Below are positions 1 through 64,000 of a stretch of 64,000 nt of DNA, in pieces. This DNA is from Amoebidium appalachense. Its lineage: Eukaryota > Protista > Ichthyosporea. The notes below the pieces were generated by a model that had not been told where the DNA came from, made no database searches, and was given only the letters and a program-made list of their open reading frames with translations. Numbering within the stretch: position 1 is the first letter of the stretch; every line of letters starts with the position of its first letter. Where the stretch lies: positions 22,197 to 86,196 of the forward strand of contig CAVNZM010000022.1 in assembly GCA_963693365.1 (NCBI GenBank). Direction: 5' to 3'. The position numbers and the translations under genes were made by a program.

Positions 1-184
1 CAGGGCACGAGCGCGGCGCCGTCGCCGCATGTTTGTGTACGCCGACCAATTCCTAGAACCGTACTCGCCGGTGATGTGGAGACTTTTCTTAGCGAAGAGA
101 TCGTAACCATAATCAAGGCTTGAGAAACGCGCGCTGCGGAGACAACAAGAAAGACCATCCCGCGTTCTTCCCGCGCAAGATTGT

Positions 185-905
185 GTACGCAAGCGTCGCG
201 TTGGCCGCGGTGCGGAGCCCAAAGACTCAGAAAAATTGCAAGCGTCGCGTTGGCCGCGGTGCGGAGCCGAAAGACTCTGAAAAATGAAAAATTGCAAGAG
301 TCGTGTTGGCCGCGGTGCGGAGCCCAAAGACTCAGAAAACTTGCAAGAGTCGTGTTGGCGGCGGTGCGGAGCCGAAAGACTCAGAAAAATTGCAAGAGTC
401 GCGTTGGCCGCGGTGCGGAGCCCAAAGACTCTGAAAAATGAAAAATTGCAAGAGTCGTGTTGGCCGCGGTGCGGAGCCCAAAGACTCAGAAAAATTGCAA
501 GAGTCGTGTTGGCCGCGGTGCGGAGCCCAAAGACTCTGAAAAATGAAAAGTTGCAAGAGTCGTGTTGGCCGCGGTGCGGAGCCCAAAGACTCAGAAAAAT
601 TGCAAGAGTCGTGTTGGCCGCGGCGCGGAGCCGAAAGACTCAGAAAAATTGCAAGAGTCGTGTTGGCCGCGGTGCGGAGCCCAAAGACTCTGAAAAATGA
701 AAAGTTGCAAGAGTCGTGTTGGCCGCGGTGCGGAGCCCAAAGACTCAGAAAAATTGCAAGAGTCGTGTTGGCCGCGGTGCGGAGCCCAAAGACTCTGAAA
801 AATGAAAAGTTGCAAGAGTCGTGTTGGCCGCGGTGCGGAGCCCAAAGACTCAGAAAAATTGCAAGAGTCGTGTTGGCCGCGGTGCGGAACCGAAAGACTT
901 TGCAA
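185..905. repeat. Tandem array of 49/56-bp units (105-bp higher-order repeat)
   Basis: Unit aaaattgcaagagtcgtgttggccgcggtgcggagcccaaagactc(ag|tgaaaaatg) repeated about 14 times; 35-aa periodicity in the overlapping ORFs. Confidence 0.97.
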
Positions 906-1086
906 GAGTTGCGTTTTGCCGAAAGCCTTAAAGACTCAAAAGACGAAGACGAAACCGATAAAATACAAGGACCTGAAAATACTTTATTTTCATATACACA
1001 TGACAATACATACAACACAACACACAACGCACAGCGCTGTGGTGGACATTCGTGACCACGTATTCCATTTGATATTCAGATATATT

Positions 1087-1226
1087 TTTGATGGATACAA
1101 ACTTTGGCAGTGCTGACAAACAGAAGCAAAGACTACGAACCGTTGACACATGTCGGTGTGCAATTACATATCTCTATTGCCAACACCGAAACCAAAAGAC
1201 AGAACATGGTGTGTAAATTGAATACT
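1087..1226 (-). repeat. ~140-bp non-coding element, inverted copy at 34213-34351
   Basis: Reverse complement matches 34213-34351 with about 6 substitutions and 1 indel. Confidence 0.92.
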
Positions 1227-1370
1227 GATGGTTGAACACGAAAGCAAAAATAGCCATCGCTGTAGCAGCCTTACGCAATATCACCAATACCATGACCACA
1301 CACACACATCCACGCAACGCCAGCGTTATTGCCTACATGCCTACATGGTCTTGTTGCAGGTCTGACATGC

Positions 1371-2774
1371 CTACATGGTCTTCCTGGCCTTCTTGGCTGG
1401 CTTGGTGGGGGGGGTGGCCTCCCGTTTGCGCCTTGTGCTCTTGCTGGCCTGCATGCCCTCGGCGCTGGGAGCGGCCAGGCGCTTTGCCTTCGGACCGACA
1501 TATCTTGCGAAATCTCGCAGTGTCATAGGGAGCTTCCCCTCCAGTTCCTCCCACTCGACTGAAAGGGGGTCGTCGGCCCGGACAATGTAAATGATGTTGT
1601 TTTGGTTGCGCTCAATGCCGTACGTATTAAGCCAACGGGTGTGGCCCATCGTAGTCTTGTCCTTGCTATTGTATACTAAGGGTTCGAGTTGATCGTAGTC
1701 TCTGAATGCGAAGTTGAGACGGATCTGCACGTGCGCAAAATGCACAGGTGGGGGCCACACTTTTGGGGCTGTGCGACGCTTGTCGAGAAACCCTGCAAGG
1801 AAGCGTCCTAGTGCGGGAAGACGAGAGTCGGCAAGGTGGGATGGCCAGGTAGCATGCTTGTGTTCGATGTCTGCAGCAAGGGTTGCCAGCACATAGGGAT
1901 CGCCCACTTTGCCGATTTTGGGAATGGGGTCGTCTTTTTTGCGAACAAACTCGCCGTTGTAGTGTGCACGTTCTCCCCATTCGTTTGCCTTGGGAAGCTC
2001 CCGGTCGACCCCCCACACCAACACACCCGCGTGCTTCCGAGCCTCCTTGCCACCGGACTTCTTCTTGACTGCCTCCGTGACGGACAGGAGGTTGAATTGG
2101 TCGTCGTGTGTGATGGGTGGCTCTATGGCAAGAACGTTTTTGTTCGTGTCCGAGTGGCCCTGTATGCCCGTGTCATCAGAGTCCGAGTCCGGTGTCTCCG
2201 TTCCCGTGTCCGTGTCCGTGTCCGTGATCGTGATGCACTCTGCGTCCTGTGTCAAACCGTGGTTGTTAATCTTTCCTGCGCGTTGAAGACCTTCCACCCA
2301 ATCTTTGAGGTATTGGCCACAACGCGTTTCTTTCTCGTCTTTCTCGCGGTTAGCGCGGCTGAATACGCAACCGTAGTGGAGGTAACTCTCGTGAAATTCC
2401 ACCGAAGCGATGTAGGTCTCGGCATCCCCACACGACAAGCGACCGAGGACGATGTAGGTGTCCGTCATCGCCTTGCTTAGCTCCGCGGACAAGTTCGGTG
2501 GCTGCTTGTCCGGGTGAAAAGTCTTTGCAACTCTCCTGATCCCGCCCGAGTCTAAGGCCTGGAGTTGTGCAAACTTGGTGGTGAACAGGAGTGTTGACCT
2601 GCCGGCTTCAGCGGCTATGTCTTGGATTCTGGCGGACGGCTTCATGCTTTTCAGGAACAGACGCACGTCATCTTCGAACGTTGGGGATTGGGAGGCAAGC
2701 AAACCGAAACCCCGATGGGCACACTCCGCGTCTAACTGGGTAAAATCAGGAAGGAAGCTGTCGAGGTGCGCCAT
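1371..2774 (-). CDS. Hypothetical protein with J-domain-like HPDK segment; paralogue of 3578-4771
   Basis: Long ORF (ATG of MAHLDS); GIRRVAKTFHPDK...TYIVL; C-terminal blocks RAHYNGE, GRFL, NNIIYIVRAD.PLS.EWEEL...PMTLR.F..YVGPK shared with paralogue. Confidence 0.8.
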   Translation of the reverse strand: MAHLDSFLPDFTQLDAECAHRGFGLLASQSPTFEDDVRLFLKSMKPSARIQDIAAEAGRSTLLFTTKFAQLQALDSGGIRRVAKTFHPDKQPPNLSAELSKAMTDTYIVLGRLSCGDAETYIASVEFHESYLHYGCVFSRANREKDEKETRCGQYLKDWVEGLQRAGKINNHGLTQDAECITITDTDTDTGTETPDSDSDDTGIQGHSDTNKNVLAIEPPITHDDQFNLLSVTEAVKKKSGGKEARKHAGVLVWGVDRELPKANEWGERAHYNGEFVRKKDDPIPKIGKVGDPYVLATLAADIEHKHATWPSHLADSRLPALGRFLAGFLDKRRTAPKVWPPPVHFAHVQIRLNFAFRDYDQLEPLVYNSKDKTTMGHTRWLNTYGIERNQNNIIYIVRADDPLSVEWEELEGKLPMTLRDFARYVGPKAKRLAAPSAEGMQASKSTRRKREATPPTKPAKKARKTM

Positions 2775-2830
2775 ACTGAATGATGTGTCTTTTACTTGTG
2801 TGCACTGAGGGTTTCGACCCGCGTGCCGCG

Positions 2831-3480
2831 TATATATATCGATGTACACCGCGTTGGGCGCTTCAGATATCCAATGAAAATTAAGCTTTCAACACAATAA
2901 GCCAATAGATGAAGAACACGCGACCCACCGCAACCAATCAGACCTTTGTTGAAAACCGTATGAACAAACCAAAAATAATCCCTCCGACTCCTTCCAATGG
3001 CTGGCACCTTGGCGAACTTATGATTGGCCCGTTAACCGTCAGCAAACCAATCATTTCGCGCGCAAATATCTTCACATCATGGCGGACCAATCATATTGCG
3101 ATTTCGATTATTTGATGGTGTTTTGATCCGTGAGCCGCGGAATATATATATATATCGATGTGCACCGCGTTGGGCGCTTCAGACTTGCAATGAAATTTAT
3201 GCTTCAACAATAAACCAATAGATGAAGAACACGCGACCCATGGCGACAAATCAGAGCTTCAAATTTAACCATGTGAACTAATCAAAAATAATTCCTCCGA
3301 CTCCATCCAATGGCTGGCATCTGGGCGAACTTTTGATTGGTCCGCCCGGCCGAAACCGGTTTTTAATTCAGGGCGGACCAATCGAAATAGCAAAGTGACA
3401 CGTGAACCGTCCGCGAACCAATCATTTGGCGCGAAAATATCTTTACATCATGGCGGACCAATCATATTGCAATATCGATT
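2831..3480. promoter_or_regulatory. Duplicated CCAAT-rich bidirectional promoter region (two ~310-bp diverged copies)
   Basis: tatatatatcgatgt.caccgcgttgggcgcttcaga...ccaatagatgaagaacacgcgaccca...acatcatggcggaccaatcatattgc at ~2831-3110 and ~3143-3480, between divergent genes. Confidence 0.65.
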
Positions 3481-3577
3481 TTTTGTCTTGATTTTTTGCC
3501 ATTTGAGATATATAAACAACAGACGCGGAATAAATGGATCACAACCACACAGACAATCAACCAGACGTGGAAAAAAC

Positions 3578-4771
3578 ATGGCGAACAAACTCGTTGTAGA
3601 CTACAAGAGGTTTGACCCAGATTGCATTCACCGCGGTCTGCGCTACCTCGCATCGGTGGAGGGCGACGCCGACAAGTCCGTGTCCGAGTTCATCGACAAC
3701 ACGGATTTTACCAATTTGCCCATTGCGGCGGAGGCGGCTGGCTGCTCGCCGCACCTTCTGACCAAGTGGGTTGGGTGTCTCCAGTCCGCGTCGTTGAGCG
3801 GTATCAAGAAGTTGATCGCCCGTTTCCACGCCGACAAAATCACCACTTGGGCGAGTGAGGAGGAAAAGCAGATATTCAAACGTTCCACCATCATTCTGAC
3901 ACGACTGACCGGGGTCGGTCGGAGCGACGAGTACCGCGAAAACGTAACCAAAAGCACGAGTTTTGCGCGTTTCGGATGCGTCTGCACCCGCGACTCGGAG
4001 AACTTGGAAGAAGGATCGGAGACTTCATGTGGTGCCTATTTGGATGAAATTGTCAAACAGGCAAGTCTTCTCATCGGGAACCGCGACGACGAACAAGCAG
4101 CCTCGCCGTGCCAGTCCCCAAAGCCCCGTGCCCCCCAGAAAGCCCAGCCCGCACCCAAGCCCAAGAGTACACACGGCGAAGACGGCAAACTTCTTGCCAT
4201 TGGGAACGTTCTGTGCGAGGATGAATTCTTTGGCTTGCAAGATTTAATGGTGTGGGGGATCAACTTACCGCTACCCCCTGCCGACGAGAACGGCGTCCGT
4301 GCACACTACAATGGTGAAATTTTCCGCGACAAGGGGGGGCCGATTCCATACTTCGCGTCGTGTGCACCGTATGCCCTGGCTAGCCTCGCATCAGACATGC
4401 CCGAACACCGGAAGATTGCGGCGTGGCAACCCCACCAGGTTGATGACCGCATGCCTGCCAGGGGTCGTTTCCTCCTCGGGGTTTTTCAAAACGGTAAACA
4501 TTGGGGAGCAGAGTTCGTTCATGCGTTGGGCACGTTCGAGCCTCGGTTTCGACACTACGGGCACGTGCACTTTCGTTGTCAGATCAGCAGCACCGAGGAA
4601 ATCGATTACCTCGAATGGTTGTACCAAGCCACCGGCATCAGAACTAACCGCAACAACGTTATCTACGTGGTTCGTGCCGATGGCCCCTTGTCCCCCGAAT
4701 GGGAGGAGCTCCAGTACATGATGCCGATGACCCTCCGCGCCTTTGGCGATTATGTCGGTCCCAAGTTGTAA
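3578..4771 (+). CDS. Hypothetical protein with degenerate J-like HADK segment; paralogue of 1371-2774
   Basis: ORF from MANKLVV; GIKKLIARFHADK; same conserved C-terminal domain. Confidence 0.8.
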   Translation: MANKLVVDYKRFDPDCIHRGLRYLASVEGDADKSVSEFIDNTDFTNLPIAAEAAGCSPHLLTKWVGCLQSASLSGIKKLIARFHADKITTWASEEEKQIFKRSTIILTRLTGVGRSDEYRENVTKSTSFARFGCVCTRDSENLEEGSETSCGAYLDEIVKQASLLIGNRDDEQAASPCQSPKPRAPQKAQPAPKPKSTHGEDGKLLAIGNVLCEDEFFGLQDLMVWGINLPLPPADENGVRAHYNGEIFRDKGGPIPYFASCAPYALASLASDMPEHRKIAAWQPHQVDDRMPARGRFLLGVFQNGKHWGAEFVHALGTFEPRFRHYGHVHFRCQISSTEEIDYLEWLYQATGIRTNRNNVIYVVRADGPLSPEWEELQYMMPMTLRAFGDYVGPKL

Positions 4772-4903
4772 GCAAAGACAAATTGTAAGCAAAGTGGTAG
4801 TGGAGTGTAGTGAGCTCGGGAGTTATATGTTATTTGATTGTCTTTGGGGTTTGTATGTATAAACCCTGCCTGTTCGAACTGGGTTCGTCTTTTTCTGTAT
4901 CTC

Positions 4904-5230
4904 GTCTGATTCTCGTATCACCGCGGCCGGCCGAGTAAATAAAACTCGTTTTTTTTCTAAGTCTGATTCTCGTATCACCGCGGCCGGCCGCGTAAATAAA
5001 ACTCGTTTTTTTTTCTAAGTCTGATTCTCGTATCACCGCGGCACGCGTAAATAAAACTCGTTTTTTTTTCTAAGTCTGATTCTCGTATCACCGCGGCCGG
5101 CCGCGTAATTAAAACTCGTTTTTTTTTTTTAAGTCTGATTCTCGTATCACCGCGGCCGGCCGCGAAATTAAAACTCTTTTTTTTTTTTGGCTAAGTCTGA
5201 TTCTCGTATCACCGCGGCTGGCCGCGTAAA
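4904..5230. repeat. Tandem array, about 6 x 56-60 bp
   Basis: tctgattctcgtatcaccgcggccggccgcgtaaataaaactcg(t)nctaag repeated; contains palindrome cgcggccggccgcg. Confidence 0.95.
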
Positions 5231-5289
5231 TGTTTCTCGAATCACGCTGTTTTTTCTACGTGCAAAGACGCGTGCACCCGCCAAACAAA

Positions 5290-5670
5290 ATGTCGGTTAC
5301 CGTCATGCGGCCACTCACGGCCCTTTCGGACGCGGTGCTGCTAGGGCGCGCCATGCGCAACGATGAATACTCAACGGTGCGGCGCCTACGGGACAATGTC
5401 GAGCGCCTGGAGCACGAGGTGGGCCGCAGGGCGGAGCTCGTGGAGATGTACGCGCGGCAGCTGGACGAATTTCGCCGCGACCTGCACGCCGTCTACGACA
5501 AGGTGGGAGAGCTTATAGACCGACTGGCTGACCTGCAACACGACCAGGATGGGTTCGTGCGCGAGATCGTGCGCCTGCGGTGGGTCGTCATGCAGATGGG
5601 CGACGACCTCACCCAGCTGCACCGCGAGCCCGCGCGCGCCCCCCTGCACCGGTGGGGCGCGCCGAAATAA
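5290..5670 (+). CDS. Small coiled-coil hypothetical protein
   Basis: ORF MSVTVMRP..., high-GC3 codon usage, heptad pattern; stop directly abuts next ATG. Confidence 0.65.
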   Translation: MSVTVMRPLTALSDAVLLGRAMRNDEYSTVRRLRDNVERLEHEVGRRAELVEMYARQLDEFRRDLHAVYDKVGELIDRLADLQHDQDGFVREIVRLRWVVMQMGDDLTQLHREPARAPLHRWGAPK

Positions 5671-6792
5671 ATGTACGGGCATGATATGGACGTTTCTTTC
5701 GAGGGTGTAAACCCCGACGTTGAAGATCACGCACGGTCCCCGACGTCGACAAAGCAGCAGGCGTTGGAGGCCTTAAATGAAATGAGGACACTGAAGGGCT
5801 ATCTTCGTGTACAGGCTGAGATCAGAAAGGCGGTCACCAAGGGCGCGGGTAGAAAGCATATGTTGGATTACCTTGGGATTTCCGTCGATTCCGACATCGA
5901 CACCGAGTTGTCAAAACAACTTGGCGTGATGCTGCAACGGTCGACGCCAAGCGAGGACATCGTCGACGACATCCTCGCGAATCGGCCGGAAGTATCGCGA
6001 GTGCACGCGGAAATGGGGGGCGGCGGGCGGTTGCTGCTCTACGGCCCAAGTGGTGCGGGCAAGCTTACGTGTGTCTTCCAGGTGTGCAAGACCCTTGACC
6101 TCTTCCCATGGGTCCTGACGGTCCAGGACCTGCTCGATCCGGACACCCGTCGTGCCATCCAATGGATCGCAAAGAACGACAAGCGCGCCGTGTTGGTCAT
6201 CCGTGATGCTCACAATCTGACGGACGAATCGATGATGGTGCTTACACTGGAGTTGGTGGACAGACGCATGGTAGTCGGTATTGCCAGTACGGCTTCAGAG
6301 AAGGGTTGTTCGGTGCGATCCTATTTCACCAGCACACTGGCTTGGCCAGCGGTGCGTGACGACGAGTCGCGCGTGGTGGTCGAGGCACTGGTCCAGTCAT
6401 GTTTAGGCGCAGATCCGGAGTACCCATCGGCGACATCGGCTGTTGTAACCCAGCTAGCCATCGCCGCGACCGACCTAACCATCGCCGATATAGTGAACAC
6501 GGCCAGGATTGCACAGAAGAACACGGCATCCCAGATCTCTCCCGCCGGTCACCCGTATAGATACTACGACGCATCGAGCGGGTATACAGATGTCGTGTGG
6601 AACCTAGCACTGGCAAACAGGAAACGGGGTGCAAATGGTACAGAGATTGGGCATGCTCAACTAAGAGACTTTATACGGGAACAATCGTATACCAAGGCCT
6701 CGGTTTACTTGACCCACGTCGTCCTCCTAGCGTGGCTCACGGCAATGCTGCACAGCACAGTGGACGCGACCGATTTTGCCTGCTACACATAA
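5671..6792 (+). CDS. Divergent AAA+ ATPase (RFC-like Walker A)
   Basis: LLLYGPSGAGKLT Walker A; degenerate Walker B VLVIRDAHNL. Confidence 0.7.
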   Translation: MYGHDMDVSFEGVNPDVEDHARSPTSTKQQALEALNEMRTLKGYLRVQAEIRKAVTKGAGRKHMLDYLGISVDSDIDTELSKQLGVMLQRSTPSEDIVDDILANRPEVSRVHAEMGGGGRLLLYGPSGAGKLTCVFQVCKTLDLFPWVLTVQDLLDPDTRRAIQWIAKNDKRAVLVIRDAHNLTDESMMVLTLELVDRRMVVGIASTASEKGCSVRSYFTSTLAWPAVRDDESRVVVEALVQSCLGADPEYPSATSAVVTQLAIAATDLTIADIVNTARIAQKNTASQISPAGHPYRYYDASSGYTDVVWNLALANRKRGANGTEIGHAQLRDFIREQSYTKASVYLTHVVLLAWLTAMLHSTVDATDFACYT

Positions 6793-6794
6793 TT

Positions 6795-7910
6795 ATGGAA
6801 TCCATGGACCCCGATGTGCTCAACCAGATCCTGGCGGGAAGACCCAAAAAAATCAAGCTAGCCATTTCGCCTGATCCAGAATCGTTTGGTCCCGCGCACG
6901 CCACAATGGTCACGTCCCTCGGTGTGCTGCTCGCCGTGCTGCACGCATGGCTCACACAGCCGAGCGGAGCGCCTCTGATCAATGTAACGTCGTCGGGCGA
7001 CGGCACGGTGATGGTCCCGGGCATCGACTGGCGCGTGCTCGCGCTGCCGATGTTTGCGAATGCGTTCCACCCCCGCCACCTACCCAACCCAACCGCAAGC
7101 ATGGAGGAGTACGCAGAGAACTGGCTGAGGCTGGAACCAGACACGACCCCCGAGGCTTTCGATGCCGCGCTCGCGGCAGCCATCGAGCGTTTGGCGGCTC
7201 CCGTGCACACAAAAGCCTTGCAGCGCCGCCGCGTCAAGGCCGAGCACCCCGTTCCGCCGACCACCATGGCCGCGCTGAGCGTGCGCGTGGACCCGGGGTT
7301 CGACAAGGTGGCCGCGCAGTTCTCCGACCTCGTGCGCCAGAGCAAGCCGGCCGACTCCATCGAGATCACCAAGCGCGACCGCGAGATCAAGCTGCTACAG
7401 CAGTGCCTGATGGAGCTGGAGCTCGAGTACTTCCGCCTGCAGGCCGAGAACGAGCAGCTCAAGGCGCAGGAGGCCGCGCTCGAGAAGAACTTCCTGCTTC
7501 CGTGGTTCAAGGCCCAGGAGGACGTGTCGCAGCGCATGGCCATGTTCGAGGCCGCCGAGCGCGACGAGTACACGCGCATGCGCAACTTCCAGCAGCAGGT
7601 GTCCGTGCAGGCGTTCAACAGCAGCCTGCAGGCGCAGAACAACGCGCTGCTGGCGGCATCCGGCGCGGCCATGAACGCGCGGCCCACGGCGGACTTCGCG
7701 GCCATGCTCGCGCGCAAGCGGGAATCCGAGCTGGACGACTTCGGCGACAGCCTCAAGCGCATGCGGGCCGACGACATGGGCATGGGCATGGGCCAGCAGC
7801 AGGCGCCCGGACCGATGCAGATGCCCGGGGTCAACCCCGACACGTACCGCGACAACATGACCATGCGCGAGGGCGTGGCGTTCCCGTATCCGCGCACGGA
7901 CGCGGCGTGA
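6795..7910 (+). CDS. Hypothetical coiled-coil protein
   Basis: ORF from MESMDPD, strong GC3 bias, coiled coil RDREIKLLQQCLMELELEYFRLQAENEQLK. Confidence 0.7.
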   Translation: MESMDPDVLNQILAGRPKKIKLAISPDPESFGPAHATMVTSLGVLLAVLHAWLTQPSGAPLINVTSSGDGTVMVPGIDWRVLALPMFANAFHPRHLPNPTASMEEYAENWLRLEPDTTPEAFDAALAAAIERLAAPVHTKALQRRRVKAEHPVPPTTMAALSVRVDPGFDKVAAQFSDLVRQSKPADSIEITKRDREIKLLQQCLMELELEYFRLQAENEQLKAQEAALEKNFLLPWFKAQEDVSQRMAMFEAAERDEYTRMRNFQQQVSVQAFNSSLQAQNNALLAASGAAMNARPTADFAAMLARKRESELDDFGDSLKRMRADDMGMGMGQQQAPGPMQMPGVNPDTYRDNMTMREGVAFPYPRTDAA

Positions 7911-7997
7911 GCAGGCTGTATTATAAAGTTCGATTCGGGTGTTTATTGTTTTGAGATGCCCTGTTCCATTCACGAAAAATCAGTGGCATCCACAAGC

Positions 7998-8891
7998 ATG
8001 GTGGTGTACGTCATCGACCTGTTCTGTGGCGCGGGAGGGTTCAGCGAGGGCGCGCGACAGGCGGGTGCGGTGGTGGCGGTGGCGGTCGACAGCTGGGACG
8101 TGGCGCTGGAGGTGCACCGCGCCCGCCACCCCGGGGCCGTGCACATGCTGCGCACCATAGGCGACGTGCCCGCAGAGGACTTTGCACGCGAGCTGATGGC
8201 GGCCGTGCCGGCCATGGGCGAGGGCGACTGGCTGCACGTGCACGCGAGCCCACCGTGCCAGGAGCTGTCGGAGATGCGCGCGGGCAGAGGGTGTGTGGGT
8301 GACACGTTGCGGCTGGTGAGATATACACTGGACGTGCTCGACTGCCTGCCGTACGACAGCTTCTCGATGGAGGAGGTCAACAACCCCGAGCTCAGGGCAC
8401 TACTGGACGAGGAGGGTGTGCCGTATGCGGTGCTAAACATGTTGGAGTATGGCGTGTGCCAGACACGCAGGCGTTTATTTGCATACGATGGGTGGAGCCC
8501 ATACGCCATACCCCAAACCCCCGCCCCCAACTTGCAAACCATACTCGATACTACACCCAATGCGGTGTGGCTTACGGCTTCCAGTATTTCCGAAAAGCGG
8601 ATGCGGGCATGGAGAGAGGGTCAAAAAATAGAGTGCAGTAAAACAACGCCACCACCGAAATGCAGGCCCATAACGATGAATCCATACTTCTACACGGTTA
8701 TAAAAAGCCCGTTCTATATCTGGGATGAAAACTTTGAATTGGTGCGCGCAATCAATAAGAACGAACTTGAAAAGCTCCAGACATTTCCACGCGGCTACAT
8801 CACAGCTCAAAACGTATCTTCAAAAGAAACATTAATTGCCAACGCGGTGCCGCCGGCAATGGCTCGCGCTATCATCGACACGATTTTATGA
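7998..8891 (+). CDS. DNA (cytosine-5)-methyltransferase, copy 1
   Basis: Motif I IDLFCGAGG, IV SPPCQ, VI MEEV, VIII QTRRRLF, IX ELEKLQTFP, X IANAVPP. Confidence 0.93.
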   Translation: MVVYVIDLFCGAGGFSEGARQAGAVVAVAVDSWDVALEVHRARHPGAVHMLRTIGDVPAEDFARELMAAVPAMGEGDWLHVHASPPCQELSEMRAGRGCVGDTLRLVRYTLDVLDCLPYDSFSMEEVNNPELRALLDEEGVPYAVLNMLEYGVCQTRRRLFAYDGWSPYAIPQTPAPNLQTILDTTPNAVWLTASSISEKRMRAWREGQKIECSKTTPPPKCRPITMNPYFYTVIKSPFYIWDENFELVRAINKNELEKLQTFPRGYITAQNVSSKETLIANAVPPAMARAIIDTIL

Positions 8892-8924
8892 ACCAATCGA
8901 GGGCCAAAATAGAATCCCCGCCCA

Positions 8925-9153
8925 TCACTCGTGCAACGGGCTGAGGGGATTCAGTCTCCAACCCTTGCCCTCTTTGACGATGATCACACCACCAGAAGTC
9001 TGTCTCCGCCACGAATGGCCACCCCCGCCCAAAACATGGCTGTATTTGGTCAGGTGTTGTGTCTGGGTGATCACTGCACCCTCGCGCGCCACGCCGCGCA
9101 CGTCGCCCCTGCCGTGGATGAACGCCGCGGCCAGCATGTGCAGCGTCAAGTCG
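8925..9153 (-). pseudogene. Orphan 3'-end fragment (variant allele) of the 10221-13724 gene
   Basis: LTLHMLAAAFIHGRGDVRGVAREGAVIT identical to the large ORF, then a diverged tail ending SPLHE*. Confidence 0.88.
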
Positions 9154-9203
9154 GGTGTTTATTGTTTGGATGCCCGTCCACAAAGATCAGTGGCATCCAC
9201 AAG

Positions 9204-10156
9204 ATGGTGGTACGTCATCGACTGTCTGTGGGCGGGAGGGCAGCGAGGGCGCGCGACAGGGGGTGGGTGGTGGCGGTGGCGGCGACAGCTGGGACGTGGC
9301 GCTGGAGGTGCACCGCGCCCGCCACCCCGGGGCCGTGCACATGCTGCGCACCATAGGCGACGTGCCCGCAGAGGACTTTGCACGCGAGCTGATGGCGGCC
9401 GTGCCGGCCATGGAGGCCGGCGACCACCTACACGTGCACGCGAGCCCGCCGTGCCAGGAGCTGTCTGAGATGCGCCTGGGGCTGGGGCGTGTGGGTGACA
9501 CGTTGCAGTTGGTAAGATACACATTGGACCTCCTCGATTGCGTGCCGTACGACAGCTTCTCAATCGAGGAGGTCAACAACCGCGGGTTGAGAGAGCTGTT
9601 CGCGGAGGAAGGCGTGCCGTACATTGTGCTGAACATGTGGGAGTATGGGGTATGCCAGACACGTAGGCGTTTATTTGCATATGACGGTTGGAACCCTTAC
9701 GCTATGCCCAGATCCTCGCCCCCGACGCTACTAAGCCAACTAGACCCAACCCCGCACGCTACGTGGATTACCCCCGCGAGCATTTACCCAATACGAATGC
9801 AAACATGGAGGGAGACAAGGGAGTGGGACCAATGGAAAATACAAGGACCATCGACATGGAAGTTACTATCCAAGAAAACCCAGGTGTTTCCGACATGGAA
9901 ATCGCTACCTAGCAATGCATATTTCTACACGGTCGTGCGAAGTCCGTTCTACCTATGGAACGAATGTTTCGAATATATAAGACGGATCCAAACATCTGAA
10001 TTGGAAAAAATACAGACATTCCCATCGGGGTATGTCACGGCTCGAAAGGTGTCTTCAAAAGAGAAAAAAGAAAAATTAATAGCAAATGCCGTCCCACCGG
10101 CGATGGCCCGCGGTATTATGAAAACAATTTCGGCGGAGCGGGTGCGGACAGAATAG
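9204..10156 (+). CDS. DNA (cytosine-5)-methyltransferase, copy 2 (5' end frameshifted by 1-2 bp deletions, possibly sequencing error)
   Basis: SPPCQ, IEEV, QTRRRLF, ELEKIQTFP, IANAVPP; N-terminal half near-identical to copy 1, variable region different. Confidence 0.85.
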
Positions 10157-10220
10157 TCAGAACAGGAAATACAAATTAAACACAACACAAACGTGTTCCC
10201 GCCGGCGATGACCCAAGCCG

Positions 10221-13200
10221 TCACTCGCTCTCGTTTGCAGAACCGTCGCCACCACACTGTTCGTGGGGAGGGCTGCGGGAGTTAAGATGCCACTTCCCGT
10301 CCCGCTTGACGATGACTGGCTCCCCTCCGGTCAAGTGGTAGCGCCAAGTGTGCCCACGCCCACCAACAGGGACGCGGTAATGTGCCAGGTGGTGTGGCTG
10401 GGTGATAACCGCGCCTTCGCGCGCCACGCCGCGCACGTCGCCCCTGCCGTGGATGAACGCCGCGGCCAGCATGTGCAGCGTCAAGTCGTTCTCCCCGGAT
10501 TTCGGCACGTATTCGATCCATGGCTGGTACGCCTGCATCCACTTCTTGCCGCGCGCCGCCTGTTTGCGCCACTGGAACGTCGACATGTCCACGCCCTCTT
10601 CCAGCAGCAACGACATGGCGACAAAGTCGTCCCTGAGAAGACATTGGAAAATGCGAGCGATCTCGGGACTGGGCGCCGCGCCCGCGGCGGCGCCTGCAGC
10701 CCCGCGGCGTGCACGCTTGGCCCGCCCCGGTTGCGGCCCGACCTCGGCCGCGGCCGGGGCTGGAACTTCGTGGTCCTCCGCTGCAGCACCCCGGCGCGCG
10801 CGCGTTGCCCTTCTTGGCCGCGACCCGACCCCGTCCTCCGCGGCACGCCCGCCCTTGCGCCTACGGGCCTGCTGCCCCGCGGACCCCACGGTCTTGCGGT
10901 AGCAGTCGACGATGGCGTCGCGCAGCACCGTCGGCACCGTGAACACGCCGTCCACAAGCGGCACACCGAGTGTGGCCAAGAGCGCCTCCTGGGCCTCGAG
11001 TGTGGCCGCGACCTCCATCTTGTATTCGCCGTCGTTGCACACGCGCAGGCGCCGAGCAAGGTCGTCCGGTGTGGCGGTCCATGGACGCGCGGCCTCGTCG
11101 TTCGCACCCGCGTCCACATACTGTGCGAGCGTCCCTGTGGCATCCGCGGCCTCATCCAGGGACACGAACTCAAACCCCACGACCAGGTGGCGAAGTGCGG
11201 GCAGCTTTTCCTTGATCGTCACCACGCTGGCCGTGGGCGCGCCGTTCTTGCCCGTCGGCCGCGCGAAATAGTTCTCGGCGCGGTAGTGCCACGCTTCGCT
11301 TGGCTCGATGACCAGGCGCACGACCACCGTGGCGAGCAGTTTAGCCAGCGTCTTTGTGGGCGGCGGAGGCGGGGGGAGGGCGCGTGCGTCGCTGAGGTCC
11401 ATGGACCGCACGTCGTCCTTCGTGACAAGCGGTCTGTCTGGGCGGATCCTCTTGACCATGTCGTAGCCAGGAAGGTCCTCACCGTACTCAACGCGCAGGG
11501 CACCATAGGCTCTCTTGAACGTTCTCTTCTGGAGTTCTGGTCGCGACACGCAGATATCCCCCCGGTGCATCCTGTCATTGCCGTCGACCGCCTCGAGCTG
11601 CCGACACACCGCCCCCAGACATTCGAAGTACACGGGATCGTCCGCAAGCGCTTGGCGAACGAGTTCCTCGAAGCCAACAGCCCTATCGTACAGCCTGGTG
11701 GCTTCGCCCACACGTGCCATCACCAACAGCGCGAGCTCGTGGAGCGCATGCACCGTCTCGGGCGCATAGAGTATGGGGGCTTGGGTGACCGCGGATGGGT
11801 CGGGGGCAATGGAGCACAGCCGTCCACATATCTGCGAGGCCGCTTCGAGGTGGATCGTCCTCGAGGTGGATCCCGATCCCGACCGCATCCCTGCCAAGCA
11901 AGTGAAGCCAGCATACATGCGCGTCAGCAGGCCGCGGTGCATGTTGCGCCCGCACTTGTGGGTGGGCTTGAACGTGACCCCGCATCGGGCCATGTCACCC
12001 GCTATGATGGCCACCTTGAACGGGCGGCCCATTTCGTCGGACCAACGCCAGAGGGCATCGAGCGGCATCCCGATGATCAGGAGGGGCTTGTGTTTGATAG
12101 TGAACGTGTAGGCCTCTCCGGTTTTGCTGTCCGAATCGTCATCGTCGCCACCGATGATCTTACGCTCCACATACGCCCTTGCATCGTCGTCGACGCTGAC
12201 ACTCTCCAGCACGGCGTTCGCGGCCTCCACCAGCCACTTGTACAGGTCCACGTGTGCCCTGATTTGCAGCTTGTTGTAGCGCCACAACACAACCACGAGG
12301 CCGTCGTCGACGAAGCCGGCGATGTGCCTGAAGATGGGCTCCTGCGTGGTAAGGACCTTGGTCTTGTCGGTCATGACCAGCAGTTGCTCGCACCATGTGT
12401 CGGACTCGAGCATATCGGCAATGGCCATGTTGATGCCTTCCTCGTCAACGCGCTCGGCGGTGACGCGCTCCTTGAGCATCGCGTCCAGGCGCCCCACAAC
12501 GGCCGCCAGGTACGGAATGGTCGCCTTTGCCTTAGCCGTGATTCGCCCACGTGGGTACCCCCCCTGCTCCAACACCTCGTTGACCGTCAGGTTATCATTC
12601 AGGCCAGAGACGACGACGTCGTAGAAAAGGGACTTGGCGACTGGCGCGTTGCTGAGTCGCTCAGGCGTGAACCGACGCTCGATCTCGTAGTGTGGCCGGT
12701 ACACATGCCCCGGCGCCGCGTAGCCTATGTAGGTGTCCGGCACGGGCATGTCAACGATTCGCAGGGGGAACGGGCAGCTGAGCATGGCAACAGGCGTGGC
12801 CGTCACGCCCACGCACTTGAACGCGGCCCCCGCGAAGCTCTTGAAGTCTTGCTGGGGGAGGTCCCAAAACTCTCGAGCACTGTCCCACACGCGGGCAAGC
12901 GTCGGGTTAAAATAATAAAAGAGATTCTCCCAGGCGTTCGTGTCGCCGTGGCGTCCGGTGACCGTCTCGTGGATTTCGTCCAGGATCAAAGTAGCCCGAA
13001 ACCGCCAACCCCCAAGAGAATCACGCTTGAAGCCGATCCGATTGGTCGCCGCCCCCAAATACCTCACAAAGTTGGGCACCTGTGTGTCGTTTGACAGCAG
13101 TATGCGTGCCTCGTTCAGTACCCCCCGCACCTCGTTTGGTCGGTACTTCGGGGAGGGGGGCGTGGAGCCGATGTAGAACCGCCCGGTATATGCCTCGATC

Positions 13201-13724
13201 GCTTCCACAACCCCCTCCGCGTTAACGCGGAACCATTCGGTGGGCAGGCCCCAGTCTTCGCGATGCTCGACAAGCAGCCGGGCGATGACCGTGTTGAAGG
13301 ACTTTGAGAAACTCGCCTGGAACGTGGGCCCGGCAGCCACGCCCCCACGGGTCTTGATGAGAACGGCGGGGATGCACCCGTCAATGAAGTACGAGACCCA
13401 GCACAGGAGGCAGATCTCGTACGTTTTGCCCACCTGGCACTTGCCGGACAGGATCGTGAACAGGGGGTCGTAAGGTTTCGCGTTGGGCAGCGGGGTGTTG
13501 CGGATTTGCGAAACCACCGACTTGACCGCGTAAACGGGTTCGACGCCGCTCCTCCGGATGGTGTAGTCGTGGTCCAGAAGCGCAATACACAGGCGCGCCA
13601 AAGCGGGTATATCCTCCTGCGTGAGGCCGCAGAATTGGTGCAGGGTCCGGTCGATCCTGCGCCCCACCAGGCGCTCCCAGTCCCGTTCGACATCCCGAGG
13701 AACAACGTTTCCGGGGTGGCTCAT
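10221..13724 (-). CDS. Large SF2 helicase-like ATPase of Z1-domain type
   Basis: ILSGKCQVGKT (cf. GxVQSGKT), LILDEIHE, VGVTATP, PDTYIGY, IIAGDMARCGVTF, QICGRLC in 1167 aa. Confidence 0.72.
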   Translation of the reverse strand: MSHPGNVVPRDVERDWERLVGRRIDRTLHQFCGLTQEDIPALARLCIALLDHDYTIRRSGVEPVYAVKSVVSQIRNTPLPNAKPYDPLFTILSGKCQVGKTYEICLLCWVSYFIDGCIPAVLIKTRGGVAAGPTFQASFSKSFNTVIARLLVEHREDWGLPTEWFRVNAEGVVEAIEAYTGRFYIGSTPPSPKYRPNEVRGVLNEARILLSNDTQVPNFVRYLGAATNRIGFKRDSLGGWRFRATLILDEIHETVTGRHGDTNAWENLFYYFNPTLARVWDSAREFWDLPQQDFKSFAGAAFKCVGVTATPVAMLSCPFPLRIVDMPVPDTYIGYAAPGHVYRPHYEIERRFTPERLSNAPVAKSLFYDVVVSGLNDNLTVNEVLEQGGYPRGRITAKAKATIPYLAAVVGRLDAMLKERVTAERVDEEGINMAIADMLESDTWCEQLLVMTDKTKVLTTQEPIFRHIAGFVDDGLVVVLWRYNKLQIRAHVDLYKWLVEAANAVLESVSVDDDARAYVERKIIGGDDDDSDSKTGEAYTFTIKHKPLLIIGMPLDALWRWSDEMGRPFKVAIIAGDMARCGVTFKPTHKCGRNMHRGLLTRMYAGFTCLAGMRSGSGSTSRTIHLEAASQICGRLCSIAPDPSAVTQAPILYAPETVHALHELALLVMARVGEATRLYDRAVGFEELVRQALADDPVYFECLGAVCRQLEAVDGNDRMHRGDICVSRPELQKRTFKRAYGALRVEYGEDLPGYDMVKRIRPDRPLVTKDDVRSMDLSDARALPPPPPPTKTLAKLLATVVVRLVIEPSEAWHYRAENYFARPTGKNGAPTASVVTIKEKLPALRHLVVGFEFVSLDEAADATGTLAQYVDAGANDEAARPWTATPDDLARRLRVCNDGEYKMEVAATLEAQEALLATLGVPLVDGVFTVPTVLRDAIVDCYRKTVGSAGQQARRRKGGRAAEDGVGSRPRRATRARRGAAAEDHEVPAPAAAEVGPQPGRAKRARRGAAGAAAGAAPSPEIARIFQCLLRDDFVAMSLLLEEGVDMSTFQWRKQAARGKKWMQAYQPWIEYVPKSGENDLTLHMLAAAFIHGRGDVRGVAREGAVITQPHHLAHYRVPVGGRGHTWRYHLTGGEPVIVKRDGKWHLNSRSPPHEQCGGDGSANESE

Positions 13725-13869
13725 TGTGGATCATGGATGGACAGACTGCTCGCTACTGGCTGCTTGTCAACGTTGTCGGGCTGAATACATGACTGTGAGC
13801 CGCGGTGACGCAATCAAACCCCACCCGACTGGACCACGATGACGCAATGGCCACAAAATTGAACAAAAC

Positions 13870-13955
13870 GAGCCAATGGTGTTAGAATGATCATATGAGC
13901 CAATGAGCCAAGGAGCCAATGAGCCAATGAGCCAATGGTGTTAGAAGGATCACAA
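13870..13955. promoter_or_regulatory. CCAAT-box multimer (gagccaat repeats) in divergent promoter region
   Basis: gagccaat x5 plus duplicated gccaatggtgttagaa.gatca between divergent genes. Confidence 0.55.
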
Positions 13956-14110
13956 TGCGACGAATCACATTCAACCCTAACACTGAACTTTCAAAAGAAG
14001 GCATGTGATTGGACTGGGCTGGCTGGTTCATGTGATCATGCAACGGCTGAAGACCGGAACGCTTCTAGAGCCTTTATTTTGTCTTGCATGAGATTTGTGG
14101 CGTGTGTAGG

Positions 14111-15595
14111 ATGGACCAGCTTAGAGAAGCGATACCCCAACTCCCCAAACCGACACCCTTCGCCATCCGCCACCCCCCGAATTCAAGGCACGATGCCGTT
14201 GTCTATGCCCTAGACGATGACTGTCGGCTTCAGCAGGACCATGTCTGCGCGCGGCTGCTGGACGTCGCAAGAGATGGCGACCTCCGCACCTTCCACACAA
14301 AAGAACGCTTTATGAGAAGGGAATTTGCCATGGCAGTGGAGACGGATGCTCTACGCGAACTGCACCCGACGGGCCACCCACTTGTATGCTCCTACGACAC
14401 ATTCCCGTACTATACCGTCTTTCGGCGCCACGTGTTGGGGAAGCGGGACGACGACGCCTATTACAACCCCAATCTCAAAGTTAGTACAGGGGCGTACCAA
14501 TTCTTTACATTGACTATGTGCGTGCTGTGCAGATCGTCCGGCCTCACCCGCCGTCCCCGTACCTTCTTGGATCAACAGACGGATATGGCGAGAGCCTTGA
14601 GGCAGTTTGCGCGCTTTCTTCCGACACCTGACGTGTTGCAAATGGAGTTGCACGAACGGGTTGTCAGGCACTTTGTGGACAAGTTGCCGTCGTCGCCCGC
14701 GTGTCTTGCGTGCCGCAAGACCGCTTGCACAAACCTGTGCGGCCGCTGCAGGCGGGTGTACTTCTGCAACAGTGACTGTCTGCGCGCGGCGTGGCCCGAG
14801 CACAAGAAGGACTGTATCGAGCATGCCCCCGTGGGGTCAGAGCACGACGCCATCGTCTATGCCATGAGCTTCGACGATCGGCTCCACCCATTTCATGTCC
14901 CCGTCCTGATGCTGGACGTTGCAAGAGACGGCGACCTCTGCACCTTCGGCACAAAAGAGCGCTTCTGGAGACTGGATTCGGTCGTGGCCAACGAGATCGA
15001 AGTCATATGTAAACGGTTGCGGTCCTTGGACGGCCGTGAGGTCACGACGGCCGACCGCACCAAGGTCCTGTTCTATCGAACATTCAGGTACTCTTCCGTC
15101 TTCCAGTGCTACATGCTTGGGGCGAATGGCCATATGGGAAGCCACACAGTTTTCAGAATGGCGGCGCGCATACTATGCGTGTCTTCCGGCCTTCCCTGTC
15201 GCCCCCCTGCCGACGTGGTTCGCCGCATGAGTGAGTGTGCCTCGGAGCTGTCTGTGCACTACGAGCCGGACCCCGTGCAAGTGCTGCAACATGACTGGTG
15301 CGAACGCGCGACCAAGCACTTCGTCGACAAACTGCCGTCGTCCGCCTGCCAAACGTGCGGCGCGACCACCCGCACAAAGCGGTGTATGTGCTGCAAGGGG
15401 GCCTACTACTGCAACACGGAGTGTCAACGCAGGGCGTGGGCCGAGCACAAGAAGACCTGTGCGGCGTGCCGCTGGTGCGGCCGGGCCGTGCGCACCAAGC
15501 GGTGCAGCCACTGCCCCAACGCGTACTTCTGCAACGACGAGTGCATGCGCAAGGCGTGGCCCGTGCACCAGAAGCAGTGTAAACGCAAGAAGTGA
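14111..15595 (+). CDS. MYND zinc-finger protein with internal domain duplication
   Basis: Three CxxC..CxxC..YFC/YYC...C...W..HK..C fingers; duplicated HDA(V/I)VYA..DDxL..H..LDVARDGDL.TF.TKERF unit. Confidence 0.88.
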   Translation: MDQLREAIPQLPKPTPFAIRHPPNSRHDAVVYALDDDCRLQQDHVCARLLDVARDGDLRTFHTKERFMRREFAMAVETDALRELHPTGHPLVCSYDTFPYYTVFRRHVLGKRDDDAYYNPNLKVSTGAYQFFTLTMCVLCRSSGLTRRPRTFLDQQTDMARALRQFARFLPTPDVLQMELHERVVRHFVDKLPSSPACLACRKTACTNLCGRCRRVYFCNSDCLRAAWPEHKKDCIEHAPVGSEHDAIVYAMSFDDRLHPFHVPVLMLDVARDGDLCTFGTKERFWRLDSVVANEIEVICKRLRSLDGREVTTADRTKVLFYRTFRYSSVFQCYMLGANGHMGSHTVFRMAARILCVSSGLPCRPPADVVRRMSECASELSVHYEPDPVQVLQHDWCERATKHFVDKLPSSACQTCGATTRTKRCMCCKGAYYCNTECQRRAWAEHKKTCAACRWCGRAVRTKRCSHCPNAYFCNDECMRKAWPVHQKQCKRKK

Positions 15596-15829
15596 CACGG
15601 TGGGCCGCGCAGGTCGCGCAGGGCCGAATGTGTTTTGGTAGCGCAGGTGGTTTGGTATTGGGGTATTGTGGGGTGGCGCGCTCAGTGTCTGGGTCGTTGA
15701 ATTTTTCAACCCATGCCCAGTGGGTTCGTTTTATTCGTCATATGATCAGTTTGCTAGGTTGTAAAGGCCACAACAATAAAGCTGTATCTGTTTACATTTA
15801 TCTGCTATATACCACCCCACTGTATCTGT

Positions 15830-17590
15830 TCACCATCTGTAATCAGGGAGCATGAAGTCCTCTGCCCTACTGGTGACATAGTGGTAGAGGTCCCTGTTAG
15901 GGAAAATTTCCTCCCACGTGTTGGTCTCCGCTATATAACACAACCAGCGATCGTATGGAACATCACGCACTTGCACAAGGTTATCCCTGATTGCATCCTC
16001 GAGGGCTGTCTGACATGACAGTATCGGGTACCAACGCCCGCTATCGCAAACTTGGGCGACCTGAAGAGCGCACCACAGCCTGTCCGCGCTGGCAGACACG
16101 TCGGGGTTGCCCGTGGTCTTGTTGATACCGATATAGCTATTGCGCTGTTGCTGCCAATCATCAGAGGGGAATTTTATCCAATACTCCATGATGGCTACCT
16201 GCCAAGGGCAGTCGGCGTGGTCGGCGTTAAGCATGCATTGGTCATATCCGCTCGGCGGGTGAAGGACGGTTGCGCGCTTGCTCTCGATGTTGTACGCATA
16301 CAACCCCTCGTCAACGAATGGCAGATCTTCGCCTTGGCCCGCCGCTTGTGCGGCTTTGAGCTCTTCGTACTCGACAGCCGTCCTGATTTTGTTCACAAAC
16401 TCCGTCGAATCGAGCGGAAGCACCATGACGGGTTTTTTGTTCATAACGTCCACAAGCATACGCCACGACACCCCAAGTTTCATACCAACCCCCGCGCAAA
16501 TGACACGTTCGGTGGGCCATTCGATGTCAGCATCGACCCGGTCCAAAGGGACGAAACTGCCTTCACTCCGCCCTTCTTGTAGCTCGTAGGCAAGATATCG
16601 CCTGGACCACTCACGTATGTTTTTGCGCTCGGCCATTCCACCCACCCTATAATTCCCCTTGACCTCTTCGGTAAAATCCGAAAGCTTTCTATCCCAATCC
16701 AGCTCTTTTTTAATGATGTCTATGTAGTCGTACAGATGGGCTTGTCTGATGGGTGGAGGCGTATCTGCCGGGTTTGTGGCTGCTTGAGCTAAAATGTTGG
16801 CCTTTTGGGTGCCTATCCTCAGAATGATATCCGAATGAACGACATCGGCGTCGTGGTCGGCGTCGTGGCCGGCGTCGTGGCCCCTCCAGCGGGAATAATG
16901 GTCCATCAATCGCAGCAGCATGCACGTGTTAAACGTCTGCAACGTAAACGCAGAGCTGTCTAACTTGACAACCCCGTTGGACGCGCGCAACCACGCAGTG
17001 CACGGCGGGTAATGTCGCAGGTTGCCGTCGCCGATGCAACCATGAGTGGGGTATGTCTCTATGATCTTTCTGATTGCATCTTCGGGTAGAAGACCCCACC
17101 AGTCCCAGAACCTGCTGGATTGGAATTCAGGGTTATTCTCCACCGCGTAATCGACCATCTCCAGCGAGGAGGTTGCTGAGTACATCTCGGAAAAACTCTC
17201 GCTCGTCCTTTGGACCAACTCGGACATGTTCGGTGCAATCTCTGCAGCTGTGGTCTGCATCACCGTCTTAGTTGCGAGGCAACAGCGACCTTCGGGGTTG
17301 TACACGGCCAGCTTGTCATAGCATCGGAGGTACACAGCGGTGCACGCGCGGTATTTTGCTTTCAGCTCGGTCTGGAACTGTACTAGATTCACCGGGGTGT
17401 CTACCTCGAATACAGTGAAAGGGCGCAACGTTTCCACTAGAGTAACTTGTTCCGGGGTATTAACCGTGGCAAGCCCATTGGTGTTTGCAAGAAAAAAAGC
17501 CGCAACATCTTCCCCTACAGGACCCAAAAAGAGCGGCGTCCTCGCTGGAACTATCCGCACACGCACTGGAGTCGAGGGTGCGAGCCCCAT
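15830..17590 (-). CDS. Hypothetical protein (~586 aa)
   Basis: Long ORF with natural composition; no motif recognised. Confidence 0.7.
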   Translation of the reverse strand: MGLAPSTPVRVRIVPARTPLFLGPVGEDVAAFFLANTNGLATVNTPEQVTLVETLRPFTVFEVDTPVNLVQFQTELKAKYRACTAVYLRCYDKLAVYNPEGRCCLATKTVMQTTAAEIAPNMSELVQRTSESFSEMYSATSSLEMVDYAVENNPEFQSSRFWDWWGLLPEDAIRKIIETYPTHGCIGDGNLRHYPPCTAWLRASNGVVKLDSSAFTLQTFNTCMLLRLMDHYSRWRGHDAGHDADHDADVVHSDIILRIGTQKANILAQAATNPADTPPPIRQAHLYDYIDIIKKELDWDRKLSDFTEEVKGNYRVGGMAERKNIREWSRRYLAYELQEGRSEGSFVPLDRVDADIEWPTERVICAGVGMKLGVSWRMLVDVMNKKPVMVLPLDSTEFVNKIRTAVEYEELKAAQAAGQGEDLPFVDEGLYAYNIESKRATVLHPPSGYDQCMLNADHADCPWQVAIMEYWIKFPSDDWQQQRNSYIGINKTTGNPDVSASADRLWCALQVAQVCDSGRWYPILSCQTALEDAIRDNLVQVRDVPYDRWLCYIAETNTWEEIFPNRDLYHYVTSRAEDFMLPDYRW

Positions 17591-18239
17591 TGTCAACAGA
17601 GAGATAATGAATGTCTTCTACCCCGCGTGCTTATAAACCTGTAGTTAGTCCTATAGTAAACCTTCTCCTATGTGCTATGAGCAGTGGACTGTGTTGCATC
17701 AGACGATTCCGATTCTGATTTCATATTGTGTAACGCGATATTGCGCTCGCGAATCAGAAGCCGCCAAACTATTCACTGCCCTGCTGCGCGATTGGCTGCA
17801 GGTGCCTAAACAGCATTCCAACACGATGTTGCGTTCGCGAAGCAGATTCCGCCTATTATCCGATACCCTACTGGGCGATTGGCTGTAGCTGTCATTTTGT
17901 CATGCAATCGATGTTGCCAGGAAAATACATTGGCCGTCATCTATTGGATACGACAGGGACCAATTGGTACTTTACAATTTCTTTTGTTATGGGGGTTTTT
18001 TTTTTTTTTTTTTTTTTTTCTTTGTTTTTTTTTTTTTTTTTTTTTTTTTTGGTACAACTTGAGGAAAAGATGGGGACTCTGTGTCCCCAAGTCGTCAATG
18101 GACTGGCAAATTTACCCCCGTTTCTCCCTTCCCCACCCTCTTCTTTTTTTTTCTTTTCCCGGCCCTTTTTTTTTTCTTTTTTTTTTTTTTTTTTTTTGCG
18201 CCGGGGTTTTTCCCAAAACCCCCCCGGGGGCGCCGGACC

Positions 18240-18481
18240 GCCGGGCCATCGAGGCGTCGGACTCCGCGCTCGCCGACTACGTGACCGTCGGGAAGTTCCT
18301 CGTCGACCGCGGCATCACGGACAGGTCCAGCAGCGCGCTCGGCCGCCAGCTCGCGCGCGCCTGGCGCGACCAGGAGGGCGGCGAGCCCGAGGAGACGCTC
18401 AAGATGGTGCAGGGCGACATGCGGCCCGTCAAGGTGTACCCCGTGCGCTTCCTGGAGAAGCACGTGCTCGGGTGGCAGTAA
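18240..18481 (+). CDS. C-terminal remnant of antirepressor-like DNA-binding protein; 5' part unreadable
   Basis: SALGRQLARAWRDQEGGEP...GDMRPVKVYP, high GC3; preceded by garbled poly-T sequence. Confidence 0.45.
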
Positions 18482-18544
18482 ACGGCCGCGCGCGCCTCGC
18501 GGGTACATAAGCAGCACCGCGTTTATTTTCTATCCATTCACACA

Positions 18545-18976
18545 ATGGATCTTCCATGCAACACCACACCCCGGAAAGTCTTTGCGTGCCCCGACTGCGA
18601 GCGAACGTTCACGATCAAGGCGAACATGAAAAGACATCACGCCGCGTTGCACTCGGGCAGTCGCCCCTACGGCTGCACCCAGCAGGGCTGCTTTGCCACG
18701 TTTGCGCGCAGCGACCACCTGAAGGTGCACGTCAGGATGCACACCGGCGAGCGACCCTTCATGTGCGATTTTTGCAATGCCGACTTCCCGTCCCCCTCTG
18801 CGCTATGGATGCACCGGCGCGGCGTCCATACCGAGAATAAGACATCCGTGCGGCGGGTGCGTGGTGCCCTGCGGTGCCCATCTGAGGGGTGCGAGTGTAC
18901 GTTTACCCGGTCGCCCGCGCTCAACTACCATGTGCTGAACGCACACCCCGAGCTGGTTGCCGGTCCAGCCGCATAA
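18545..18976 (+). CDS. C2H2 (Krueppel-type) zinc-finger protein, 4 fingers
   Basis: CPDC...HHAALH, C....C..TFARSDHLKVHVRMH, canonical TGERPF linker. Confidence 0.92.
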   Translation: MDLPCNTTPRKVFACPDCERTFTIKANMKRHHAALHSGSRPYGCTQQGCFATFARSDHLKVHVRMHTGERPFMCDFCNADFPSPSALWMHRRGVHTENKTSVRRVRGALRCPSEGCECTFTRSPALNYHVLNAHPELVAGPAA

Positions 18977-19038
18977 AAACAGGCGGACCCGACACAAGGC
19001 CCGTCAGATATTATCTATCCTCAAGTGTATCGGACAGC

Positions 19039-20527
19039 ATGGAAGACCTCTACATGAAGATCGCATCGGACATGTCCGTGAATGAGCAGCGCAAATTGGC
19101 GACGTACGAGGAGTTTGGAGCGGACAACAGGCACGCGCAACAACTGGTTGGACGCGGACATTGTCGAGCAGTACGAATGGACCGAGGAGCAGATCCACGC
19201 GTTCTGTCGCACCCTTGTGGCGTATTCCCGCCCGGACGGCGTGTACCTGTTCAAGCGGTTCAAGGATGGGAGATTTGTCCACGAGATCAAGTCCAAGGAG
19301 AAGGTGGCTGACATGCTGTCCAAGTACAAGTTCAGGTACAACCCGACCGGCAAGAAGGTGGAGACATACAAGGGCTCGTGGCACTTGGACAGCAGCCAGA
19401 TGGTCGTGTACCACGGTGGCATCGTCTTCGACCCCAGCGACCCCGACCCCAAGACGCGTGTCCGCAACCCGCGCTACACGTCGACCCACAGCCGCACGTT
19501 CAACAGCTTCCAGGGATTCCAGTTTACGTACGACCCATCCTTTGTCATCGACGAGAGTCTCCTCGCGGGCTTCGTCGGTCACGCGAGAGACGTCATCTGT
19601 GCGGGGGACGAGTCTCTGTACCACTACGTGCTCGAGTGGCTGGGGCACCTGTTCCAGTACCCCGCACGCAAGCCCGAGAGCGCCTGGCTGATGCGGAGCA
19701 TCGAGGGGACCGGCAAGAACATGTTTGTGAAAATCATACAGAACGTGCTGGGTGACGACCTTGTTGGTGTGGTGGAGACGGAAGATCGCCTCGCGTCCCG
19801 CTTCAACGTAGGTATCACGTTCAAACTGTTAGTGGTGTGCAACGAGGTCACATACGGGAAAAGCCACCGTACACCCAACCACCTGAAGACCCTCATCACC
19901 GACGACACCATGACCTACGAGGCCAAGGGCATTGACGCAGTCAAGGTCCGTTCGTGCGAGCGTTGGATCCTGATGTCCAACGAACAGCATCCCGTCCCGG
20001 TCAGTCGCACGGACAGGCGCTATGCGTGCATGGAGGTGTCCGACACTCGCGTCGGTGACGAGAGGTACTTCAGGGCCCTGTCGCAGCAGTACGCGGCCGG
20101 ATCTCCTGCGCTCGAGCACCTCTACCAGTGGTTCATGAGGATCCCCGTGTCCGACCCCAACCGTGTCCCACCCCCCATGACCACCCTCAAGCGGCAGCTC
20201 CAGGACCTCAGCGGGCCGATGGAGCTGCAGTTCCTGCGTGACCTGCTGAAGCGCGAGAACGGGTTTGAGGATGCGCCCGCATTTGAGGACGGTGCGAGGG
20301 TTACTCCTGCTGCCCTCTTCCAACTCTACCAGTCCTGGTGGGAACACAACACACCCGACAAGTCCAAGCGGCCAACCCAGCGCGACTTTGGGATTGCAGT
20401 TACGGCCATCCTGGGCAAAATTAAGAGCACCCGCGTCAACACAATAGCCTACGGCGCTGAAGGTTGTGAGGCCGCTTCAGGCTTTACACGCTGCTATGGT
20501 CTCGATCGCAAACTTATCGGAGTGTAG
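19039..20527 (+). CDS. D5/primase-associated SF3 helicase (DUF5906-like); apparent frameshift near 19115
   Basis: YHYVLEWLGHLFQYP, SIEGTGKNMF, LVVCNE, LKTLITD...YEAKG, ILMSN, DRRY; continuous ORF 19082-20527, upstream MEDLYMK in another frame. Confidence 0.88.
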
Positions 20528-20545
20528 CGTGCTTGTGTGGCGTGT

Positions 20546-20773
20546 TGTGTGGCTAGTGGCTAGAACGTGGCCAGATCCGAGAGCCAATCAAATCGCGCCA
20601 TTGGGTCCTCTGTGGCTAGTGTGGCTACTTTTTCTCTCTGTGGCTAGTGTGGCTAGTGAAATAAATCGGCGGCGGGGGTGGTCTTTGGAGGCTTTTGATT
20701 GGTCGTTGCTAGGGAGATCTCTGGTTTGGGTGTGAGTCGGAAAGAAGTGGACACAGTAGCCACAATAGCCACG
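20546..20773. repeat. Cluster of paired GTGGCTA motifs (direct and inverted)
   Basis: gtggctagtggcta, gtggctagtgtggcta x2, tagccacaatagccac. Confidence 0.8.
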
Positions 20774-21207
20774 CGGTTGGGGTAGCTGGGTAGGCAGGTC
20801 GTAGGTAATTTTTACACTGGAAATATTTTTGCCCTTTCTATTTTTTTCTAAAAGTAAGTTACTACTCTTTCGACCTTACTACCACTAAGTAAACGAACAA
20901 CCCAAGCAAATAATTTATACTAAAACCCATTTTGGTGTGTGTTGGGGTCGCTACTTGTCGTAAGATCCCCATGGCTATGCAAGTGAACCGAGAAGGTCTT
21001 GCCAGGACACAGGAGCTCCCCGCAGCGTGGCCGGGAGGGGCTTGGGGGGCACGCGAGGCATGCACGGCCGGTGAGGCACGGAAGGCACGGCGGGCTCGCA
21101 GGCGGCACGAGGCACGCGTGCCACGCATGCCACCCGAGGCCCCAGGCCCCCAGGCGGCGCGGATGGGTGACCGAGGACGACCGATATGGACACGAGTCGG
21201 GGTGGGT

Positions 21208-22119
21208 TTATTGACGTGCCGCGGCGGCCCAGGTAGCAAACGCCGTGCGGCCATCCGCAAGCGCCTGCGCGACCTTCCCGGGGTCGACGTCCATGGGCGA
21301 CGCAAACAGCCTCCGCTCCGGAGCGACCACCACGAGGCGATCTCCGAGGCGGGTGCGGAGGTTGGCGAACTCGGTGGCCGCCAGCTCGGTGCCCGAGTCA
21401 CGCTGCAGCGCATAGCAGAGCTCCATGCCCGTTTTTGGCACGGATTCTGCGGGGCAGTGCGCCAGCGAGTCGCACAGCACCGTGACGTAGATGCCGTCGA
21501 ACCCATCTGCGGCATCCTCGAGTGCCTTGGTGAGGGGCACCAGCTCCGAGACGCCGCCGTCCAGAAACACGGTGCCGCCGTACTCGACGGGGGGGACCGC
21601 GAGTGGAAGGGCCGAAGACGCGCGCATGCCGACCTGGTACTCGGGCCCTGTGAACCACCGCTCCTTCTTGTTGAGGAAGTCCCAGGCGACGCAGTGGCAG
21701 CGCGTGTAGATGTCCGCGTCGATGCCCTCCAGAAGCGCCGCCGCACGCTCCTGCAGGGTGAAGCGGCTGTACGCCGCCCCGTACAGCATTGACCCGACCA
21801 CCGTCCTCCAGGTTTTCGGAAGCAGCGCCATTGCGCCACCCCACGGTTCCACAATGTCCTCCACGCACTTCAGCTCCCCCAGCTCGCGCGCCAGGTCGTC
21901 CAGGCGGTCGGCAACCACGAACGGCGCCACCAGCGCGCCGACGGACGTGCCGTACACCCTGTCGACCCGGTACAGCCCCGACGCGAGCATCCCCTGCATG
22001 AACCCGACTTGGAAGCAGCCCTTGACGCCGCCCCCGGGCAGCAGGATCCGCACACGTGTCCTGGCTTGGGAGGGTGTGCCCATGTTGATGTAGGGCGCGA
22101 TAAAAGTCGACGGCTTCAT
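21208..22119 (-). CDS. Patatin-like phospholipase
   Basis: GGGVKG, GTSVG nucleophile elbow, RASSALP, DGG. Confidence 0.93.
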   Translation of the reverse strand: MKPSTFIAPYINMGTPSQARTRVRILLPGGGVKGCFQVGFMQGMLASGLYRVDRVYGTSVGALVAPFVVADRLDDLARELGELKCVEDIVEPWGGAMALLPKTWRTVVGSMLYGAAYSRFTLQERAAALLEGIDADIYTRCHCVAWDFLNKKERWFTGPEYQVGMRASSALPLAVPPVEYGGTVFLDGGVSELVPLTKALEDAADGFDGIYVTVLCDSLAHCPAESVPKTGMELCYALQRDSGTELAATEFANLRTRLGDRLVVVAPERRLFASPMDVDPGKVAQALADGRTAFATWAAAARQ

Positions 22120-22913
22120 TCCAAATCCAGGGCGTTGCACACGGAGACCAGGTTCGCCCTTGCGCAGTCCAGCACGAAGGCGGCCAGCGCGGAGTAGTCG
22201 TGGGGCGGCGGCTGGCTCTGCGCGGCCAGCAGCAGCGCGAGGTACCGGTCGCGGGACCTGCCGTCTGTGTACAACGAGAGGGGAACGGCGATGTAGCGCG
22301 AGAGCAGCACGCTGACCAACAGGCGGGCCACGCGCCCGTTGCCGTTGCTGAAGGGGTGGATGTAGAGGAACTCCCCGAGGAAGTGCGCGGCGACGTGGAT
22401 GGCGCCGAGGACGCCGTCGCAGGCTTGGATTGCGGTGCGCGTTCTTTCGAACAAGCGGTCCAGCGCGTCTTCGATCTTGAACGGCGCGAGGTACTGATGG
22501 CTGCAGCCGGCGGGAAGCGCGAAGCGCACCCGGTACTGGCCGGGGTTGTCGAGCAGCCCGTCCATGACCTTGCGATGGACCTCCCTCGCCAGCGCTGCCG
22601 TGAACGTGCGCGCATCGACCCCCGTCCAGACCCACGGCGTGGGAAACAGTTCCCGGACTGCGACGACGAGGTTTCCGAGTTTCTTCGAGAACCGTGTGTG
22701 TTCGGAAACTTCACTGGGGCGCGAGAGCATACTCTCGATGTCTTCGGCTGGCACCTTTTCGTTTGTTTCCAGCTCCATAATCTGCTTGACGTACAACACC
22801 AGGTGGTGGCCTGTGTACCCGCGCATGAACAACTCGCTGTCCTCGTGGTTGGCCAGAAAGGTGTGCACCAGGTCAAGGCACCGCACAACCACGCCTTCGC
22901 CGAGATCAGGCAT
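22116..22913 (-). CDS. Fic-domain protein
   Basis: IHPFSNGNGRVARLL Fic motif; PGQYR upstream. Confidence 0.93.
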   Translation of the reverse strand: MPDLGEGVVVRCLDLVHTFLANHEDSELFMRGYTGHHLVLYVKQIMELETNEKVPAEDIESMLSRPSEVSEHTRFSKKLGNLVVAVRELFPTPWVWTGVDARTFTAALAREVHRKVMDGLLDNPGQYRVRFALPAGCSHQYLAPFKIEDALDRLFERTRTAIQACDGVLGAIHVAAHFLGEFLYIHPFSNGNGRVARLLVSVLLSRYIAVPLSLYTDGRSRDRYLALLLAAQSQPPPHDYSALAAFVLDCARANLVSVCNALDLE

Positions 22914-23421
22914 CACTTGTCTCTACACCGAGAGAAAAAACAGACATGTGCAACATGTTTCAATGTTTGAAATCCCCACGACGCGGGCATGCACGGCCGG
23001 CCGGGAGGGGCGGGGCGGGGGCGGGGCACACAGGCCCGGCCCGGGAGGCAGGCGTGGCGCGTGCGCTGGGGAGAAACGCGGGCACCCCCAGCCACCCCAG
23101 CCCCCCACCGGGAACCAGCAGTCAACTCGGGGTTGGTTTGGGGTGTGTTGATTGGCCATTGTGAGTGCAGCGCCTGCTCCCTCCACAGCCAATGAGCGTT
23201 GAGTGCCTTAGATCAGTTGTGTCCGATTGGAGAACATGTACAGCGGTGTAGGGCCGAATTGGGGATTTTGATTGGCGTCAGGTGAGAGCCCGGGACCGCC
23301 GCAGCCAATGGGAGACGACGGGACCACCCAACGGCTCGGCACAAGGGTACATAAGCACAGACGGTGTTGTCAAAAGCACACTCTTGCTGCAGCGTGACAG
23401 TGGGCTTTTGGAATTGCCAAC

Positions 23422-24450
23422 ATGACGCACATTGAGCGTATTCACATTCTCGGTAAGGACCGCGAGCCCCGGTTCGCCTACCAACCGGAGCTGTTCTACA
23501 CGCTGCACCTGCACCCCGAGGCGCCTGGCTCGATCCGCATGGGCACCGCCGCGATCTTCAGCACGAAGACAGGGGAGGAGAGGGTGTGGCCGGTCGACGT
23601 CATCCTCTCCGGGCCGGTACCGCGGCAGTTTGTCGACGAGGAGGGGCGGTGGACCCAGCGGGACAGTTACACACCTCCCGACCCCCGCTTCGAAGGGCGT
23701 GGCAGCGCGGTGTGGCGTGCACTGTACGACGAGCTCCAGGCGCCGGCGCTGCGCAGCCTCATCCCCGACGACACGGGCCTCGGGTTTCTCCTCCGCAAGT
23801 GCCCCCACCCCGACTTCGACGATGTGGACAACGACAACGACGAGGTGATCACCGTCGAGGAGACGGAGCACGTCTGGGGTGTGAGGCTTGGGCAGGCGGT
23901 GGCGGCTCCGACCGTGGTTCGGCCGCTCCACCAGGTCGTCGAGAGCGCGACGGTCCGCGCGGCGCCGGTGCCGGACGAGCAGTGTTCCCTGTACGCATTG
24001 AACACGTTGGCCAGCGACGAGGAGGCCAGGACGGTAGAAATGTTTGAGGTCTGGCCGGTGCTCCATTGTGGGCAGCCCGCGCTGCGCCTGGGTCTCTACT
24101 ACCTGCTGGCCGAGCTGAAGCTGGCCGAGCGCTTTGTGCCCCTGGACGTCATCGTCCAAGGCGACTGGGTCGAGGCCAAGATCGACGAGCACGGGACGTG
24201 GAGGGCCGGAGCGGTGGTTGGGCGAAGGGCGGTGGGCAGCGAGGATGCGTTCTACCTCCAGATTTACATTGCGCTCGGCCGGCACTTCGGGTTGGGGGTG
24301 CTGTCGCGGCAGATGCTGGGAATGGATGCTACCAGGACGGAGGTGCTTCGTATTGCACCACGCAGAGTGTACGAGCTGGATTATGACGTGGACACCGTGG
24401 ACTTCGAAGTCCCGTTCGAGGGCCACGCGTTTATGCATGCATTTTCGTGA
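23422..24450 (+). CDS. Hypothetical protein (342 aa)
   Basis: ATG ORF with coding-like GC3, upstream CCAAT and gggtacataag motifs. Confidence 0.7.
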   Translation: MTHIERIHILGKDREPRFAYQPELFYTLHLHPEAPGSIRMGTAAIFSTKTGEERVWPVDVILSGPVPRQFVDEEGRWTQRDSYTPPDPRFEGRGSAVWRALYDELQAPALRSLIPDDTGLGFLLRKCPHPDFDDVDNDNDEVITVEETEHVWGVRLGQAVAAPTVVRPLHQVVESATVRAAPVPDEQCSLYALNTLASDEEARTVEMFEVWPVLHCGQPALRLGLYYLLAELKLAERFVPLDVIVQGDWVEAKIDEHGTWRAGAVVGRRAVGSEDAFYLQIYIALGRHFGLGVLSRQMLGMDATRTEVLRIAPRRVYELDYDVDTVDFEVPFEGHAFMHAFS

Positions 24451-24479
24451 CAGACGGGTGAACCTGGCGAACTTGGTGA

Positions 24480-24620
24480 TTGGTTGCGCATATGTGAGCC
24501 TAAACCCTAAGGGTTGTGTGGGGGGTGGGGGTGGGTGTGTATTTGCGTTGGTTGCGCATATGTGAGCCTAAACCCTAAGGGTTGTGTGGGGGGTGGGGGT
24601 GGGTGTGTATTTGCGTTGGT
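24480..24620. repeat. Tandem 68-bp duplication containing telo-box-like palindrome aaccctaagggtt
   Basis: ttggttgcgcatatgtgagcctaaaccctaagggttgtgtggggggtgggggtgggtgtgtatttgcg x2. Confidence 0.9.
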
Positions 24621-24888
24621 CATTTGCCCACAGGATGGGTCAAAACGCGCAGCGCGCAAATAAACCACAAAAACACACGAGCGCGCCCCACCGTGTGGCC
24701 CGCGAGGCCTGGGAGGCCCGCCCGCCCGGCGAGCCACGCGTGCCACGCGTGCCACGCATGCCCCCACGCCCCGCCCCGGCGCGGGGAATTTTCACGCGGG
24801 GTTTTGGGCAGCCACCCACCAATATGACCGATGGCCATTTTGGTTGTGTGTGCGCCTCCGCCGCTTCCGATTTTGTAGTCGAGGAGCA

Positions 24889-26362
24889 ATGAGTTCACGC
24901 CCGCGCGGCAGACCCCCGAAACGCGCCAGAACCGAGGAACCGGAGGACGATGACCCGCTCACCTCATGGTTCTCTGGGATTTGGCAGCTGACCGCCGACC
25001 GTGCAAGGGACCGTGCGGACGCGGTGGGGGCTTCAAGCATGTTGACACCGGAGCAAAGGGACGCGCTGTACAAGGACTACATGACCAACTGCGATATCTT
25101 TGCCAGTATCCACAACGACGTAGAAAACCGCGAGATCACGACCCCAATCAGACAGATCGTCTTCCCGCCCGACGGTGACGGCCTCGAGCCACGCGACGAG
25201 GACCTGGCAGAGTTTATGAACATTAATGGGCTGAAGGAGGCGAAGCAGAAGCTTTTTGAAACCGTTATTGTTCCACGATTTGTGCCCGAACTGTTCCGCA
25301 GCCTGCGAACGCCTGGGCGGGGAATTCTGATGTTTGGTCCACCCGGGACCGGCAAGACGTTTATTGCGAGCAAGTTGGCGCAGGTGGGCAGGTCGACGTT
25401 TATGAACGTGTCGTCGGCTGTGCTCAACTCAAAGTGGGAGGGCAACTCGGAGAAGGCGGTGCAGGCGGTGTTTTCGCTCGCAAGGTGCCTGCGTCCCACT
25501 GTCATGTTTCTGGACGAGGCCGAGTCGATACTGGGCTCCCGAAACCGCAACAGTGCGAGCGGGTCGGGCAACTCGTACAAGATCACAAACCAGTTTCTTT
25601 CGGAGTACGACGGGCTGCGCAAGAGCAATGACCATATGCTGTATGTGGCCGCGACAAACCTGCCGTTCGACCTTGACCGGGCGATTCTGAGGCGATTTCC
25701 CATTCGCGTGTTTGTTGACCTGCCGCTACCGATCGACATCCTCGAACTGATATTGGAAAAACTGGACGAATTCCAAGCGGAGTATCCCCTGAGCGTCGAC
25801 CCAACGCTGCTAGTAGTTAATGACGGGGTTCACACCCCGCGAGAGGCCCTGCAGAAGTTGGCGTACTGGATGTTTCTCAAGTCGTATTCCACATCGGACA
25901 TCCTCAATCTAATCAAGCAGGCTGCGACGGTGCCAATGTCTGCGCATTCGGGAGATTTTTCAGTCACCCTCGGGCACAGGCAGCTTTGCCGGAGAGCTCA
26001 AAGGGCTGATCGAAAGACAGCCCAAGCCACTGGCAGTGCGGGATTTCCTGTCGGCGGCAAATACTGTTCTCCCCGCGTTTACAAAGTTTGACGATGACAT
26101 GGCATACACCGCGGACTACATCGAGCTATTTGCATTCAAGATCAATATTGAATGGCGGCGCGGCGAAACGATGCCCCCTGGGTTTGCACACGCACTCCAA
26201 CAGCACAGGGATGCGGAGCTGAACCCAACCAGCTTGTGGGGACCCGAGGTTCCGACATGGTACGTCCACGACGTCCGCGAGGGCAAGGATTACGCCCTTG
26301 GTCGTTACTACCAGGAGCAGGTGCTGCCGGAATTGGATATTGTGCTCGTCGACGGCGATTGA
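24889..26362 (+). CDS. Meiotic-clade AAA ATPase (katanin/spastin/Vps4-like); frameshift near 25960-26040
   Basis: GLKEAKQKL.E.VI.P...PELF, RGILMFGPPGTGKT, SKWEGNSEK, FLDEAES, AATNLPFDLD.AILRRF; tail DFLSAANTVLP in 26036-26362 frame. Confidence 0.88.
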
Positions 26363-26635
26363 ACCCGGGTGTGTATTTTGGTAAGCAATTGGCAATCGAT
26401 CAATGTGATCGATCGATAGCCATTCTGGTTGTGTGTGTGTGTGCCGTAACCCGCAGCCTGCAATCGGTCAATGTGACCGGTTGTCATTTTGCTAGGCACT
26501 GGGGTACTTGGCAGCCAAATGCCTCAAATTGAGGCCTTTGAAATGGTTAACCAGTGAAGTGGATGTGTTGCACCCTCCCGCTGGCCGGGTACAAAAGGCG
26601 CCGCGCGCAAAATAAAATCGCAGTCTTACTCTGAA

Positions 26636-28027
26636 ATGACTTCAAACACGTCTCCCCCACCCTCTTACTCTCCCACCCCTCTTGGCCCCGACTGGCGCCC
26701 GCCCGCGGGCCACGAGTCGCGCGTGGACACGTCGTCGGTGCCCGCGTGGCCCGGCGTGCGCCCGTTCTTCGCGCCGGACGGGGAGAAGGTGCTGACGTAC
26801 CTGACGAAGTTCGACGGGCACGTGTTCTTCAACGCGGGGTACTCCGCGTCGCTAGGGAGCAAGGAGGCGGGCGGAACATGGAAGAATCCTGTTAATTGGG
26901 TTAGGCATAATCAGGACACGGTTGATCGGGTGTTGGAGTTGACTCGGATGAATGTGGAGACGATGGATCTGGAAGGAGGGAACTTGGACGTGGCTCCAAG
27001 TTCGTCCCGGGTGCTTGTTCAAAGCGCGTTTTCGCGGATCAAGAAGCTACCCGCAATATCCCACACCGATGGCTCTGTCGCCTACGCCTTCGCAACGCAT
27101 GGTCTGATACCCGCCATCGAGATGTACCGCGGGACCTGGTTCGCGTTCGAGCTGACCGCGCCGTTTCTGCGCTACTGCTTTCCCGCGCTGCGGGACTTCT
27201 GGGACAACGTGATGGTCAAGTCGCACCTGGGCCAGATGGACTACTTCGCGGACCTGGTGCGCATCGCCGACCAAGGACGCGGCGACGGGGCCAAGACCAA
27301 GTCCGTGCACATCGACATGGAGGCCGCGGACGCGGAGGGCCCGCGCGCGGGCAAGCGTGAGCGCGAAGACGACGGGGAGCAGCAGGTGGCCAAGCGCAAC
27401 CCGCTGGACGCGATGCTGGAACCGGGCAACTGGTTCAAGCCGGGAGTGGATTTCGACACCGCGCTCGAGCAACTCAACAAGTTCATCACCACCGCGCACC
27501 GCGACATCTGCACCAACTACTGCCCCGAGGCACTCGCGGCGGTCAGGCGCGCGGAAGAGGTGGAGCGACAGGAGCGTGCCAAGCAGGACACGATCCAGCG
27601 GGGCATCGACTCAACGCTGGCGATGGTGAAGGCAGTGCGCGAGATGAAGGCCGAGCTCAAGGGGCTTGACGTGCACTTTGTGGCGTGGAGGCAGCTGAAC
27701 TTCGAGTGGTCGCTCAAAGCCGCGGCCGGCGCGTGCGTGTACGCGCTGCACATCGACGGCTACGTGAAGATCGGGCACACGGGCAACTCCCTGTTCCAGC
27801 GCTACAAGCACGACCTGTGGTCGCATGACATGAAGGAGCTTATAATCGTGTGCATGCCACACCGCAACAAGAACGAGGCGGAGCAGTTCGAGAAGCTGGT
27901 GCAGAACCAGCTCAAACAGGTGCGGGTAATGGTGGGCAACAAGCGCGAGATGTTCGCGGCGGACTACGTGCGCGTGTCAAACGCGTTCAAGGAGGTGTAC
28001 GGGGACGACGACATCCGCTTTGTCTGA
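26636..28027 (+). CDS. KilA-N-like + T5orf172/GIY-YIG-like protein
   Basis: N-term DGHVFFNA...KNPVNW...YRGTW...FLRYC; C-term CVYAL...YVKIGHT...QR...E..EK....L...REMF. Confidence 0.72.
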   Translation: MTSNTSPPPSYSPTPLGPDWRPPAGHESRVDTSSVPAWPGVRPFFAPDGEKVLTYLTKFDGHVFFNAGYSASLGSKEAGGTWKNPVNWVRHNQDTVDRVLELTRMNVETMDLEGGNLDVAPSSSRVLVQSAFSRIKKLPAISHTDGSVAYAFATHGLIPAIEMYRGTWFAFELTAPFLRYCFPALRDFWDNVMVKSHLGQMDYFADLVRIADQGRGDGAKTKSVHIDMEAADAEGPRAGKREREDDGEQQVAKRNPLDAMLEPGNWFKPGVDFDTALEQLNKFITTAHRDICTNYCPEALAAVRRAEEVERQERAKQDTIQRGIDSTLAMVKAVREMKAELKGLDVHFVAWRQLNFEWSLKAAAGACVYALHIDGYVKIGHTGNSLFQRYKHDLWSHDMKELIIVCMPHRNKNEAEQFEKLVQNQLKQVRVMVGNKREMFAADYVRVSNAFKEVYGDDDIRFV

Positions 28028-28224
28028 TTCTGGATGTATCTGGATGTCCGTGAACCAGTCACGGACTTCTGTGTTCACGAACCGCACCTATAAAACCGTC
28101 TACTTCGCATCATCTTTGAAGATCACGAATCACTCAAGCAATCACTCAAGATGAGTGATTGCCAGTTGGTTTGCATCCAAATTGCGCATATAAAAACCCG
28201 ACTCGCACGAGAGATGTCCGCAGA

Positions 28225-28881
28225 ATGGACTTCATCACTCGCATCCAACAGCACGAAGTGCCGTACCCGCAGGGCAGCGCGGCGTGGCTGCGCGCGCGCG
28301 CATGCATGCTCACGGCCTCGGACGTGGGCGCCGCGCTGGGTGTGAATCCCTATGAGTCCCGCCGCGAGTTGATCGAGCACAAGTCCGGGCTGAAGCGGCG
28401 GGTCGTGGACCCCGTGTTCGTGGCATTCGGACACAAGCACGAGGCCAACGCGGCGGACGCGTACATGCGCGCGACGGGGCGCTCGTGCATCGAGCTGGGG
28501 CTGATCCGGCACGCGGAGCACCGGTGGCTGGGGGCGAGCCCGGACCGGGTGACGCTGTGCGGGCGCGCGGTGGAGATCAAGGTGCCGTACAAGCGCAAGT
28601 TCATGGACGGACAGCCGATCCCCGAGCACTATGTGGCGCAGGTGCAGACACAGCTGTTTGTGCTGGGGCTGGAGGTCGCGGACTTTGTGCAGTTCGACCC
28701 GCGCGACGGGTCGCTGCGGATCGACGAGATCCCGCGGGACAAGGAGTGGTGGGCCAAGCACGGCAAGACATTAATGAGTTTTCAGGCCAAAGTGTTAGAC
28801 ATACGCGCAGACCACGAGCTGCAGGGATGGGAGACAGAGGACCAAGACACGGCGATTTGTCACATTCCCGACTTTATATAA
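28225..28881 (+). CDS. YqaJ / lambda-type exonuclease (viral recombinase)
   Basis: QGSAAWL..R...LTASD, G...E, WLGASPD, EIKVP, YVAQVQ.QL. Confidence 0.93.
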   Translation: MDFITRIQQHEVPYPQGSAAWLRARACMLTASDVGAALGVNPYESRRELIEHKSGLKRRVVDPVFVAFGHKHEANAADAYMRATGRSCIELGLIRHAEHRWLGASPDRVTLCGRAVEIKVPYKRKFMDGQPIPEHYVAQVQTQLFVLGLEVADFVQFDPRDGSLRIDEIPRDKEWWAKHGKTLMSFQAKVLDIRADHELQGWETEDQDTAICHIPDFI

Positions 28882-29140
28882 CTTGCACGGCGATGTGTGT
28901 AGATGGACACAGTCCACCGACTACACCCCAGCCCCGGCCATCAGTCGCAGTAGCGGCATCGGCAGTATATATACGACAAAGGGGTGTACGGTAAGATAGA
29001 GCATCAACAGGTACCGCTTTATCAATTTGAAATTTTGTTTTTTTGTGCAAGTGTGCTGGTCCGGGTGGCCAGGTGCCTGTATGGTGGGTGAAAACGGATC
29101 CAGTGACACCATGACTGCTTTATGGTTAATATATTATACA

Positions 29141-29377
29141 ATGAAGCCCAAGTATGTCAAGGGACGGTACTGTAGAAGAGACAAACGGATCTACCGCCGA
29201 AAGCTCCGAAACGCACGAAAAAAGTACAAAGTCCAAAAGAAACATCTAAAACGCATATGGGAACCATCCTATCGTGTACTTGACTATGTGACCGGCATAC
29301 CGACCATGACAACCAAAAACGGGTGGGACATCACAAGCTACGAGTACCCCCTACACTACAACATTTCCCGTGTGTAA
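29141..29377 (+). CDS. Small basic hypothetical protein
   Basis: 78-aa K/R-rich ATG ORF, stop adjacent to the convergent gene's stop. Confidence 0.4.
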   Translation: MKPKYVKGRYCRRDKRIYRRKLRNARKKYKVQKKHLKRIWEPSYRVLDYVTGIPTMTTKNGWDITSYEYPLHYNISRV

Positions 29378-29379
29378 GT

Positions 29380-31818
29380 CTACAAGGCCGCGGCCGCGTT
29401 GGAGGGGGGCTCGTCGTTGCCGGGGCCGTCGGCGCGATGGCGTCTGCGAGGTGTTTCTTCGTCCCGCCCGTCGCCATCGTCCGCCTCCGACCTCCGCCTT
29501 TTCTGGGCGGATTGCGACTCGAACACTTCCATTAAACCCTTCAACCGGGCGCCGACCCCAGCCTCGATGCGAGATTCTATGTCTTTTTCCAGGTCTTCTT
29601 TTTCCTTGACCAGTTCGGCAATCCTCGAATAATAGGATTCCCATTTCGATTCCCATTTCTGGTTCTTGTTATGTTCAGTCTCATAGTTCTGTGTGGTCTT
29701 TGAAAGCTCCCGTGTGAGTTTGGCCACCTTCCCTATCTGGCCAGCGAGTTCCGTCTCGAGTTCTTTAATTTCCCGCTCGAGGCGTTTTCGCTCCGTTTCC
29801 TTGGTCTCCTTCCATTTCGTATTTTCGGCTTCGAGTTTGCGAACTTTCTCTTCGAGGCCGTTGATCGTTGTCGAGTCCGCGTTGTTACGACGTGTGAGCT
29901 CCTCGATCTTCGCGTCCTTCTCCGCGCTAAGCTTGTCTAATTTTTCCCTCGTCTCTTTTCCTCCCACGACTGCGATCTTCAAATTTTGCTTCAGCGTCGC
30001 GCTTTCCTGCTCGAGCTTAACGATCTGCGCGCGGTGCCGCTCCGAAACCATGCCGACGAGGCGCGTGACGGTGGAAACCACCTCCATAGTGGCCACGGAG
30101 TCGCCGCCGAGTAGACCGGATAGGTCGCTCAAGGGGTCGGCTGAGGGTGGGAGTGCGAGACGCGCGGGCCGTCTAACGTCTTGCTCCTGCTCCTCCGCTC
30201 GCTCCTTCTCAGTCTCTCGTTCTCGTTCGAACTCTCGCTCCGCTCCCTTGTTCTCTTCACGCTCATCTCGCTCCGTTCCCTCGTTCTGTGGATCTCGTTC
30301 CAAATCTCGCTCCTCTCGCACTTGCTCCTCTCTCTCCTTCTCTCGCTCCTCCGCTCGCTCCATCTCTCGTTCCTTCTCTCGCACTCGCTCCTCCGCTTGC
30401 TCCTTCTCTCGCTCCTCCGCCCGCTCCTTCTTCTCTCGCTCCTTCTCTCGCACTCGCTCCTCCGCTTGCTCCTTCTCTCGCTCCTCCGCTTGCTCCTTCT
30501 CTCGCTCCATCTCTCGCTCCTTCTCTCGCACTCGCTCCTCCGCTTGCTCCTTCTCTCGCTCCTTCTTCTCTCGCTCCATCTCTCGCTCCTTCTTCTCTCG
30601 CTCCTTCTTCTCTCGCTCAATCTCTCGCTCCTTCTCTCGCTCCTTCTTCTCTCGCTCCATCTCTCGCTCCTTCTCTCGTTCCATCTCTCGCTCCTTCTCT
30701 CGCTCCTTCTCTCGCCCCCCCCCGTCCTTCTTCTCTCGCTCCTTCTCTCGCTCCTTCTCTCGTTCCATCTCTCGCTCCTTCTCTCGCTCCTTCTCTCTCT
30801 TGTTGTCCTCTCGATCCTTTCGCTTCTTTCGCTCCATTTCTCGATCCAACCTTGCGCTCTCTCGGTTAATTCGCGCCTCCCCTCGCCGCTGACTCTGCAG
30901 CTGTTTCTGTTGCTGGGCCCCAGCAGGCGAATGGAACAGTCCGGTCGTGGAAAATGGTTGGTGTTGCCCCGTGTGTGCCCCAGGAGAGAAGAGTCGTGGC
31001 TGTGCAAATGGTATAGGCTGTGGAGAGGCCTGCAGAGGCCGTGTCATTGGTTGTGGCTGAAACCCGAATTGCCGAGGGTCGAGAGTGTTGGGTAGAATTG
31101 GTCTGTTTTTGGTGCCGCCGGTCGTGGTTTGGGGTCCCGTGGTGGGAGCTGCCGGGGATGCAGAGGACGGTGCTGTCCGGGGTGGAAGATCGAACGGAGA
31201 TGCAGAGGACGGTGCTGTCGCGGGTGGAAGATTGATATCGGGAAACCAATCTACAGGGGGAAAATCTTCCTCTTGTAGGAGCAACCACTCGAAACTTTCA
31301 ATCGCCAACCAATCTATGTCCTGGGGCGGAATTGTCATCGAAGGGCGGAAAGTCTTTCCGGGTGTAAAACGTTGCAAAAATGTTGCCAAAGAACACGGAT
31401 AAACGAACGTGTTCACACCGGTCAAACGTGTAGCCGTTAAAGGTTCAACATAGAGGACTTTCAACTCATCGGCTAAATGCCTTAGTATCCCGGATGCTTT
31501 TCTCAGGCGGAGGAAATCAGAAAGCGAAGGTGTCGTGATGTGTTCATCTGGCTGTGTGCGCGATGAAGAATGTGAAGCAATGTGAATGAAATGGTGGAAC
31601 GGCGTATTTGGTCCTGTTTTTGTAGAAGGTACACAAACGTGGTTGTGGTCTTCTGTGCACTCGCCCAACGCGCACGATTTATCTATAGTCACATCCAAAA
31701 ACACATCATCTCCCCTCGTCACTAACGCTGCCTCAAAATATCGATCTTCACCAACTCTGACTCCAATAGTGCCTGGGGCGTACAGGCGCAATAAGCATGC
31801 AAACTGTGCTCGGTCCAT
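29380..31818 (-). CDS. E/R/K-rich repetitive coiled-coil protein (812 aa)
   Basis: Long ORF; central EREKE/EREME repeats (~30200-30850) and C-terminal coiled coil. Confidence 0.75.
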   Translation of the reverse strand: MDRAQFACLLRLYAPGTIGVRVGEDRYFEAALVTRGDDVFLDVTIDKSCALGECTEDHNHVCVPSTKTGPNTPFHHFIHIASHSSSRTQPDEHITTPSLSDFLRLRKASGILRHLADELKVLYVEPLTATRLTGVNTFVYPCSLATFLQRFTPGKTFRPSMTIPPQDIDWLAIESFEWLLLQEEDFPPVDWFPDINLPPATAPSSASPFDLPPRTAPSSASPAAPTTGPQTTTGGTKNRPILPNTLDPRQFGFQPQPMTRPLQASPQPIPFAQPRLFSPGAHTGQHQPFSTTGLFHSPAGAQQQKQLQSQRRGEARINRESARLDREMERKKRKDREDNKREKEREKEREMEREKEREKEREKKDGGGREKEREKEREMEREKEREMEREKKEREKEREIEREKKEREKKEREMEREKKEREKEQAEERVREKEREMEREKEQAEEREKEQAEERVREKEREKKERAEEREKEQAEERVREKEREMERAEEREKEREEQVREERDLERDPQNEGTERDEREENKGAEREFERERETEKERAEEQEQDVRRPARLALPPSADPLSDLSGLLGGDSVATMEVVSTVTRLVGMVSERHRAQIVKLEQESATLKQNLKIAVVGGKETREKLDKLSAEKDAKIEELTRRNNADSTTINGLEEKVRKLEAENTKWKETKETERKRLEREIKELETELAGQIGKVAKLTRELSKTTQNYETEHNKNQKWESKWESYYSRIAELVKEKEDLEKDIESRIEAGVGARLKGLMEVFESQSAQKRRRSEADDGDGRDEETPRRRHRADGPGNDEPPSNAAAAL

Positions 31819-32269
31819 ATCTCGCGGAGTCTACGAATTCTTACGCATTTTCGGCCTAGCGATTTAGTACATTGTGGCAGCTTATTTGGCCAGGGCTGGG
31901 TTTTGTACGTTTTCTTTTTATCAAAGAGTCGCGCAGCCAATCGTTCACTTCCGATGAACCAACAACCAATCGTTATTTCGATAGGAAATCGGTGATTGGA
32001 TGATATTCAGCCAACAAATGGGCTGTTGCCATGTGTCATTAATGATTGGTTTGTCGAAATGTCTCGCATTTTTCTTGACTTGTTGGATCGCTGATCTTCA
32101 ACCAGTCATATATCTACAAATTGCTTTTCTGTTATTTTAATTGGCTAGACGTCATGCAAGTGTTTTGGGCTAAAAGATTCCCGTGCTGTGATTGGTTGCT
32201 CAATCGTATCACGTTGGAAGATGCATCGGTATGTTGTTTTGCTTTATTGAGTCTCTCGGGTCGGACGTT

Positions 32270-32695
32270 CTACTCCGAGTCGCCGTCGTCGAGGATGGAA
32301 TCTGTTTCTATATAGTTGTCCTTGTCGACGTGTTTGAGTGATTGCTTTGTGGCGAGGTCTTTGTCCGGTATGGCAGTCAGGAAGGATACCAGGTCGTTGG
32401 CCTTTTTCGTGTCCTTGAAGTACGTTTCGAGCTGACGGCGGAGATACTGTTCGCTTAGTTGTGGCTTTTTGATTGATTCTTGAAGAATCAGAAGGTCTTT
32501 CGTGGGAAGCTCGAGTGACCTGACATTTCCAGACGACATGTACTTCAGAATGGCCTTCTTTATAGTATTCATTTTCTTGGTAACAGGTTTTGTCTGTGCC
32601 GCGTGCTCCTTGATCTGTGCGTGGAGGGTTGCATAGTCACGCAAAACGCCCTTCAAGCTCTCTACATTGGAGATCTCGGTGTTTGGTTTTCCCAT
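32270..32695 (-). CDS. Small NCLDV-type protein (DUF5760-like)
   Basis: Pattern Y..L..QIK......K...KK...I...ILKYM....V..L......L......KKPQL....L...L..YF. Confidence 0.55.
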   Translation of the reverse strand: MGKPNTEISNVESLKGVLRDYATLHAQIKEHAAQTKPVTKKMNTIKKAILKYMSSGNVRSLELPTKDLLILQESIKKPQLSEQYLRRQLETYFKDTKKANDLVSFLTAIPDKDLATKQSLKHVDKDNYIETDSILDDGDSE

Positions 32696-32891
32696 TTGCT
32701 ATTACACACACATAATATTTTGTGGTGTTTTCGGCGATGTCGTGGTGCCTACGTCATCGAGTCTTGGTTCTGCTTGCGTCATCGAGTCTTGTTCTGCTTG
32801 CGTCATCGACGATTATAAATGACGATGTCATCGACCGCGAGCCCGACCGACGTTTCGATCATTGGTTGGATTTGTCCGTGTGAACCCCAAG

Positions 32892-34133
32892 ATGCGTTTT
32901 GCGACGACCGGGGCGAGTTGTGTGCCGCTGTGCTTTTTCAACCATCCTGTCGAAGGAGCCTCCGTGTTCCTAGCCCGACCCCGTGCCTACAATCCATTTG
33001 GGGGTGTCGAGAGGTGGAGCCTTGAGACGGGCCCCGTTGGCTTCGCGAGCGCTGGTCTGGCGCGGTTTTGCGAGTTGACCACAGCGTACGTCGTGCTGGT
33101 AGTCGATTATCCGACGTTTGTTGTGTGGGGCAAATGTACAATCTCGTTGGTTAATCGCCATCGCGCGGAACCTGGCGTTGGCCAATCAGCGTTGCTGCGC
33201 GCGTCACCGGGCAGTGCAAACGCGGATAGGCGGGTTGGGGCCGCGTCGGGTGACATACTCGCGCTGGACGTCTTGCTGCCGTTCGATGTAACCGGTGCGC
33301 GTCTCGTTGGATACAGCGGTCGCCACGGGGTCGTGGTATTTTTGATCCACAGCAGCCCAGATCTGGGTGACTGGGCCTGTCCGCAGCTCCGGGGATATGG
33401 GACCGGTACTGCCGGGGCTGGGAAAGGACCCGGGTTGCCGCTTTGGTCGATGGACCGACATGTGGTCTCCGAGCATCCGTGTTCTGTGGGCGACTCACTT
33501 GTTGTGTTGTGTCGGGGAGAGCGAGGATCGACGTTTGTTGTGTCGGTTGATTGGGTCACGGGTGCGCGGAACTGGAGTGTCTGTCTGGGTGGGTGGACGG
33601 GCGCGATGGGGGTGTTGTCGGTGTCGAGTGTCGATATCCGTGTTCTGTACCACAATCATGCGCCAGGTGAGGACGGGACGCTCGCGGTGGTGGACGCGAT
33701 CGGTCTGCGGGACGGCCGACTTCTTGGGGAATGCAGAGTGGATATGCTGACGACTTGTAGACCTCATTGGTGCGGTGATGAAGTCGGGTGTGCATTCTGT
33801 TCAAAGGCACCCCTCGAGCCCACACATCGATACTTTGCCAAGCGTGCGTTATGTACTTGTTGGGTGGATATGTACGAGAGGACGGTGTTGTGCCGCGGGG
33901 GCGACCGATTGTATGTTGGTCGCCTGGGTTTCAGTAGAGGGGATAGCGATGTGCTGATATACGAAGTCGGCGCTGACGATGTGGTGCGTCTTGTCAGCCA
34001 GCATCGCGTGTTTCTGGATGGTGTCGTGCACGCGCTGACCATGAGTGTCGCCAGTCGATTCGTTGTTTTGGGGGCACACGTGACCGCCGATGGAGGGAGT
34101 ATCTTTCAGGTTTTTCGGTGGAAGATCGAGTGA
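32892..34133 (+). CDS. Hypothetical beta-rich protein
   Basis: 414-codon ORF, V/G-rich, segments such as VVSVDWVTGARNWSV reminiscent of a beta-propeller. Confidence 0.55.
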   Translation: MRFATTGASCVPLCFFNHPVEGASVFLARPRAYNPFGGVERWSLETGPVGFASAGLARFCELTTAYVVLVVDYPTFVVWGKCTISLVNRHRAEPGVGQSALLRASPGSANADRRVGAASGDILALDVLLPFDVTGARLVGYSGRHGVVVFLIHSSPDLGDWACPQLRGYGTGTAGAGKGPGLPLWSMDRHVVSEHPCSVGDSLVVLCRGERGSTFVVSVDWVTGARNWSVCLGGWTGAMGVLSVSSVDIRVLYHNHAPGEDGTLAVVDAIGLRDGRLLGECRVDMLTTCRPHWCGDEVGCAFCSKAPLEPTHRYFAKRALCTCWVDMYERTVLCRGGDRLYVGRLGFSRGDSDVLIYEVGADDVVRLVSQHRVFLDGVVHALTMSVASRFVVLGAHVTADGGSIFQVFRWKIE

Positions 34134-34212
34134 TGTGTGGGCTCCTATTGCCCGGTGTACTAACGATTTGAAGCTACACAGCTGGCTATTTTTGTTTTCG
34201 TGCTCGCTTATT

Positions 34213-34351
34213 AGTATTCAATTTACACACCGTGTTCTGTCATTTGGTTTCGGTGTTGGCACTAAGATATGTAATTGCACACCGACATGTGTCGACGGTT
34301 CATAGTCTTTGCTTCTGTTTGCCAGCACTGCCAAAGTTTGTATCCATCAAA
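34213..34351 (+). repeat. ~140-bp non-coding element, inverted copy of 1087-1226
   Basis: About 95% identity to the reverse complement of 1087-1226. Confidence 0.92.
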
Positions 34352-34437
34352 CATTATATATAAACTGTATCTGTATCTGTGTGTTGTTCCCCGTTCCGTG
34401 CATGCTCGATAATAGCAAGTAAAATAATGGGTTAGTC

Positions 34438-35418
34438 TCATATGACCACTGATTCGATGTATCCTCGGGTGGGTGCGGCGTCCCTTGCAGGGCAGCTATG
34501 TGTGTGTTGCATTTGTGTTGTGGATTGTGCGTACGGGTCGAGCTTGCGTTCGTGGCCGACAAAGAAATTTGTCGTGAGAGTCGCGATTGTTCGGCTTGAC
34601 GCGAGTGTCACTTGGTATGCCTTGAGGGATGCACATGCAAATGCTTTGTCGTCGAAGAAAGACTCGCATCTCGCCAGTGTTTTTGAGATTGTTGTCGAGC
34701 TGGATTTGACGGCCGTGACCGTTCCACAGTCGTGCAGTGGAAACGCAACATATGTGCCTTCAAAAGCACCCTTGACGGTCCAACAGGAGCTCTGTCTGTC
34801 TCCAGAGAAGTGGATCAGTCCTGAAGATATTGCCCCGTGAACTGTCCCGTCGTATGTCATCCACGGAGACGATCCGTGTGTGAATACGCGGCCGCCGTGT
34901 ACATCCAGAAATGCAATTCTATGGATGTTTGGGTCCCTCGATGTGGCCGTTTTCTGTTGGGGTTCGTTATTTTCCTGGTAGAGTCTTTTGTAATTGGCGA
35001 GTTCGTGGTGAAGCCTAATGTTATCCTTTTCCGTCTCTTGTAATGAATTTATAAGCCTGTTCTGATTATTTAAGAGCTTGATCGCATTGCTTATTTGCGA
35101 CATGATATTTTCCAATCCCTTCTCGAGTGGATCGTCTTTGGTTTTTTCTGTTGTGCCTGGTTGCAAATGAGCAGCCATCGTCGTGAAATGGTTCAAAATT
35201 TTGAGTGTCTGTGTGGAGGTTCTGTTAAACATGTTTATTATATTTTTAATGTCGTCTATTTTGTTTGGGTCGTCGACATCAGTGCCACCCCCAACTGTTC
35301 CCGATCCAGCGGTGTCGCTTTCTTTTGGCATTTTCGATAACAATCTGACGATGTCATCGTGTGTGGCGCTCAGTGAATTCCGAATTCCGCTTAGAATTTC
35401 TTCGTTGTCGGTTGACAT
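34438..35418 (-). CDS. Hypothetical protein with coiled coil (326 aa)
   Basis: ATG ORF MSTDNEEIL..., starts just beside the 134-bp array. Confidence 0.65.
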   Translation of the reverse strand: MSTDNEEILSGIRNSLSATHDDIVRLLSKMPKESDTAGSGTVGGGTDVDDPNKIDDIKNIINMFNRTSTQTLKILNHFTTMAAHLQPGTTEKTKDDPLEKGLENIMSQISNAIKLLNNQNRLINSLQETEKDNIRLHHELANYKRLYQENNEPQQKTATSRDPNIHRIAFLDVHGGRVFTHGSSPWMTYDGTVHGAISSGLIHFSGDRQSSCWTVKGAFEGTYVAFPLHDCGTVTAVKSSSTTISKTLARCESFFDDKAFACASLKAYQVTLASSRTIATLTTNFFVGHERKLDPYAQSTTQMQHTHSCPARDAAPTRGYIESVVI

Positions 35419-35499
35419 TTCTGCTTATCATTGCTGTGAAAATATCGACACCGCCCGAGCGACAAATTATTGGTCTCGTAACAGACACGCCAATCGGCT

Positions 35500-36962
35500 A
35501 GTCTGGTGGGACGGAAGCACGGGTTCTGTGTGGCGACCAATCGGAACGCGCGGTTGGGGCGTGGTCGTGGTGACGGGGCTGCGGTCAAGAGTAGAAGCAT
35601 CATCGAAGACCCTGTCGTGTCGGACGCGCAATCTGATTGGTGGGACGGAAACACGGGTTCTGTGTGGCGACCAATCGGAACGCGCGGTTGGGGCGTGGTC
35701 GTGGTGACGGGGCTGCGGTCAAGAGTGGCGAGCATCATCGAAGACCCTGTCGTGTCGGACGCGCAATCTGATTGGTGGGACGGAAACACGGGTTCTGTGT
35801 GGCGACCAATCGGAACGCGCGGTTGGGGCGTGGTCGTGGTGACGGGACTGCGGTCAAGAGTAGGAGCATCATCGAAGACCCTGTCGTGTCGGACGCGCAA
35901 TCTGATTGGTGGGACGGAAACACGGGTTCTGTGTGGCGACCAATCGGAACGCGCGGTTGGGGCGTGGTCGTGGTGACGGGACTGCGGTCAAGAGTAGGAG
36001 CATCATCGAAGACCCTGTCGTGTCGGACGCGCAATCTGATTGGTGGGACGGAAACACGAGTTCTGTGTGGCGACCAATCGGAACGCGCGGTTGGGGCGTG
36101 GTCGTGGTGACGGGGCTGCGGTCAAGAGTGGCGAGCATCATCGAAGACCCTGTCGTGTCGGACGCGCAATCTGATTGGTGGGACGGAAACACGGGTTCTG
36201 TGTGGCGACCAATCGGAACGCGCGGTTGGGGCGTGGTCGTGGTGACGGGACTGCGGTCAAGAGTAGGAGCATCATCGAAGACCCTGTCGTGTCGGACGCG
36301 CAATCTGATTGGTGGGACGGAAACACGGGTTTCTGAGTGGCGACCAATCGGAACGCGCGGTTGGGGCGTGGTCGTGGTGACGGGACTGCGGTCAAGAGTA
36401 GAAGCATCATCGAAGACCCTGTCGTGTCGGACGCGCAATCTGATTGGTGGGACGGAAACACGGGTTTCTGAGTGGCGACTAATCGGAACGCGCGGTTGGG
36501 GCGTGGTCGTGGTGACGGGACTGCGGTCAAGAGTAGGAGCATCATCGAAGACCCTGTCGTGTCGGACGCGCAATCTGATTGGTGGGACGGAAACACGGGT
36601 TTCTGAGTGGCGACTAATCGGAACGCGCGGTTGGGGCGTGGTCGTGGTGACGGGACTGCGGTCAAGAGTAGGAGCATCATCGAATACCCTGTCGTGTCGG
36701 ACGCGCAATCTGATTGGTGGGACGGAAACACGGGTTTCTGAGTGGCGACTAATCGGAACGCGCGGTTGGGGCGTGGTCGTGGTGACGGGACTGCGGTCAA
36801 GAGTAGGAGCATCATCGAAGACCCTGTCGTGTCGGACGCGCAATCTGATTGGTGGGACGGAAACACGGGTTTCTGAGTGGCGACTAATCGGAACGCGCGG
36901 TTGGGGCGTGGTCGTGTGGTCAAGAGTTCGAAGACCCTATCGTGTCGAACGCGCAATCTGAT
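35500..36962. repeat. Tandem array, ~11 x 134-135 bp
   Basis: tggtgggacggaaacacgggtt...gaagaccctgtcgtgtcggacgcgcaatctgat units starting ~35504, 35638, 35773 ... 36850. Confidence 0.97.
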
Positions 36963-37197
36963 GTGTGATATTTCTGTTGTTGTTTTTTTTTGTTAATTTA
37001 TCCTCCTTCTGTGATTGATGTACAACAATCTTAAACCGGGCGGTCCAATTAATGGGTGTCTCTTGATACTTTGTTTTTGTCGCTACGTTGTGTGTCTCCT
37101 GGCTATAAGAAGTGTTGCGTGTGTGTCAGTATGCTCATCCTACAGTCGCAGCTTTCTCTTCACATCTACTCTAGCTCTCAACGAGGCTGTTTTCAAC

Positions 37198-38399
37198 ATG
37201 TCTAACCTTAGCTCTCGAGACTACGACTTGGGGGTTGATGGTGCTGCAATCGAGGCGGCCCTTGCCATTCCTAGGAATGTCAAAAACCTTGTGCGCGTTG
37301 CTGGGTTCGGATGTGTTGTCCGTGATCTGATGGCTACTTTTGCCGACTATACCCACGACGAGGGGCTCAAGGAAATCCTTTCTGCTATCAAGTGTATGTT
37401 ACCTGAAGGGATACCGCAATACCCGAGGGGTTTCACTTCAGAAGACGAAGAGAGTCTGAGGACCGCCATCGTTTCTTACTGCAAGAGTAGCAACCGCAAC
37501 GCCAAGATTGCTCGGAATGTCGAATCACGTGCCGGTGATCTCGCCCAGTCTATGGGTGCCGCCCCCATGGCCCCGCCTCAAGATGTCGCCCCCATCGCCC
37601 CGCCTCAAGATGTCGCCCCCATGGTTCCGCCTCAAGATGTCGACACCGAGATGGCCGAGCAAGACCCAGATGATACTAAGGCGGGTGATCACAATTCGGC
37701 AAGGAGCTCCAGTAGTAGGTCTGATACCGAATCGTCTTCGTCTTCATCTGATGACGATGACAACGATGACAACGATGACAACGATGACAACAAGGGGGCT
37801 ATCTGTCTCAAAGAGTTCAACAGTCTTATGCAGAAGAATCGTGAGAGCCAGGACAACGTGGTTATCGATGTGCCAGCCTCGCGGTTTGCTATGTTCGATG
37901 AACTGGGCAATCCGATCTTTGTCGAGTCACGCCATCCAATCGCCGCCCCCCAAACCGCTCCGATCGATGTTTCCTCTGACGATGACACCACTCAAGATCG
38001 TCCGCCTGTCGCTCAGCCCGTTGTCTCTAATGGGATCAGTAAGACCACTGGCCGCAAGTTGGCGATTCCATCGGTGGGCAAGACCCCCCCGGGACTGCCG
38101 AGGCACTTCGGAAGATCGCGAATGCCGGTGTTCAAAAGCACTCCAAGCCCAAGAAGTCTAAGCCCAAGAAGTCTGAGAAGTCTAAGTCGGCTCCCTCGCC
38201 CCAATCGCCCGCACCCAACAACATTGCCGACTGTAATAACCCAGAGAGTAGAAAACGTGCATTTTCTGAATATATGGATACTTGCAAGAATATTTGTAAA
38301 CTGGCAAAGAAGAATATATTGACACAGGAGCAGGCTAAACAGTTTAAAATTGCGGCCTGGCAGAAGAGAATCGAAGACGAGTCAAAGCCTGATGAATAG
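37198..38399 (+). CDS. Hypothetical low-complexity protein; probable frameshift near 38080-38140
   Basis: ORF MSNLSSRD with APPQDVAP repeats and acidic tract; another frame continues KPKKSKPKKSEKS...RKRAFSEYM...DE* at 38399. Confidence 0.65.
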
Positions 38400-38654
38400 G
38401 TTTTGTGTTGCTTTACGATGTGTTACACGGATGTAAATCATGTCATTAGTGTCGATGTATGCGTGTTCTTAGTCTTAACAGTAGATTCGGCTTCTATTAG
38501 TATGCATATGTGTTTCTGTGCTTGTTTCTTATATCGACTTGGCTTGTCAATATATATATATATATATGTAAAAAGTTTCATTGTGTTGTTACTCGATATG
38601 TTTGGTGAATATTTTTAAATAAACCCCCCCCCCCCCCCCCCGGCCCCCGGCCCC

Positions 38655-39160
38655 CCTGCCTCACGTGCCTCACGTGCCCCCCCTGCCTCACGTGCCCCCC
38701 TGCCTCACGTGCCTCACGTGCCCCCCCTGCCCCCCCTGCCTCACCTGCCTCACGTGCCTCACCTGCCTCACGTGCCCCCCCCCTGCCCCCCCTGCCTCAC
38801 GTGCCCCCCCCTGCCTCACGTGCCTCACGTGCCCCCCCCCCCCCTGCCCGGGTCAAGACTTAGCTCGTGTAGACTTAGCTTTTTTCTCTCTCTCTCTCTC
38901 TCGTGTAGACTTAGCTTTTTTCTCTCTCTCTCTCTCTCGTGTAGACTTAGCTTTTTTCTCTCTCTCTCTCTCGTGTAGACTTAGCTTTTTTCTCTCTCTC
39001 TCTTTTCTCTCTCTCTCTCTCTCTCGTGTAGACTTAGCTTTTTTCTCTCTCTCTCTCTCTCTCGTGTAGACTTAGCTTTTTTCTCTCTCTCTCTTTTCTC
39101 TCTCTCTCTCTCTCTCGTGTGGACTTAGCTTTCTCTCTCTCTCTCTCTCTCTCTCTGTCT
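38655..39160. repeat. Compound repeat: (tgcctcacg)n followed by [tcgtgtagacttagc(t)n(ct)n] x~7
   Basis: Directly visible. Confidence 0.9.
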
Positions 39161-39248
39161 GTGCCCGTGTCCATACTTAGACGTTTTGCTCCCTGTCCCC
39201 GTTCCCCGTTCCCGGCCTATTTCTGATTGGTTTCTTGTCTTTACTTTA

Positions 39249-40106
39249 TTAGGCAAATAGGCGCGTGATGCTGTTGGTCGGGACACACAGCTTGCCGGTG
39301 GGTCGGGCAGTGACGTCAGCCACGAATCTGGGCGCGATGATTGGCTTCACTTCCGGCTCTGGAATGTGTGGCTCCATCAACACCTCGAAGTCTTGCACCA
39401 TGCTTGGGTCGGTCCAGCCACGTGCCTGTGTGCAGTAAACACGCCAATGGGCTCTCGCCACGTGCACGGCCTCCGTGTAGTCGGTGTATGTGCCGATCTT
39501 GTGGTATTGCCCTTTCTTGTGCGCCATTGGAAACCTCACCTCGAAATAACCTTCGCGGGTGTTAACGAACCGGCATGGCTGCCCTGCGATTCGTTTCTTG
39601 AGTTGGTTGTACTCAGTCGGCCGTATGCAGAGATTGGTCCGTCGGTTGTCGGCTTTTGATTGGTTTCGGTGATCGATCTGTAAGCCGCCACTTGTGGTGA
39701 TAAGGCCTTGGAAATAGCACACCAGTTGATGAGCCGTTGGTGCCTCTGTTTCGTGTTGGTTCCACCCGGGCAGGTACAGCCGCAGATAGCCTCCACTGCT
39801 ACATACCCATCCCACACGTGTCGCCCATGCCATGTCCTCTTCAGAGAAACGCCAATCGCACCCATCCATGTGTATCTTATCAGCACCCACTACCTGCATC
39901 TCATTGGCTTCACTCCACGTGTGCATCACCGGCTCGTCATCCTTATCGTACCAGTACAGTCCGAATCCACCGCCCTTTGCCCTGTTGGCTTCATACCATG
40001 AAATTAACTGGCTGGGCTCGTATATGCATAGAGCCACCAGAAATTTACACCATTGCGGTGCTTTGTGTATATTGTCGTTGTTCACTACCTGCTGCACTGG
40101 CAACAT
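39249..40106 (-). CDS. HNH endonuclease with AP2-like C-terminal domain
   Basis: HQLV...QIDHRNQSKADNRRTNL.....YN; then FEVRF...YHKIGTYTDYTEA...A. Confidence 0.85.
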   Translation of the reverse strand: MLPVQQVVNNDNIHKAPQWCKFLVALCIYEPSQLISWYEANRAKGGGFGLYWYDKDDEPVMHTWSEANEMQVVGADKIHMDGCDWRFSEEDMAWATRVGWVCSSGGYLRLYLPGWNQHETEAPTAHQLVCYFQGLITTSGGLQIDHRNQSKADNRRTNLCIRPTEYNQLKKRIAGQPCRFVNTREGYFEVRFPMAHKKGQYHKIGTYTDYTEAVHVARAHWRVYCTQARGWTDPSMVQDFEVLMEPHIPEPEVKPIIAPRFVADVTARPTGKLCVPTNSITRLFA

Positions 40107-40464
40107 ATGTTATGCACACATAATATTTTCCTCACCCCACCCCGCGTGCCTCCCGTGCCTCCTGTGCCTCCTGTGCCTCCTGTGCCTCCTGTGCCTCCTG
40201 TGCATTCCCCGTTCCCCGTTCCCCGGCCTGATCCTTAGTGTGATACTATGTCATCGCGTTTAAGAAATCTGTCTGTTGTCATTGGCCACTTACCCACTTA
40301 GAAGTGGGTAATGCTCTGTCGTTTGTTTTGTCTCCTTTTTTTTTTCTTTTTTTATTTTAAGTGGGAAAAGTGGGAAGTGGGAAATAGATTGATCGCGATC
40401 GGATCGGAGGTGGTTTGGTGTGGTGTGATCTCAAAGTTACCAGGCCACGTGACTAGTCCAATAT

Positions 40465-40659
40465 TGGATTGGGCGATGGACTTGGTAAAGTTCGAATCGA
40501 ATCGCGAAGGGAGTCTAGATACTCCCTCCCCGTCCCCCCCAGACCCCGTCCCCCCAGACCCCCGTGCACCGGGCCGGTCCGGGCGCCGTGCTCCGGGCTC
40601 CGTGCCTGGCGGCCCTTCGCGATTCGATTCGAACTTTACCAAGTCCATCGCCCAATCCA
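40465..40659. mobile_element. MITE, Mutator-like (47-bp perfect TIRs, 10-bp TSD)
   Basis: TIR tggattgggcgatggacttggtaaagttcgaatcgaatcgcgaaggg and its reverse complement; flanks agtccaatat / agtccgatat. Confidence 0.82.
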
Positions 40660-41022
40660 AGTCCGATATGGAGGTCCTTCATTTTCCATCTCTGACGTCA
40701 TAATCCCCTTTCATTTTCCATGCACACATATAAAGACATACCATGATATTTATTACATAATATCCGTAATAAATGCATACGATAGCATGATATTTTACTT
40801 TTTAAAATAAAAAATATATGATTTCACCTTAAAGTTTTAAAACCCACTTCGGACTGGGTTTCCATGCTTTTCCATGCGAACATCTGGAGTGCTGGCCCGA
40901 AAAGCGACCCGTCGACCCTTGTTTGCGAACATACATGATCATCAGTTTGCCCAATCGCTCGCCCATTTTCATTTGCAGGAAGGAGGCCTTGCTCTAGTCT
41001 ACCAAGAAGTCGTCAGAGAAAA

Positions 41023-41496
41023 ATGACAACCCACTGGGCGCAACGGTTTTTTCAGGCCTTCACCGACAATGCAACAAATATTACCGCAGCGGTGGCCCTG
41101 TTTGGGACGTTCGGGGCTACGTTGCATTACATTGAGGCAAACCGTCAGCGCACTGCAGTTCTGGAGGAAAAGATCAGCAAGACTCAAGCGGTCTTCGAGG
41201 TCAAGGAGGTAGCTCTGGAGGAAAAGATCAGCAAGACTCAAGCGGTCTTCGAGGTCAAGGAGGTAGCTCTGAAGGAAAAGATCAGCAAGACTCAGGCGGT
41301 CTTCGAGGTTGAGCTGCGTAGTAAGGAAAAGGAAATGGCTGCCCAGAGGGAGTTGTTTGAGCACAAGCTGGAGATACAGGAGCAGAAGCACCAGAGGGAG
41401 GTGGAAGCCTTCAAGGCGTTTACGTGGGATGTTCTGGTGAAGACCGGCCTGTCTGCAGACTACCCTTTCCAGCCCCATCCCAAGGCCGGGCAGTAG
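41023..41496 (+). CDS. Small protein: hydrophobic segment plus 3 x 18-aa coiled-coil repeat
   Basis: ITAAVALFGTFGATL then LEEKISKTQAVFEVKEVA x3. Confidence 0.55.
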   Translation: MTTHWAQRFFQAFTDNATNITAAVALFGTFGATLHYIEANRQRTAVLEEKISKTQAVFEVKEVALEEKISKTQAVFEVKEVALKEKISKTQAVFEVELRSKEKEMAAQRELFEHKLEIQEQKHQREVEAFKAFTWDVLVKTGLSADYPFQPHPKAGQ

Positions 41497-44400
41497 ATGC
41501 TTGGTCAGAGGTCCTCGTAAGAAGTTGTTATGGTTGAGTTACTTCCGGCGTCTTTGAGCCTGGGCATGCAGCAAACTCGTTTTAGATATATTTGTTCGCT
41601 GTTAGGAAACTGATTTTTTGAAGGTTGTTTATGAGATTGTGGCATAGGTTGATGATGTACAAGTCCAGTTGTAAGACATGCAAAGTGGATATGAGTGAAG
41701 GTCAGTGAAAGCGCTTGCAGGGCCCAGGTGGCAATAGCTAGCCGTTTATTTGAGTGAAGCAAGGGACACCGTTTTTTTTGAATTTTTAGTCGGAGCCGTA
41801 AGCTGCTCTATCGAATGACCTACACTATCGACACTTCACCCTTGCTGACGACCACATCAATACATAAGGCTGGAATGACCTTTCTCTCAAGTTGACTACG
41901 CACTTAAATGCCATGCAGACGCAGAAGCCTTCCCAAGAGATCGTGGCCCTGGTGATGCCGTCTTAGGGTCTCGCCGCTGCAGCTCGGCGGCAGTTGATTT
42001 GATTTCTGCCCGTTCTACTCCTCTCTTCTACCCCCTCGTTATCCATTCCGGGTGCCAGGGTGCCAAGATGTCCTGATGTGTTCATACACACTAGACATCT
42101 TAAAGCTAGCTATACTGTGCAATGATAAGCATGGCTCATCACAGAAGCACAGAAGCCATGCCCCGCGCTTAGTTGGATTCCTGTGTGGGTCTATCAGCTT
42201 TATACCAAAAAATGACAGTGTTGTCAATCATTTGCAAAAACTGGCATTAAGCCTTAGCATTCATAGGTCATATTAAGGACGTGTCACAAAGGTTTTCAAC
42301 AACTATAGGGAACGAGGAACAGAGATTGTTGGGCAAATATAATATAAAAGATATATAATAATAGAATCTAAAAACGAATGTGAATCTCTCGATAGCTCAC
42401 TTCTGTAGATAGTGCGCAAATAGGAGATATACGAGAAGGGACGGCGAGTGGGTTGGTGGGTGGTTCGAAAGTAGCAAGAAAGTGTGTGAAAGCGTGTGTG
42501 TGAGGTGAGCCAGAGTACGAAATAGTTGTGGTTCCGAGGAGAGAAGGGAGATAAAAAAGTCATGGGGGGTGATAGGGGGAGGGAGGGGAGAAAAAGCAAA
42601 TTCTTGCATGTGTGTGTGTGGTTGAGCATGGATGAGGGGGTATCAAGTAAGCAAGCACGGAATCGGGGGGATAGTAAGAGGCAAAAGGAAAAGGGTGGTC
42701 GAATCTCTTAAGAGTAAGCACGTGTTGAACAAGAGAGAGGGGACAGCAAGAGTATGGTTGATGTTTGTTAGCAAGTGAATGGCAGGGGTAAGTGTTTGTG
42801 CATGTGTGTGTGTACTATCCGCATCGCTTTCATGGAATCGAAGCTTCAGCTTGACTTAGTCATCAGGACAAACTTGAACAGCATGCTCGTTAACAACTGT
42901 CTCGATCAAGGTCTCGACAAGCTCTTTGTCAGCCAGCCCTGTTATTTCAGGACTCATTAAGAGGCAACGGGCGAAATAGACTAGGCCAAACAGCATCTAT
43001 GTGATCACGAGCTGCCATAGCTTCAGTACTGATTATTTTGTTTTGTACACCATGTCCGGAAAAAACTCTTGTCGAACCCGAAAAGAAGTGCAAAATTAGT
43101 TACTTTGGGTTGCCGCAAGTGCTACTTACGACAAAGAGCTCGTGCTCGACTAGGCATGTGTGGAGGTAATGGGACGAGGTACTCTGATCATCAAAGGAAC
43201 CATGAAATATTCGACCATAGACTTCCAGACACACACCACTGGAGTCTTCCACGCCAAGTATGACGTCACAGCTCGCAGGCGAATGGGTCCCCTTGGGCTG
43301 TAAAGCGCTTCGCTCGTCTGTCTAAGCTCCACAAGCTACTTAAAAACTTCAATGGCTAGCATAAGGGAAAATAGGGTTAAAGGGTATAGGTCAAAAAACG
43401 TCCTCGTCATCTATTTTGCTCTTCTACGACTCTGCTGTCTTAATTAAGCTTACGTCAGCCAAGTCAGCACAGCCGGGCCGGAAACATTTGTCACGCATGA
43501 CGTCACCACGATGTTCCCTACATGTTTTCATCCTCCTCCTCGTCCTCCACATGTACAGGCAACCACGCGTTAGCCTGTGTTTGTGCCTCGAGTTGGGGAA
43601 AACTCAGAAAAAGAACCCCAAAACGCCCGGGTTTCTCTATTATCGAATTGTTTCCCCCCCCTCTGACATGGGAAACTCGTAAAACCAAACCAAAAACACA
43701 GTTTTTTTTTGATACTCCCTACATGTTTCACTCTCCTAAACGCCGATAAATCCAGGAGATTTGGAAAACTCAACCAAAAACACCACGTATTGGATGTTCC
43801 CTGCATTATTTCATACACGGAGATACGGCAAACTAAACCAAAAACACCGTCCCTACATGTTTTCATCCTCCTCGTCCTCCACCGGAAGCCACATGTTGCT
43901 TTGTGTCTGTTCCTGTCTCTTGCGCCTGCCCATCTTCCTCCACACGAGCAGACCCAGCACACCCACGCCAAACCCACCAATCACGATGGCCTGTTAGAAG
44001 TTAAAACGACCGTGTAAGTAAAGTGGCCAATCAGAACTAATAAAATAAGTAAAATAATAATAACAATAAAACGTGTTTTCGTGTATGCGTGTGTGCACGT
44101 GTGTCTGCGCACGCACCCAAAGGTGTGCCAGTAATTGTATGCGTGTGTATGTGTACATGTTGGGAGTGATGGTGGTGGTTGGTGGAGGGGATGAGAGAGG
44201 GGGGCGGGGAGGGGGGAAGGGGGGGGGAAGGAGCGATCAGGGAGATGAAATTGCTATTCGTGTGTACGTGCATCCGTTTGTGGTATGTGCCTCTGTTTGC
44301 TTTTGGCGCCCCTAGATGTCCCCTTCCCTCCCCCCCTCCCCTCTCTCTCCCACCTCCCCGACTCCTTCCCCCCTCTCTCGTCTCCGCATGCATGTTCGGG

Positions 44401-45519
44401 TTTCACACTCTCAGTCTCACTTGCCCTCACACACACACACACTCTCTCTCCCTCCTGACCTCAGACCGCCCCTTCCCCTGTCCATGGGAAGGGGGGGGGG
44501 GAATAACATATGAGGGGCGAAAGCGCGGGGAGGGGAAGAAGGCAGGGCAGTGGACCAAGAGAAAAGCTATAAGAGGAAGAGAAGGAAAGAGGGGGGGGGG
44601 GGGGGAGGGGGGGGGGGAGGGAGGGGGGCTTCACACCAGTGCGACATAGATGTGCAGATTTGTGCTCCCTGCCTTTTAGCTCTCCTACCTGTGCCCTGTA
44701 GTAACACGGTCAGCATCCACTACATAATTTAACATTTATACCAGCCAAACATTTATACGAACACGCTCATGCATGAAAACGTGGCCACTTAGACATTTAT
44801 GCGCACCCACTTATACATTTTTATACATATCCACTATACATTTATACCCACCCCCTTATGAATTTACACGCACCAAGTTACAAATTTATAAGCATCCATT
44901 TTGCACATATACCCACCCACAAATGGACTTCTACACATCCGTCATACACATCCATTACATATTTATTCACACCACATAGACATACACCAATCCACTTAAA
45001 CATTTATACATACCCCCATTTTTACATTTCTACCTGACACATATGGAGGCACCCATTCATACATTTGTACACACCCACTTAGACATTGTTCCCACATGAG
45101 TGTATACTTACACAAATCACTCATGCATTTATCCACATCCACGTCCAGATTTATACTTACCAACTGGTGTCTTTTTGCCTCTCATTTGATATATTTATAC
45201 ACACCCACTATCCACATCCACGTCCAGATTTATACTTACCAAATGGTGTCTTTTTGTCTCTCATTTGATATATTTATACACACCCACTTATACAACAACT
45301 TTACATCCTCCCCCCCCCCCCCCCCCCCGCATTTAAACATCAACCCCCCTCCACCCCCACCCCCCTTCCCCCCACACATACACACATCCCCCCCCCCCAC
45401 AGACACACACACTTACACACCTATACAAACCCACTTACATACTTATAAACACCTACTACTATACACATTTATACCCACCCAATTAAACACAGAAATCCAG
45501 AACCCAAAAACACCTGACT

Positions 45520-46054
45520 CAACGTAGTGGACAACCACGTCCCCACTGGCAATGTAGGCCTTGGTGTTGGGATACCGGACGGCAATGTGTTTGGTACGGT
45601 GCTTGATGCCGGTGGAGTTGACGATGGCAATGGTCGACTGGTTGTCACAGTACACCGGAGTCGGAGCAAGCATGGGACAGCCGAGTTCCTTGAAGAGGTC
45701 ACGGACCCAAGCAACTTCTTGGGTGCCAGCATTGAGAGCAATCAGCTCAGCTTCAGTGGTGCTGGTGGCCGTGATGGGCTGGAGCTTGGAGTACCAGATG
45801 ACGGGCATACCAGCAAACACGATAATGTAGCCGGTGGTAGACTTCTTGCTGTCGGCACAACCAGCAAAGTCAGCATCCGTGTAGCATTCGAGTATGGGGG
45901 ACTGGGTGGCCGAGTACTTGTAGTCAATGCCAAGGTCAATGGTGCCGAGAAAAATGATTTCCCATTGAAAATAGGTAGTTTTGCTATCGGGACCAGTCTT
46001 CCCTTCACCTTTCCACATGGTGATTTTGTTTACGCCAGTTTTGTTTGGATCCAT
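45520..46054 (-). pseudogene. Internally deleted Copia element: gag N-terminus fused in frame to RNase H
   Basis: MDPNKTGVNKITMW...YFQWE joined to YTDADFAG..DSKKSTTGY, STTEAEL, YCDNQS, HRTKHIAVRY. Confidence 0.85.
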
Positions 46055-46116
46055 GATTGAAAAACGAGCGCGAGTTCTAGATGTGTGTAGGGAGCGTACA
46101 AAAGGGCTGCATAACC

Positions 46117-47041
46117 TGTTAAATTCTATAAGTATTTGGGATGTAAGCAGAGACACAGTGGTGCAGTGTGAAAACACCACAGACACACACAACAACAAAA
46201 CACGGAACGATCGGAGCAGTGTACACAACAGACATCAATGTTTAGACACGACTGAACTGAATTTATTCTGATCTTCGAATAAATACCTGAAATTCCTCTA
46301 AGTCCAATCCATACATGATTTCCGACCAGTCGGAAATCAGATCCATCTCTAATAGAAACCAATCACTAAGAACCAATTGCTTTCAGAGAGATCCGGTACG
46401 CGGAGGCGTACACGATAGGACACAGACACTAGTTAGGATCAACTCGTGTCATCATCAAGGAAGTTCTAACCTATGACATACTGCAAAGACTCAGACATAT
46501 CACACTTAACCTTGATGATTGGTTAAAGCCCGGCAACACATGAAAACTAAAGTGAATTAATGAAGTCTAAACACACATGCTATTCTAAGTGTAGCCTAAG
46601 TGTGTTACCGTCCAATGAACACGTATTAAGTAACACAAATCTACCTAACATATATTAGTAGAAAAGAAATACGATTATACACATGAAGACAAGGAGAGAA
46701 AGAAAAGAAAATAAGGAAGGAGAAAGAGGAAGGAAAAGAGAGCACAGATCAACAAACAAGATAGTAATAGCATAACTATAACCAGAGATATTTATGTACA
46801 CACGAACATGTACACGTCTCTCCCTGAGTGGGTGGATCCGTGTACACACATATAAATATTCTAATCGATATTACAATACACGATTAAAGCCGATACAACA
46901 CGATTACAAGTATACAAGCATATCGGAGATCGATGCTACACTTTACATAATAGGAGTGTGGCATTTACACTAAGCATATGAACTGAAACATAACACAAAC
47001 TGAGAAGATCTTACCATATGTAAATACTACGTATTACAACA
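46117..47041 (-). repeat. Copia LTR family A, complete copy (TG...CA) followed by PBS ggttatgcagccc
   Basis: tgttgtaatac...aatttaaca on minus strand; near-identical to 48405-49174 and 50279-51161. Confidence 0.88.
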
Positions 47042-48025
47042 GTGACCCCCGCCGGGCTTGTGGGGCGGCTTAAAGCCGTCAAGACCACAGCCGGGCTTGG
47101 GGTACATGGGGCAGGCCGCGCTGGGGTGGTCGGGGAAGCCACAGCGCTGACATGCGTCCTGGATGAGCAGAGTGGGTGGCAGGAGGAGATCCTGGTGGAG
47201 TTGGGCGAGCAGGTTGGGGCACTCGATCGGAGCCCGACCCTGCGGGTGGGCCACGGTGCGGGCGTATACGTCATAGTTGTGGATCTGGGCCCACGGGTAT
47301 CGGGTGCTGAGGCGAGTGATGTGCTGAGTCCAAAGTACGTCTTTGTCCGTGGGAAGGCCGAGGTGGTGCTTGGCGGCCATGTAATGGGTCCAAGCTTGGA
47401 TCCAAATGACGAGTGAACGCAGGGGAACGGGTTTGTCTTGGCGAAAAGTCTCGATGTTGCCGTCGTCGGCCATGCGCAGATGCTGACCTTTCTTGGATGG
47501 GGCCAGGAGGGCGGCGGGGGTGAACTTATACAGGTCGACGAAACGATTGGCGCGCAAATCTGCCAGCACATCCGCGGGGGGAAGCGGGAGTGTGCCCGGC
47601 TGAATGTCGCCAGTGTTCTCACCTGTGATGGGGGGCGCGGGCAGGGCAGGCAGGTCAAGGTCAGGGCCGAGATGCAGCCCCGGGGAAACCTCCCCGGGTG
47701 TGGAGGGCGCGGCGGGGGGCGCGGGAGGGTCGCGGTTGGTGAGAGCAGCCAGGACGCCAGCCATCTGGGTGCTGATGGCGGTGAGGGCGGCCAGGACGGC
47801 GTCTTGAGAAGTCATCTGCGGGGACGGCGGGGCCTGAGGGGGGACTTCAGGAGTGGAGGGGGAGAGTAGCCGGCGGGTCCGGGTCCGTGGTGGTATGGGC
47901 CGCTGGAGGCGCGTCAGTGTCCGCGGGAGCGTTGGTCAGCCTGTGGCGGAGGTGGCTGCGGGTCAGGCGCTTAGGTGCCGTGGCAGGGGCGGCGGCTGAG
48001 GCCTGGCGCTTTTTCGGCGGCATGC
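47042..48025 (-). pseudogene. DIRS/Ngaro-like gag ORF, disrupted
   Basis: WIQAWTHY...L...HI.RL...YPW..I..YD..AR pattern and CxxC.FPDH....C knuckle; Pro-rich N-terminus. Confidence 0.65.
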
Positions 48026-48404
48026 TGACCGGCGTAGGGAAAGATAGCGAGAATGAAAAGGAATATATAGCTGTAAGGCTGTGGATGCTAAACACAGAAG
48101 ATGTGTTTGTAGCTTGCTGATCTGCTAAAAACTGTCGTGCTTATATTATACCTAAGCCTACCGATCTGAGCCAATCAAAAATCGATCTAGTGATATGTGA
48201 AATCTGATCCGAGCCAATCATAACTCGGTCTAGTGATCTGTGGTATCTGATGTTTTGACTGGCTAATAGGTGCCCGTGTGCGGGCAGCCAACCGCTAACT
48301 GCTAAAACACGAAATGAAGCCTACATGGTTATGTTGGATAGAACACCCATCCTACGTGTTTACCCAGAAAAATATTTATGTCAATAATTTCCACAAATAA
48401 AACC

Positions 48405-49174
48405 TAATCGTGTGTTGTAATATCGATTAGAATATTTATATGTGTGTACACGGATCCACCCACTCAGGGAGAGACGTGTACATGTTCGTGTGTACATAAA
48501 TATCTCTGGTTATAGTTATGCTATTGCTATCTTGTTTGTTGATCTGTGCTCTCTTTTCCTTCCTCTTTCTCCTTCCTTATTTTCTTTTCTTTCTCTGTTT
48601 GTCTTCATGTGTATAATCGTATTTCTTTTCTACTAATATATGTTAGGTAGATTTGTGTTACTTAATACGTGTTCATTGGACGGTAACACACTTAGGCTAC
48701 ACTTAGAATAGCATGTGTGTTTAGACTTCATTAATTTACTTTAGTTTTCATGTGTTGCCGGGCTTTAACCAATCATCAAGGTTAAGTGTGATATGTCTGA
48801 GTCTTTGCAGTATGTCATAGGTTAGAACTTCCTTGATGATGACACGAGTTGATCTTAACTAGTGTCTGTGTCCTATCGTGTGCGTCTCCGCGTACCGGAT
48901 CTCTCTGAAAGCAATTGGTTCTTAGTGATTGGTTTCTATTAGAGATAGATCTGATTTCCGACTGGTCGGAAATCATGTATGGATTGGACTTAGAGGAATT
49001 TCAGGTATTTATTCGAAGATCAGAATAAATTCAGTTCAGTCGTGTCTAAACATTGATGTCTGTTGTGTACACTGCTCCGATCGTTCCGTGTTTTGTTGTT
49101 GTGTGTGTCTGTGGTGTTTTCACACTGCACCACTGTGTCTCTGCTTACATCCCAAATACTTATATAATTTAACA
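48405..49174 (+). repeat. Copia LTR family A, inverted, 5'-truncated copy
   Basis: Reverse complement of ~46117-46887; ends aatttaaca. Confidence 0.88.
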
Positions 49175-50278
49175 GTCGGAGGACCATCTGCCGAGTTGTT
49201 TGATCCGGGAGTTGTCGACCCCGGCCTCAGCCAGGGCTGTGGCCCCCCCGATTCGGAGGCTGTGGCCGGCAAACCGGGAGGGTGAGAGGCCTGCCCGGGA
49301 GAGAAGAGCACGGAAGTCGGCAGAGAAAGCACCCTTGGTGTAGGGAATGCCACCGAGACTGAAAAGGGGGTCGTCGGGTTGACCGGACGTTGTATCCAGG
49401 AACTGCCGGAGGAGATGGGCTGGGGAGAAGTGGGTGAGGGGCAGGGCAGCGAGAGTGACGTTGACACCTTCGGCCTGTACATCCGTCTTCAGGAGGTTGG
49501 CAGGTGGAGGGTGGCATGGGACAAAGTACCGGAGGGGGTGTAGCTGAAGGTCACGTCCTTCCTTTTAACGTGACGGCGACGGGTCGAAGGAAGTCAGGGT
49601 CTTGGAGGTAAATTCCCCCGAACGAAGGAGACCACAAAAACCGACGATGAGGACCGTCCATAGCCGGAGATTGGCCGAGGAGGCCTGGGTGGGGCACTGG
49701 CCATGGAGTAGGCTGAGGTGGGAGGGCAGGAGGGGCTCCCTGGTAGATGATCGGGGCCGGATGTTGTGAGAAAGCTGCCATCTGCCCACCCCTCGTAGGA
49801 ACCAGGCCAGAGACTTGTCGTGGGGGTAGGGAGCAGGGAGGCCCATGTCGAGGTGGAGTCTGGTGATGGCCGAATTGTAGCCGGCCAAGGAAGAGGCCTG
49901 TACCCCTCGTTGGGCACACCAGGCGAGAAAGAGCTGCACGGTGTGTGGGGAGGCCGGGAGGTAGGACCCGGAGGAGGACTGCAGCCGAGATGGCACACAA
50001 AAATCGATGAACACTTTTTGCACCCGGGAGTAAAAGGCCCGAGAGTCGAGGTTGAGACTCAGGGCCTGGCATTCCTGCAGGGTAGTGGTGGCTCGAAGCA
50101 GCTCGGCCTGAGCAACGTGGGGGGCCAATCTGCCGGCGTTGCTCCGGAAGGGGAGATCTTTGGGGGGGGGGGGGGGGGGGTTAGCCCAGGCCCTGATAGG
50201 ATAGGAACTCGTGGACCCAGGAGGGGAAGGGGCAGGGCTCCGGTTGCAGGGAAGGTCGGAGTCGTCGGGCTCGGGGAA
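49175..50278 (-). pseudogene. DIRS/Ngaro-type tyrosine recombinase, frameshifted and truncated
   Basis: FLAW...G...SSL..Y.SAI..LH, GFCGLLRSGEF, LKTDVQAEG, GHSLRIGGAT, LGRWSSD. Confidence 0.85.
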
Positions 50279-51161
50279 GTGGTGCAGTGTGAAAACACCA
50301 CAGACACACACAACAACAAAACACGGAACGATCGGAGCAGTGTACACAACAGACATCAATGTTTAGACACGACTAAACTGAATTTATTCTGATCTTCGAA
50401 TAAATACCTGAAATTCCTCTAAGTCCAATCCATACATGATTTCCGACCAGTCGGAAATCAGATCTATCTCTAATAGAAACCAATCACTAAGAACCAATTG
50501 CTTTCAGAGAGATCCGGTACGCGGAGACGTACTGATAGGACACAGACACTAGTTAAGATCAACTCGTGTCATCATCAAGGAAGTTCTAACCTATGACATA
50601 CTGCAAAGACTCAGACATATCACACTTAACCTTGATGATTGGTTAAAGCCCGGCAACACATGAAAACTAAAGTAAATTAATGAAGTCTAAACACACATGC
50701 TATTCTAAGTGTAGCCTAAGTGTGTTACCGTCCAATGAACACGTATTAAGTAACACAAATCTACCTAACATATATTAGTAGAAAAGAAATACGATTATAC
50801 ACATGAAGACAAAGAGAGAAAGAAAAGAAAATAAGGAAGGAGAAAGAGGAAGGAAAAGAGAGCACAGATCAACAAACAAGATAGCAATAGCATAACTATA
50901 ACCAGAGATATTTATGTACACACGAACATGTACACGTCTCTCCCTGAGTGGGTGGATCCGTGTACACACATATAAATATTCTAATCGATATTACAATACA
51001 CGATTAGAGCCGATACAACACGATTACAAGTATACAAGCATATCGGAGATCGATGCTTCATTTTACATAATAGGAGTGTGGCATTTACACTAAGCAAATG
51101 AACTGAAACATAACACAAACTGAGAAGATCTTACCATATGTAAATACTACGTATTACAACA
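50279..51161 (-). repeat. Copia LTR family A, 3'-truncated copy
   Basis: Near-identical to 46158-47041; lacks last ~40 bp. Confidence 0.88.
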
Positions 51162-51659
51162 AGGGGGGGGGGTGGAAGACCTGGGGGGGGAGTCTTTCTT
51201 CTTCTCCTTTTTTTCTGTGGCCTTCTGCTCGCGACGGCGGAGAATCTCCTGGTGGTTCGCCAACTCCTGGAGAACAATGCATGTTAGTTATGCATGAAGC
51301 AAAGCGTATTCCCCTCCACCCAATAAGGCTAACCATCTAATCTATACAAACAACCAAACTCCTACGACATGTGTAAGTAGATGTGATTAGAAAAGCGGTG
51401 AGTCCTCTCCCATGATAACAACAAAGCTCATCATTGTGTCTGGTCGTAATGTGGTGGTTCTGACATACAACCCCTTACACAAACACTTACAAAGCAGTAG
51501 AGATATACAAGGAAAAGGAAGAAGGTATTAAACAACCGAATACCAGAGTGGTAAAACTGATGTCATACTATGTGCACGATGTTGTCTCTATGTCAGAGAA
51601 AGATACCAGAGTGGTAAAACGTAACATAAAATCGTGCCGCACCACTGACACTTCTACAT

Positions 51660-53066
51660 ACCTCCTTCAGGGTGTCCACCATGTTGAGGTAGGCCTTTCT
51701 GCTTTCTCTTTCAACCGGTCGTTGAGGCCGTTGGGAAGAAGGACGGTGGGGTTGGTGAAGTACAGGTTCTCGAAGATGCAGAGCACGAAGACGATGGCCG
51801 TGGGGGGGACGACGGTGACCTCGTCGTACCTGGACTTGAGGTAGCTCTGAATGCTCCCCCTTCTCGACCCTGACTGGTGGTCAAACCAGTCAACCACCAT
51901 CTTGCCGCCGTAGGGGTGGCCGTCCTCCTCGGACACACGCCACTTGGGGCCGCACTTCACCCCCTCCACCGTGACCGGCTCCATCAGTTTTGCAAGCACA
52001 ACCCTGAGCTCGTCAACCGGAAGGCCCATAAGCTGCAGGGAGGAATGTCGAATAAGTCCACAGAATACGAGACATGTTGGTTGCAACGAAAACAACTTCA
52101 AAAGTCAATTGCAGGAAGTAATAGAGGCTAACCATAACACCCAACCAAATTACCTAATAGAGAACATTATTAGGATGGGGGGAAGAGGGGGGGGGGGGGG
52201 GGGGGTACAGGAAGTACGTAAAGTAAACATGTGACGTAACGAATGCGAATTAACTTGAATAAGTTTCTACTATCAATAAAAAAGACTGCCACTATTCAAG
52301 TTATTTTCTTTAAAAAAAAAAAAAAAAAAGGCATGATACATAAAATGTCTAGCAGTTCCCTTTCCACTATTCAAGTTATTTTCTTTAAAAAAAAAAAAAA
52401 AGGCATGATACATAAAATGTCTAGCAGTTCCCTTTACCAAAAAACATACCTGTCTGCCGTCCTTATACAACATGTCGTGGCTGATGTACGTCTTGAGCAA
52501 GGCGGTCATCCCCGCACGGCGATGACGCATGGGGCCCAGAAGCCCCTTAATGATCGGTTGGCTCAAGGTAGCGTAGGTCTTAAGCCGGCGCAGCACGTCC
52601 TTCTCCTTGAACTGGGTCTCGTGCGTTTCAAGCCAAGGCCACAGGAAAGACATGATGAGCGTGGGGGAGTTCTCAAACATGGGGTGGGGGTTGAACGTCG
52701 CCAGCTCCATAAACAGCTGGTCAGACCGTTTTATGGCCTTCACCTCCTCCAGGAGCTGTGTGTGTACGTGTGTATAGGGGAGGCATTCGAGGTGTCAGAC
52801 AAACTGTGGACCGAAATAAATAAACACCCTTACGTACACACAAGTTGGTAGGAAGAAGGCAAACAAACGTTTATACAATGTTAACACAGGATATACCAGA
52901 GTATCTGTTTAGTAACATTTTGGTAACACAATGTTATCCCTGTTAGCACTGAGGGTAACACAAGGCTTTCAATAAAATCACGAGGGCAAGGTAGGTCGAG
53001 TGGAACTCCCCTATCAGGTGTGAGGATCTAGATAAGACGAGAAGGAAACGTGTGGAGAGGTGTGGT

Positions 53067-53117
<51 letters not shown>

Positions 53118-53201
53118 ATGAAATTCGTGGAGTAAGTGCAGATAAGAGGTACTAACAAACTGGGAGGGGGAAGAATTTGTGTGTCGTGGGCAGCGGGCGC
53201 T

Positions 53202-53263
<62 letters not shown>

Positions 53264-53573
53264 ACGTACTTCTTGGTTGGTCTCGGTATCGTCGCTCTGT
53301 CGGGCCGACTTGCGCTTCAGGGACGGGGGACTCCTCGCCGCGCTTGCGTCGCTGGCTGAGCTCCTTCTGCGCCTCTAGCGCAGCCTTCCTCGAGGCCGGA
53401 AGGGCATCGTCCACGCTCTCGCTCGACGACGACTCGGAGTTAGAGCCGAAGGAGGGTTCTCTCTCTTTCCTTTTTTTATCTTTCCCATTCACGAACTTTT
53501 GTTTCTTTCTCCCTTGCTTTGCAGCTTCCTCTGCAGCCGCTGCGGCCTTTGCCTGCTTTTCCTTTTTCCCCAT
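51660..53573 (-). CDS. Probable spliced gene of unknown function (exons ~53573-53270, ~52757-52448, ~52037-51660)
   Basis: GC3-rich coding-like blocks (MGKKEKQAKAAA..., EVKAIKRSDQLFMELA..., LMGLPVDELRVVL...) separated by low-complexity GT..AG segments. Confidence 0.4.
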
Positions 53574-54292
53574 GCTTGCTGTCACACGGCGATCGGCCAC
53601 ACAGTCGTAACAAAGACAACAAAATGATACGTTTTGGTAACATAGTGTGTCCCAAAAACCGACAAGGAATGTGGTCGCGTGTCCTAGCATTTGTTTGATT
53701 GGCTTACGTTTACGGCCACATTCTAGAGGGAGGCAAACAAAGTGTGTTCTCGTTTGGGTTTAAGAAAAAACAAACAAAACCGTGGTATATCAATCGTTTA
53801 GATTACATCACCAGTCATATATGTAAAATATTCGTATTGAGCTAATGCAATACTGTATTTTTCTAACACATTATAAAAAAAACCAAACCATGAGTAAGCC
53901 AAATGACGAGCTGCCCAATGATGGTTTTTACTTGCTCAACCAATCAGTATCGTCGCATGGGCACAAAACAAACTTGCTCTCCGACGGGCGGCACGGGCCG
54001 CTCGGGCCATTAGCTGGAAGAGAAAGAAGGAAGAAACCGCTATTAATTACATACCTATTCTCAAAATATAATGCCAAAAATATTAAAGTAATAGTCTCTT
54101 CAACCATAATGAAGGCTAATTAAGAACATATGATTGTTTAACTTCGTCTATTTATGCTGATGGCGGCCGCCGCGATTAATAGCTCATCCAATCAGTATCG
54201 CGGCATTGGCAAAAAAAAATTACCAGTGCACGTGATATTTAAAGAAAAAGCCTGATCTATATGAAACATACTTTAATTCATCATAACTTAAG

Positions 54293-54331
<39 letters not shown>

Positions 54332-54467
54332 CATTTAATAACTTGCAACTTGGTGAATTCAAATATGACAACTTTAAAGCAATCGCAAAAGCGAACCTAT
54401 CACATGGCCCACATGGCAGCACAGTATGATCACGCGGGGGGGGGGGGGGGGGGGGGGGGGGGGACAT

Positions 54468-54582
<115 letters not shown>

Positions 54583-55826
54583 AAGAGAGAGAGAGCTACA
54601 GTATATCAGCTGCAGGGTGGCCGCCCATAACGGGGGGGGGGGGGGGGGGGGGGGACATCAGTGTATACATAAGTGGTAACCGATTAAATACCTCATGTAT
54701 CGCCACGTATAAACGTCCTGGTAACATCGTACAAAAATTTTATTTGTGTGTATTCCGTTGTGGTACCCCGGGATGCCATAACCCCGGGCATGTAGATCGA
54801 TACTCAAATTTCGTGCTTCCACCCTACCCTCCCCCCCCCCCCCCCCCCCCCATTGGGGTATATCATTCCAGACCCAATATACCACACTTTCCCCTCTCCC
54901 CCTTGCCTAAAACATGCCTCCCATCCACACACCACCCAGTAGCCCCCCAACACAACATGCTTATTGGGCGCTTACCTCGCGCATATCACCCCCCCCCCTA
55001 CGTGGGTAAATTTGGATATATCTCCTGAACCAAAACCGGCAACCCGTTCCGGACGGTTCTGTTGCATCCCCCAGGCGGGCACACGGCTTTGTGTATGCCC
55101 ACAGCCCTTCACCATCTCTTGCCACTGAGAAACAGATGCACGTGCCCCCCCCCCCCCCCCCCCCCCGGCCTTTACTTCCCCCCCCCCCCCCCCTCCCCCA
55201 GCCCGCCCCCCCCCCCCCCCCCCTCTTTTTCACTCTGCCGCAAAAATCAATTATCGAGCTATCCACCCTACCCCCCCCCGGTGGTTATGACATTCCAGAC
55301 CCAATATACGACACTGTCCCCCCTCCCCCTTCCCCAACACATGCCTCCCATCCACACACCACCCAGACCCCCCCCCCTACACAACGTGTTTATTGGGCGC
55401 ACACACCGCATTTCCGCGTAAAGAAACTCATCTAAATACATATCAAAGTGAGTACACATCACGATAAAAACGAATTCCAAACATATCAAATGTGTCCAAT
55501 CATAACACGTATATTAATAGACAGGAATGCATATCACGATCTATACTGATGTACTCACCGCGTCTATTGGTGAGTCATCCTACTTTGAACCAAAAACAAT
55601 AATAAAAACAAAGACAATGAATATAGCTAGCCAATCACACTACTCTCAGAAAAAAAGAAGAGAGCAAACTCAGATAAAATGCAATAAGTCCTATCAGGCA
55701 AGGGAGCCAGGTGTACACAGATCTTCAAATATCCGTGCACACAGCTGAAACAAGGATCCCGGGATCAGGCAAGGGAGTCAGGTGTGCACAGATCTACAGA
55801 TATCCGTGCACACAGAAACAAGGATC

Positions 55827-55865
<39 letters not shown>

Positions 55866-56030
55866 GGGGGGGGGGGGGGGAGAGAGCAAAAGGGAGAGAA
55901 GAGGGAGAGCACAAAGAAGAAGAGCAGACACGAATACAAAAAGGCTAAGACACACACACATACTTCAAGACTCTTGCTGTACTACGTAGTAACGTATTCC
56001 AACAGTGTGTGTGTGTGTGTGTGTTTTTTT

Positions 56031-56065
<35 letters not shown>

Positions 56066-56413
56066 CTGGGGGAGGGGCCCTGGCGGGGTGGGGGGGGGGT
56101 GTGGGGGTGAAGGTAGCTGTACGCCACAGTATGGGGTAAAAAGTATCATGATATGACGTCATGTCTGTCAGCGTGTATGGTAGTGTACGGTATGGGTGTG
56201 TGTGTGTGCGTGTGCGTGGGTGTGTGTATGTGTATCAGTGTCACCGTGAGAGTTCAGGTTCAAGGTACATGATACACAGGTTGTCACACAACTTCGTTTG
56301 TCCACGCGTACACACTACTTCTCGCATAGACTACTAGTAGTATGCAGCATTATTTTAGTTACTCAAGTATGTGTATTAAAGCTTAGCTTAGTAGTATTGC
56401 AAGGCAAACAAAG

Positions 56414-56815
56414 ATGAGGGGGTTCAAGTGCAAGACCTGCAGGAAAGAATGCCGCAGCAGACAGGGTTTTTACTCGCACATGACTTTACATGAAGTAGCT
56501 GGGTTAGGTAAAACGCGCTCTATGACACGTTCTACAGCGGTCGAAGAGGACCCTGCCAGTGATAATGAACAAGTTTTAGTGGGAGAAGAGGACGAGTTTG
56601 AAGAAGAAGCACAACCACACAGAGAACCACTTAGCGAGTTTGAACTGCGCAAACAAGCACTACTGAGACGGCAGCCATTAGGTTTCGAGGGTGGGCTTGA
56701 ACTGGCACATATGCTTGTGAATGACGAGGCTGAAACAGACTACTTGCACAACGTGCACGAGCTTGTTACGTCCATGAGGCAGGACGCGAACCACCCTTTT
56801 GATTCGGACGCAGAG
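56414..56815 (+). CDS. First exon of C2H2-finger gene, possibly a Plavaka-type transposase; likely continues after the Copia insertion (~63900-64000)
   Basis: FKCKTCRKECRSRQGFYSHMTLH, acidic linker, donor gag|gtacg; downstream cag|AALLKLLQKHGMPVAKTSKDLLKKIHQLPG. Confidence 0.4.
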
Positions 56816-57285
56816 GTACGAATCGTCCCTCCCCCTCCCCCCTCTCCCCTCCCCAGGCTCCACCGCTTCTCTCTTGCAACCATTAGATCCAATTTCTCTC
56901 AGTTAATGAAACTGGAGGTAAGCAACTTGCACACGCGCTGTTGTCTTGTTATTAGTTTAATGAAACGGGAGATAAGCAGCTTGCACACGCGCCTGTCGTC
57001 TTGTTATAGGGTTATTTCGCAACTCTGTCGTTGCATTGATGGCTGACACACACACACACCCACACGCACAAACACACACACCCACGCACACACACACACA
57101 CACACACACGCATGCACACACACGCACGCACGCACACACCCACACACGCGCGCGCGCGTGCACACACACACACGCACGCACGCACGCACGCAAGCACACA
57201 CACACACACACGCGCGCGCGCGAATGGGCACATACACACACACACACACACGTGCACACACACACGCACGCACGCTCACATACAC

Positions 57286-57993
57286 TTTTATTTTGTGTGG
57301 GTAAACGGAGAAGCAGAGAGCACAGATGGGTGTTATGTAAAACACAACACAAAGACACACGGGAAAAACACAACCGGAGAGGAGGAACGATTTCTGGAAC
57401 CATAGGAAGTGAATACGACTGCTTGTGATTTATTTCAAGATGAGGTCCCTTTTATACTTGGGAATGTGAAACGATAAACCAATCAAAAGAATGAAAACTA
57501 TGAGTGTAAAATATATCGAATAAAATGTCTGTCGACATTTAGAATATAAAACTCAATCCTCTAATGAAAGAAACTTCTAATAAAAGCACGGAAACATTTA
57601 ATAAAATGAAACCACTTATGTAACTATTAATTCATAACATATATTTATACATGTTCTTATCATAACACGTCTAAATATAATTTTTTCTAATAGTTGAAGA
57701 ACATAGCACAATGCTACGTCGTGGGAAAGGAATGAGAAAGGAATGTAAGTTACTATATTTGGGAAAATACAAACGAGATATGATTGGATGACATATATAG
57801 ATTTTGACGCAAACGACAATACGTGTGCGCGAGCTAAGTATGTCGATACGTACACAGATCTAAGATGTCGTGTACACGGAAACGGAAAAGAAAGAAAGAA
57901 ATGAAGAAAGGAAAAGGAAACAAACTACAACAACTAATAAATAAATACCAAACTCAACTTCTAAGTCTTGCTGAGAATTAAGTGAAGATGACA
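57286..57993 (-). repeat. 3' LTR (708 bp)
   Basis: No difference noticed from 62980-63687. Confidence 0.95.
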
Positions 57994-58474
57994 TCCCCAC
58001 TCAAGGGTTGGAAGTTGGGTTCTCGTGAAGTTTGTTGATGTGACTGTTGATGTTAAGACTTTCACACATGTAGAAGTAGGTGCCGTGAAGTCACAGTCAA
58101 GTTTCCCCACTCGAGAAGACAATGGAGAAGACTTGAAGGTGCAAGCCGGGGAAGAAAACCAAAACGGAAGAAGCACACAACGACGGTTGCCTCTGAAGAC
58201 TCGGAAGATGACGGTAGCCAATGACGTGATATATAAATATATATAGAAGAAACAACTAGTGTATGTGTGACGTGTTGGTGGCTAATGATAAATACATTAT
58301 ATATATGGTGGTATATAAATAAACGACGGATGGTGGAGAAGAAATCCCCACTGAAGATGCACACACTGAAGATCGATGAAGACAGCAGTAGACTTTCGTT
58401 GGGAGGTGTCTCTACACGGTGATGTGTAGACCACTGGCCAGGGCCCCAACCTACTTGAAGACCACTGTAGATGA

Positions 58475-58536
<62 letters not shown>

Positions 58537-58537
58537 C

Positions 58538-60400
58538 TCAGTCACGAAGACTGAGTGAATCACGGTGTTGCTCGTGGGAGGGCCCGGGCAGGGGCTTGGT
58601 GAAGATGTCAGCCACGTTGTCTTTGCTGGACACGTAGGTGACGACCACATCCCCACTCTTGATGTAGTCCTTCGTGTTGTGGTAACGGACTGCAATGTGT
58701 TTGGTCCGGTGCTTGATGCTGTTGGTGTGCAGGAGGGCAATGGTGGACTGGTTGTCACAGTAGACGGGGGTGGGGTCGGTCATCGGGTAGCCGAGTTCAC
58801 GGAGGAGATCACGGTGCCAGATGACGTTTTGAACAGCAGCATTGATGGCCAGAAGCTCAGCCTCGGTGGTGGATGTTGCCGTGATGGACTGCAGCTTCGA
58901 ATACCATGTGATGGGTATGCCCTTGAAGAAGATGACGTATCCGGTGGTTGAACGACGGGTGTTGGGGCAGTTGGCAAAGTCAGCATCAGAATAACACTCC
59001 AGCAAGGGGGTGTTGTCGTCGGAAGCAGACTTGTCGTAGTGAAGGCCGAGGTTGGAAGTGCCGATGAGGTACCGAACTACACGGAGTAGACATTCCCATG
59101 CAAGTTTGGTGGGGTTGGCACTGAATCTACCGAGGTAGCCGATGGCAAAGGAGATGTCGGGCCGGGAACAACGAGCAACCCACAAAAGACGGCCGAGTAG
59201 TTCACGGTAGGGAACCTTGATGGGTGGTGAGTCGTTCTCGTTGATGGTGATGACGGTGCCGACGGGAATGGGAGTAGCCTTGGGGTGAGCATCGTTGAGG
59301 TTGAAGTCTCTGACGATGTCGTTGATGTAGGATTGCTGAAGCAGCTTGAGGTGACCGGGGGTGTGGATGAGCTGGGTGCCAAGGAAGATGTCGGGAAGGT
59401 CAACCTTGCAGAGAACTGACTTCATGATGTGGTCTACTAGATCCTTGGTGTGGGAGGAGTTGGCCGTGCAGATGATGATGACGTCGTCCACATAGTTGCC
59501 AGTGAGGATGATGTCACCGTTGGGGAAGGTCTTGATGTAGACACATGGATCTGAACGGAGACGTTCGAGACCGTGAGCAAGGAGGACCTTGTCGAAGTAC
59601 TCATACCAGGCCAGTGATGCTTGCTTGAGCCCGTAGAGTGCCTTCTTAAGTTTCCAGACCTTGTGTTCGTTGCCGGGGGTGATGAAGCCAGGTGGTGGCT
59701 CAATGGAGATGTCTTCTTGAAGAGGACTGTTGAGGAAGGCAGTTGAGACGTCGAGTTGATGAATCTCATGGTTGCCGTCCACACCGATGGCAAGGAGGGC
59801 ACGGACGGAGGAGGACATCACCACGGGGGAAGAGGTGTCACCGTAGTCAACACCGTAGACTTGAGTGAAGCCCTTTGCAACACCACGAGCTTTGATCTTG
59901 GTGTCACCGGCTGAGTTGAGGACTTTCTCAGTCACAATCCACTTGAACTTGATGATGTTGGCACCAGGGGGGGGATCAACAATGGTGAAGACATCCTTGG
60001 TGATGAAGGCTTGGTACTCGGAGGTGAGGGCAGCTATGACGGCATCACCGTTGGGACCGTTGCAAAGCTTTTGAATGCCCTTGGGGAGCTGGTCAATGTT
60101 GATGGTCGGTGCTACGATGCTGACCAGTGCCGTTGGAGTCTTGGTGAGACGTGTAGACCGACGAAGGTTGGGCTTGGGGGGGTCCTTGAGGGGGGTGGTG
60201 GCCGGGTAGGTGGTGGAGGCCGGGATAGGGGCATGGAAGCCAGGAATAGGACCGGTGGTGAGGGGGGCATCGGTGTCCACAGGGCTGCTCGTGGCCGAGT
60301 GGAAGGTGGGGGACCCAGGACGAACCGGAGTCATGTAGCCGGGTTGATGCACAGCAACGGGGGGGGCCGGCAGCAAGGGTTGTTGGTCAGTGGGGGGGGG
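58538..60400 (-). CDS. Copia pol 3' part: reverse transcriptase and RNase H
   Basis: KARGVAKGFTQ..GVDY, QLDVSTAFLN, KALYGLKQA, YVDD, SRPDI, YSDAD, STTEAE, ADIFTKPL. Confidence 0.95.
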   Translation of the reverse strand, partial: PPPTDQQPLLPAPPVAVHQPGYMTPVRPGSPTFHSATSSPVDTDAPLTTGPIPGFHAPIPASTTYPATTPLKDPPKPNLRRSTRLTKTPTALVSIVAPTINIDQLPKGIQKLCNGPNGDAVIAALTSEYQAFITKDVFTIVDPPPGANIIKFKWIVTEKVLNSAGDTKIKARGVAKGFTQVYGVDYGDTSSPVVMSSSVRALLAIGVDGNHEIHQLDVSTAFLNSPLQEDISIEPPPGFITPGNEHKVWKLKKALYGLKQASLAWYEYFDKVLLAHGLERLRSDPCVYIKTFPNGDIILTGNYVDDVIIICTANSSHTKDLVDHIMKSVLCKVDLPDIFLGTQLIHTPGHLKLLQQSYINDIVRDFNLNDAHPKATPIPVGTVITINENDSPPIKVPYRELLGRLLWVARCSRPDISFAIGYLGRFSANPTKLAWECLLRVVRYLIGTSNLGLHYDKSASDDNTPLLECYSDADFANCPNTRRSTTGYVIFFKGIPITWYSKLQSITATSTTEAELLAINAAVQNVIWHRDLLRELGYPMTDPTPVYCDNQSTIALLHTNSIKHRTKHIAVRYHNTKDYIKSGDVVVTYVSSKDNVADIFTKPLPGPSHEQHRDSLSLRD

Positions 60401-62903
60401 GGCTCGGGGGAGGCACGGGTTCAACCGGGGCTGGTTGGTTGTGCCAGGACGGTTGGGAGATGACCACAGACGGAGTTTCATCGTCGTCGTCGGAGGGGGG
60501 GTCCAATGTCGGCAGATCGGGTTTGGGGGGAACGGAGACCTGATTGGTGCTGCCCGTGAATTTCGACTCGTCGAAGATCACATCACGGCAGATCTTGATT
60601 TGGTTGCTGGCAAGGTCGAGGATCTTGTGTGCCTTGGAGGGTAGGTCCCAGCCGACGTAGGTGCCGACTCTGACGGTTGATGCCAGCTTGTTCCTCTTTG
60701 ACCGGGGAACATGGACATAGGCAGGGGAGCCGAACACGTGGAGCTGGGAGACGTCGGGTTTGAAGCCGTGGAAGGCCTCGAAGGGAGTGTTGCCGTTGGC
60801 AGCAGATGACGGTGTGACGTTGATGATGTAGCTTGTATGCTTGAGAGCAGCAACCCACAACTTGGGAGAGAGAGGTTGGTCCTTGTCGGCATGGAGGAAG
60901 CAACGGACTGTCTCTTGCAGTTCTCTCATCTTCCGTTCAACAACACCATTGTGTTGTGGTGTGTCGACGGGGGCAAACTCCATGATGATGCCTTTCTGCT
61001 TGCAGTAGGCCTCGGTGTCCTTGGAGGTGAACTCAGAGCCGGAGTCAAACCGAAGATGGGTGACGATCTCAGGTGTCTGACGTTCGATGGTTTCAACGAG
61101 AGACTGAATGTGGCTGAGGGTTTCACCACGGTTGTAAAGGGGGAACACGGTGGTGTAACCGGTGGCATCACAAACACACACCAGAGCAACCTTGTAGCCT
61201 CCGTAGGAAGCACAGGGAGCTTCGAAGAAGTCCAGGTGCCACTTAGCACCGGGAATGGTGAACTTGGAACGGGTGCCGGGAAAGGGGGCCTTGGTGGTCT
61301 TGCCAGACATGCAGCCGAAGCAGTCACTGTTGTCGGGTGACTTGAGGGAGGGGGGCATGCCGATGACAAGCTCATCCTTGGCCATCCTGGTGACGGTGGA
61401 GAGGGCACGGTGGCCGAGACGGTTGTGCCAAAGGGTGAGGTCGTCGGGTGGTTGAGTCCTTGCTGTGTAGGCTTGGACCCCCGGGTGTTTAGGAGTCTCA
61501 ATCACATAGTCAGTGATGTAGTAGAGACCGTCGAGGGGGGTGAGATCTGTAATAATGTCACCATTACGGCTGTAGAGGAACGACGGGTGGTTGTCTGTAT
61601 CGTCACAATGACCTAGGAGGCCGGCAGCTGATGCCATGGAGGTAGACACGAGGAAAGACGGTGCCTCGGGTACGTAGTAAGCATTGATGCTGCACGGTGT
61701 TGGGTGGCCGTTGTAGTGCAGTGTCATGTTGATGATGCCACGTTGTTTGGCATTGACTGTGCCGAGGCCGTGAATGGGGGTGGGAGGACACGGGGTAAGG
61801 GAGGAGAAATACTCCTTGATGGGGCAGACGTGTGCATTACAAGCACTGTCCCAGACGGGGTCGTTACTGTCAGGTGTGCCGGTGGAGGAGATGAGAGCAA
61901 ATTTCACACTCTTGTCACCTTTCTCCTGCTTGGCACGACGAGCAACTGTGCAGCCAGGCTCCGGGCATGCTGTGATGTGGTGGGGCTCATGGCAGTAGGA
62001 ACACTTCACACTGTTGGTGTTGTGCTGTCGGTTACGGTTGTCCCTGTTACCACGGTGGTAAGGGGAAGTTGAACGGGGGCCGGGTGACTTGGAGGGAGGA
62101 CGAGGATCACGGGAACGGGACGGGGAACGGTGAGGTGTATGCTCACGTCGAGGAATACGGTTACGGAGGTCACCGGGGGGAAGCACTCTGCTCTGGAGTG
62201 CACGGAGGGGACGGTTGTTGACGGTTGCACCTGTGCCTGCGTCGATGAGGCCGGCACGGATTTCAGCTCCTCGGATGTCACTGATGAGCATGTTGAAGGA
62301 CGGGTAGGCCTTGTTGTTCATCCAGTAGTCGGAGCAGAGACGTTCAATGTCGGGGCAGACCAGGGCTGTGTTCTTCCGGATGTGGAGGAAGAACTTACGT
62401 ACGACATCCTTGTGCTGGACGGGTTCGTCGAGGCAGGCAAGTGTCGTAGCCAGACGTTGGAGACGGGTGAGGTATGCTGTGACGTTGGGGTAGTCTCGTA
62501 GTTCAAGCTCCTCGAAGGTGACTTGAATCTGGGTGACTCGGGCCTCCTTCTCTGCTACATACGCCATACGTAGGTTGTGGAAGACTTCACCACCGTGGAC
62601 ACCGTCTTGCATCCGGCCGGAGTCGTAGAGCTCGGTCGGGTGGACGGACTGGTTGAGGATCTGGTCGAGGACGTCGGAAGCTTTCTTGTAGGAGTCCTTG
62701 GTGGTGTAGCCTAGCCACTGGTTGGCTTCAGCGCCGTCAACCCACTGTGGCCTCTTGATAGCGTCAACGAATTTCTCGGCAATGGTGGTTCTAATGAACC
62801 GGTGAATGAGTGGCTCCCACTCGAAATAATTAAGACGTTTCTCGTCTCGTTTCTCGGACGGATTCCATATTGGAAGGTTGATATACGACGGTTTGTCAGT
62901 CAT
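60387..62903 (-). CDS. Copia gag-protease-integrase; probably one ORF with RT, broken at poly-G ~60392-60403
   Basis: CSYC...HH....C knuckle, WDSAC protease, LWHNRLGH, C..C..GK, RFDSGSEF, PQHNGVVER, RDVIFDE. Confidence 0.95.
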   Translation of the reverse strand: MTDKPSYINLPIWNPSEKRDEKRLNYFEWEPLIHRFIRTTIAEKFVDAIKRPQWVDGAEANQWLGYTTKDSYKKASDVLDQILNQSVHPTELYDSGRMQDGVHGGEVFHNLRMAYVAEKEARVTQIQVTFEELELRDYPNVTAYLTRLQRLATTLACLDEPVQHKDVVRKFFLHIRKNTALVCPDIERLCSDYWMNNKAYPSFNMLISDIRGAEIRAGLIDAGTGATVNNRPLRALQSRVLPPGDLRNRIPRREHTPHRSPSRSRDPRPPSKSPGPRSTSPYHRGNRDNRNRQHNTNSVKCSYCHEPHHITACPEPGCTVARRAKQEKGDKSVKFALISSTGTPDSNDPVWDSACNAHVCPIKEYFSSLTPCPPTPIHGLGTVNAKQRGIINMTLHYNGHPTPCSINAYYVPEAPSFLVSTSMASAAGLLGHCDDTDNHPSFLYSRNGDIITDLTPLDGLYYITDYVIETPKHPGVQAYTARTQPPDDLTLWHNRLGHRALSTVTRMAKDELVIGMPPSLKSPDNSDCFGCMSGKTTKAPFPGTRSKFTIPGAKWHLDFFEAPCASYGGYKVALVCVCDATGYTTVFPLYNRGETLSHIQSLVETIERQTPEIVTHLRFDSGSEFTSKDTEAYCKQKGIIMEFAPVDTPQHNGVVERKMRELQETVRCFLHADKDQPLSPKLWVAALKHTSYIINVTPSSAANGNTPFEAFHGFKPDVSQLHVFGSPAYVHVPRSKRNKLASTVRVGTYVGWDLPSKAHKILDLASNQIKICRDVIFDESKFTGSTNQVSVPPKPDLPTLDPPSDDDDETPSVVISQPSWHNQPAPVEPVPPPSPPPH

Positions 62904-62979
62904 GATTGAAGCAGTAAGACTGAGAGATTTTCGCGGTTGTAGCGAGATTGTGTGTTAGCGTGCAAAGGGGCCGTAAACC

Positions 62980-63687
62980 TTTTATTTTGTGTGGGTAAAC
63001 GGAGAAGCAGAGAGCACAGATGGGTGTTATGTAAAACACAACACAAAGACACACGGGAAAAACACAACCGGAGAGGAGGAACGATTTCTGGAACCATAGG
63101 AAGTGAATACGACTGCTTGTGATTTATTTCAAGATGAGGTCCCTTTTATACTTGGGAATGTGAAACGATAAACCAATCAAAAGAATGAAAACTATGAGTG
63201 TAAAATATATCGAATAAAATGTCTGTCGACATTTAGAATATAAAACTCAATCCTCTAATGAAAGAAACTTCTAATAAAAGCACGGAAACATTTAATAAAA
63301 TGAAACCACTTATGTAACTATTAATTCATAACATATATTTATACATGTTCTTATCATAACACGTCTAAATATAATTTTTTCTAATAGTTGAAGAACATAG
63401 CACAATGCTACGTCGTGGGAAAGGAATGAGAAAGGAATGTAAGTTACTATATTTGGGAAAATACAAACGAGATATGATTGGATGACATATATAGATTTTG
63501 ACGCAAACGACAATACGTGTGCGCGAGCTAAGTATGTCGATACGTACACAGATCTAAGATGTCGTGTACACGGAAACGGAAAAGAAAGAAAGAAATGAAG
63601 AAAGGAAAAGGAAACAAACTACAACAACTAATAAATAAATACCAAACTCAACTTCTAAGTCTTGCTGAGAATTAAGTGAAGATGACA
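62980..63687 (-). repeat. 5' LTR (708 bp)
   Basis: Begins TGTCATC, ends ATAAAA, followed by PBS. Confidence 0.95.
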
Positions 63688-64000
63688 TACACCCGCACCC
63701 GCACACACACACACGCGCACACGCACACGCACACACACACATCCACCCACCCACACACCCACACCCACACACACACTCACCCCCGCAAGCACGCACACAC
63801 ACACACCCGCACCTACACACACATGCGCGCGCACGCACACACGCTCACACACACACAGGCTGCCCTCGCCCACTATTTTGCAGACACCCACTTGTCGCAG
63901 GCTGCGCTGCTAAAGTTGCTTCAGAAGCACGGCATGCCAGTCGCAAAAACGAGCAAGGACCTCTTGAAAAAGATTCACCAGCTGCCTGGAATTGTAGGAG

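Follow-up and report, generated by a model that had tools for sequence, protein, structure and literature searches.

A giant-virus-type gene block beside eukaryotic DNA, probably a silenced Nucleocytoviricota fragment in a protist chromosome and one of repeated insertions

The window (the whole 64,000-nucleotide stretch of DNA that was analysed) opens within a virus-like block, which is visible at 1..40106 and continues beyond the left edge. Nineteen non-overlapping ATG-initiated open reading frames (ORFs) of at least 250 aa covered 66% of positions 1-40,300, whereas 30 simulated controls of the same composition averaged 1.9 ORFs and 4% coverage (maximum 5 ORFs and 10%) and the stretch at 40.3-57.2 kb had only 2 such ORFs (9% coverage). 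The curated set for 1-40.3 kb consisted of 24 intronless ORFs of at least 126 aa (72% coding), and one damaged gene at ~17.9-18.5 kb brings the total to 25 genes. An earlier note on this DNA had described about 30 packed, intronless, CpG-rich and mostly intact ORFs; the density, the absence of introns and the CpG richness (observed/expected ~1.1) were borne out, but the count is 25, and five or more of the genes carry damage in the window copy. The CpG ratio was 1.10 at 1-29.3 kb, 1.08 at 29.3-40.3 kb and 0.73 in the remainder of the window. The right end of the block lies between 38.5 and about 40.5 kb and is not sharp: composition shades into host-type DNA across 35-41 kb, and the CpG change point falls at 34.7-37.1 kb, yet related contigs continue to at least 38.5 kb. 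No Rfam families or tRNAs were found within the window.

The left part of the visible block begins with a tandem array of 49/56-bp units (189..899) and the first arm of a 188-bp inverted repeat (1080..1266, minus strand), 3′ of a gene stop. An orphan of 467 aa (1371..2774, minus) contains an HPD motif in a helix pair which we take to be J-domain-like, with no Pfam match; its divergently oriented paralog (34%) is an orphan of 397 aa (3578..4771, plus), and between the two lies an intergenic unit of ~310 bp, present in duplicate, that carries TATA-like and CCAAT boxes (2811..3485). CCAAT boxes were enriched in the block generally: its 8.1 kb of intergenic DNA contains 32, where 13.3 would be expected (highest of 300 values, 27). 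A tandem array with a 59-bp unit (4904..5231) is followed on the plus strand by a small coiled-coil orphan (5290..5670), a divergent P-loop/AAA-like protein of 373 aa with weak matches only (5671..6792), a coiled-coil orphan of 371 aa (6795..7910), a C5 cytosine DNA methyltransferase whose FxGxGG and PPCQ motifs are both intact (7956..8891) and its tandem paralog (68%; 9170..10156), in which a 5′ frameshift has removed motif I in the window copy. For the 373-aa protein, an RFC-like reading found no support.

A protein of 1167 aa with a predicted superfamily-2 (SF2) helicase fold (10221..13724, minus) precedes an internally duplicated triple zf-MYND protein (14111..15595, plus), an orphan of 586 aa (15830..17590, minus) and the damaged gene (17930..18481, plus), the 5′ part of which is a poly-T smear (17.9-18.2 kb) resembling an assembly artefact. 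These are followed by a C2H2 zinc-finger protein (18545..18976, plus), a DUF5906 (D5/C962R-type) superfamily-3 (SF3) helicase without a primase domain and with a near-5′ frameshift in the window copy (19039..20527, plus), a patatin-like phospholipase (21208..22119, minus), a Fic-domain protein (22116..22913, minus), an orphan of 342 aa (23422..24450, plus) and a single-ring AAA ATPase with a Vps4/spastin/Cdc48-like domain, damaged at its 3′ end (24889..26091, plus). The T5orf172 protein (26636..28027, plus) has an N-terminus that is KilA-N-like by a relative (the KilA-N match comes only from relative P0050, at E 5e-5 and marginally below the cut-off), and is followed by a YqaJ/lambda-type exonuclease (28225..28881, plus), an 812-aa protein with a long E/R/K repeat and coiled coil (29380..31818, minus), a DUF5760-like protein of a giant-virus family (32270..32695, minus), an orphan of 413 aa (32892..34133, plus), the second arm of the inverted repeat (34173..34359, plus) and a coiled-coil orphan of 326 aa (34438..35418, minus). 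Beyond a tandem array with a 135-bp unit (35504..36916; 10.5 copies, 98% matches) lie an acidic low-complexity orphan with a 3′ frameshift in the window copy (37018..38322, plus) and, between simple repeats, an HNH endonuclease (39249..40106, minus), the last virus-like ORF and a candidate member of the block. No credible family was found for 10 of the 24 curated ORFs; the earlier note had put orphans at about half.

The inverted repeat encloses 33 kb, and a tandem array lies immediately beyond each of its arms. It was considered as the termini of an element and rejected, since the arms are 90% identical, both lie just 3′ of a stop codon and the family extends past them; the arms resemble a shared 3′ element. 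As this is the sole long inverted repeat, near-identical terminal repeats ending an element were not found.

The families named previously were recovered for YqaJ, T5orf172, patatin and the two C5-methyltransferases, while the gene called D5-like proved to lack the primase domain. For the DUF5760-like ORF, which scores below the Pfam cut-off (22.2 versus 27 bits), 28 of 30 Atlas matches belonged to DUF5760 clusters of wholly viral (100%) membership, Nucleocytoviricota being the commonest. The YqaJ phylogeny that had been called for placed the exonuclease with giant-virus copies, in a 19-row clade (support 100/97) including six IMG/VR copies, on an unrooted tree without cellular eukaryotic YqaJ. 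One of these IMG/VR copies (L005) adjoins an A32 ATPase and topoisomerase II, and a metagenome relative (L046) adjoins VLTF3, PCNA and patatin; one of the three metagenome YqaJ loci scanned (L082) showed cell-like neighbours and no viral marker. A search of 185,579 prokaryotic genomes detected no YqaJ relatives within its sensitivity. Over 293 columns (probability 98.45), the DUF5906 helicase aligned with a C962R-type primase-helicase encoded on a viral contig of 160 kb. DUF5906 helicases also occur in two small viral contigs (L020 and L021, 26-27%), the former of which is presumed to be polinton-like because of how its genes are arranged, Pfam giving no support.

The only full-length relative found for the SF2-like protein was KAI9549678.1 (P0027), annotated in a Daphnia sinensis assembly on a contig of 183 kb and 34% identical over 1141 columns; a literature search found no paper linking D. 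sinensis to such a virus. The top viral fold match of the SF2-like protein was a Heterosigma akashiwo virus protein, from a weak model (pLDDT 59, TM about 0.2). Neither the helicase, YqaJ, patatin and DUF5760 proteins as single queries nor the SF2 alignment drew a relative from the viral contigs, and alignment scans gave distant relatives only (21-40% in viral contigs, 31-46% in metagenomes). The remaining block genes had no match in any of the 102 loci examined, and the 586-aa orphan had none among phages or in the Atlas. For the 342-aa orphan, a fold predicted from its sequence alone reached a pLDDT of only 34, and PDB sequence searches with the 373-aa, 342-aa and SF2 proteins returned nothing significant. 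The scanned block ORFs included no major capsid protein, PolB, A32, VLTF3, RNA polymerase or JmjC gene, and PCNA was likewise absent from the visible part, so that the viral group is not fixed; nor did they include an integrase, Plavaka or DDE transposase or tyrosine recombinase. Published giant endogenous viral elements often lack such core markers as well. The YqaJ, patatin, Fic, MYND, C2H2 and AAA genes occur in cells as well.

The adjoining DNA is of host type, as had been proposed from its LTR and microsatellite content. It contains a GT-AG spliced gene (53.6-51.7 kb), a Copia element and a tyrosine recombinase at 49.2-50.4 kb that belongs to a separate element outside the block, and every one of the 17 long C/G runs, together with 15 of the 16 dinucleotide repeats, is placed beyond 38.6 kb. 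In the assembly, a putative junction at 38.5-41 kb joins the block to the spliced gene and retroelements. The flanking Copia has 9 CGC/GCG trinucleotides against 100 expected, whereas the block has 1951 against 1870. The CGC/GCG context is hypermethylated in Amoebidium (PMC11244446), and its avoidance by the Copia element fits that methylation context, from which the host is likely to be an Amoebidium-type ichthyosporean; a literature search found no report of CGC/GCG loss in Amoebidium transposon sequences. The window copy would be young, because its CpG and CGC/GCG have not yet been lost, and the near-absence of CGC/GCG from a very young Copia could offer a simple clock for the residence of foreign DNA in a methylating host.

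Public sequencing runs from 2011, 2020 and 2024 contained the stretch, with at least half of its words present in 15 of 24 rows; these 15 come from two named studies and one further sample and carry several organism labels. Rows X17-X20 contain a small share only, and four other runs were compared in detail. In all four, 30 of 30 bins of the 18.7-38.5 kb region were covered by many contigs of 90-99% identity, run X2 included, although only 1.08 Mb of it was assembled; about 40-55% of the compared contigs were at least 99% alike. Deletions occurred among the variant contigs, and the 3′ frameshift of the AAA ATPase was absent from all contigs of these runs. Because so many variant contigs recur across runs, even in a 1.08-Mb assembly, the block likely belongs to a multi-copy family, a finding missed by the earlier note. 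Among the 40 differences tested, which are the best-supported of 702 and come from mixed strains, 18 of the 20 listed for the helicase were synonymous (22-30% expected), suggesting that the helicase variants likely diverged under selection, while the C2H2 gene showed only 2 synonymous differences of 7. In run X4, C>T/G>A changes outnumbered the reverse by 170 to 85 among 483 variants. None of the listed runs containing the stretch was an RNA run.

We consider it probable, with moderate confidence, that the block is a silenced fragment of a Nucleocytoviricota genome in the chromosome of an Amoebidium-type protist, and one of repeated insertions. Gene density, gene families and the eukaryotic flank favour, as the best reading, the recent endogenous giant-virus-type element that had been suggested. 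In Amoebidium, 132 giant-virus insertions are reported, all intron-poor and all short of a full core set, from a lineage related to Medusavirus/Clandestinovirus; 10 of its 18 DNA methyltransferases lie inside them, and they are enriched for membrane fission and tubulin depolymerisation functions (Sarre et al. 2024; PMC11244446), features which the methyltransferases and AAA ATPase of the block fit. The block shares with these insertions its nature as a gene-rich, intron-poor island among transposons, a core set incomplete as far as it is visible, the CGC/GCG host signature, a D5-type helicase (here lacking the primase domain), C5-methyltransferases, transcription-factor domains and a fission/microtubule-severing-type ATPase. 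It differs in that its visible part lacks capsid, VLTF3, A32, PCNA and JmjC genes, with its clade not fixed, and in being likely a high-copy family with selected variants across several organism labels, a weaker fit to the mostly isolate-specific insertions stressed in PMC11244446.

The alternative raised at the outset, a giant mobile host repeat carrying giant-virus genes (of the Plavaka-associated type, or a new capsid-less unit with its own helicase and YqaJ), remains the main rival, although on balance an unlikely one. The probable multi-copy state and the many near-identical contigs, the missing capsid and polymerase genes, the inverted repeat around 33 kb with arrays outside its arms and the internal tandem gene duplications would all suit such an element, and Plavaka-associated giant repeats of up to 50 kb are similarly intron-poor and repetitive (PMC11244446). 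Those repeats are, however, rich in tyrosine recombinases (PMC11244446), whereas no Plavaka, DDE or tyrosine-recombinase match was found in the block ORFs; the genes of the block point to giant viruses rather than to dinoflagellates or red algae; and the 90% identity of the repeat, the position of its arms 3′ of stops and the extension of related contigs to 38.5 kb argue against it as an end. That the copies are maintained under selection, at high copy number in several isolates, and are no dead relic appears distinctly doubtful, taking jointly the two forms this could have: a capsid-less self-amplifying replicon with its own SF3 and SF2 helicases, YqaJ as recombination nuclease, methyltransferases and tandem arrays as origins, or an integrated, undescribed persistent giant virus of ichthyosporeans whose free genome would be the 183-kb Daphnia contig.

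A free or episomal giant virus in culture, misassembled onto host DNA, is improbable. It could explain an abundance sufficient to assemble within a 1.08-Mb contig set, and the poly-T smear (poor local assembly), the assembly-only junction and the relative on a 183-kb contig would agree with it, but many variants with deletions were present in runs from 2011, 2020 and 2024, C>T/G>A changes were twice as common as the reverse (X4), as expected of methylated chromosomal copies, and the shift to host-type composition is gradual, spanning 35-41 kb. Endogenous polinton-like viruses or adintoviruses, the latter carried by Amoebidium at ~30 kb (PMC11244446), resemble the block as compact, intronless, multi-copy inserts with an SF3 helicase, and DUF5906 helicases occur on small viral contigs too (L020, L021); such an origin is nevertheless highly improbable for a larger block of more than 40 kb lacking a protein-primed PolB, capsids, packaging ATPase, integrase, Dam methylase and clean terminal repeats, with DUF5760, YqaJ and patatin indicating larger viruses. 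An ordinary host gene cluster or bacterial insert is very hard to credit notwithstanding the eukaryote-type MYND, C2H2 and AAA ATPase domains, given the absence of introns, unlike the flanking gene, the viral affinities of DUF5760 and YqaJ, and the lack of prokaryotic YqaJ relatives (a sensitivity-limited result).

Under the favoured reading of a silenced giant-virus fragment, the SF3 and SF2 helicases, YqaJ and methyltransferases would have served viral DNA, and the MYND, C2H2, Fic, patatin and AAA genes control of the host. Replication may have been aided by the host nucleus, to which the CCAAT/TATA-type intergenic signals are a pointer. Pieces could have entered the chromosome by host repair or YqaJ-type end resection in an abortive infection, with no integrase involved, and host cytosine methylation would likely keep the block silent. 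The variants may stem from related viruses that replicated as a population, with some later duplication.

The suggestion that the lineage may be undescribed stands in so far as no close viral-contig relative was found, but such Amoebidium insertions are already published (PMC11244446), and one more in a protist known for them is a small surprise; the gene set is undescribed, though Figures S4-S6 of that paper may show the same set. A high-copy family under purifying selection would allow a test, by comparison of copy ends and flanks, of whether infection recurred or an inserted copy was amplified. The Daphnia-assembly contig that encodes the SF2-like relative offers a definite place to seek a complete relative of a virus lineage so far seen only as insertions.

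Intronless ORFs crowd the first 40 kb of the window on both strands, and this gene-dense block is a real feature. In a blind count over 1–40,300, 19 non-overlapping ORFs of at least 250 aa covered 66% of the interval. Thirty simulated sequences gave a mean of 1.9 such ORFs and 4% coverage, and the stretch at 40.3–57.2 kb gave 2 and 9%. The 24 curated ORFs of at least 126 aa make up 72% of 1–40,300. The block is also distinct in GC (57% vs 50%) and in CpG observed/expected ratio (~1.1 vs 0.73 outside), so that the dense packing and CpG richness described in an earlier note were borne out, with its ~30 ORFs revised to the 24 curated. On the left the block runs beyond the window edge. Its right boundary is gradual: the CpG change point lies at 34.7–37.1 kb (arrays masked), related contigs extend rightward to at least 38.5 kb, and the last gene, an HNH gene at 39.2–40.1 kb, is flanked on both sides by simple repeats. 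Near this end, a MITE-like element (40,464–40,660) has inverted repeats that match fully over 48 bp and is bordered by 8-bp sequences with one mismatch, and a 157-aa ORF with an 18-residue repeat and no family (41023–41496) stands between block and host DNA.

Pfam families in the block comprised two C5-methyltransferases, a triple zf-MYND, C2H2, DUF5906 (helicase, 19039–20527, plus strand), patatin, Fic, AAA, T5orf172, YqaJ (28225–28881, plus strand) and HNH, with weak matches to DUF5760 and a second P-loop protein. Of the families that the note had named, the helicase (D5-like in the note, here DUF5906), YqaJ, T5orf172, patatin and C5-methyltransferases were recovered, KilA-N was matched only in a relative, just under the cut-off, and the note's 'about half orphans' became 10 of 24 ORFs without a family. 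The capsid, PolB, A32 and VLTF3 genes it had proposed looking for, as well as RNA polymerase, integrase and transposase, had no match among the ORFs scanned in the visible part of the block, which is open on the left. The window copy carries damage in at least five genes. The breaks near 25.9 and 38.1 kb are absent from all covering contigs of the runs compared (4 of 4 and 3 of 3 covering runs, respectively) and are therefore private to this copy or assembly errors. A 103-bp piece from the 3' region of the superfamily-2-like gene (10386–10488) recurs at 94% identity between the two methyltransferase genes (9051–9153), marking the edge of a methyltransferase tandem duplication. A poly-T smear at 17930–18230, of the sort left by poor polishing of long reads, conceals the 5' part of a gene.

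The DUF5760-like protein fell below the Pfam cut-off; 28 of its 30 Atlas matches (0.94) were DUF5760 clusters, wholly viral and mostly Nucleocytoviricota. YqaJ had nine relatives at 53–73% identity, found in Logan contigs only, and nine more at 31–36%; none was found in prokaryotic genomes. In the phylogeny that the note had suggested (31 rows, midpoint root, 12 of the 19 viral loci, near-duplicates and a single short match excluded, no cellular eukaryotic rows), the window protein, its close relatives and six IMG/VR copies formed a group supported at 100/97, separate from phage-like rows. A32 and topoisomerase II adjoin YqaJ in one viral locus (L005). Among three metagenome YqaJ loci scanned of 80, one carries VLTF3, PCNA, patatin and ribonucleotide reductase (L046), one DUF5901 and a C5-methylase (L024), and one cell-like genes without a viral marker (L082). 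The helicase had eight relatives, two of them in Logan contigs (45% and 38%), and could be aligned with a C962R-type primase-helicase from a 160-kb viral contig, itself being without the primase part. A 12.5-kb IMG/VR contig (L020) combines a DUF5906 helicase with several large ORFs without Pfam matches, a layout we take to be polinton-like. The remaining block genes had no match in the 102 loci, and the gene order is thus shared with no known virus.

The predicted fold of the 1167-aa ORF (10221–13724, minus strand; pLDDT 59, TM only about 0.2) resembles superfamily-2 helicases with modest confidence; all PDB matches listed belong to that superfamily, and the top viral match is a Heterosigma akashiwo virus protein. 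Among 1.84 billion representatives it had 12 matches, the only full-length one being KAI9549678.1 (34% over 1141 columns), recorded as a hypothetical protein of Daphnia sinensis on a contig of 183,011 bases. Water fleas are a substrate for Amoebidium, and that contig may be viral or derive from an associated protist. PMC11244446 gives freshwater arthropod cuticle as the Amoebidium substrate, and the review PMC11286789 cites a different ichthyosporean as a Daphnia parasite; term searches of PMC10827195 and 10.1101/2025.04.19.649669 returned no mention of a Daphnia sinensis–virus link.

At least half of the words of 19.0–28.9 kb were present in 15 of 24 runs among the matches listed; these 15 carry three organism labels (two treated as one species label), date from 2011, 2020 and 2024, and come from two named studies and one unnamed sample, possibly including the window's own source. 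All 30 bins of 18.7–38.5 kb were covered in each of four runs compared, by 209 to 2605 contigs per run (contig depth was not equated with copy number), and about half of these contigs were <99% alike; deletions and differing flanks also occurred. One assembly (X2) totals only 1.08 Mb, about 0.5–0.7% of the others, and would give a single-copy depth of ~0.1, but nonetheless covers the interval fully, which places the block far above single copy unless the library was enriched. Among the best 40 of 702 differences, which mix in strain differences, 20 fell in the helicase ORF and 18 of these were synonymous (22–30% expected; p about 1e-8 or less), compared with 2 of 7 in the C2H2 gene and 4 of 6 in four other ORFs. 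The helicase variants have therefore likely diverged while selection acted on the protein, a pattern of replicating viruses or of an active element and not of dead duplicates. In another run (X4), C>T and G>A exceeded the reverse changes (170 vs 85 of 483), which fits methylated copies.

The flank of the block is eukaryotic chromosome. It holds a spliced host gene on the minus strand (51660–53573) that has at least three GT-AG introns with long stretches of C; the pieces of it that were scanned matched no Pfam family. It also holds a very young Copia element (57286–63687), with LTRs that do not differ over 710 bp, a target duplication of 5 bp and a break between gag and pol near 60.4 kb, in agreement with the LTR-bearing host-type DNA noted earlier. 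Only 8 of 268 CpGs in the Copia interior lie within CGC or GCG, and the element holds 9 such trinucleotides against 100 expected from dinucleotides, compared with 1951 against 1870 in the block. According to PMC11244446, CGC/GCG is the hypermethylated context of Amoebidium appalachense, to which the flank's signature appears a good but indirect match; the scarcity in Copia may stem from prolonged erosion within this context or from its avoidance. Our literature searches found no report of such near-absence in a Copia element of this kind.

PMC11244446 also describes 90 chromosomal and 42 unplaced giant-virus insertions in Amoebidium, which are intron-poor, as long as 200 kb, each with an incomplete core set, and kin to Medusavirus and Clandestinovirus. 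They contain 10 of the 18 methyltransferases, show enrichment of membrane-fission and tubulin-depolymerisation functions, are silenced by 5mC and are mostly isolate-specific; adintoviruses and Plavaka giant repeats also occur. The block likely works like such a giant endogenous viral element, a kind already known, and is not placed in a clade. The best-supported reading is a recent endogenous viral element, as the note had proposed: pieces of giant virus were left in the chromosome repeatedly and silenced by host methylation, this copy being young. We hold it to be moderately probable. A nucleus-using virus would be the source, as the excess of CCAAT boxes in intergenic DNA of the block suggests (32 vs 13.3 expected; 8 of the 32 within one duplicated unit). 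Its pieces would have entered without an integrase, by way of host repair or of resection of the YqaJ type. Related viruses would have inserted repeatedly, and host methylation would silence them; the window copy would be young because erosion of its CpG and CGC/GCG has yet to set in.

The main rival, the note's giant-transposon option, is a self-copying giant repeat carrying viral cargo. It is invited by a 188-bp inverted repeat (1080–1266 and 34173–34359), but the arms are 90% identical and each follows a stop codon, related contigs run on beyond the right arm, and no mobilising enzyme was found in the block ORFs scanned; we judge it unlikely. That the block is a selected high-copy replicon, or a persistent virus of which the Daphnia assembly contains a complete relative, seems rather doubtful. 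In the assembly the block is joined to host DNA; that this join is an assembly mistake and the virus free or episomal we regard as very improbable.

Other flank features included an element at 46116–51161 with split inverted repeats, a gag-like ORF, a frameshifted tyrosine recombinase and no reverse transcriptase seen; its three repeats of 730–885 bp are 98–99% alike, two direct with the inverted one between, and we take it to be DIRS/Ngaro-like. An older Copia RNase H fragment (45443–46054, minus strand) is 72% alike to the young element. The ORF at 56387–57046 begins with a C2H2-like finger followed by an acidic stretch, has no Pfam match and is, we assume, possibly a transposase fragment.

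Follow-up and report, generated by a model that had tools for sequence, protein, structure and literature searches.

In a 64,000-nt stretch of the Amoebidium appalachense assembly GCA_963693365.1 (contig CAVNZM010000022.1, positions 22,197-86,196 of the forward strand; hereafter the window), a C5 cytosine methyltransferase gene and the gene of a 1167-aa SF2 ATPase (hereafter the motor) converge with their 3' ends facing each other, and both 3' ends lie on one block, of which public read contigs show at least four types. The locus of interest (7935..13724) carries two such blocks in tandem. On balance, we lean towards reading it as a self/non-self pair keyed by methylation, whose specificity cassette can be exchanged and which here has one orphan cassette beside it. 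The convergent arrangement given in a preliminary description of this DNA holds up, with a PF00145 match on the methylase and an open reading frame of the full 1167 residues for its partner (Table 1).

Table 1. Features of the methylase-motor locus in window coordinates.
Feature	Position	Strand	Evidence or remark
AT-rich stretch, possible promoter (inferred)	7917..7928	+	upstream of methylase, outside duplicated unit
Left shared block	7935..8217	+	about 280 bp, repeated at 9151-9413; perfect 131-bp run 8087-8217
C5 cytosine methyltransferase type A, intact	7956..8891	+	PF00145; likely start ATG 7998
Variable block type A	8218..9081	.	methylase residues ~75-297, intergenic gap and variable part of motor tail
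Orphan motor tail type A	8925..9153	-	75 open codons and stop; no start, no motor body
Right shared block	9082..9153	.	72 bp, identical to 10417-10488
Tandem join, TCG microhomology	9151..9153	.	X1 contig 9124-9203, depth 4
Copy-2 5' end	9151..9290	+	20 bases deleted as assembled
C5 methyltransferase type B	9204..10156	+	motif I frameshifted as assembled, in frame from 9284
Variable block type B	9414..10416	.	unbroken on a single 1064-nt contig in X4
SF2 helicase-like ATPase, 1167 aa, Z1-like N-half	10221..13724	-	motif alignment, profile comparison, atlas
C-terminal tail domain type B	10257..10487	-	homologous to P0121 tail, 43% over 81 aa

The window likely represents a giant-virus insert in a eukaryote genome. 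Intron-poor viral-type genes are set in a eukaryotic repeat context, as expected of a giant endogenous viral element; DUF5906, YqaJ, T5orf172, zf-MYND, patatin and Fic genes lie within the 14-29 kb part of the window, and a copia-type element lies at 58.5-62.9 kb. Atlas neighbours belong to clusters that are 87-100% viral, with Nucleocytoviricota the commonest, and the core markers capsid, PolB, A32 and VLTF3 are absent from the 29 window ORFs scanned. Giant endogenous viral elements of Amoebidium have been described as intron-poor viral inserts in a transposon-rich eukaryote genome, in which 10 of the 18 DNMTs sit in viral inserts and have targets that are stated as unknown (PMC11244446).

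The duplicated unit is present as proposed from the letters alone, with copies at 7935-9153 and 9151-10488 that overlap at a common TCG. Its right flank, a perfect 72-bp repeat, encodes LTLHMLAAAFIHGRGDVRGVARE, in agreement with the near-identical outer part claimed earlier. Between identical flanks of approximately 280 and 72 bp, the two copies differ by 15-45% over an exchanged block of approximately 865 bp, which comprises the C-terminal three quarters of the methylase and the last ~50 motor codons. Identity drops sharply from 100% to 75-87% at 8217 and 9082, and the inner part is AT-richer as described (GC 0.44-0.45, against 0.63-0.73 in the flanks). The exchanged segment is larger than first supposed. 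In particular, the near-identity assigned to the N-terminal half of the methylase extends only to 8217 (about residue 74), beyond which motifs IV, VI and VIII are already diverged (DNA identity 75-87%, pS 0.16-0.61); likewise, the two genes do diverge together, but over the whole of 8218-9081 rather than in the region between motifs VIII and IX alone. Amino-acid identity nevertheless falls to its minimum in the variable region, at 43-60% per 30 codons compared with 73-90% in the surroundings, and it is here that the type B methylase carries a 13-residue insertion. Reading frames are preserved in both tails, each with its own stop, but not in the copy-2 methylase as assembled.

Between types, dN/dS is approximately 0.2 (approximately 0.23 in the methylase), and the motor tail gives pN 0.30 / pS 0.64, which indicates that both parts are old, coding and maintained; purifying selection thus acts on both halves of the block. 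No whole region has dN/dS above 1, and the 12 most changed tail codons, few in number and chosen after the alignment had been viewed, give pN 0.42 / pS 0.40. In an alternative that we regard as unlikely, linkage exists without coupling: either only the methylase or neither gene would be under selection, the motor 3' end would hitchhike between recombination-homogenised flanks, and the tandem would be a chance duplication in a silenced insert. Because diverged blocks suppress internal crossovers, co-variation can arise without functional coupling, and dN/dS below 1 throughout, divergence over the catalytic motifs IV-X, the frequent occurrence of several copies of this methylase family on one contig and the lack of the AT-rich upstream stretch in copy 2 all fit this alternative. 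What argues against it begins with the block types themselves, all four of which break inside the motor gene.

Read contigs bear out the idea that both 3' ends travel as one joint block. In X4, methylase type A runs into tail A on an unbroken contig of 924 nt and methylase type B into tail B on another of 1064 nt, with divergence between samples below 1% within each type (5/924 letters for A, 3/1064 for B), and an 828-nt contig of X2 matches the type A block letter for letter. A, B and a third type each show physical linkage of methylase type with tail type; we infer the same link for type D, whose methylase and tail stand together on none of the listed contigs. In run X1, loose ends at 9048, 9051 and 9077 together with the window's own type make four tail types, and joints 8386-9077 and 9691-10085 reveal further methylase inner types in one and two of four runs, respectively, with loose ends at 9691 and 10085 placing the latter type in a third run. 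All types depart from the shared sequence within 35 bp (9048-9082), at a point within the motor gene immediately ahead of the variable stretch. The 9048 type stands on two unequally diverged flanks in X1 and X11 (0-1 versus 10 differences), a sign of exchange. Additionally, a variant of B in X2 and X8 leaves the tail unchanged and has 5 synonymous and 3 non-synonymous codon changes at the places listed, none of which alters the YTVVRSPF stretch.

In X4, the upstream part has a depth of 356-393 and the motor one of 337, and types A and B have 190 and 161, where depth is not copy number; the motor contig passes the join point with no branch. This fits two single cassettes on a common motor body, and in this sample A and B therefore appear to be alternatives of each other. 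The tandem in the window is most likely a real, minority rearrangement that places a second cassette beside the first. A 101-nt X1 contig crosses the join with 0 mismatches and has 30 letters on its short side, one under the 31-letter rule; among the contigs listed, it comes from one of four runs of one sample, possibly the source of the window. X1 also has a branch-type contig start at 10459, the motor contig beginning precisely 30 bp short of the branch point, and in X5 a second join contig is required by depth arithmetic alone. The 3-nt microhomology alone is weak evidence, as we estimate that it would occur by chance at about 1 in 15-20 joins. Could the tandem instead be a chimera in which the assembly fused alleles of two different inserts, with only single cassettes existing? 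The 140 bp of deletion-only errors just after the join, the fit of X4 to single cassettes, the absence of a listed join contig for X6 or X11 and the one missing letter on the short side would agree with it; the mismatch-free contig, the exact 30-bp offset and the X5 arithmetic speak against it, and we consider a chimera highly improbable. An argument that zero depth at 9134-9264 marks an assembly artefact was dropped, the X1 join contig being likewise absent at the 92% threshold.

The errors after the join concern copy 2, whose first 156 alignment columns contain 20 deleted bases, 0 insertions and 4 substitutions. Contigs over 9156-9203 (three of four runs) and 9241-9290 (four of four) carry letters at the gaps of the window, and the copy-2 deletions and frameshifts are therefore probably consensus errors of the assembly. 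Since copy 2 lacks the stretch at 7917..7928, the tandem may be a dead end. Copy 1 is not the silent methylase store that had been suggested: it is a complete gene that retains its native upstream sequence, and the orphan part is confined to its motor tail.

The methylase is a clear family member, scoring 74.7 bits against a cut-off of 22, with PF00145 E-values of 1e-20 and 8e-11 for the two copies in Pfam. Motifs I (FxGxGG), IV (PCQ), VI (E), VIII (QxRxR), IX and X follow in order in invariant alignment columns, at 8022, 8247, 8370, 8460, 8775 and 8841 in type A. Locus searches based on the methylase return mostly prokaryote-type enzymes and no adjoining relative of the motor below E 0.6.

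The label "Z1-helicase" fits the motor in part: its N-terminal half resembles Z1-family motors (HHalign 96%, E 4e-9), but it is not a member of Pfam Z1 and its motif VI has the form QxxGR. Specifically, motif I is a glutamine-type Walker A (GxxQxGK[TS]; GKCQVGKT at residue 94) with G, Q and K invariant in all 11 sequences, followed by DEIH (Walker B, 250), TATP (motif III, 308), the Y-motif TYIGY (332), motif V (575) and QICGR (motif VI, 631); Walker B, motif III and the Y-motif align in the HHalign match, where Z1 proteins have DDE[AGS]D in place of DEIH. Motif VI reads QxxGR in 10 and QxxSR in one of 11 family members, against the short QxxR in 9 of 9 Z1 proteins. All nine Z1 proteins rank above the 8 other listed SF2 proteins, themselves largely redundant, and one of 30 atlas matches to the motor is a Z1 cluster. 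The motor itself has no match to Pfam Z1 at E 10, its profile matches the Pfam Z1 C-core only at E 0.2, and the H/H motif was not located. It matches no Pfam, PADLOC or NCBIfam family, word-index protein searches find nothing, PDB sequence searches give nothing credible, and locus searches with it return none in viral_contigs and none in metagenome_contigs. No nuclease domain is recognised by Pfam, PADLOC or NCBIfam in the motor or adjacent genes, where a remote fold is possible as folding of the motor failed; the linked nuclease that characterises a restriction-modification system is thus not seen here.

The orphan tail A is 68% identical to the tail of the full motor gene. The tail is found in one of 10 aligned motor relatives, and its absence from the other nine is a further point for linkage without coupling. 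Two AlphaFold models of motor and tail both failed (pLDDT 35 and 39), and a Foldseek search gave nothing informative. A winged-helix fold is not supported: a tail profile of only 3 sequences scores 8.0 against Mrr_N (PF14338) and 8.9 against HARE-HTH (PF05066), no higher than after shuffling (null medians of 9.2 and 9.1), while Mrr_N against HARE-HTH scores 22.

The motor search yields 12 matches among 1.84 billion representatives, 10 of which were kept for alignment (P0122 was excluded as a repetitive false match and P0132 as a partial relative of P0130). Orthologues of the two genes, P0121 (40%) and P0001 (55%), are numbered consecutively (KAI9549678-9) on a single contig of 183,011 bp, and P0121 carries the same tail domain as the motor. 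The pair is hence adjacent in a distant relative, as read from the accessions. Such adjacency argues against linkage without coupling, as do the nearest characterised kin of the motor, which work with C5 methylases (PMC5861437). For comparison, a C5 methylase lies within 5 kb in 34 of 58 Z1 loci in viral_contigs, and a directly abutting convergent one in 1 of the 58 prokaryote-type Z1 loci.

Taken together, we propose that one DNA motif is likely tagged as self by the methylase and that the motor tail, which is predicted to bind DNA, would read the same motif; the block types would differ in target. Recombination in the conserved flanks would likely swap both specificities together, and the motor may target DNA that lacks the mark, whether from a competing virus or from the host, by translocating, blocking or recruiting an unlinked nuclease. 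In the tandem, the tail next to methylase A is an orphan, and crossing over within either of the two flanks would remove a cassette, so that a matched pair remains. Because the repeats are direct, this loss is one-way: the geometry of the tandem lets it resolve into either matched pair, but it is not a reversible specificity switch.

The herpesvirus origin-binding protein UL9 is an SF2 motor with a C-terminal DNA-binding domain. By analogy, the motor could be an ATPase that recognises specific origin or promoter sequences in the virus's own DNA, with its site licensed or blocked by partner methylation and the cassette types behaving like incompatibility groups between co-infecting genomes. The lack of a recognised nuclease and the build of an N-terminal motor with a small variable C-terminal domain are in keeping with this, but the motor resembles restriction-type Z1 proteins, and a function essential to replication should be shared by far more relatives than these 12 matches; we find this role quite improbable.

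Under the self/non-self reading, the endogenous giant-virus cytosine methylases, whose targets and purpose are stated as unknown (PMC11244446), gain a partner and a testable rule, one methylase type per motor tail. If it is true, a specificity-switching conflict system with a construction unlike bacterial restriction operates in viruses of eukaryotes, and matched pairs that occur naturally within one genome would reveal how reader and writer change target together. More tentatively, as possible but short of an even chance, we suggest that eukaryote-infecting giant viruses possess a self/non-self system of two genes that works with no nuclease. A methylase and an ATP-driven DNA motor would stay matched in specificity by having their recognition ends encoded tail to tail on a common exchangeable block; orphan blocks would be kept in reserve, much as orphan toxin-immunity modules are, and a single host genome would harbour inserts of several specificities.

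A literature search, covering titles, abstracts and main-text passages, found no description of this methylase-motor system, and it can be set beside several known ones. As with the DNMTs described from Amoebidium viral inserts, the methylase genes sit in intron-poor viral inserts of a transposon-rich genome; unlike the pair here, no helicase partner figures in the main text of that paper (PMC11244446). As in CglI and NgoAVII, which have a DEAD-Z1 motor (PF10593), a C5 methylase adjoins an SF2 motor with Q-type Walker A, TATP motif III and Y-motif (PMC5861437). These systems are prokaryotic and have QxxR in motif VI and a Pfam Z1 domain, whereas here motif VI is QxxGR, Pfam Z1 has no match, and the two genes lie tail to tail in a virus of eukaryotes; in CglI the sequence reader is on a separate R subunit (PMC5861437), a point against our reading, whereas here no PLD-B3 R subunit is nearby and the variable tail is on the motor itself. 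Type I restriction-modification loci with duplicated hsdS likewise hold alternative specificity modules between conserved repeats, but there a single S subunit is used for both activities, and reversible switching is possible because the repeats are inverted (PMC7394358), whereas here the block is common to two separate genes and direct repeats permit only cassette loss. The Type II systems of chloroviruses and marseilleviruses also pair a giant-virus methylase with a partner gene and have a proposed role in co-infection; that partner is a simple endonuclease, and the available part of the source mentions neither an ATPase motor nor a swappable block (PMC7253447). Finally, orphan CdiA-CT/CdiI and Rhs-CT/RhsI modules similarly place a start-less C-terminal tip and a complete partner beside a full-length gene (PMC3150448), and in another sample the type A tip appears fused to a full-length motor body. 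The partner in those modules is an immunity protein (PMC3150448), whereas here it is a DNA methylase and the tip is a putative specificity tail.

The unit that pairs a C5 methylase with the 3′ end of the motor gene occurs twice and is joined at a TCG common to both copies, as the preliminary description had stated. Methylase A, which is complete, comes first and is followed by an orphan tail A (the tail being the motor's variable C-terminal domain), then methylase B and the full motor, an SF2 helicase-like ATPase. We regard this A/B tandem as very probably real. Sixteen of the 24 public sequencing runs listed hold at least half of the sampled words, and run contigs were placed on the window at 80% likeness to check the join. 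In run X1, a 101-nt contig of depth 4 covers 9124-9203 with 0 mismatches and carries letters at the window's gaps; its short side holds 30 letters, one under the 31-letter bridging rule, which is the overhang a branch would yield if the assembly word were 31 letters. Additionally, the X1 motor contig begins at 10459, 30 bp ahead of the branch point, and depth sums in X5 call for a comparable join contig of depth 4.8; none is among the contigs listed for X6 and X11. Of all paths leaving the 72-bp block, about one quarter to one third run through the join. X1, X5, X6 and X11 derive from one sample, perhaps the window's own source, and thus test the assembly rather than a second isolate.

Over both shared flanks the copies are identical except for gaps; the DNA between the flanks has many gaps, and its identity, taken per 60 columns, drops to 57-90%. 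Specifically, methylases A and B share 100, 90, 80, 73, 73, 50, 43, 60 and 74% of residues in successive 30-codon steps (overall dN 0.20, dS 0.86), and a residue is changed in 22 of 50 tail codons past the shared block (pN 0.30, pS 0.64), which argues that both halves of the block were long maintained as coding sequence. The proteins diverge most in two places, the variable region of the methylase and the tail, in line with the diverged inner segment first described, but the block is larger than claimed. Copy 2 bears 20 deletions in the first 156 alignment columns, with motif I broken as assembled; these frameshifts are probably consensus errors. The last codons of the window's methylase B are probably misassembled too, because one extra base stands at 10152 in all four runs compared.

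In X4, a sample different from that of X1, the graph is a simple bubble, in which the shared methylase start (depth 393) leads to block A (one 924-nt contig, depth 190) and block B (one 1064-nt contig, depth 161), and the motor contig (depth 337) has no branch across the join point. Such a graph agrees with A and B being single cassettes, each attached to a full motor, but falls short of proof, as depth gives no copy number. The sample of X1 has four tail types that exit the shared block, namely the window's A and B (9051) and two others, 9048 and 9077; a single contig joins a methylase departing at 8386 to the 9077 tail, and the 9048 tail is found on two flanks, 10 letters apart. Another methylase type, with 9691-10085 replaced, is seen as a joint in X1 and X2 and as loose ends in X8. 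X1 and X11 also contain a motor allele that is more diverged over 9048-9153 (10 differences in 106 bp, depth 2-2.6) and has other sequence past 9153, a sign of yet another insert, from a related virus. Because conservation within a type exceeds 99% (X4 versus the window) and types lie far apart, we infer that they are long-kept alternative alleles exchanged via the conserved flanks.

We lean, by a modest margin, towards a mechanism in which the methylase would mark self DNA, the tail would read the methylase's own motif, and the tail-to-tail layout would let a single recombination event alter both specificities. If a crossover fell in the left block, B alone would remain; if it fell in the 72-bp block, A would end up on the full motor. 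These are the states that X4 appears to show. Cassette loss from the tandem is one-way, so the switching of both specificities proposed earlier would run in that direction only. The tandem may moreover be a dead end, since the AT-rich stretch that lies upstream of the breakpoint is missing from copy 2. The main rival, linkage of the two genes without coupling of their specificities, we consider rather unlikely. Structure models of the tail yielded no fold, and its winged-helix comparison was negative. Taken together, the original observation is partly confirmed and its coupled-specificity interpretation partly supported.

A HMMER search with the motor against 1.84 billion representatives gave 12 matches, among them one full-length orthologue (P0121, 40%), which also has the tail (43% over 81 aa). 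Its accession and that of P0001, the closest methylase (55%), are consecutive, both on a single contig of 183,011 bp labelled Daphnia sinensis. The family carries SF2 motifs I, II, III, V and VI. Against Z1 motors (features from PMC5861437), the N-half matches with probability 96% (E 4e-9), whereas the C-half gives a weak match and motif VI reads QxxGR, of ordinary spacing, rather than QxxR. On present evidence the motor appears to work in a Z1-like manner but is not to be classed as a Z1 motor. No nuclease was recognised in the motor or adjacent genes.

The window's first ~34 kb is gene-dense (DUF5906, YqaJ, T5orf172, zf-MYND, patatin, Fic and AAA genes); in its right part lie simple repeats and a copia-type retrotransposon. 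The atlas clusters closest to the motor are viral, Nucleocytoviricota being commonest, and no core giant-virus marker was found among 29 ORFs scanned in the window. We infer that the region is an insert of giant-virus origin in the genome of a eukaryote. Among published descriptions, that of inserts in the protist Amoebidium comes closest; there, 10 of 18 DNMTs are viral, with unknown targets (PMC11244446). The ~180-bp inverted repeat flanking the gene-dense region may mark the ends of an element or be a duplicated regulatory sequence.

Features of the locus and its surroundings (window coordinates)
Feature	Position	Strand	Remark
Tandem array	140-965		49/56-bp
Inverted repeat, ~180 bp	1084-1266 / 34173-34354		33 kb apart
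Divergent ORFs	1371-2849; 3395-4771	-; +	paralogous-looking by eye (common HYNGEF stretch); no match in Pfam or PADLOC
Copy 1	7935-9153		left block 7935-8217; 72-bp block 9082-9153
Copy 2	9151-10488		
Motor	10221-13724	-	1167 aa
AAAATTGA	13855-13862	+	sole window occurrence, between motor start and zf-MYND gene; early-promoter motif of mimiviruses
Tandem array	35504-36967		11 copies, 134-135-bp unit
Inverted repeats	46116-51007		long, near-perfect, flanking retrotransposon-like ORFs
Copia-type element	58538-62903		integrase and reverse transcriptase

Locus searches for the window's motor in viral_contigs and metagenome_contigs returned nothing. Searches for Nucleocytoviricota with the Z1 domain, or giant virus with DEAD-Z1, found no paper, nor did related literature listings hold one on a methylase-motor system. 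Members of the viral-type methylase family are often found several times among contigs that share one length (56,975 three times; 18,906 three times; 69,832, 183,011 and 998,920 twice each; 2,105,467 four times), which suggests that stockpiling is common. Among prokaryote-type Z1 loci, a C5 methylase lies nearby in 34 of 58 and abuts tail to tail in one, a provirus-type record of viral_contigs (L310:4899-8235) whose Z1 gene directly adjoins a convergent C5 methylase. Known giant-virus restriction-modification systems, in the portion of PMC7253447 available, combine a methylase with a simple endonuclease, whereas the window pairs a methylase with an SF2 motor. As far as the accessible parts of these sources go, hsdS loci are invertible (PMC7394358), unlike the one-way tandem, to which orphan toxin-immunity modules (PMC3150448) offer the nearer likeness.
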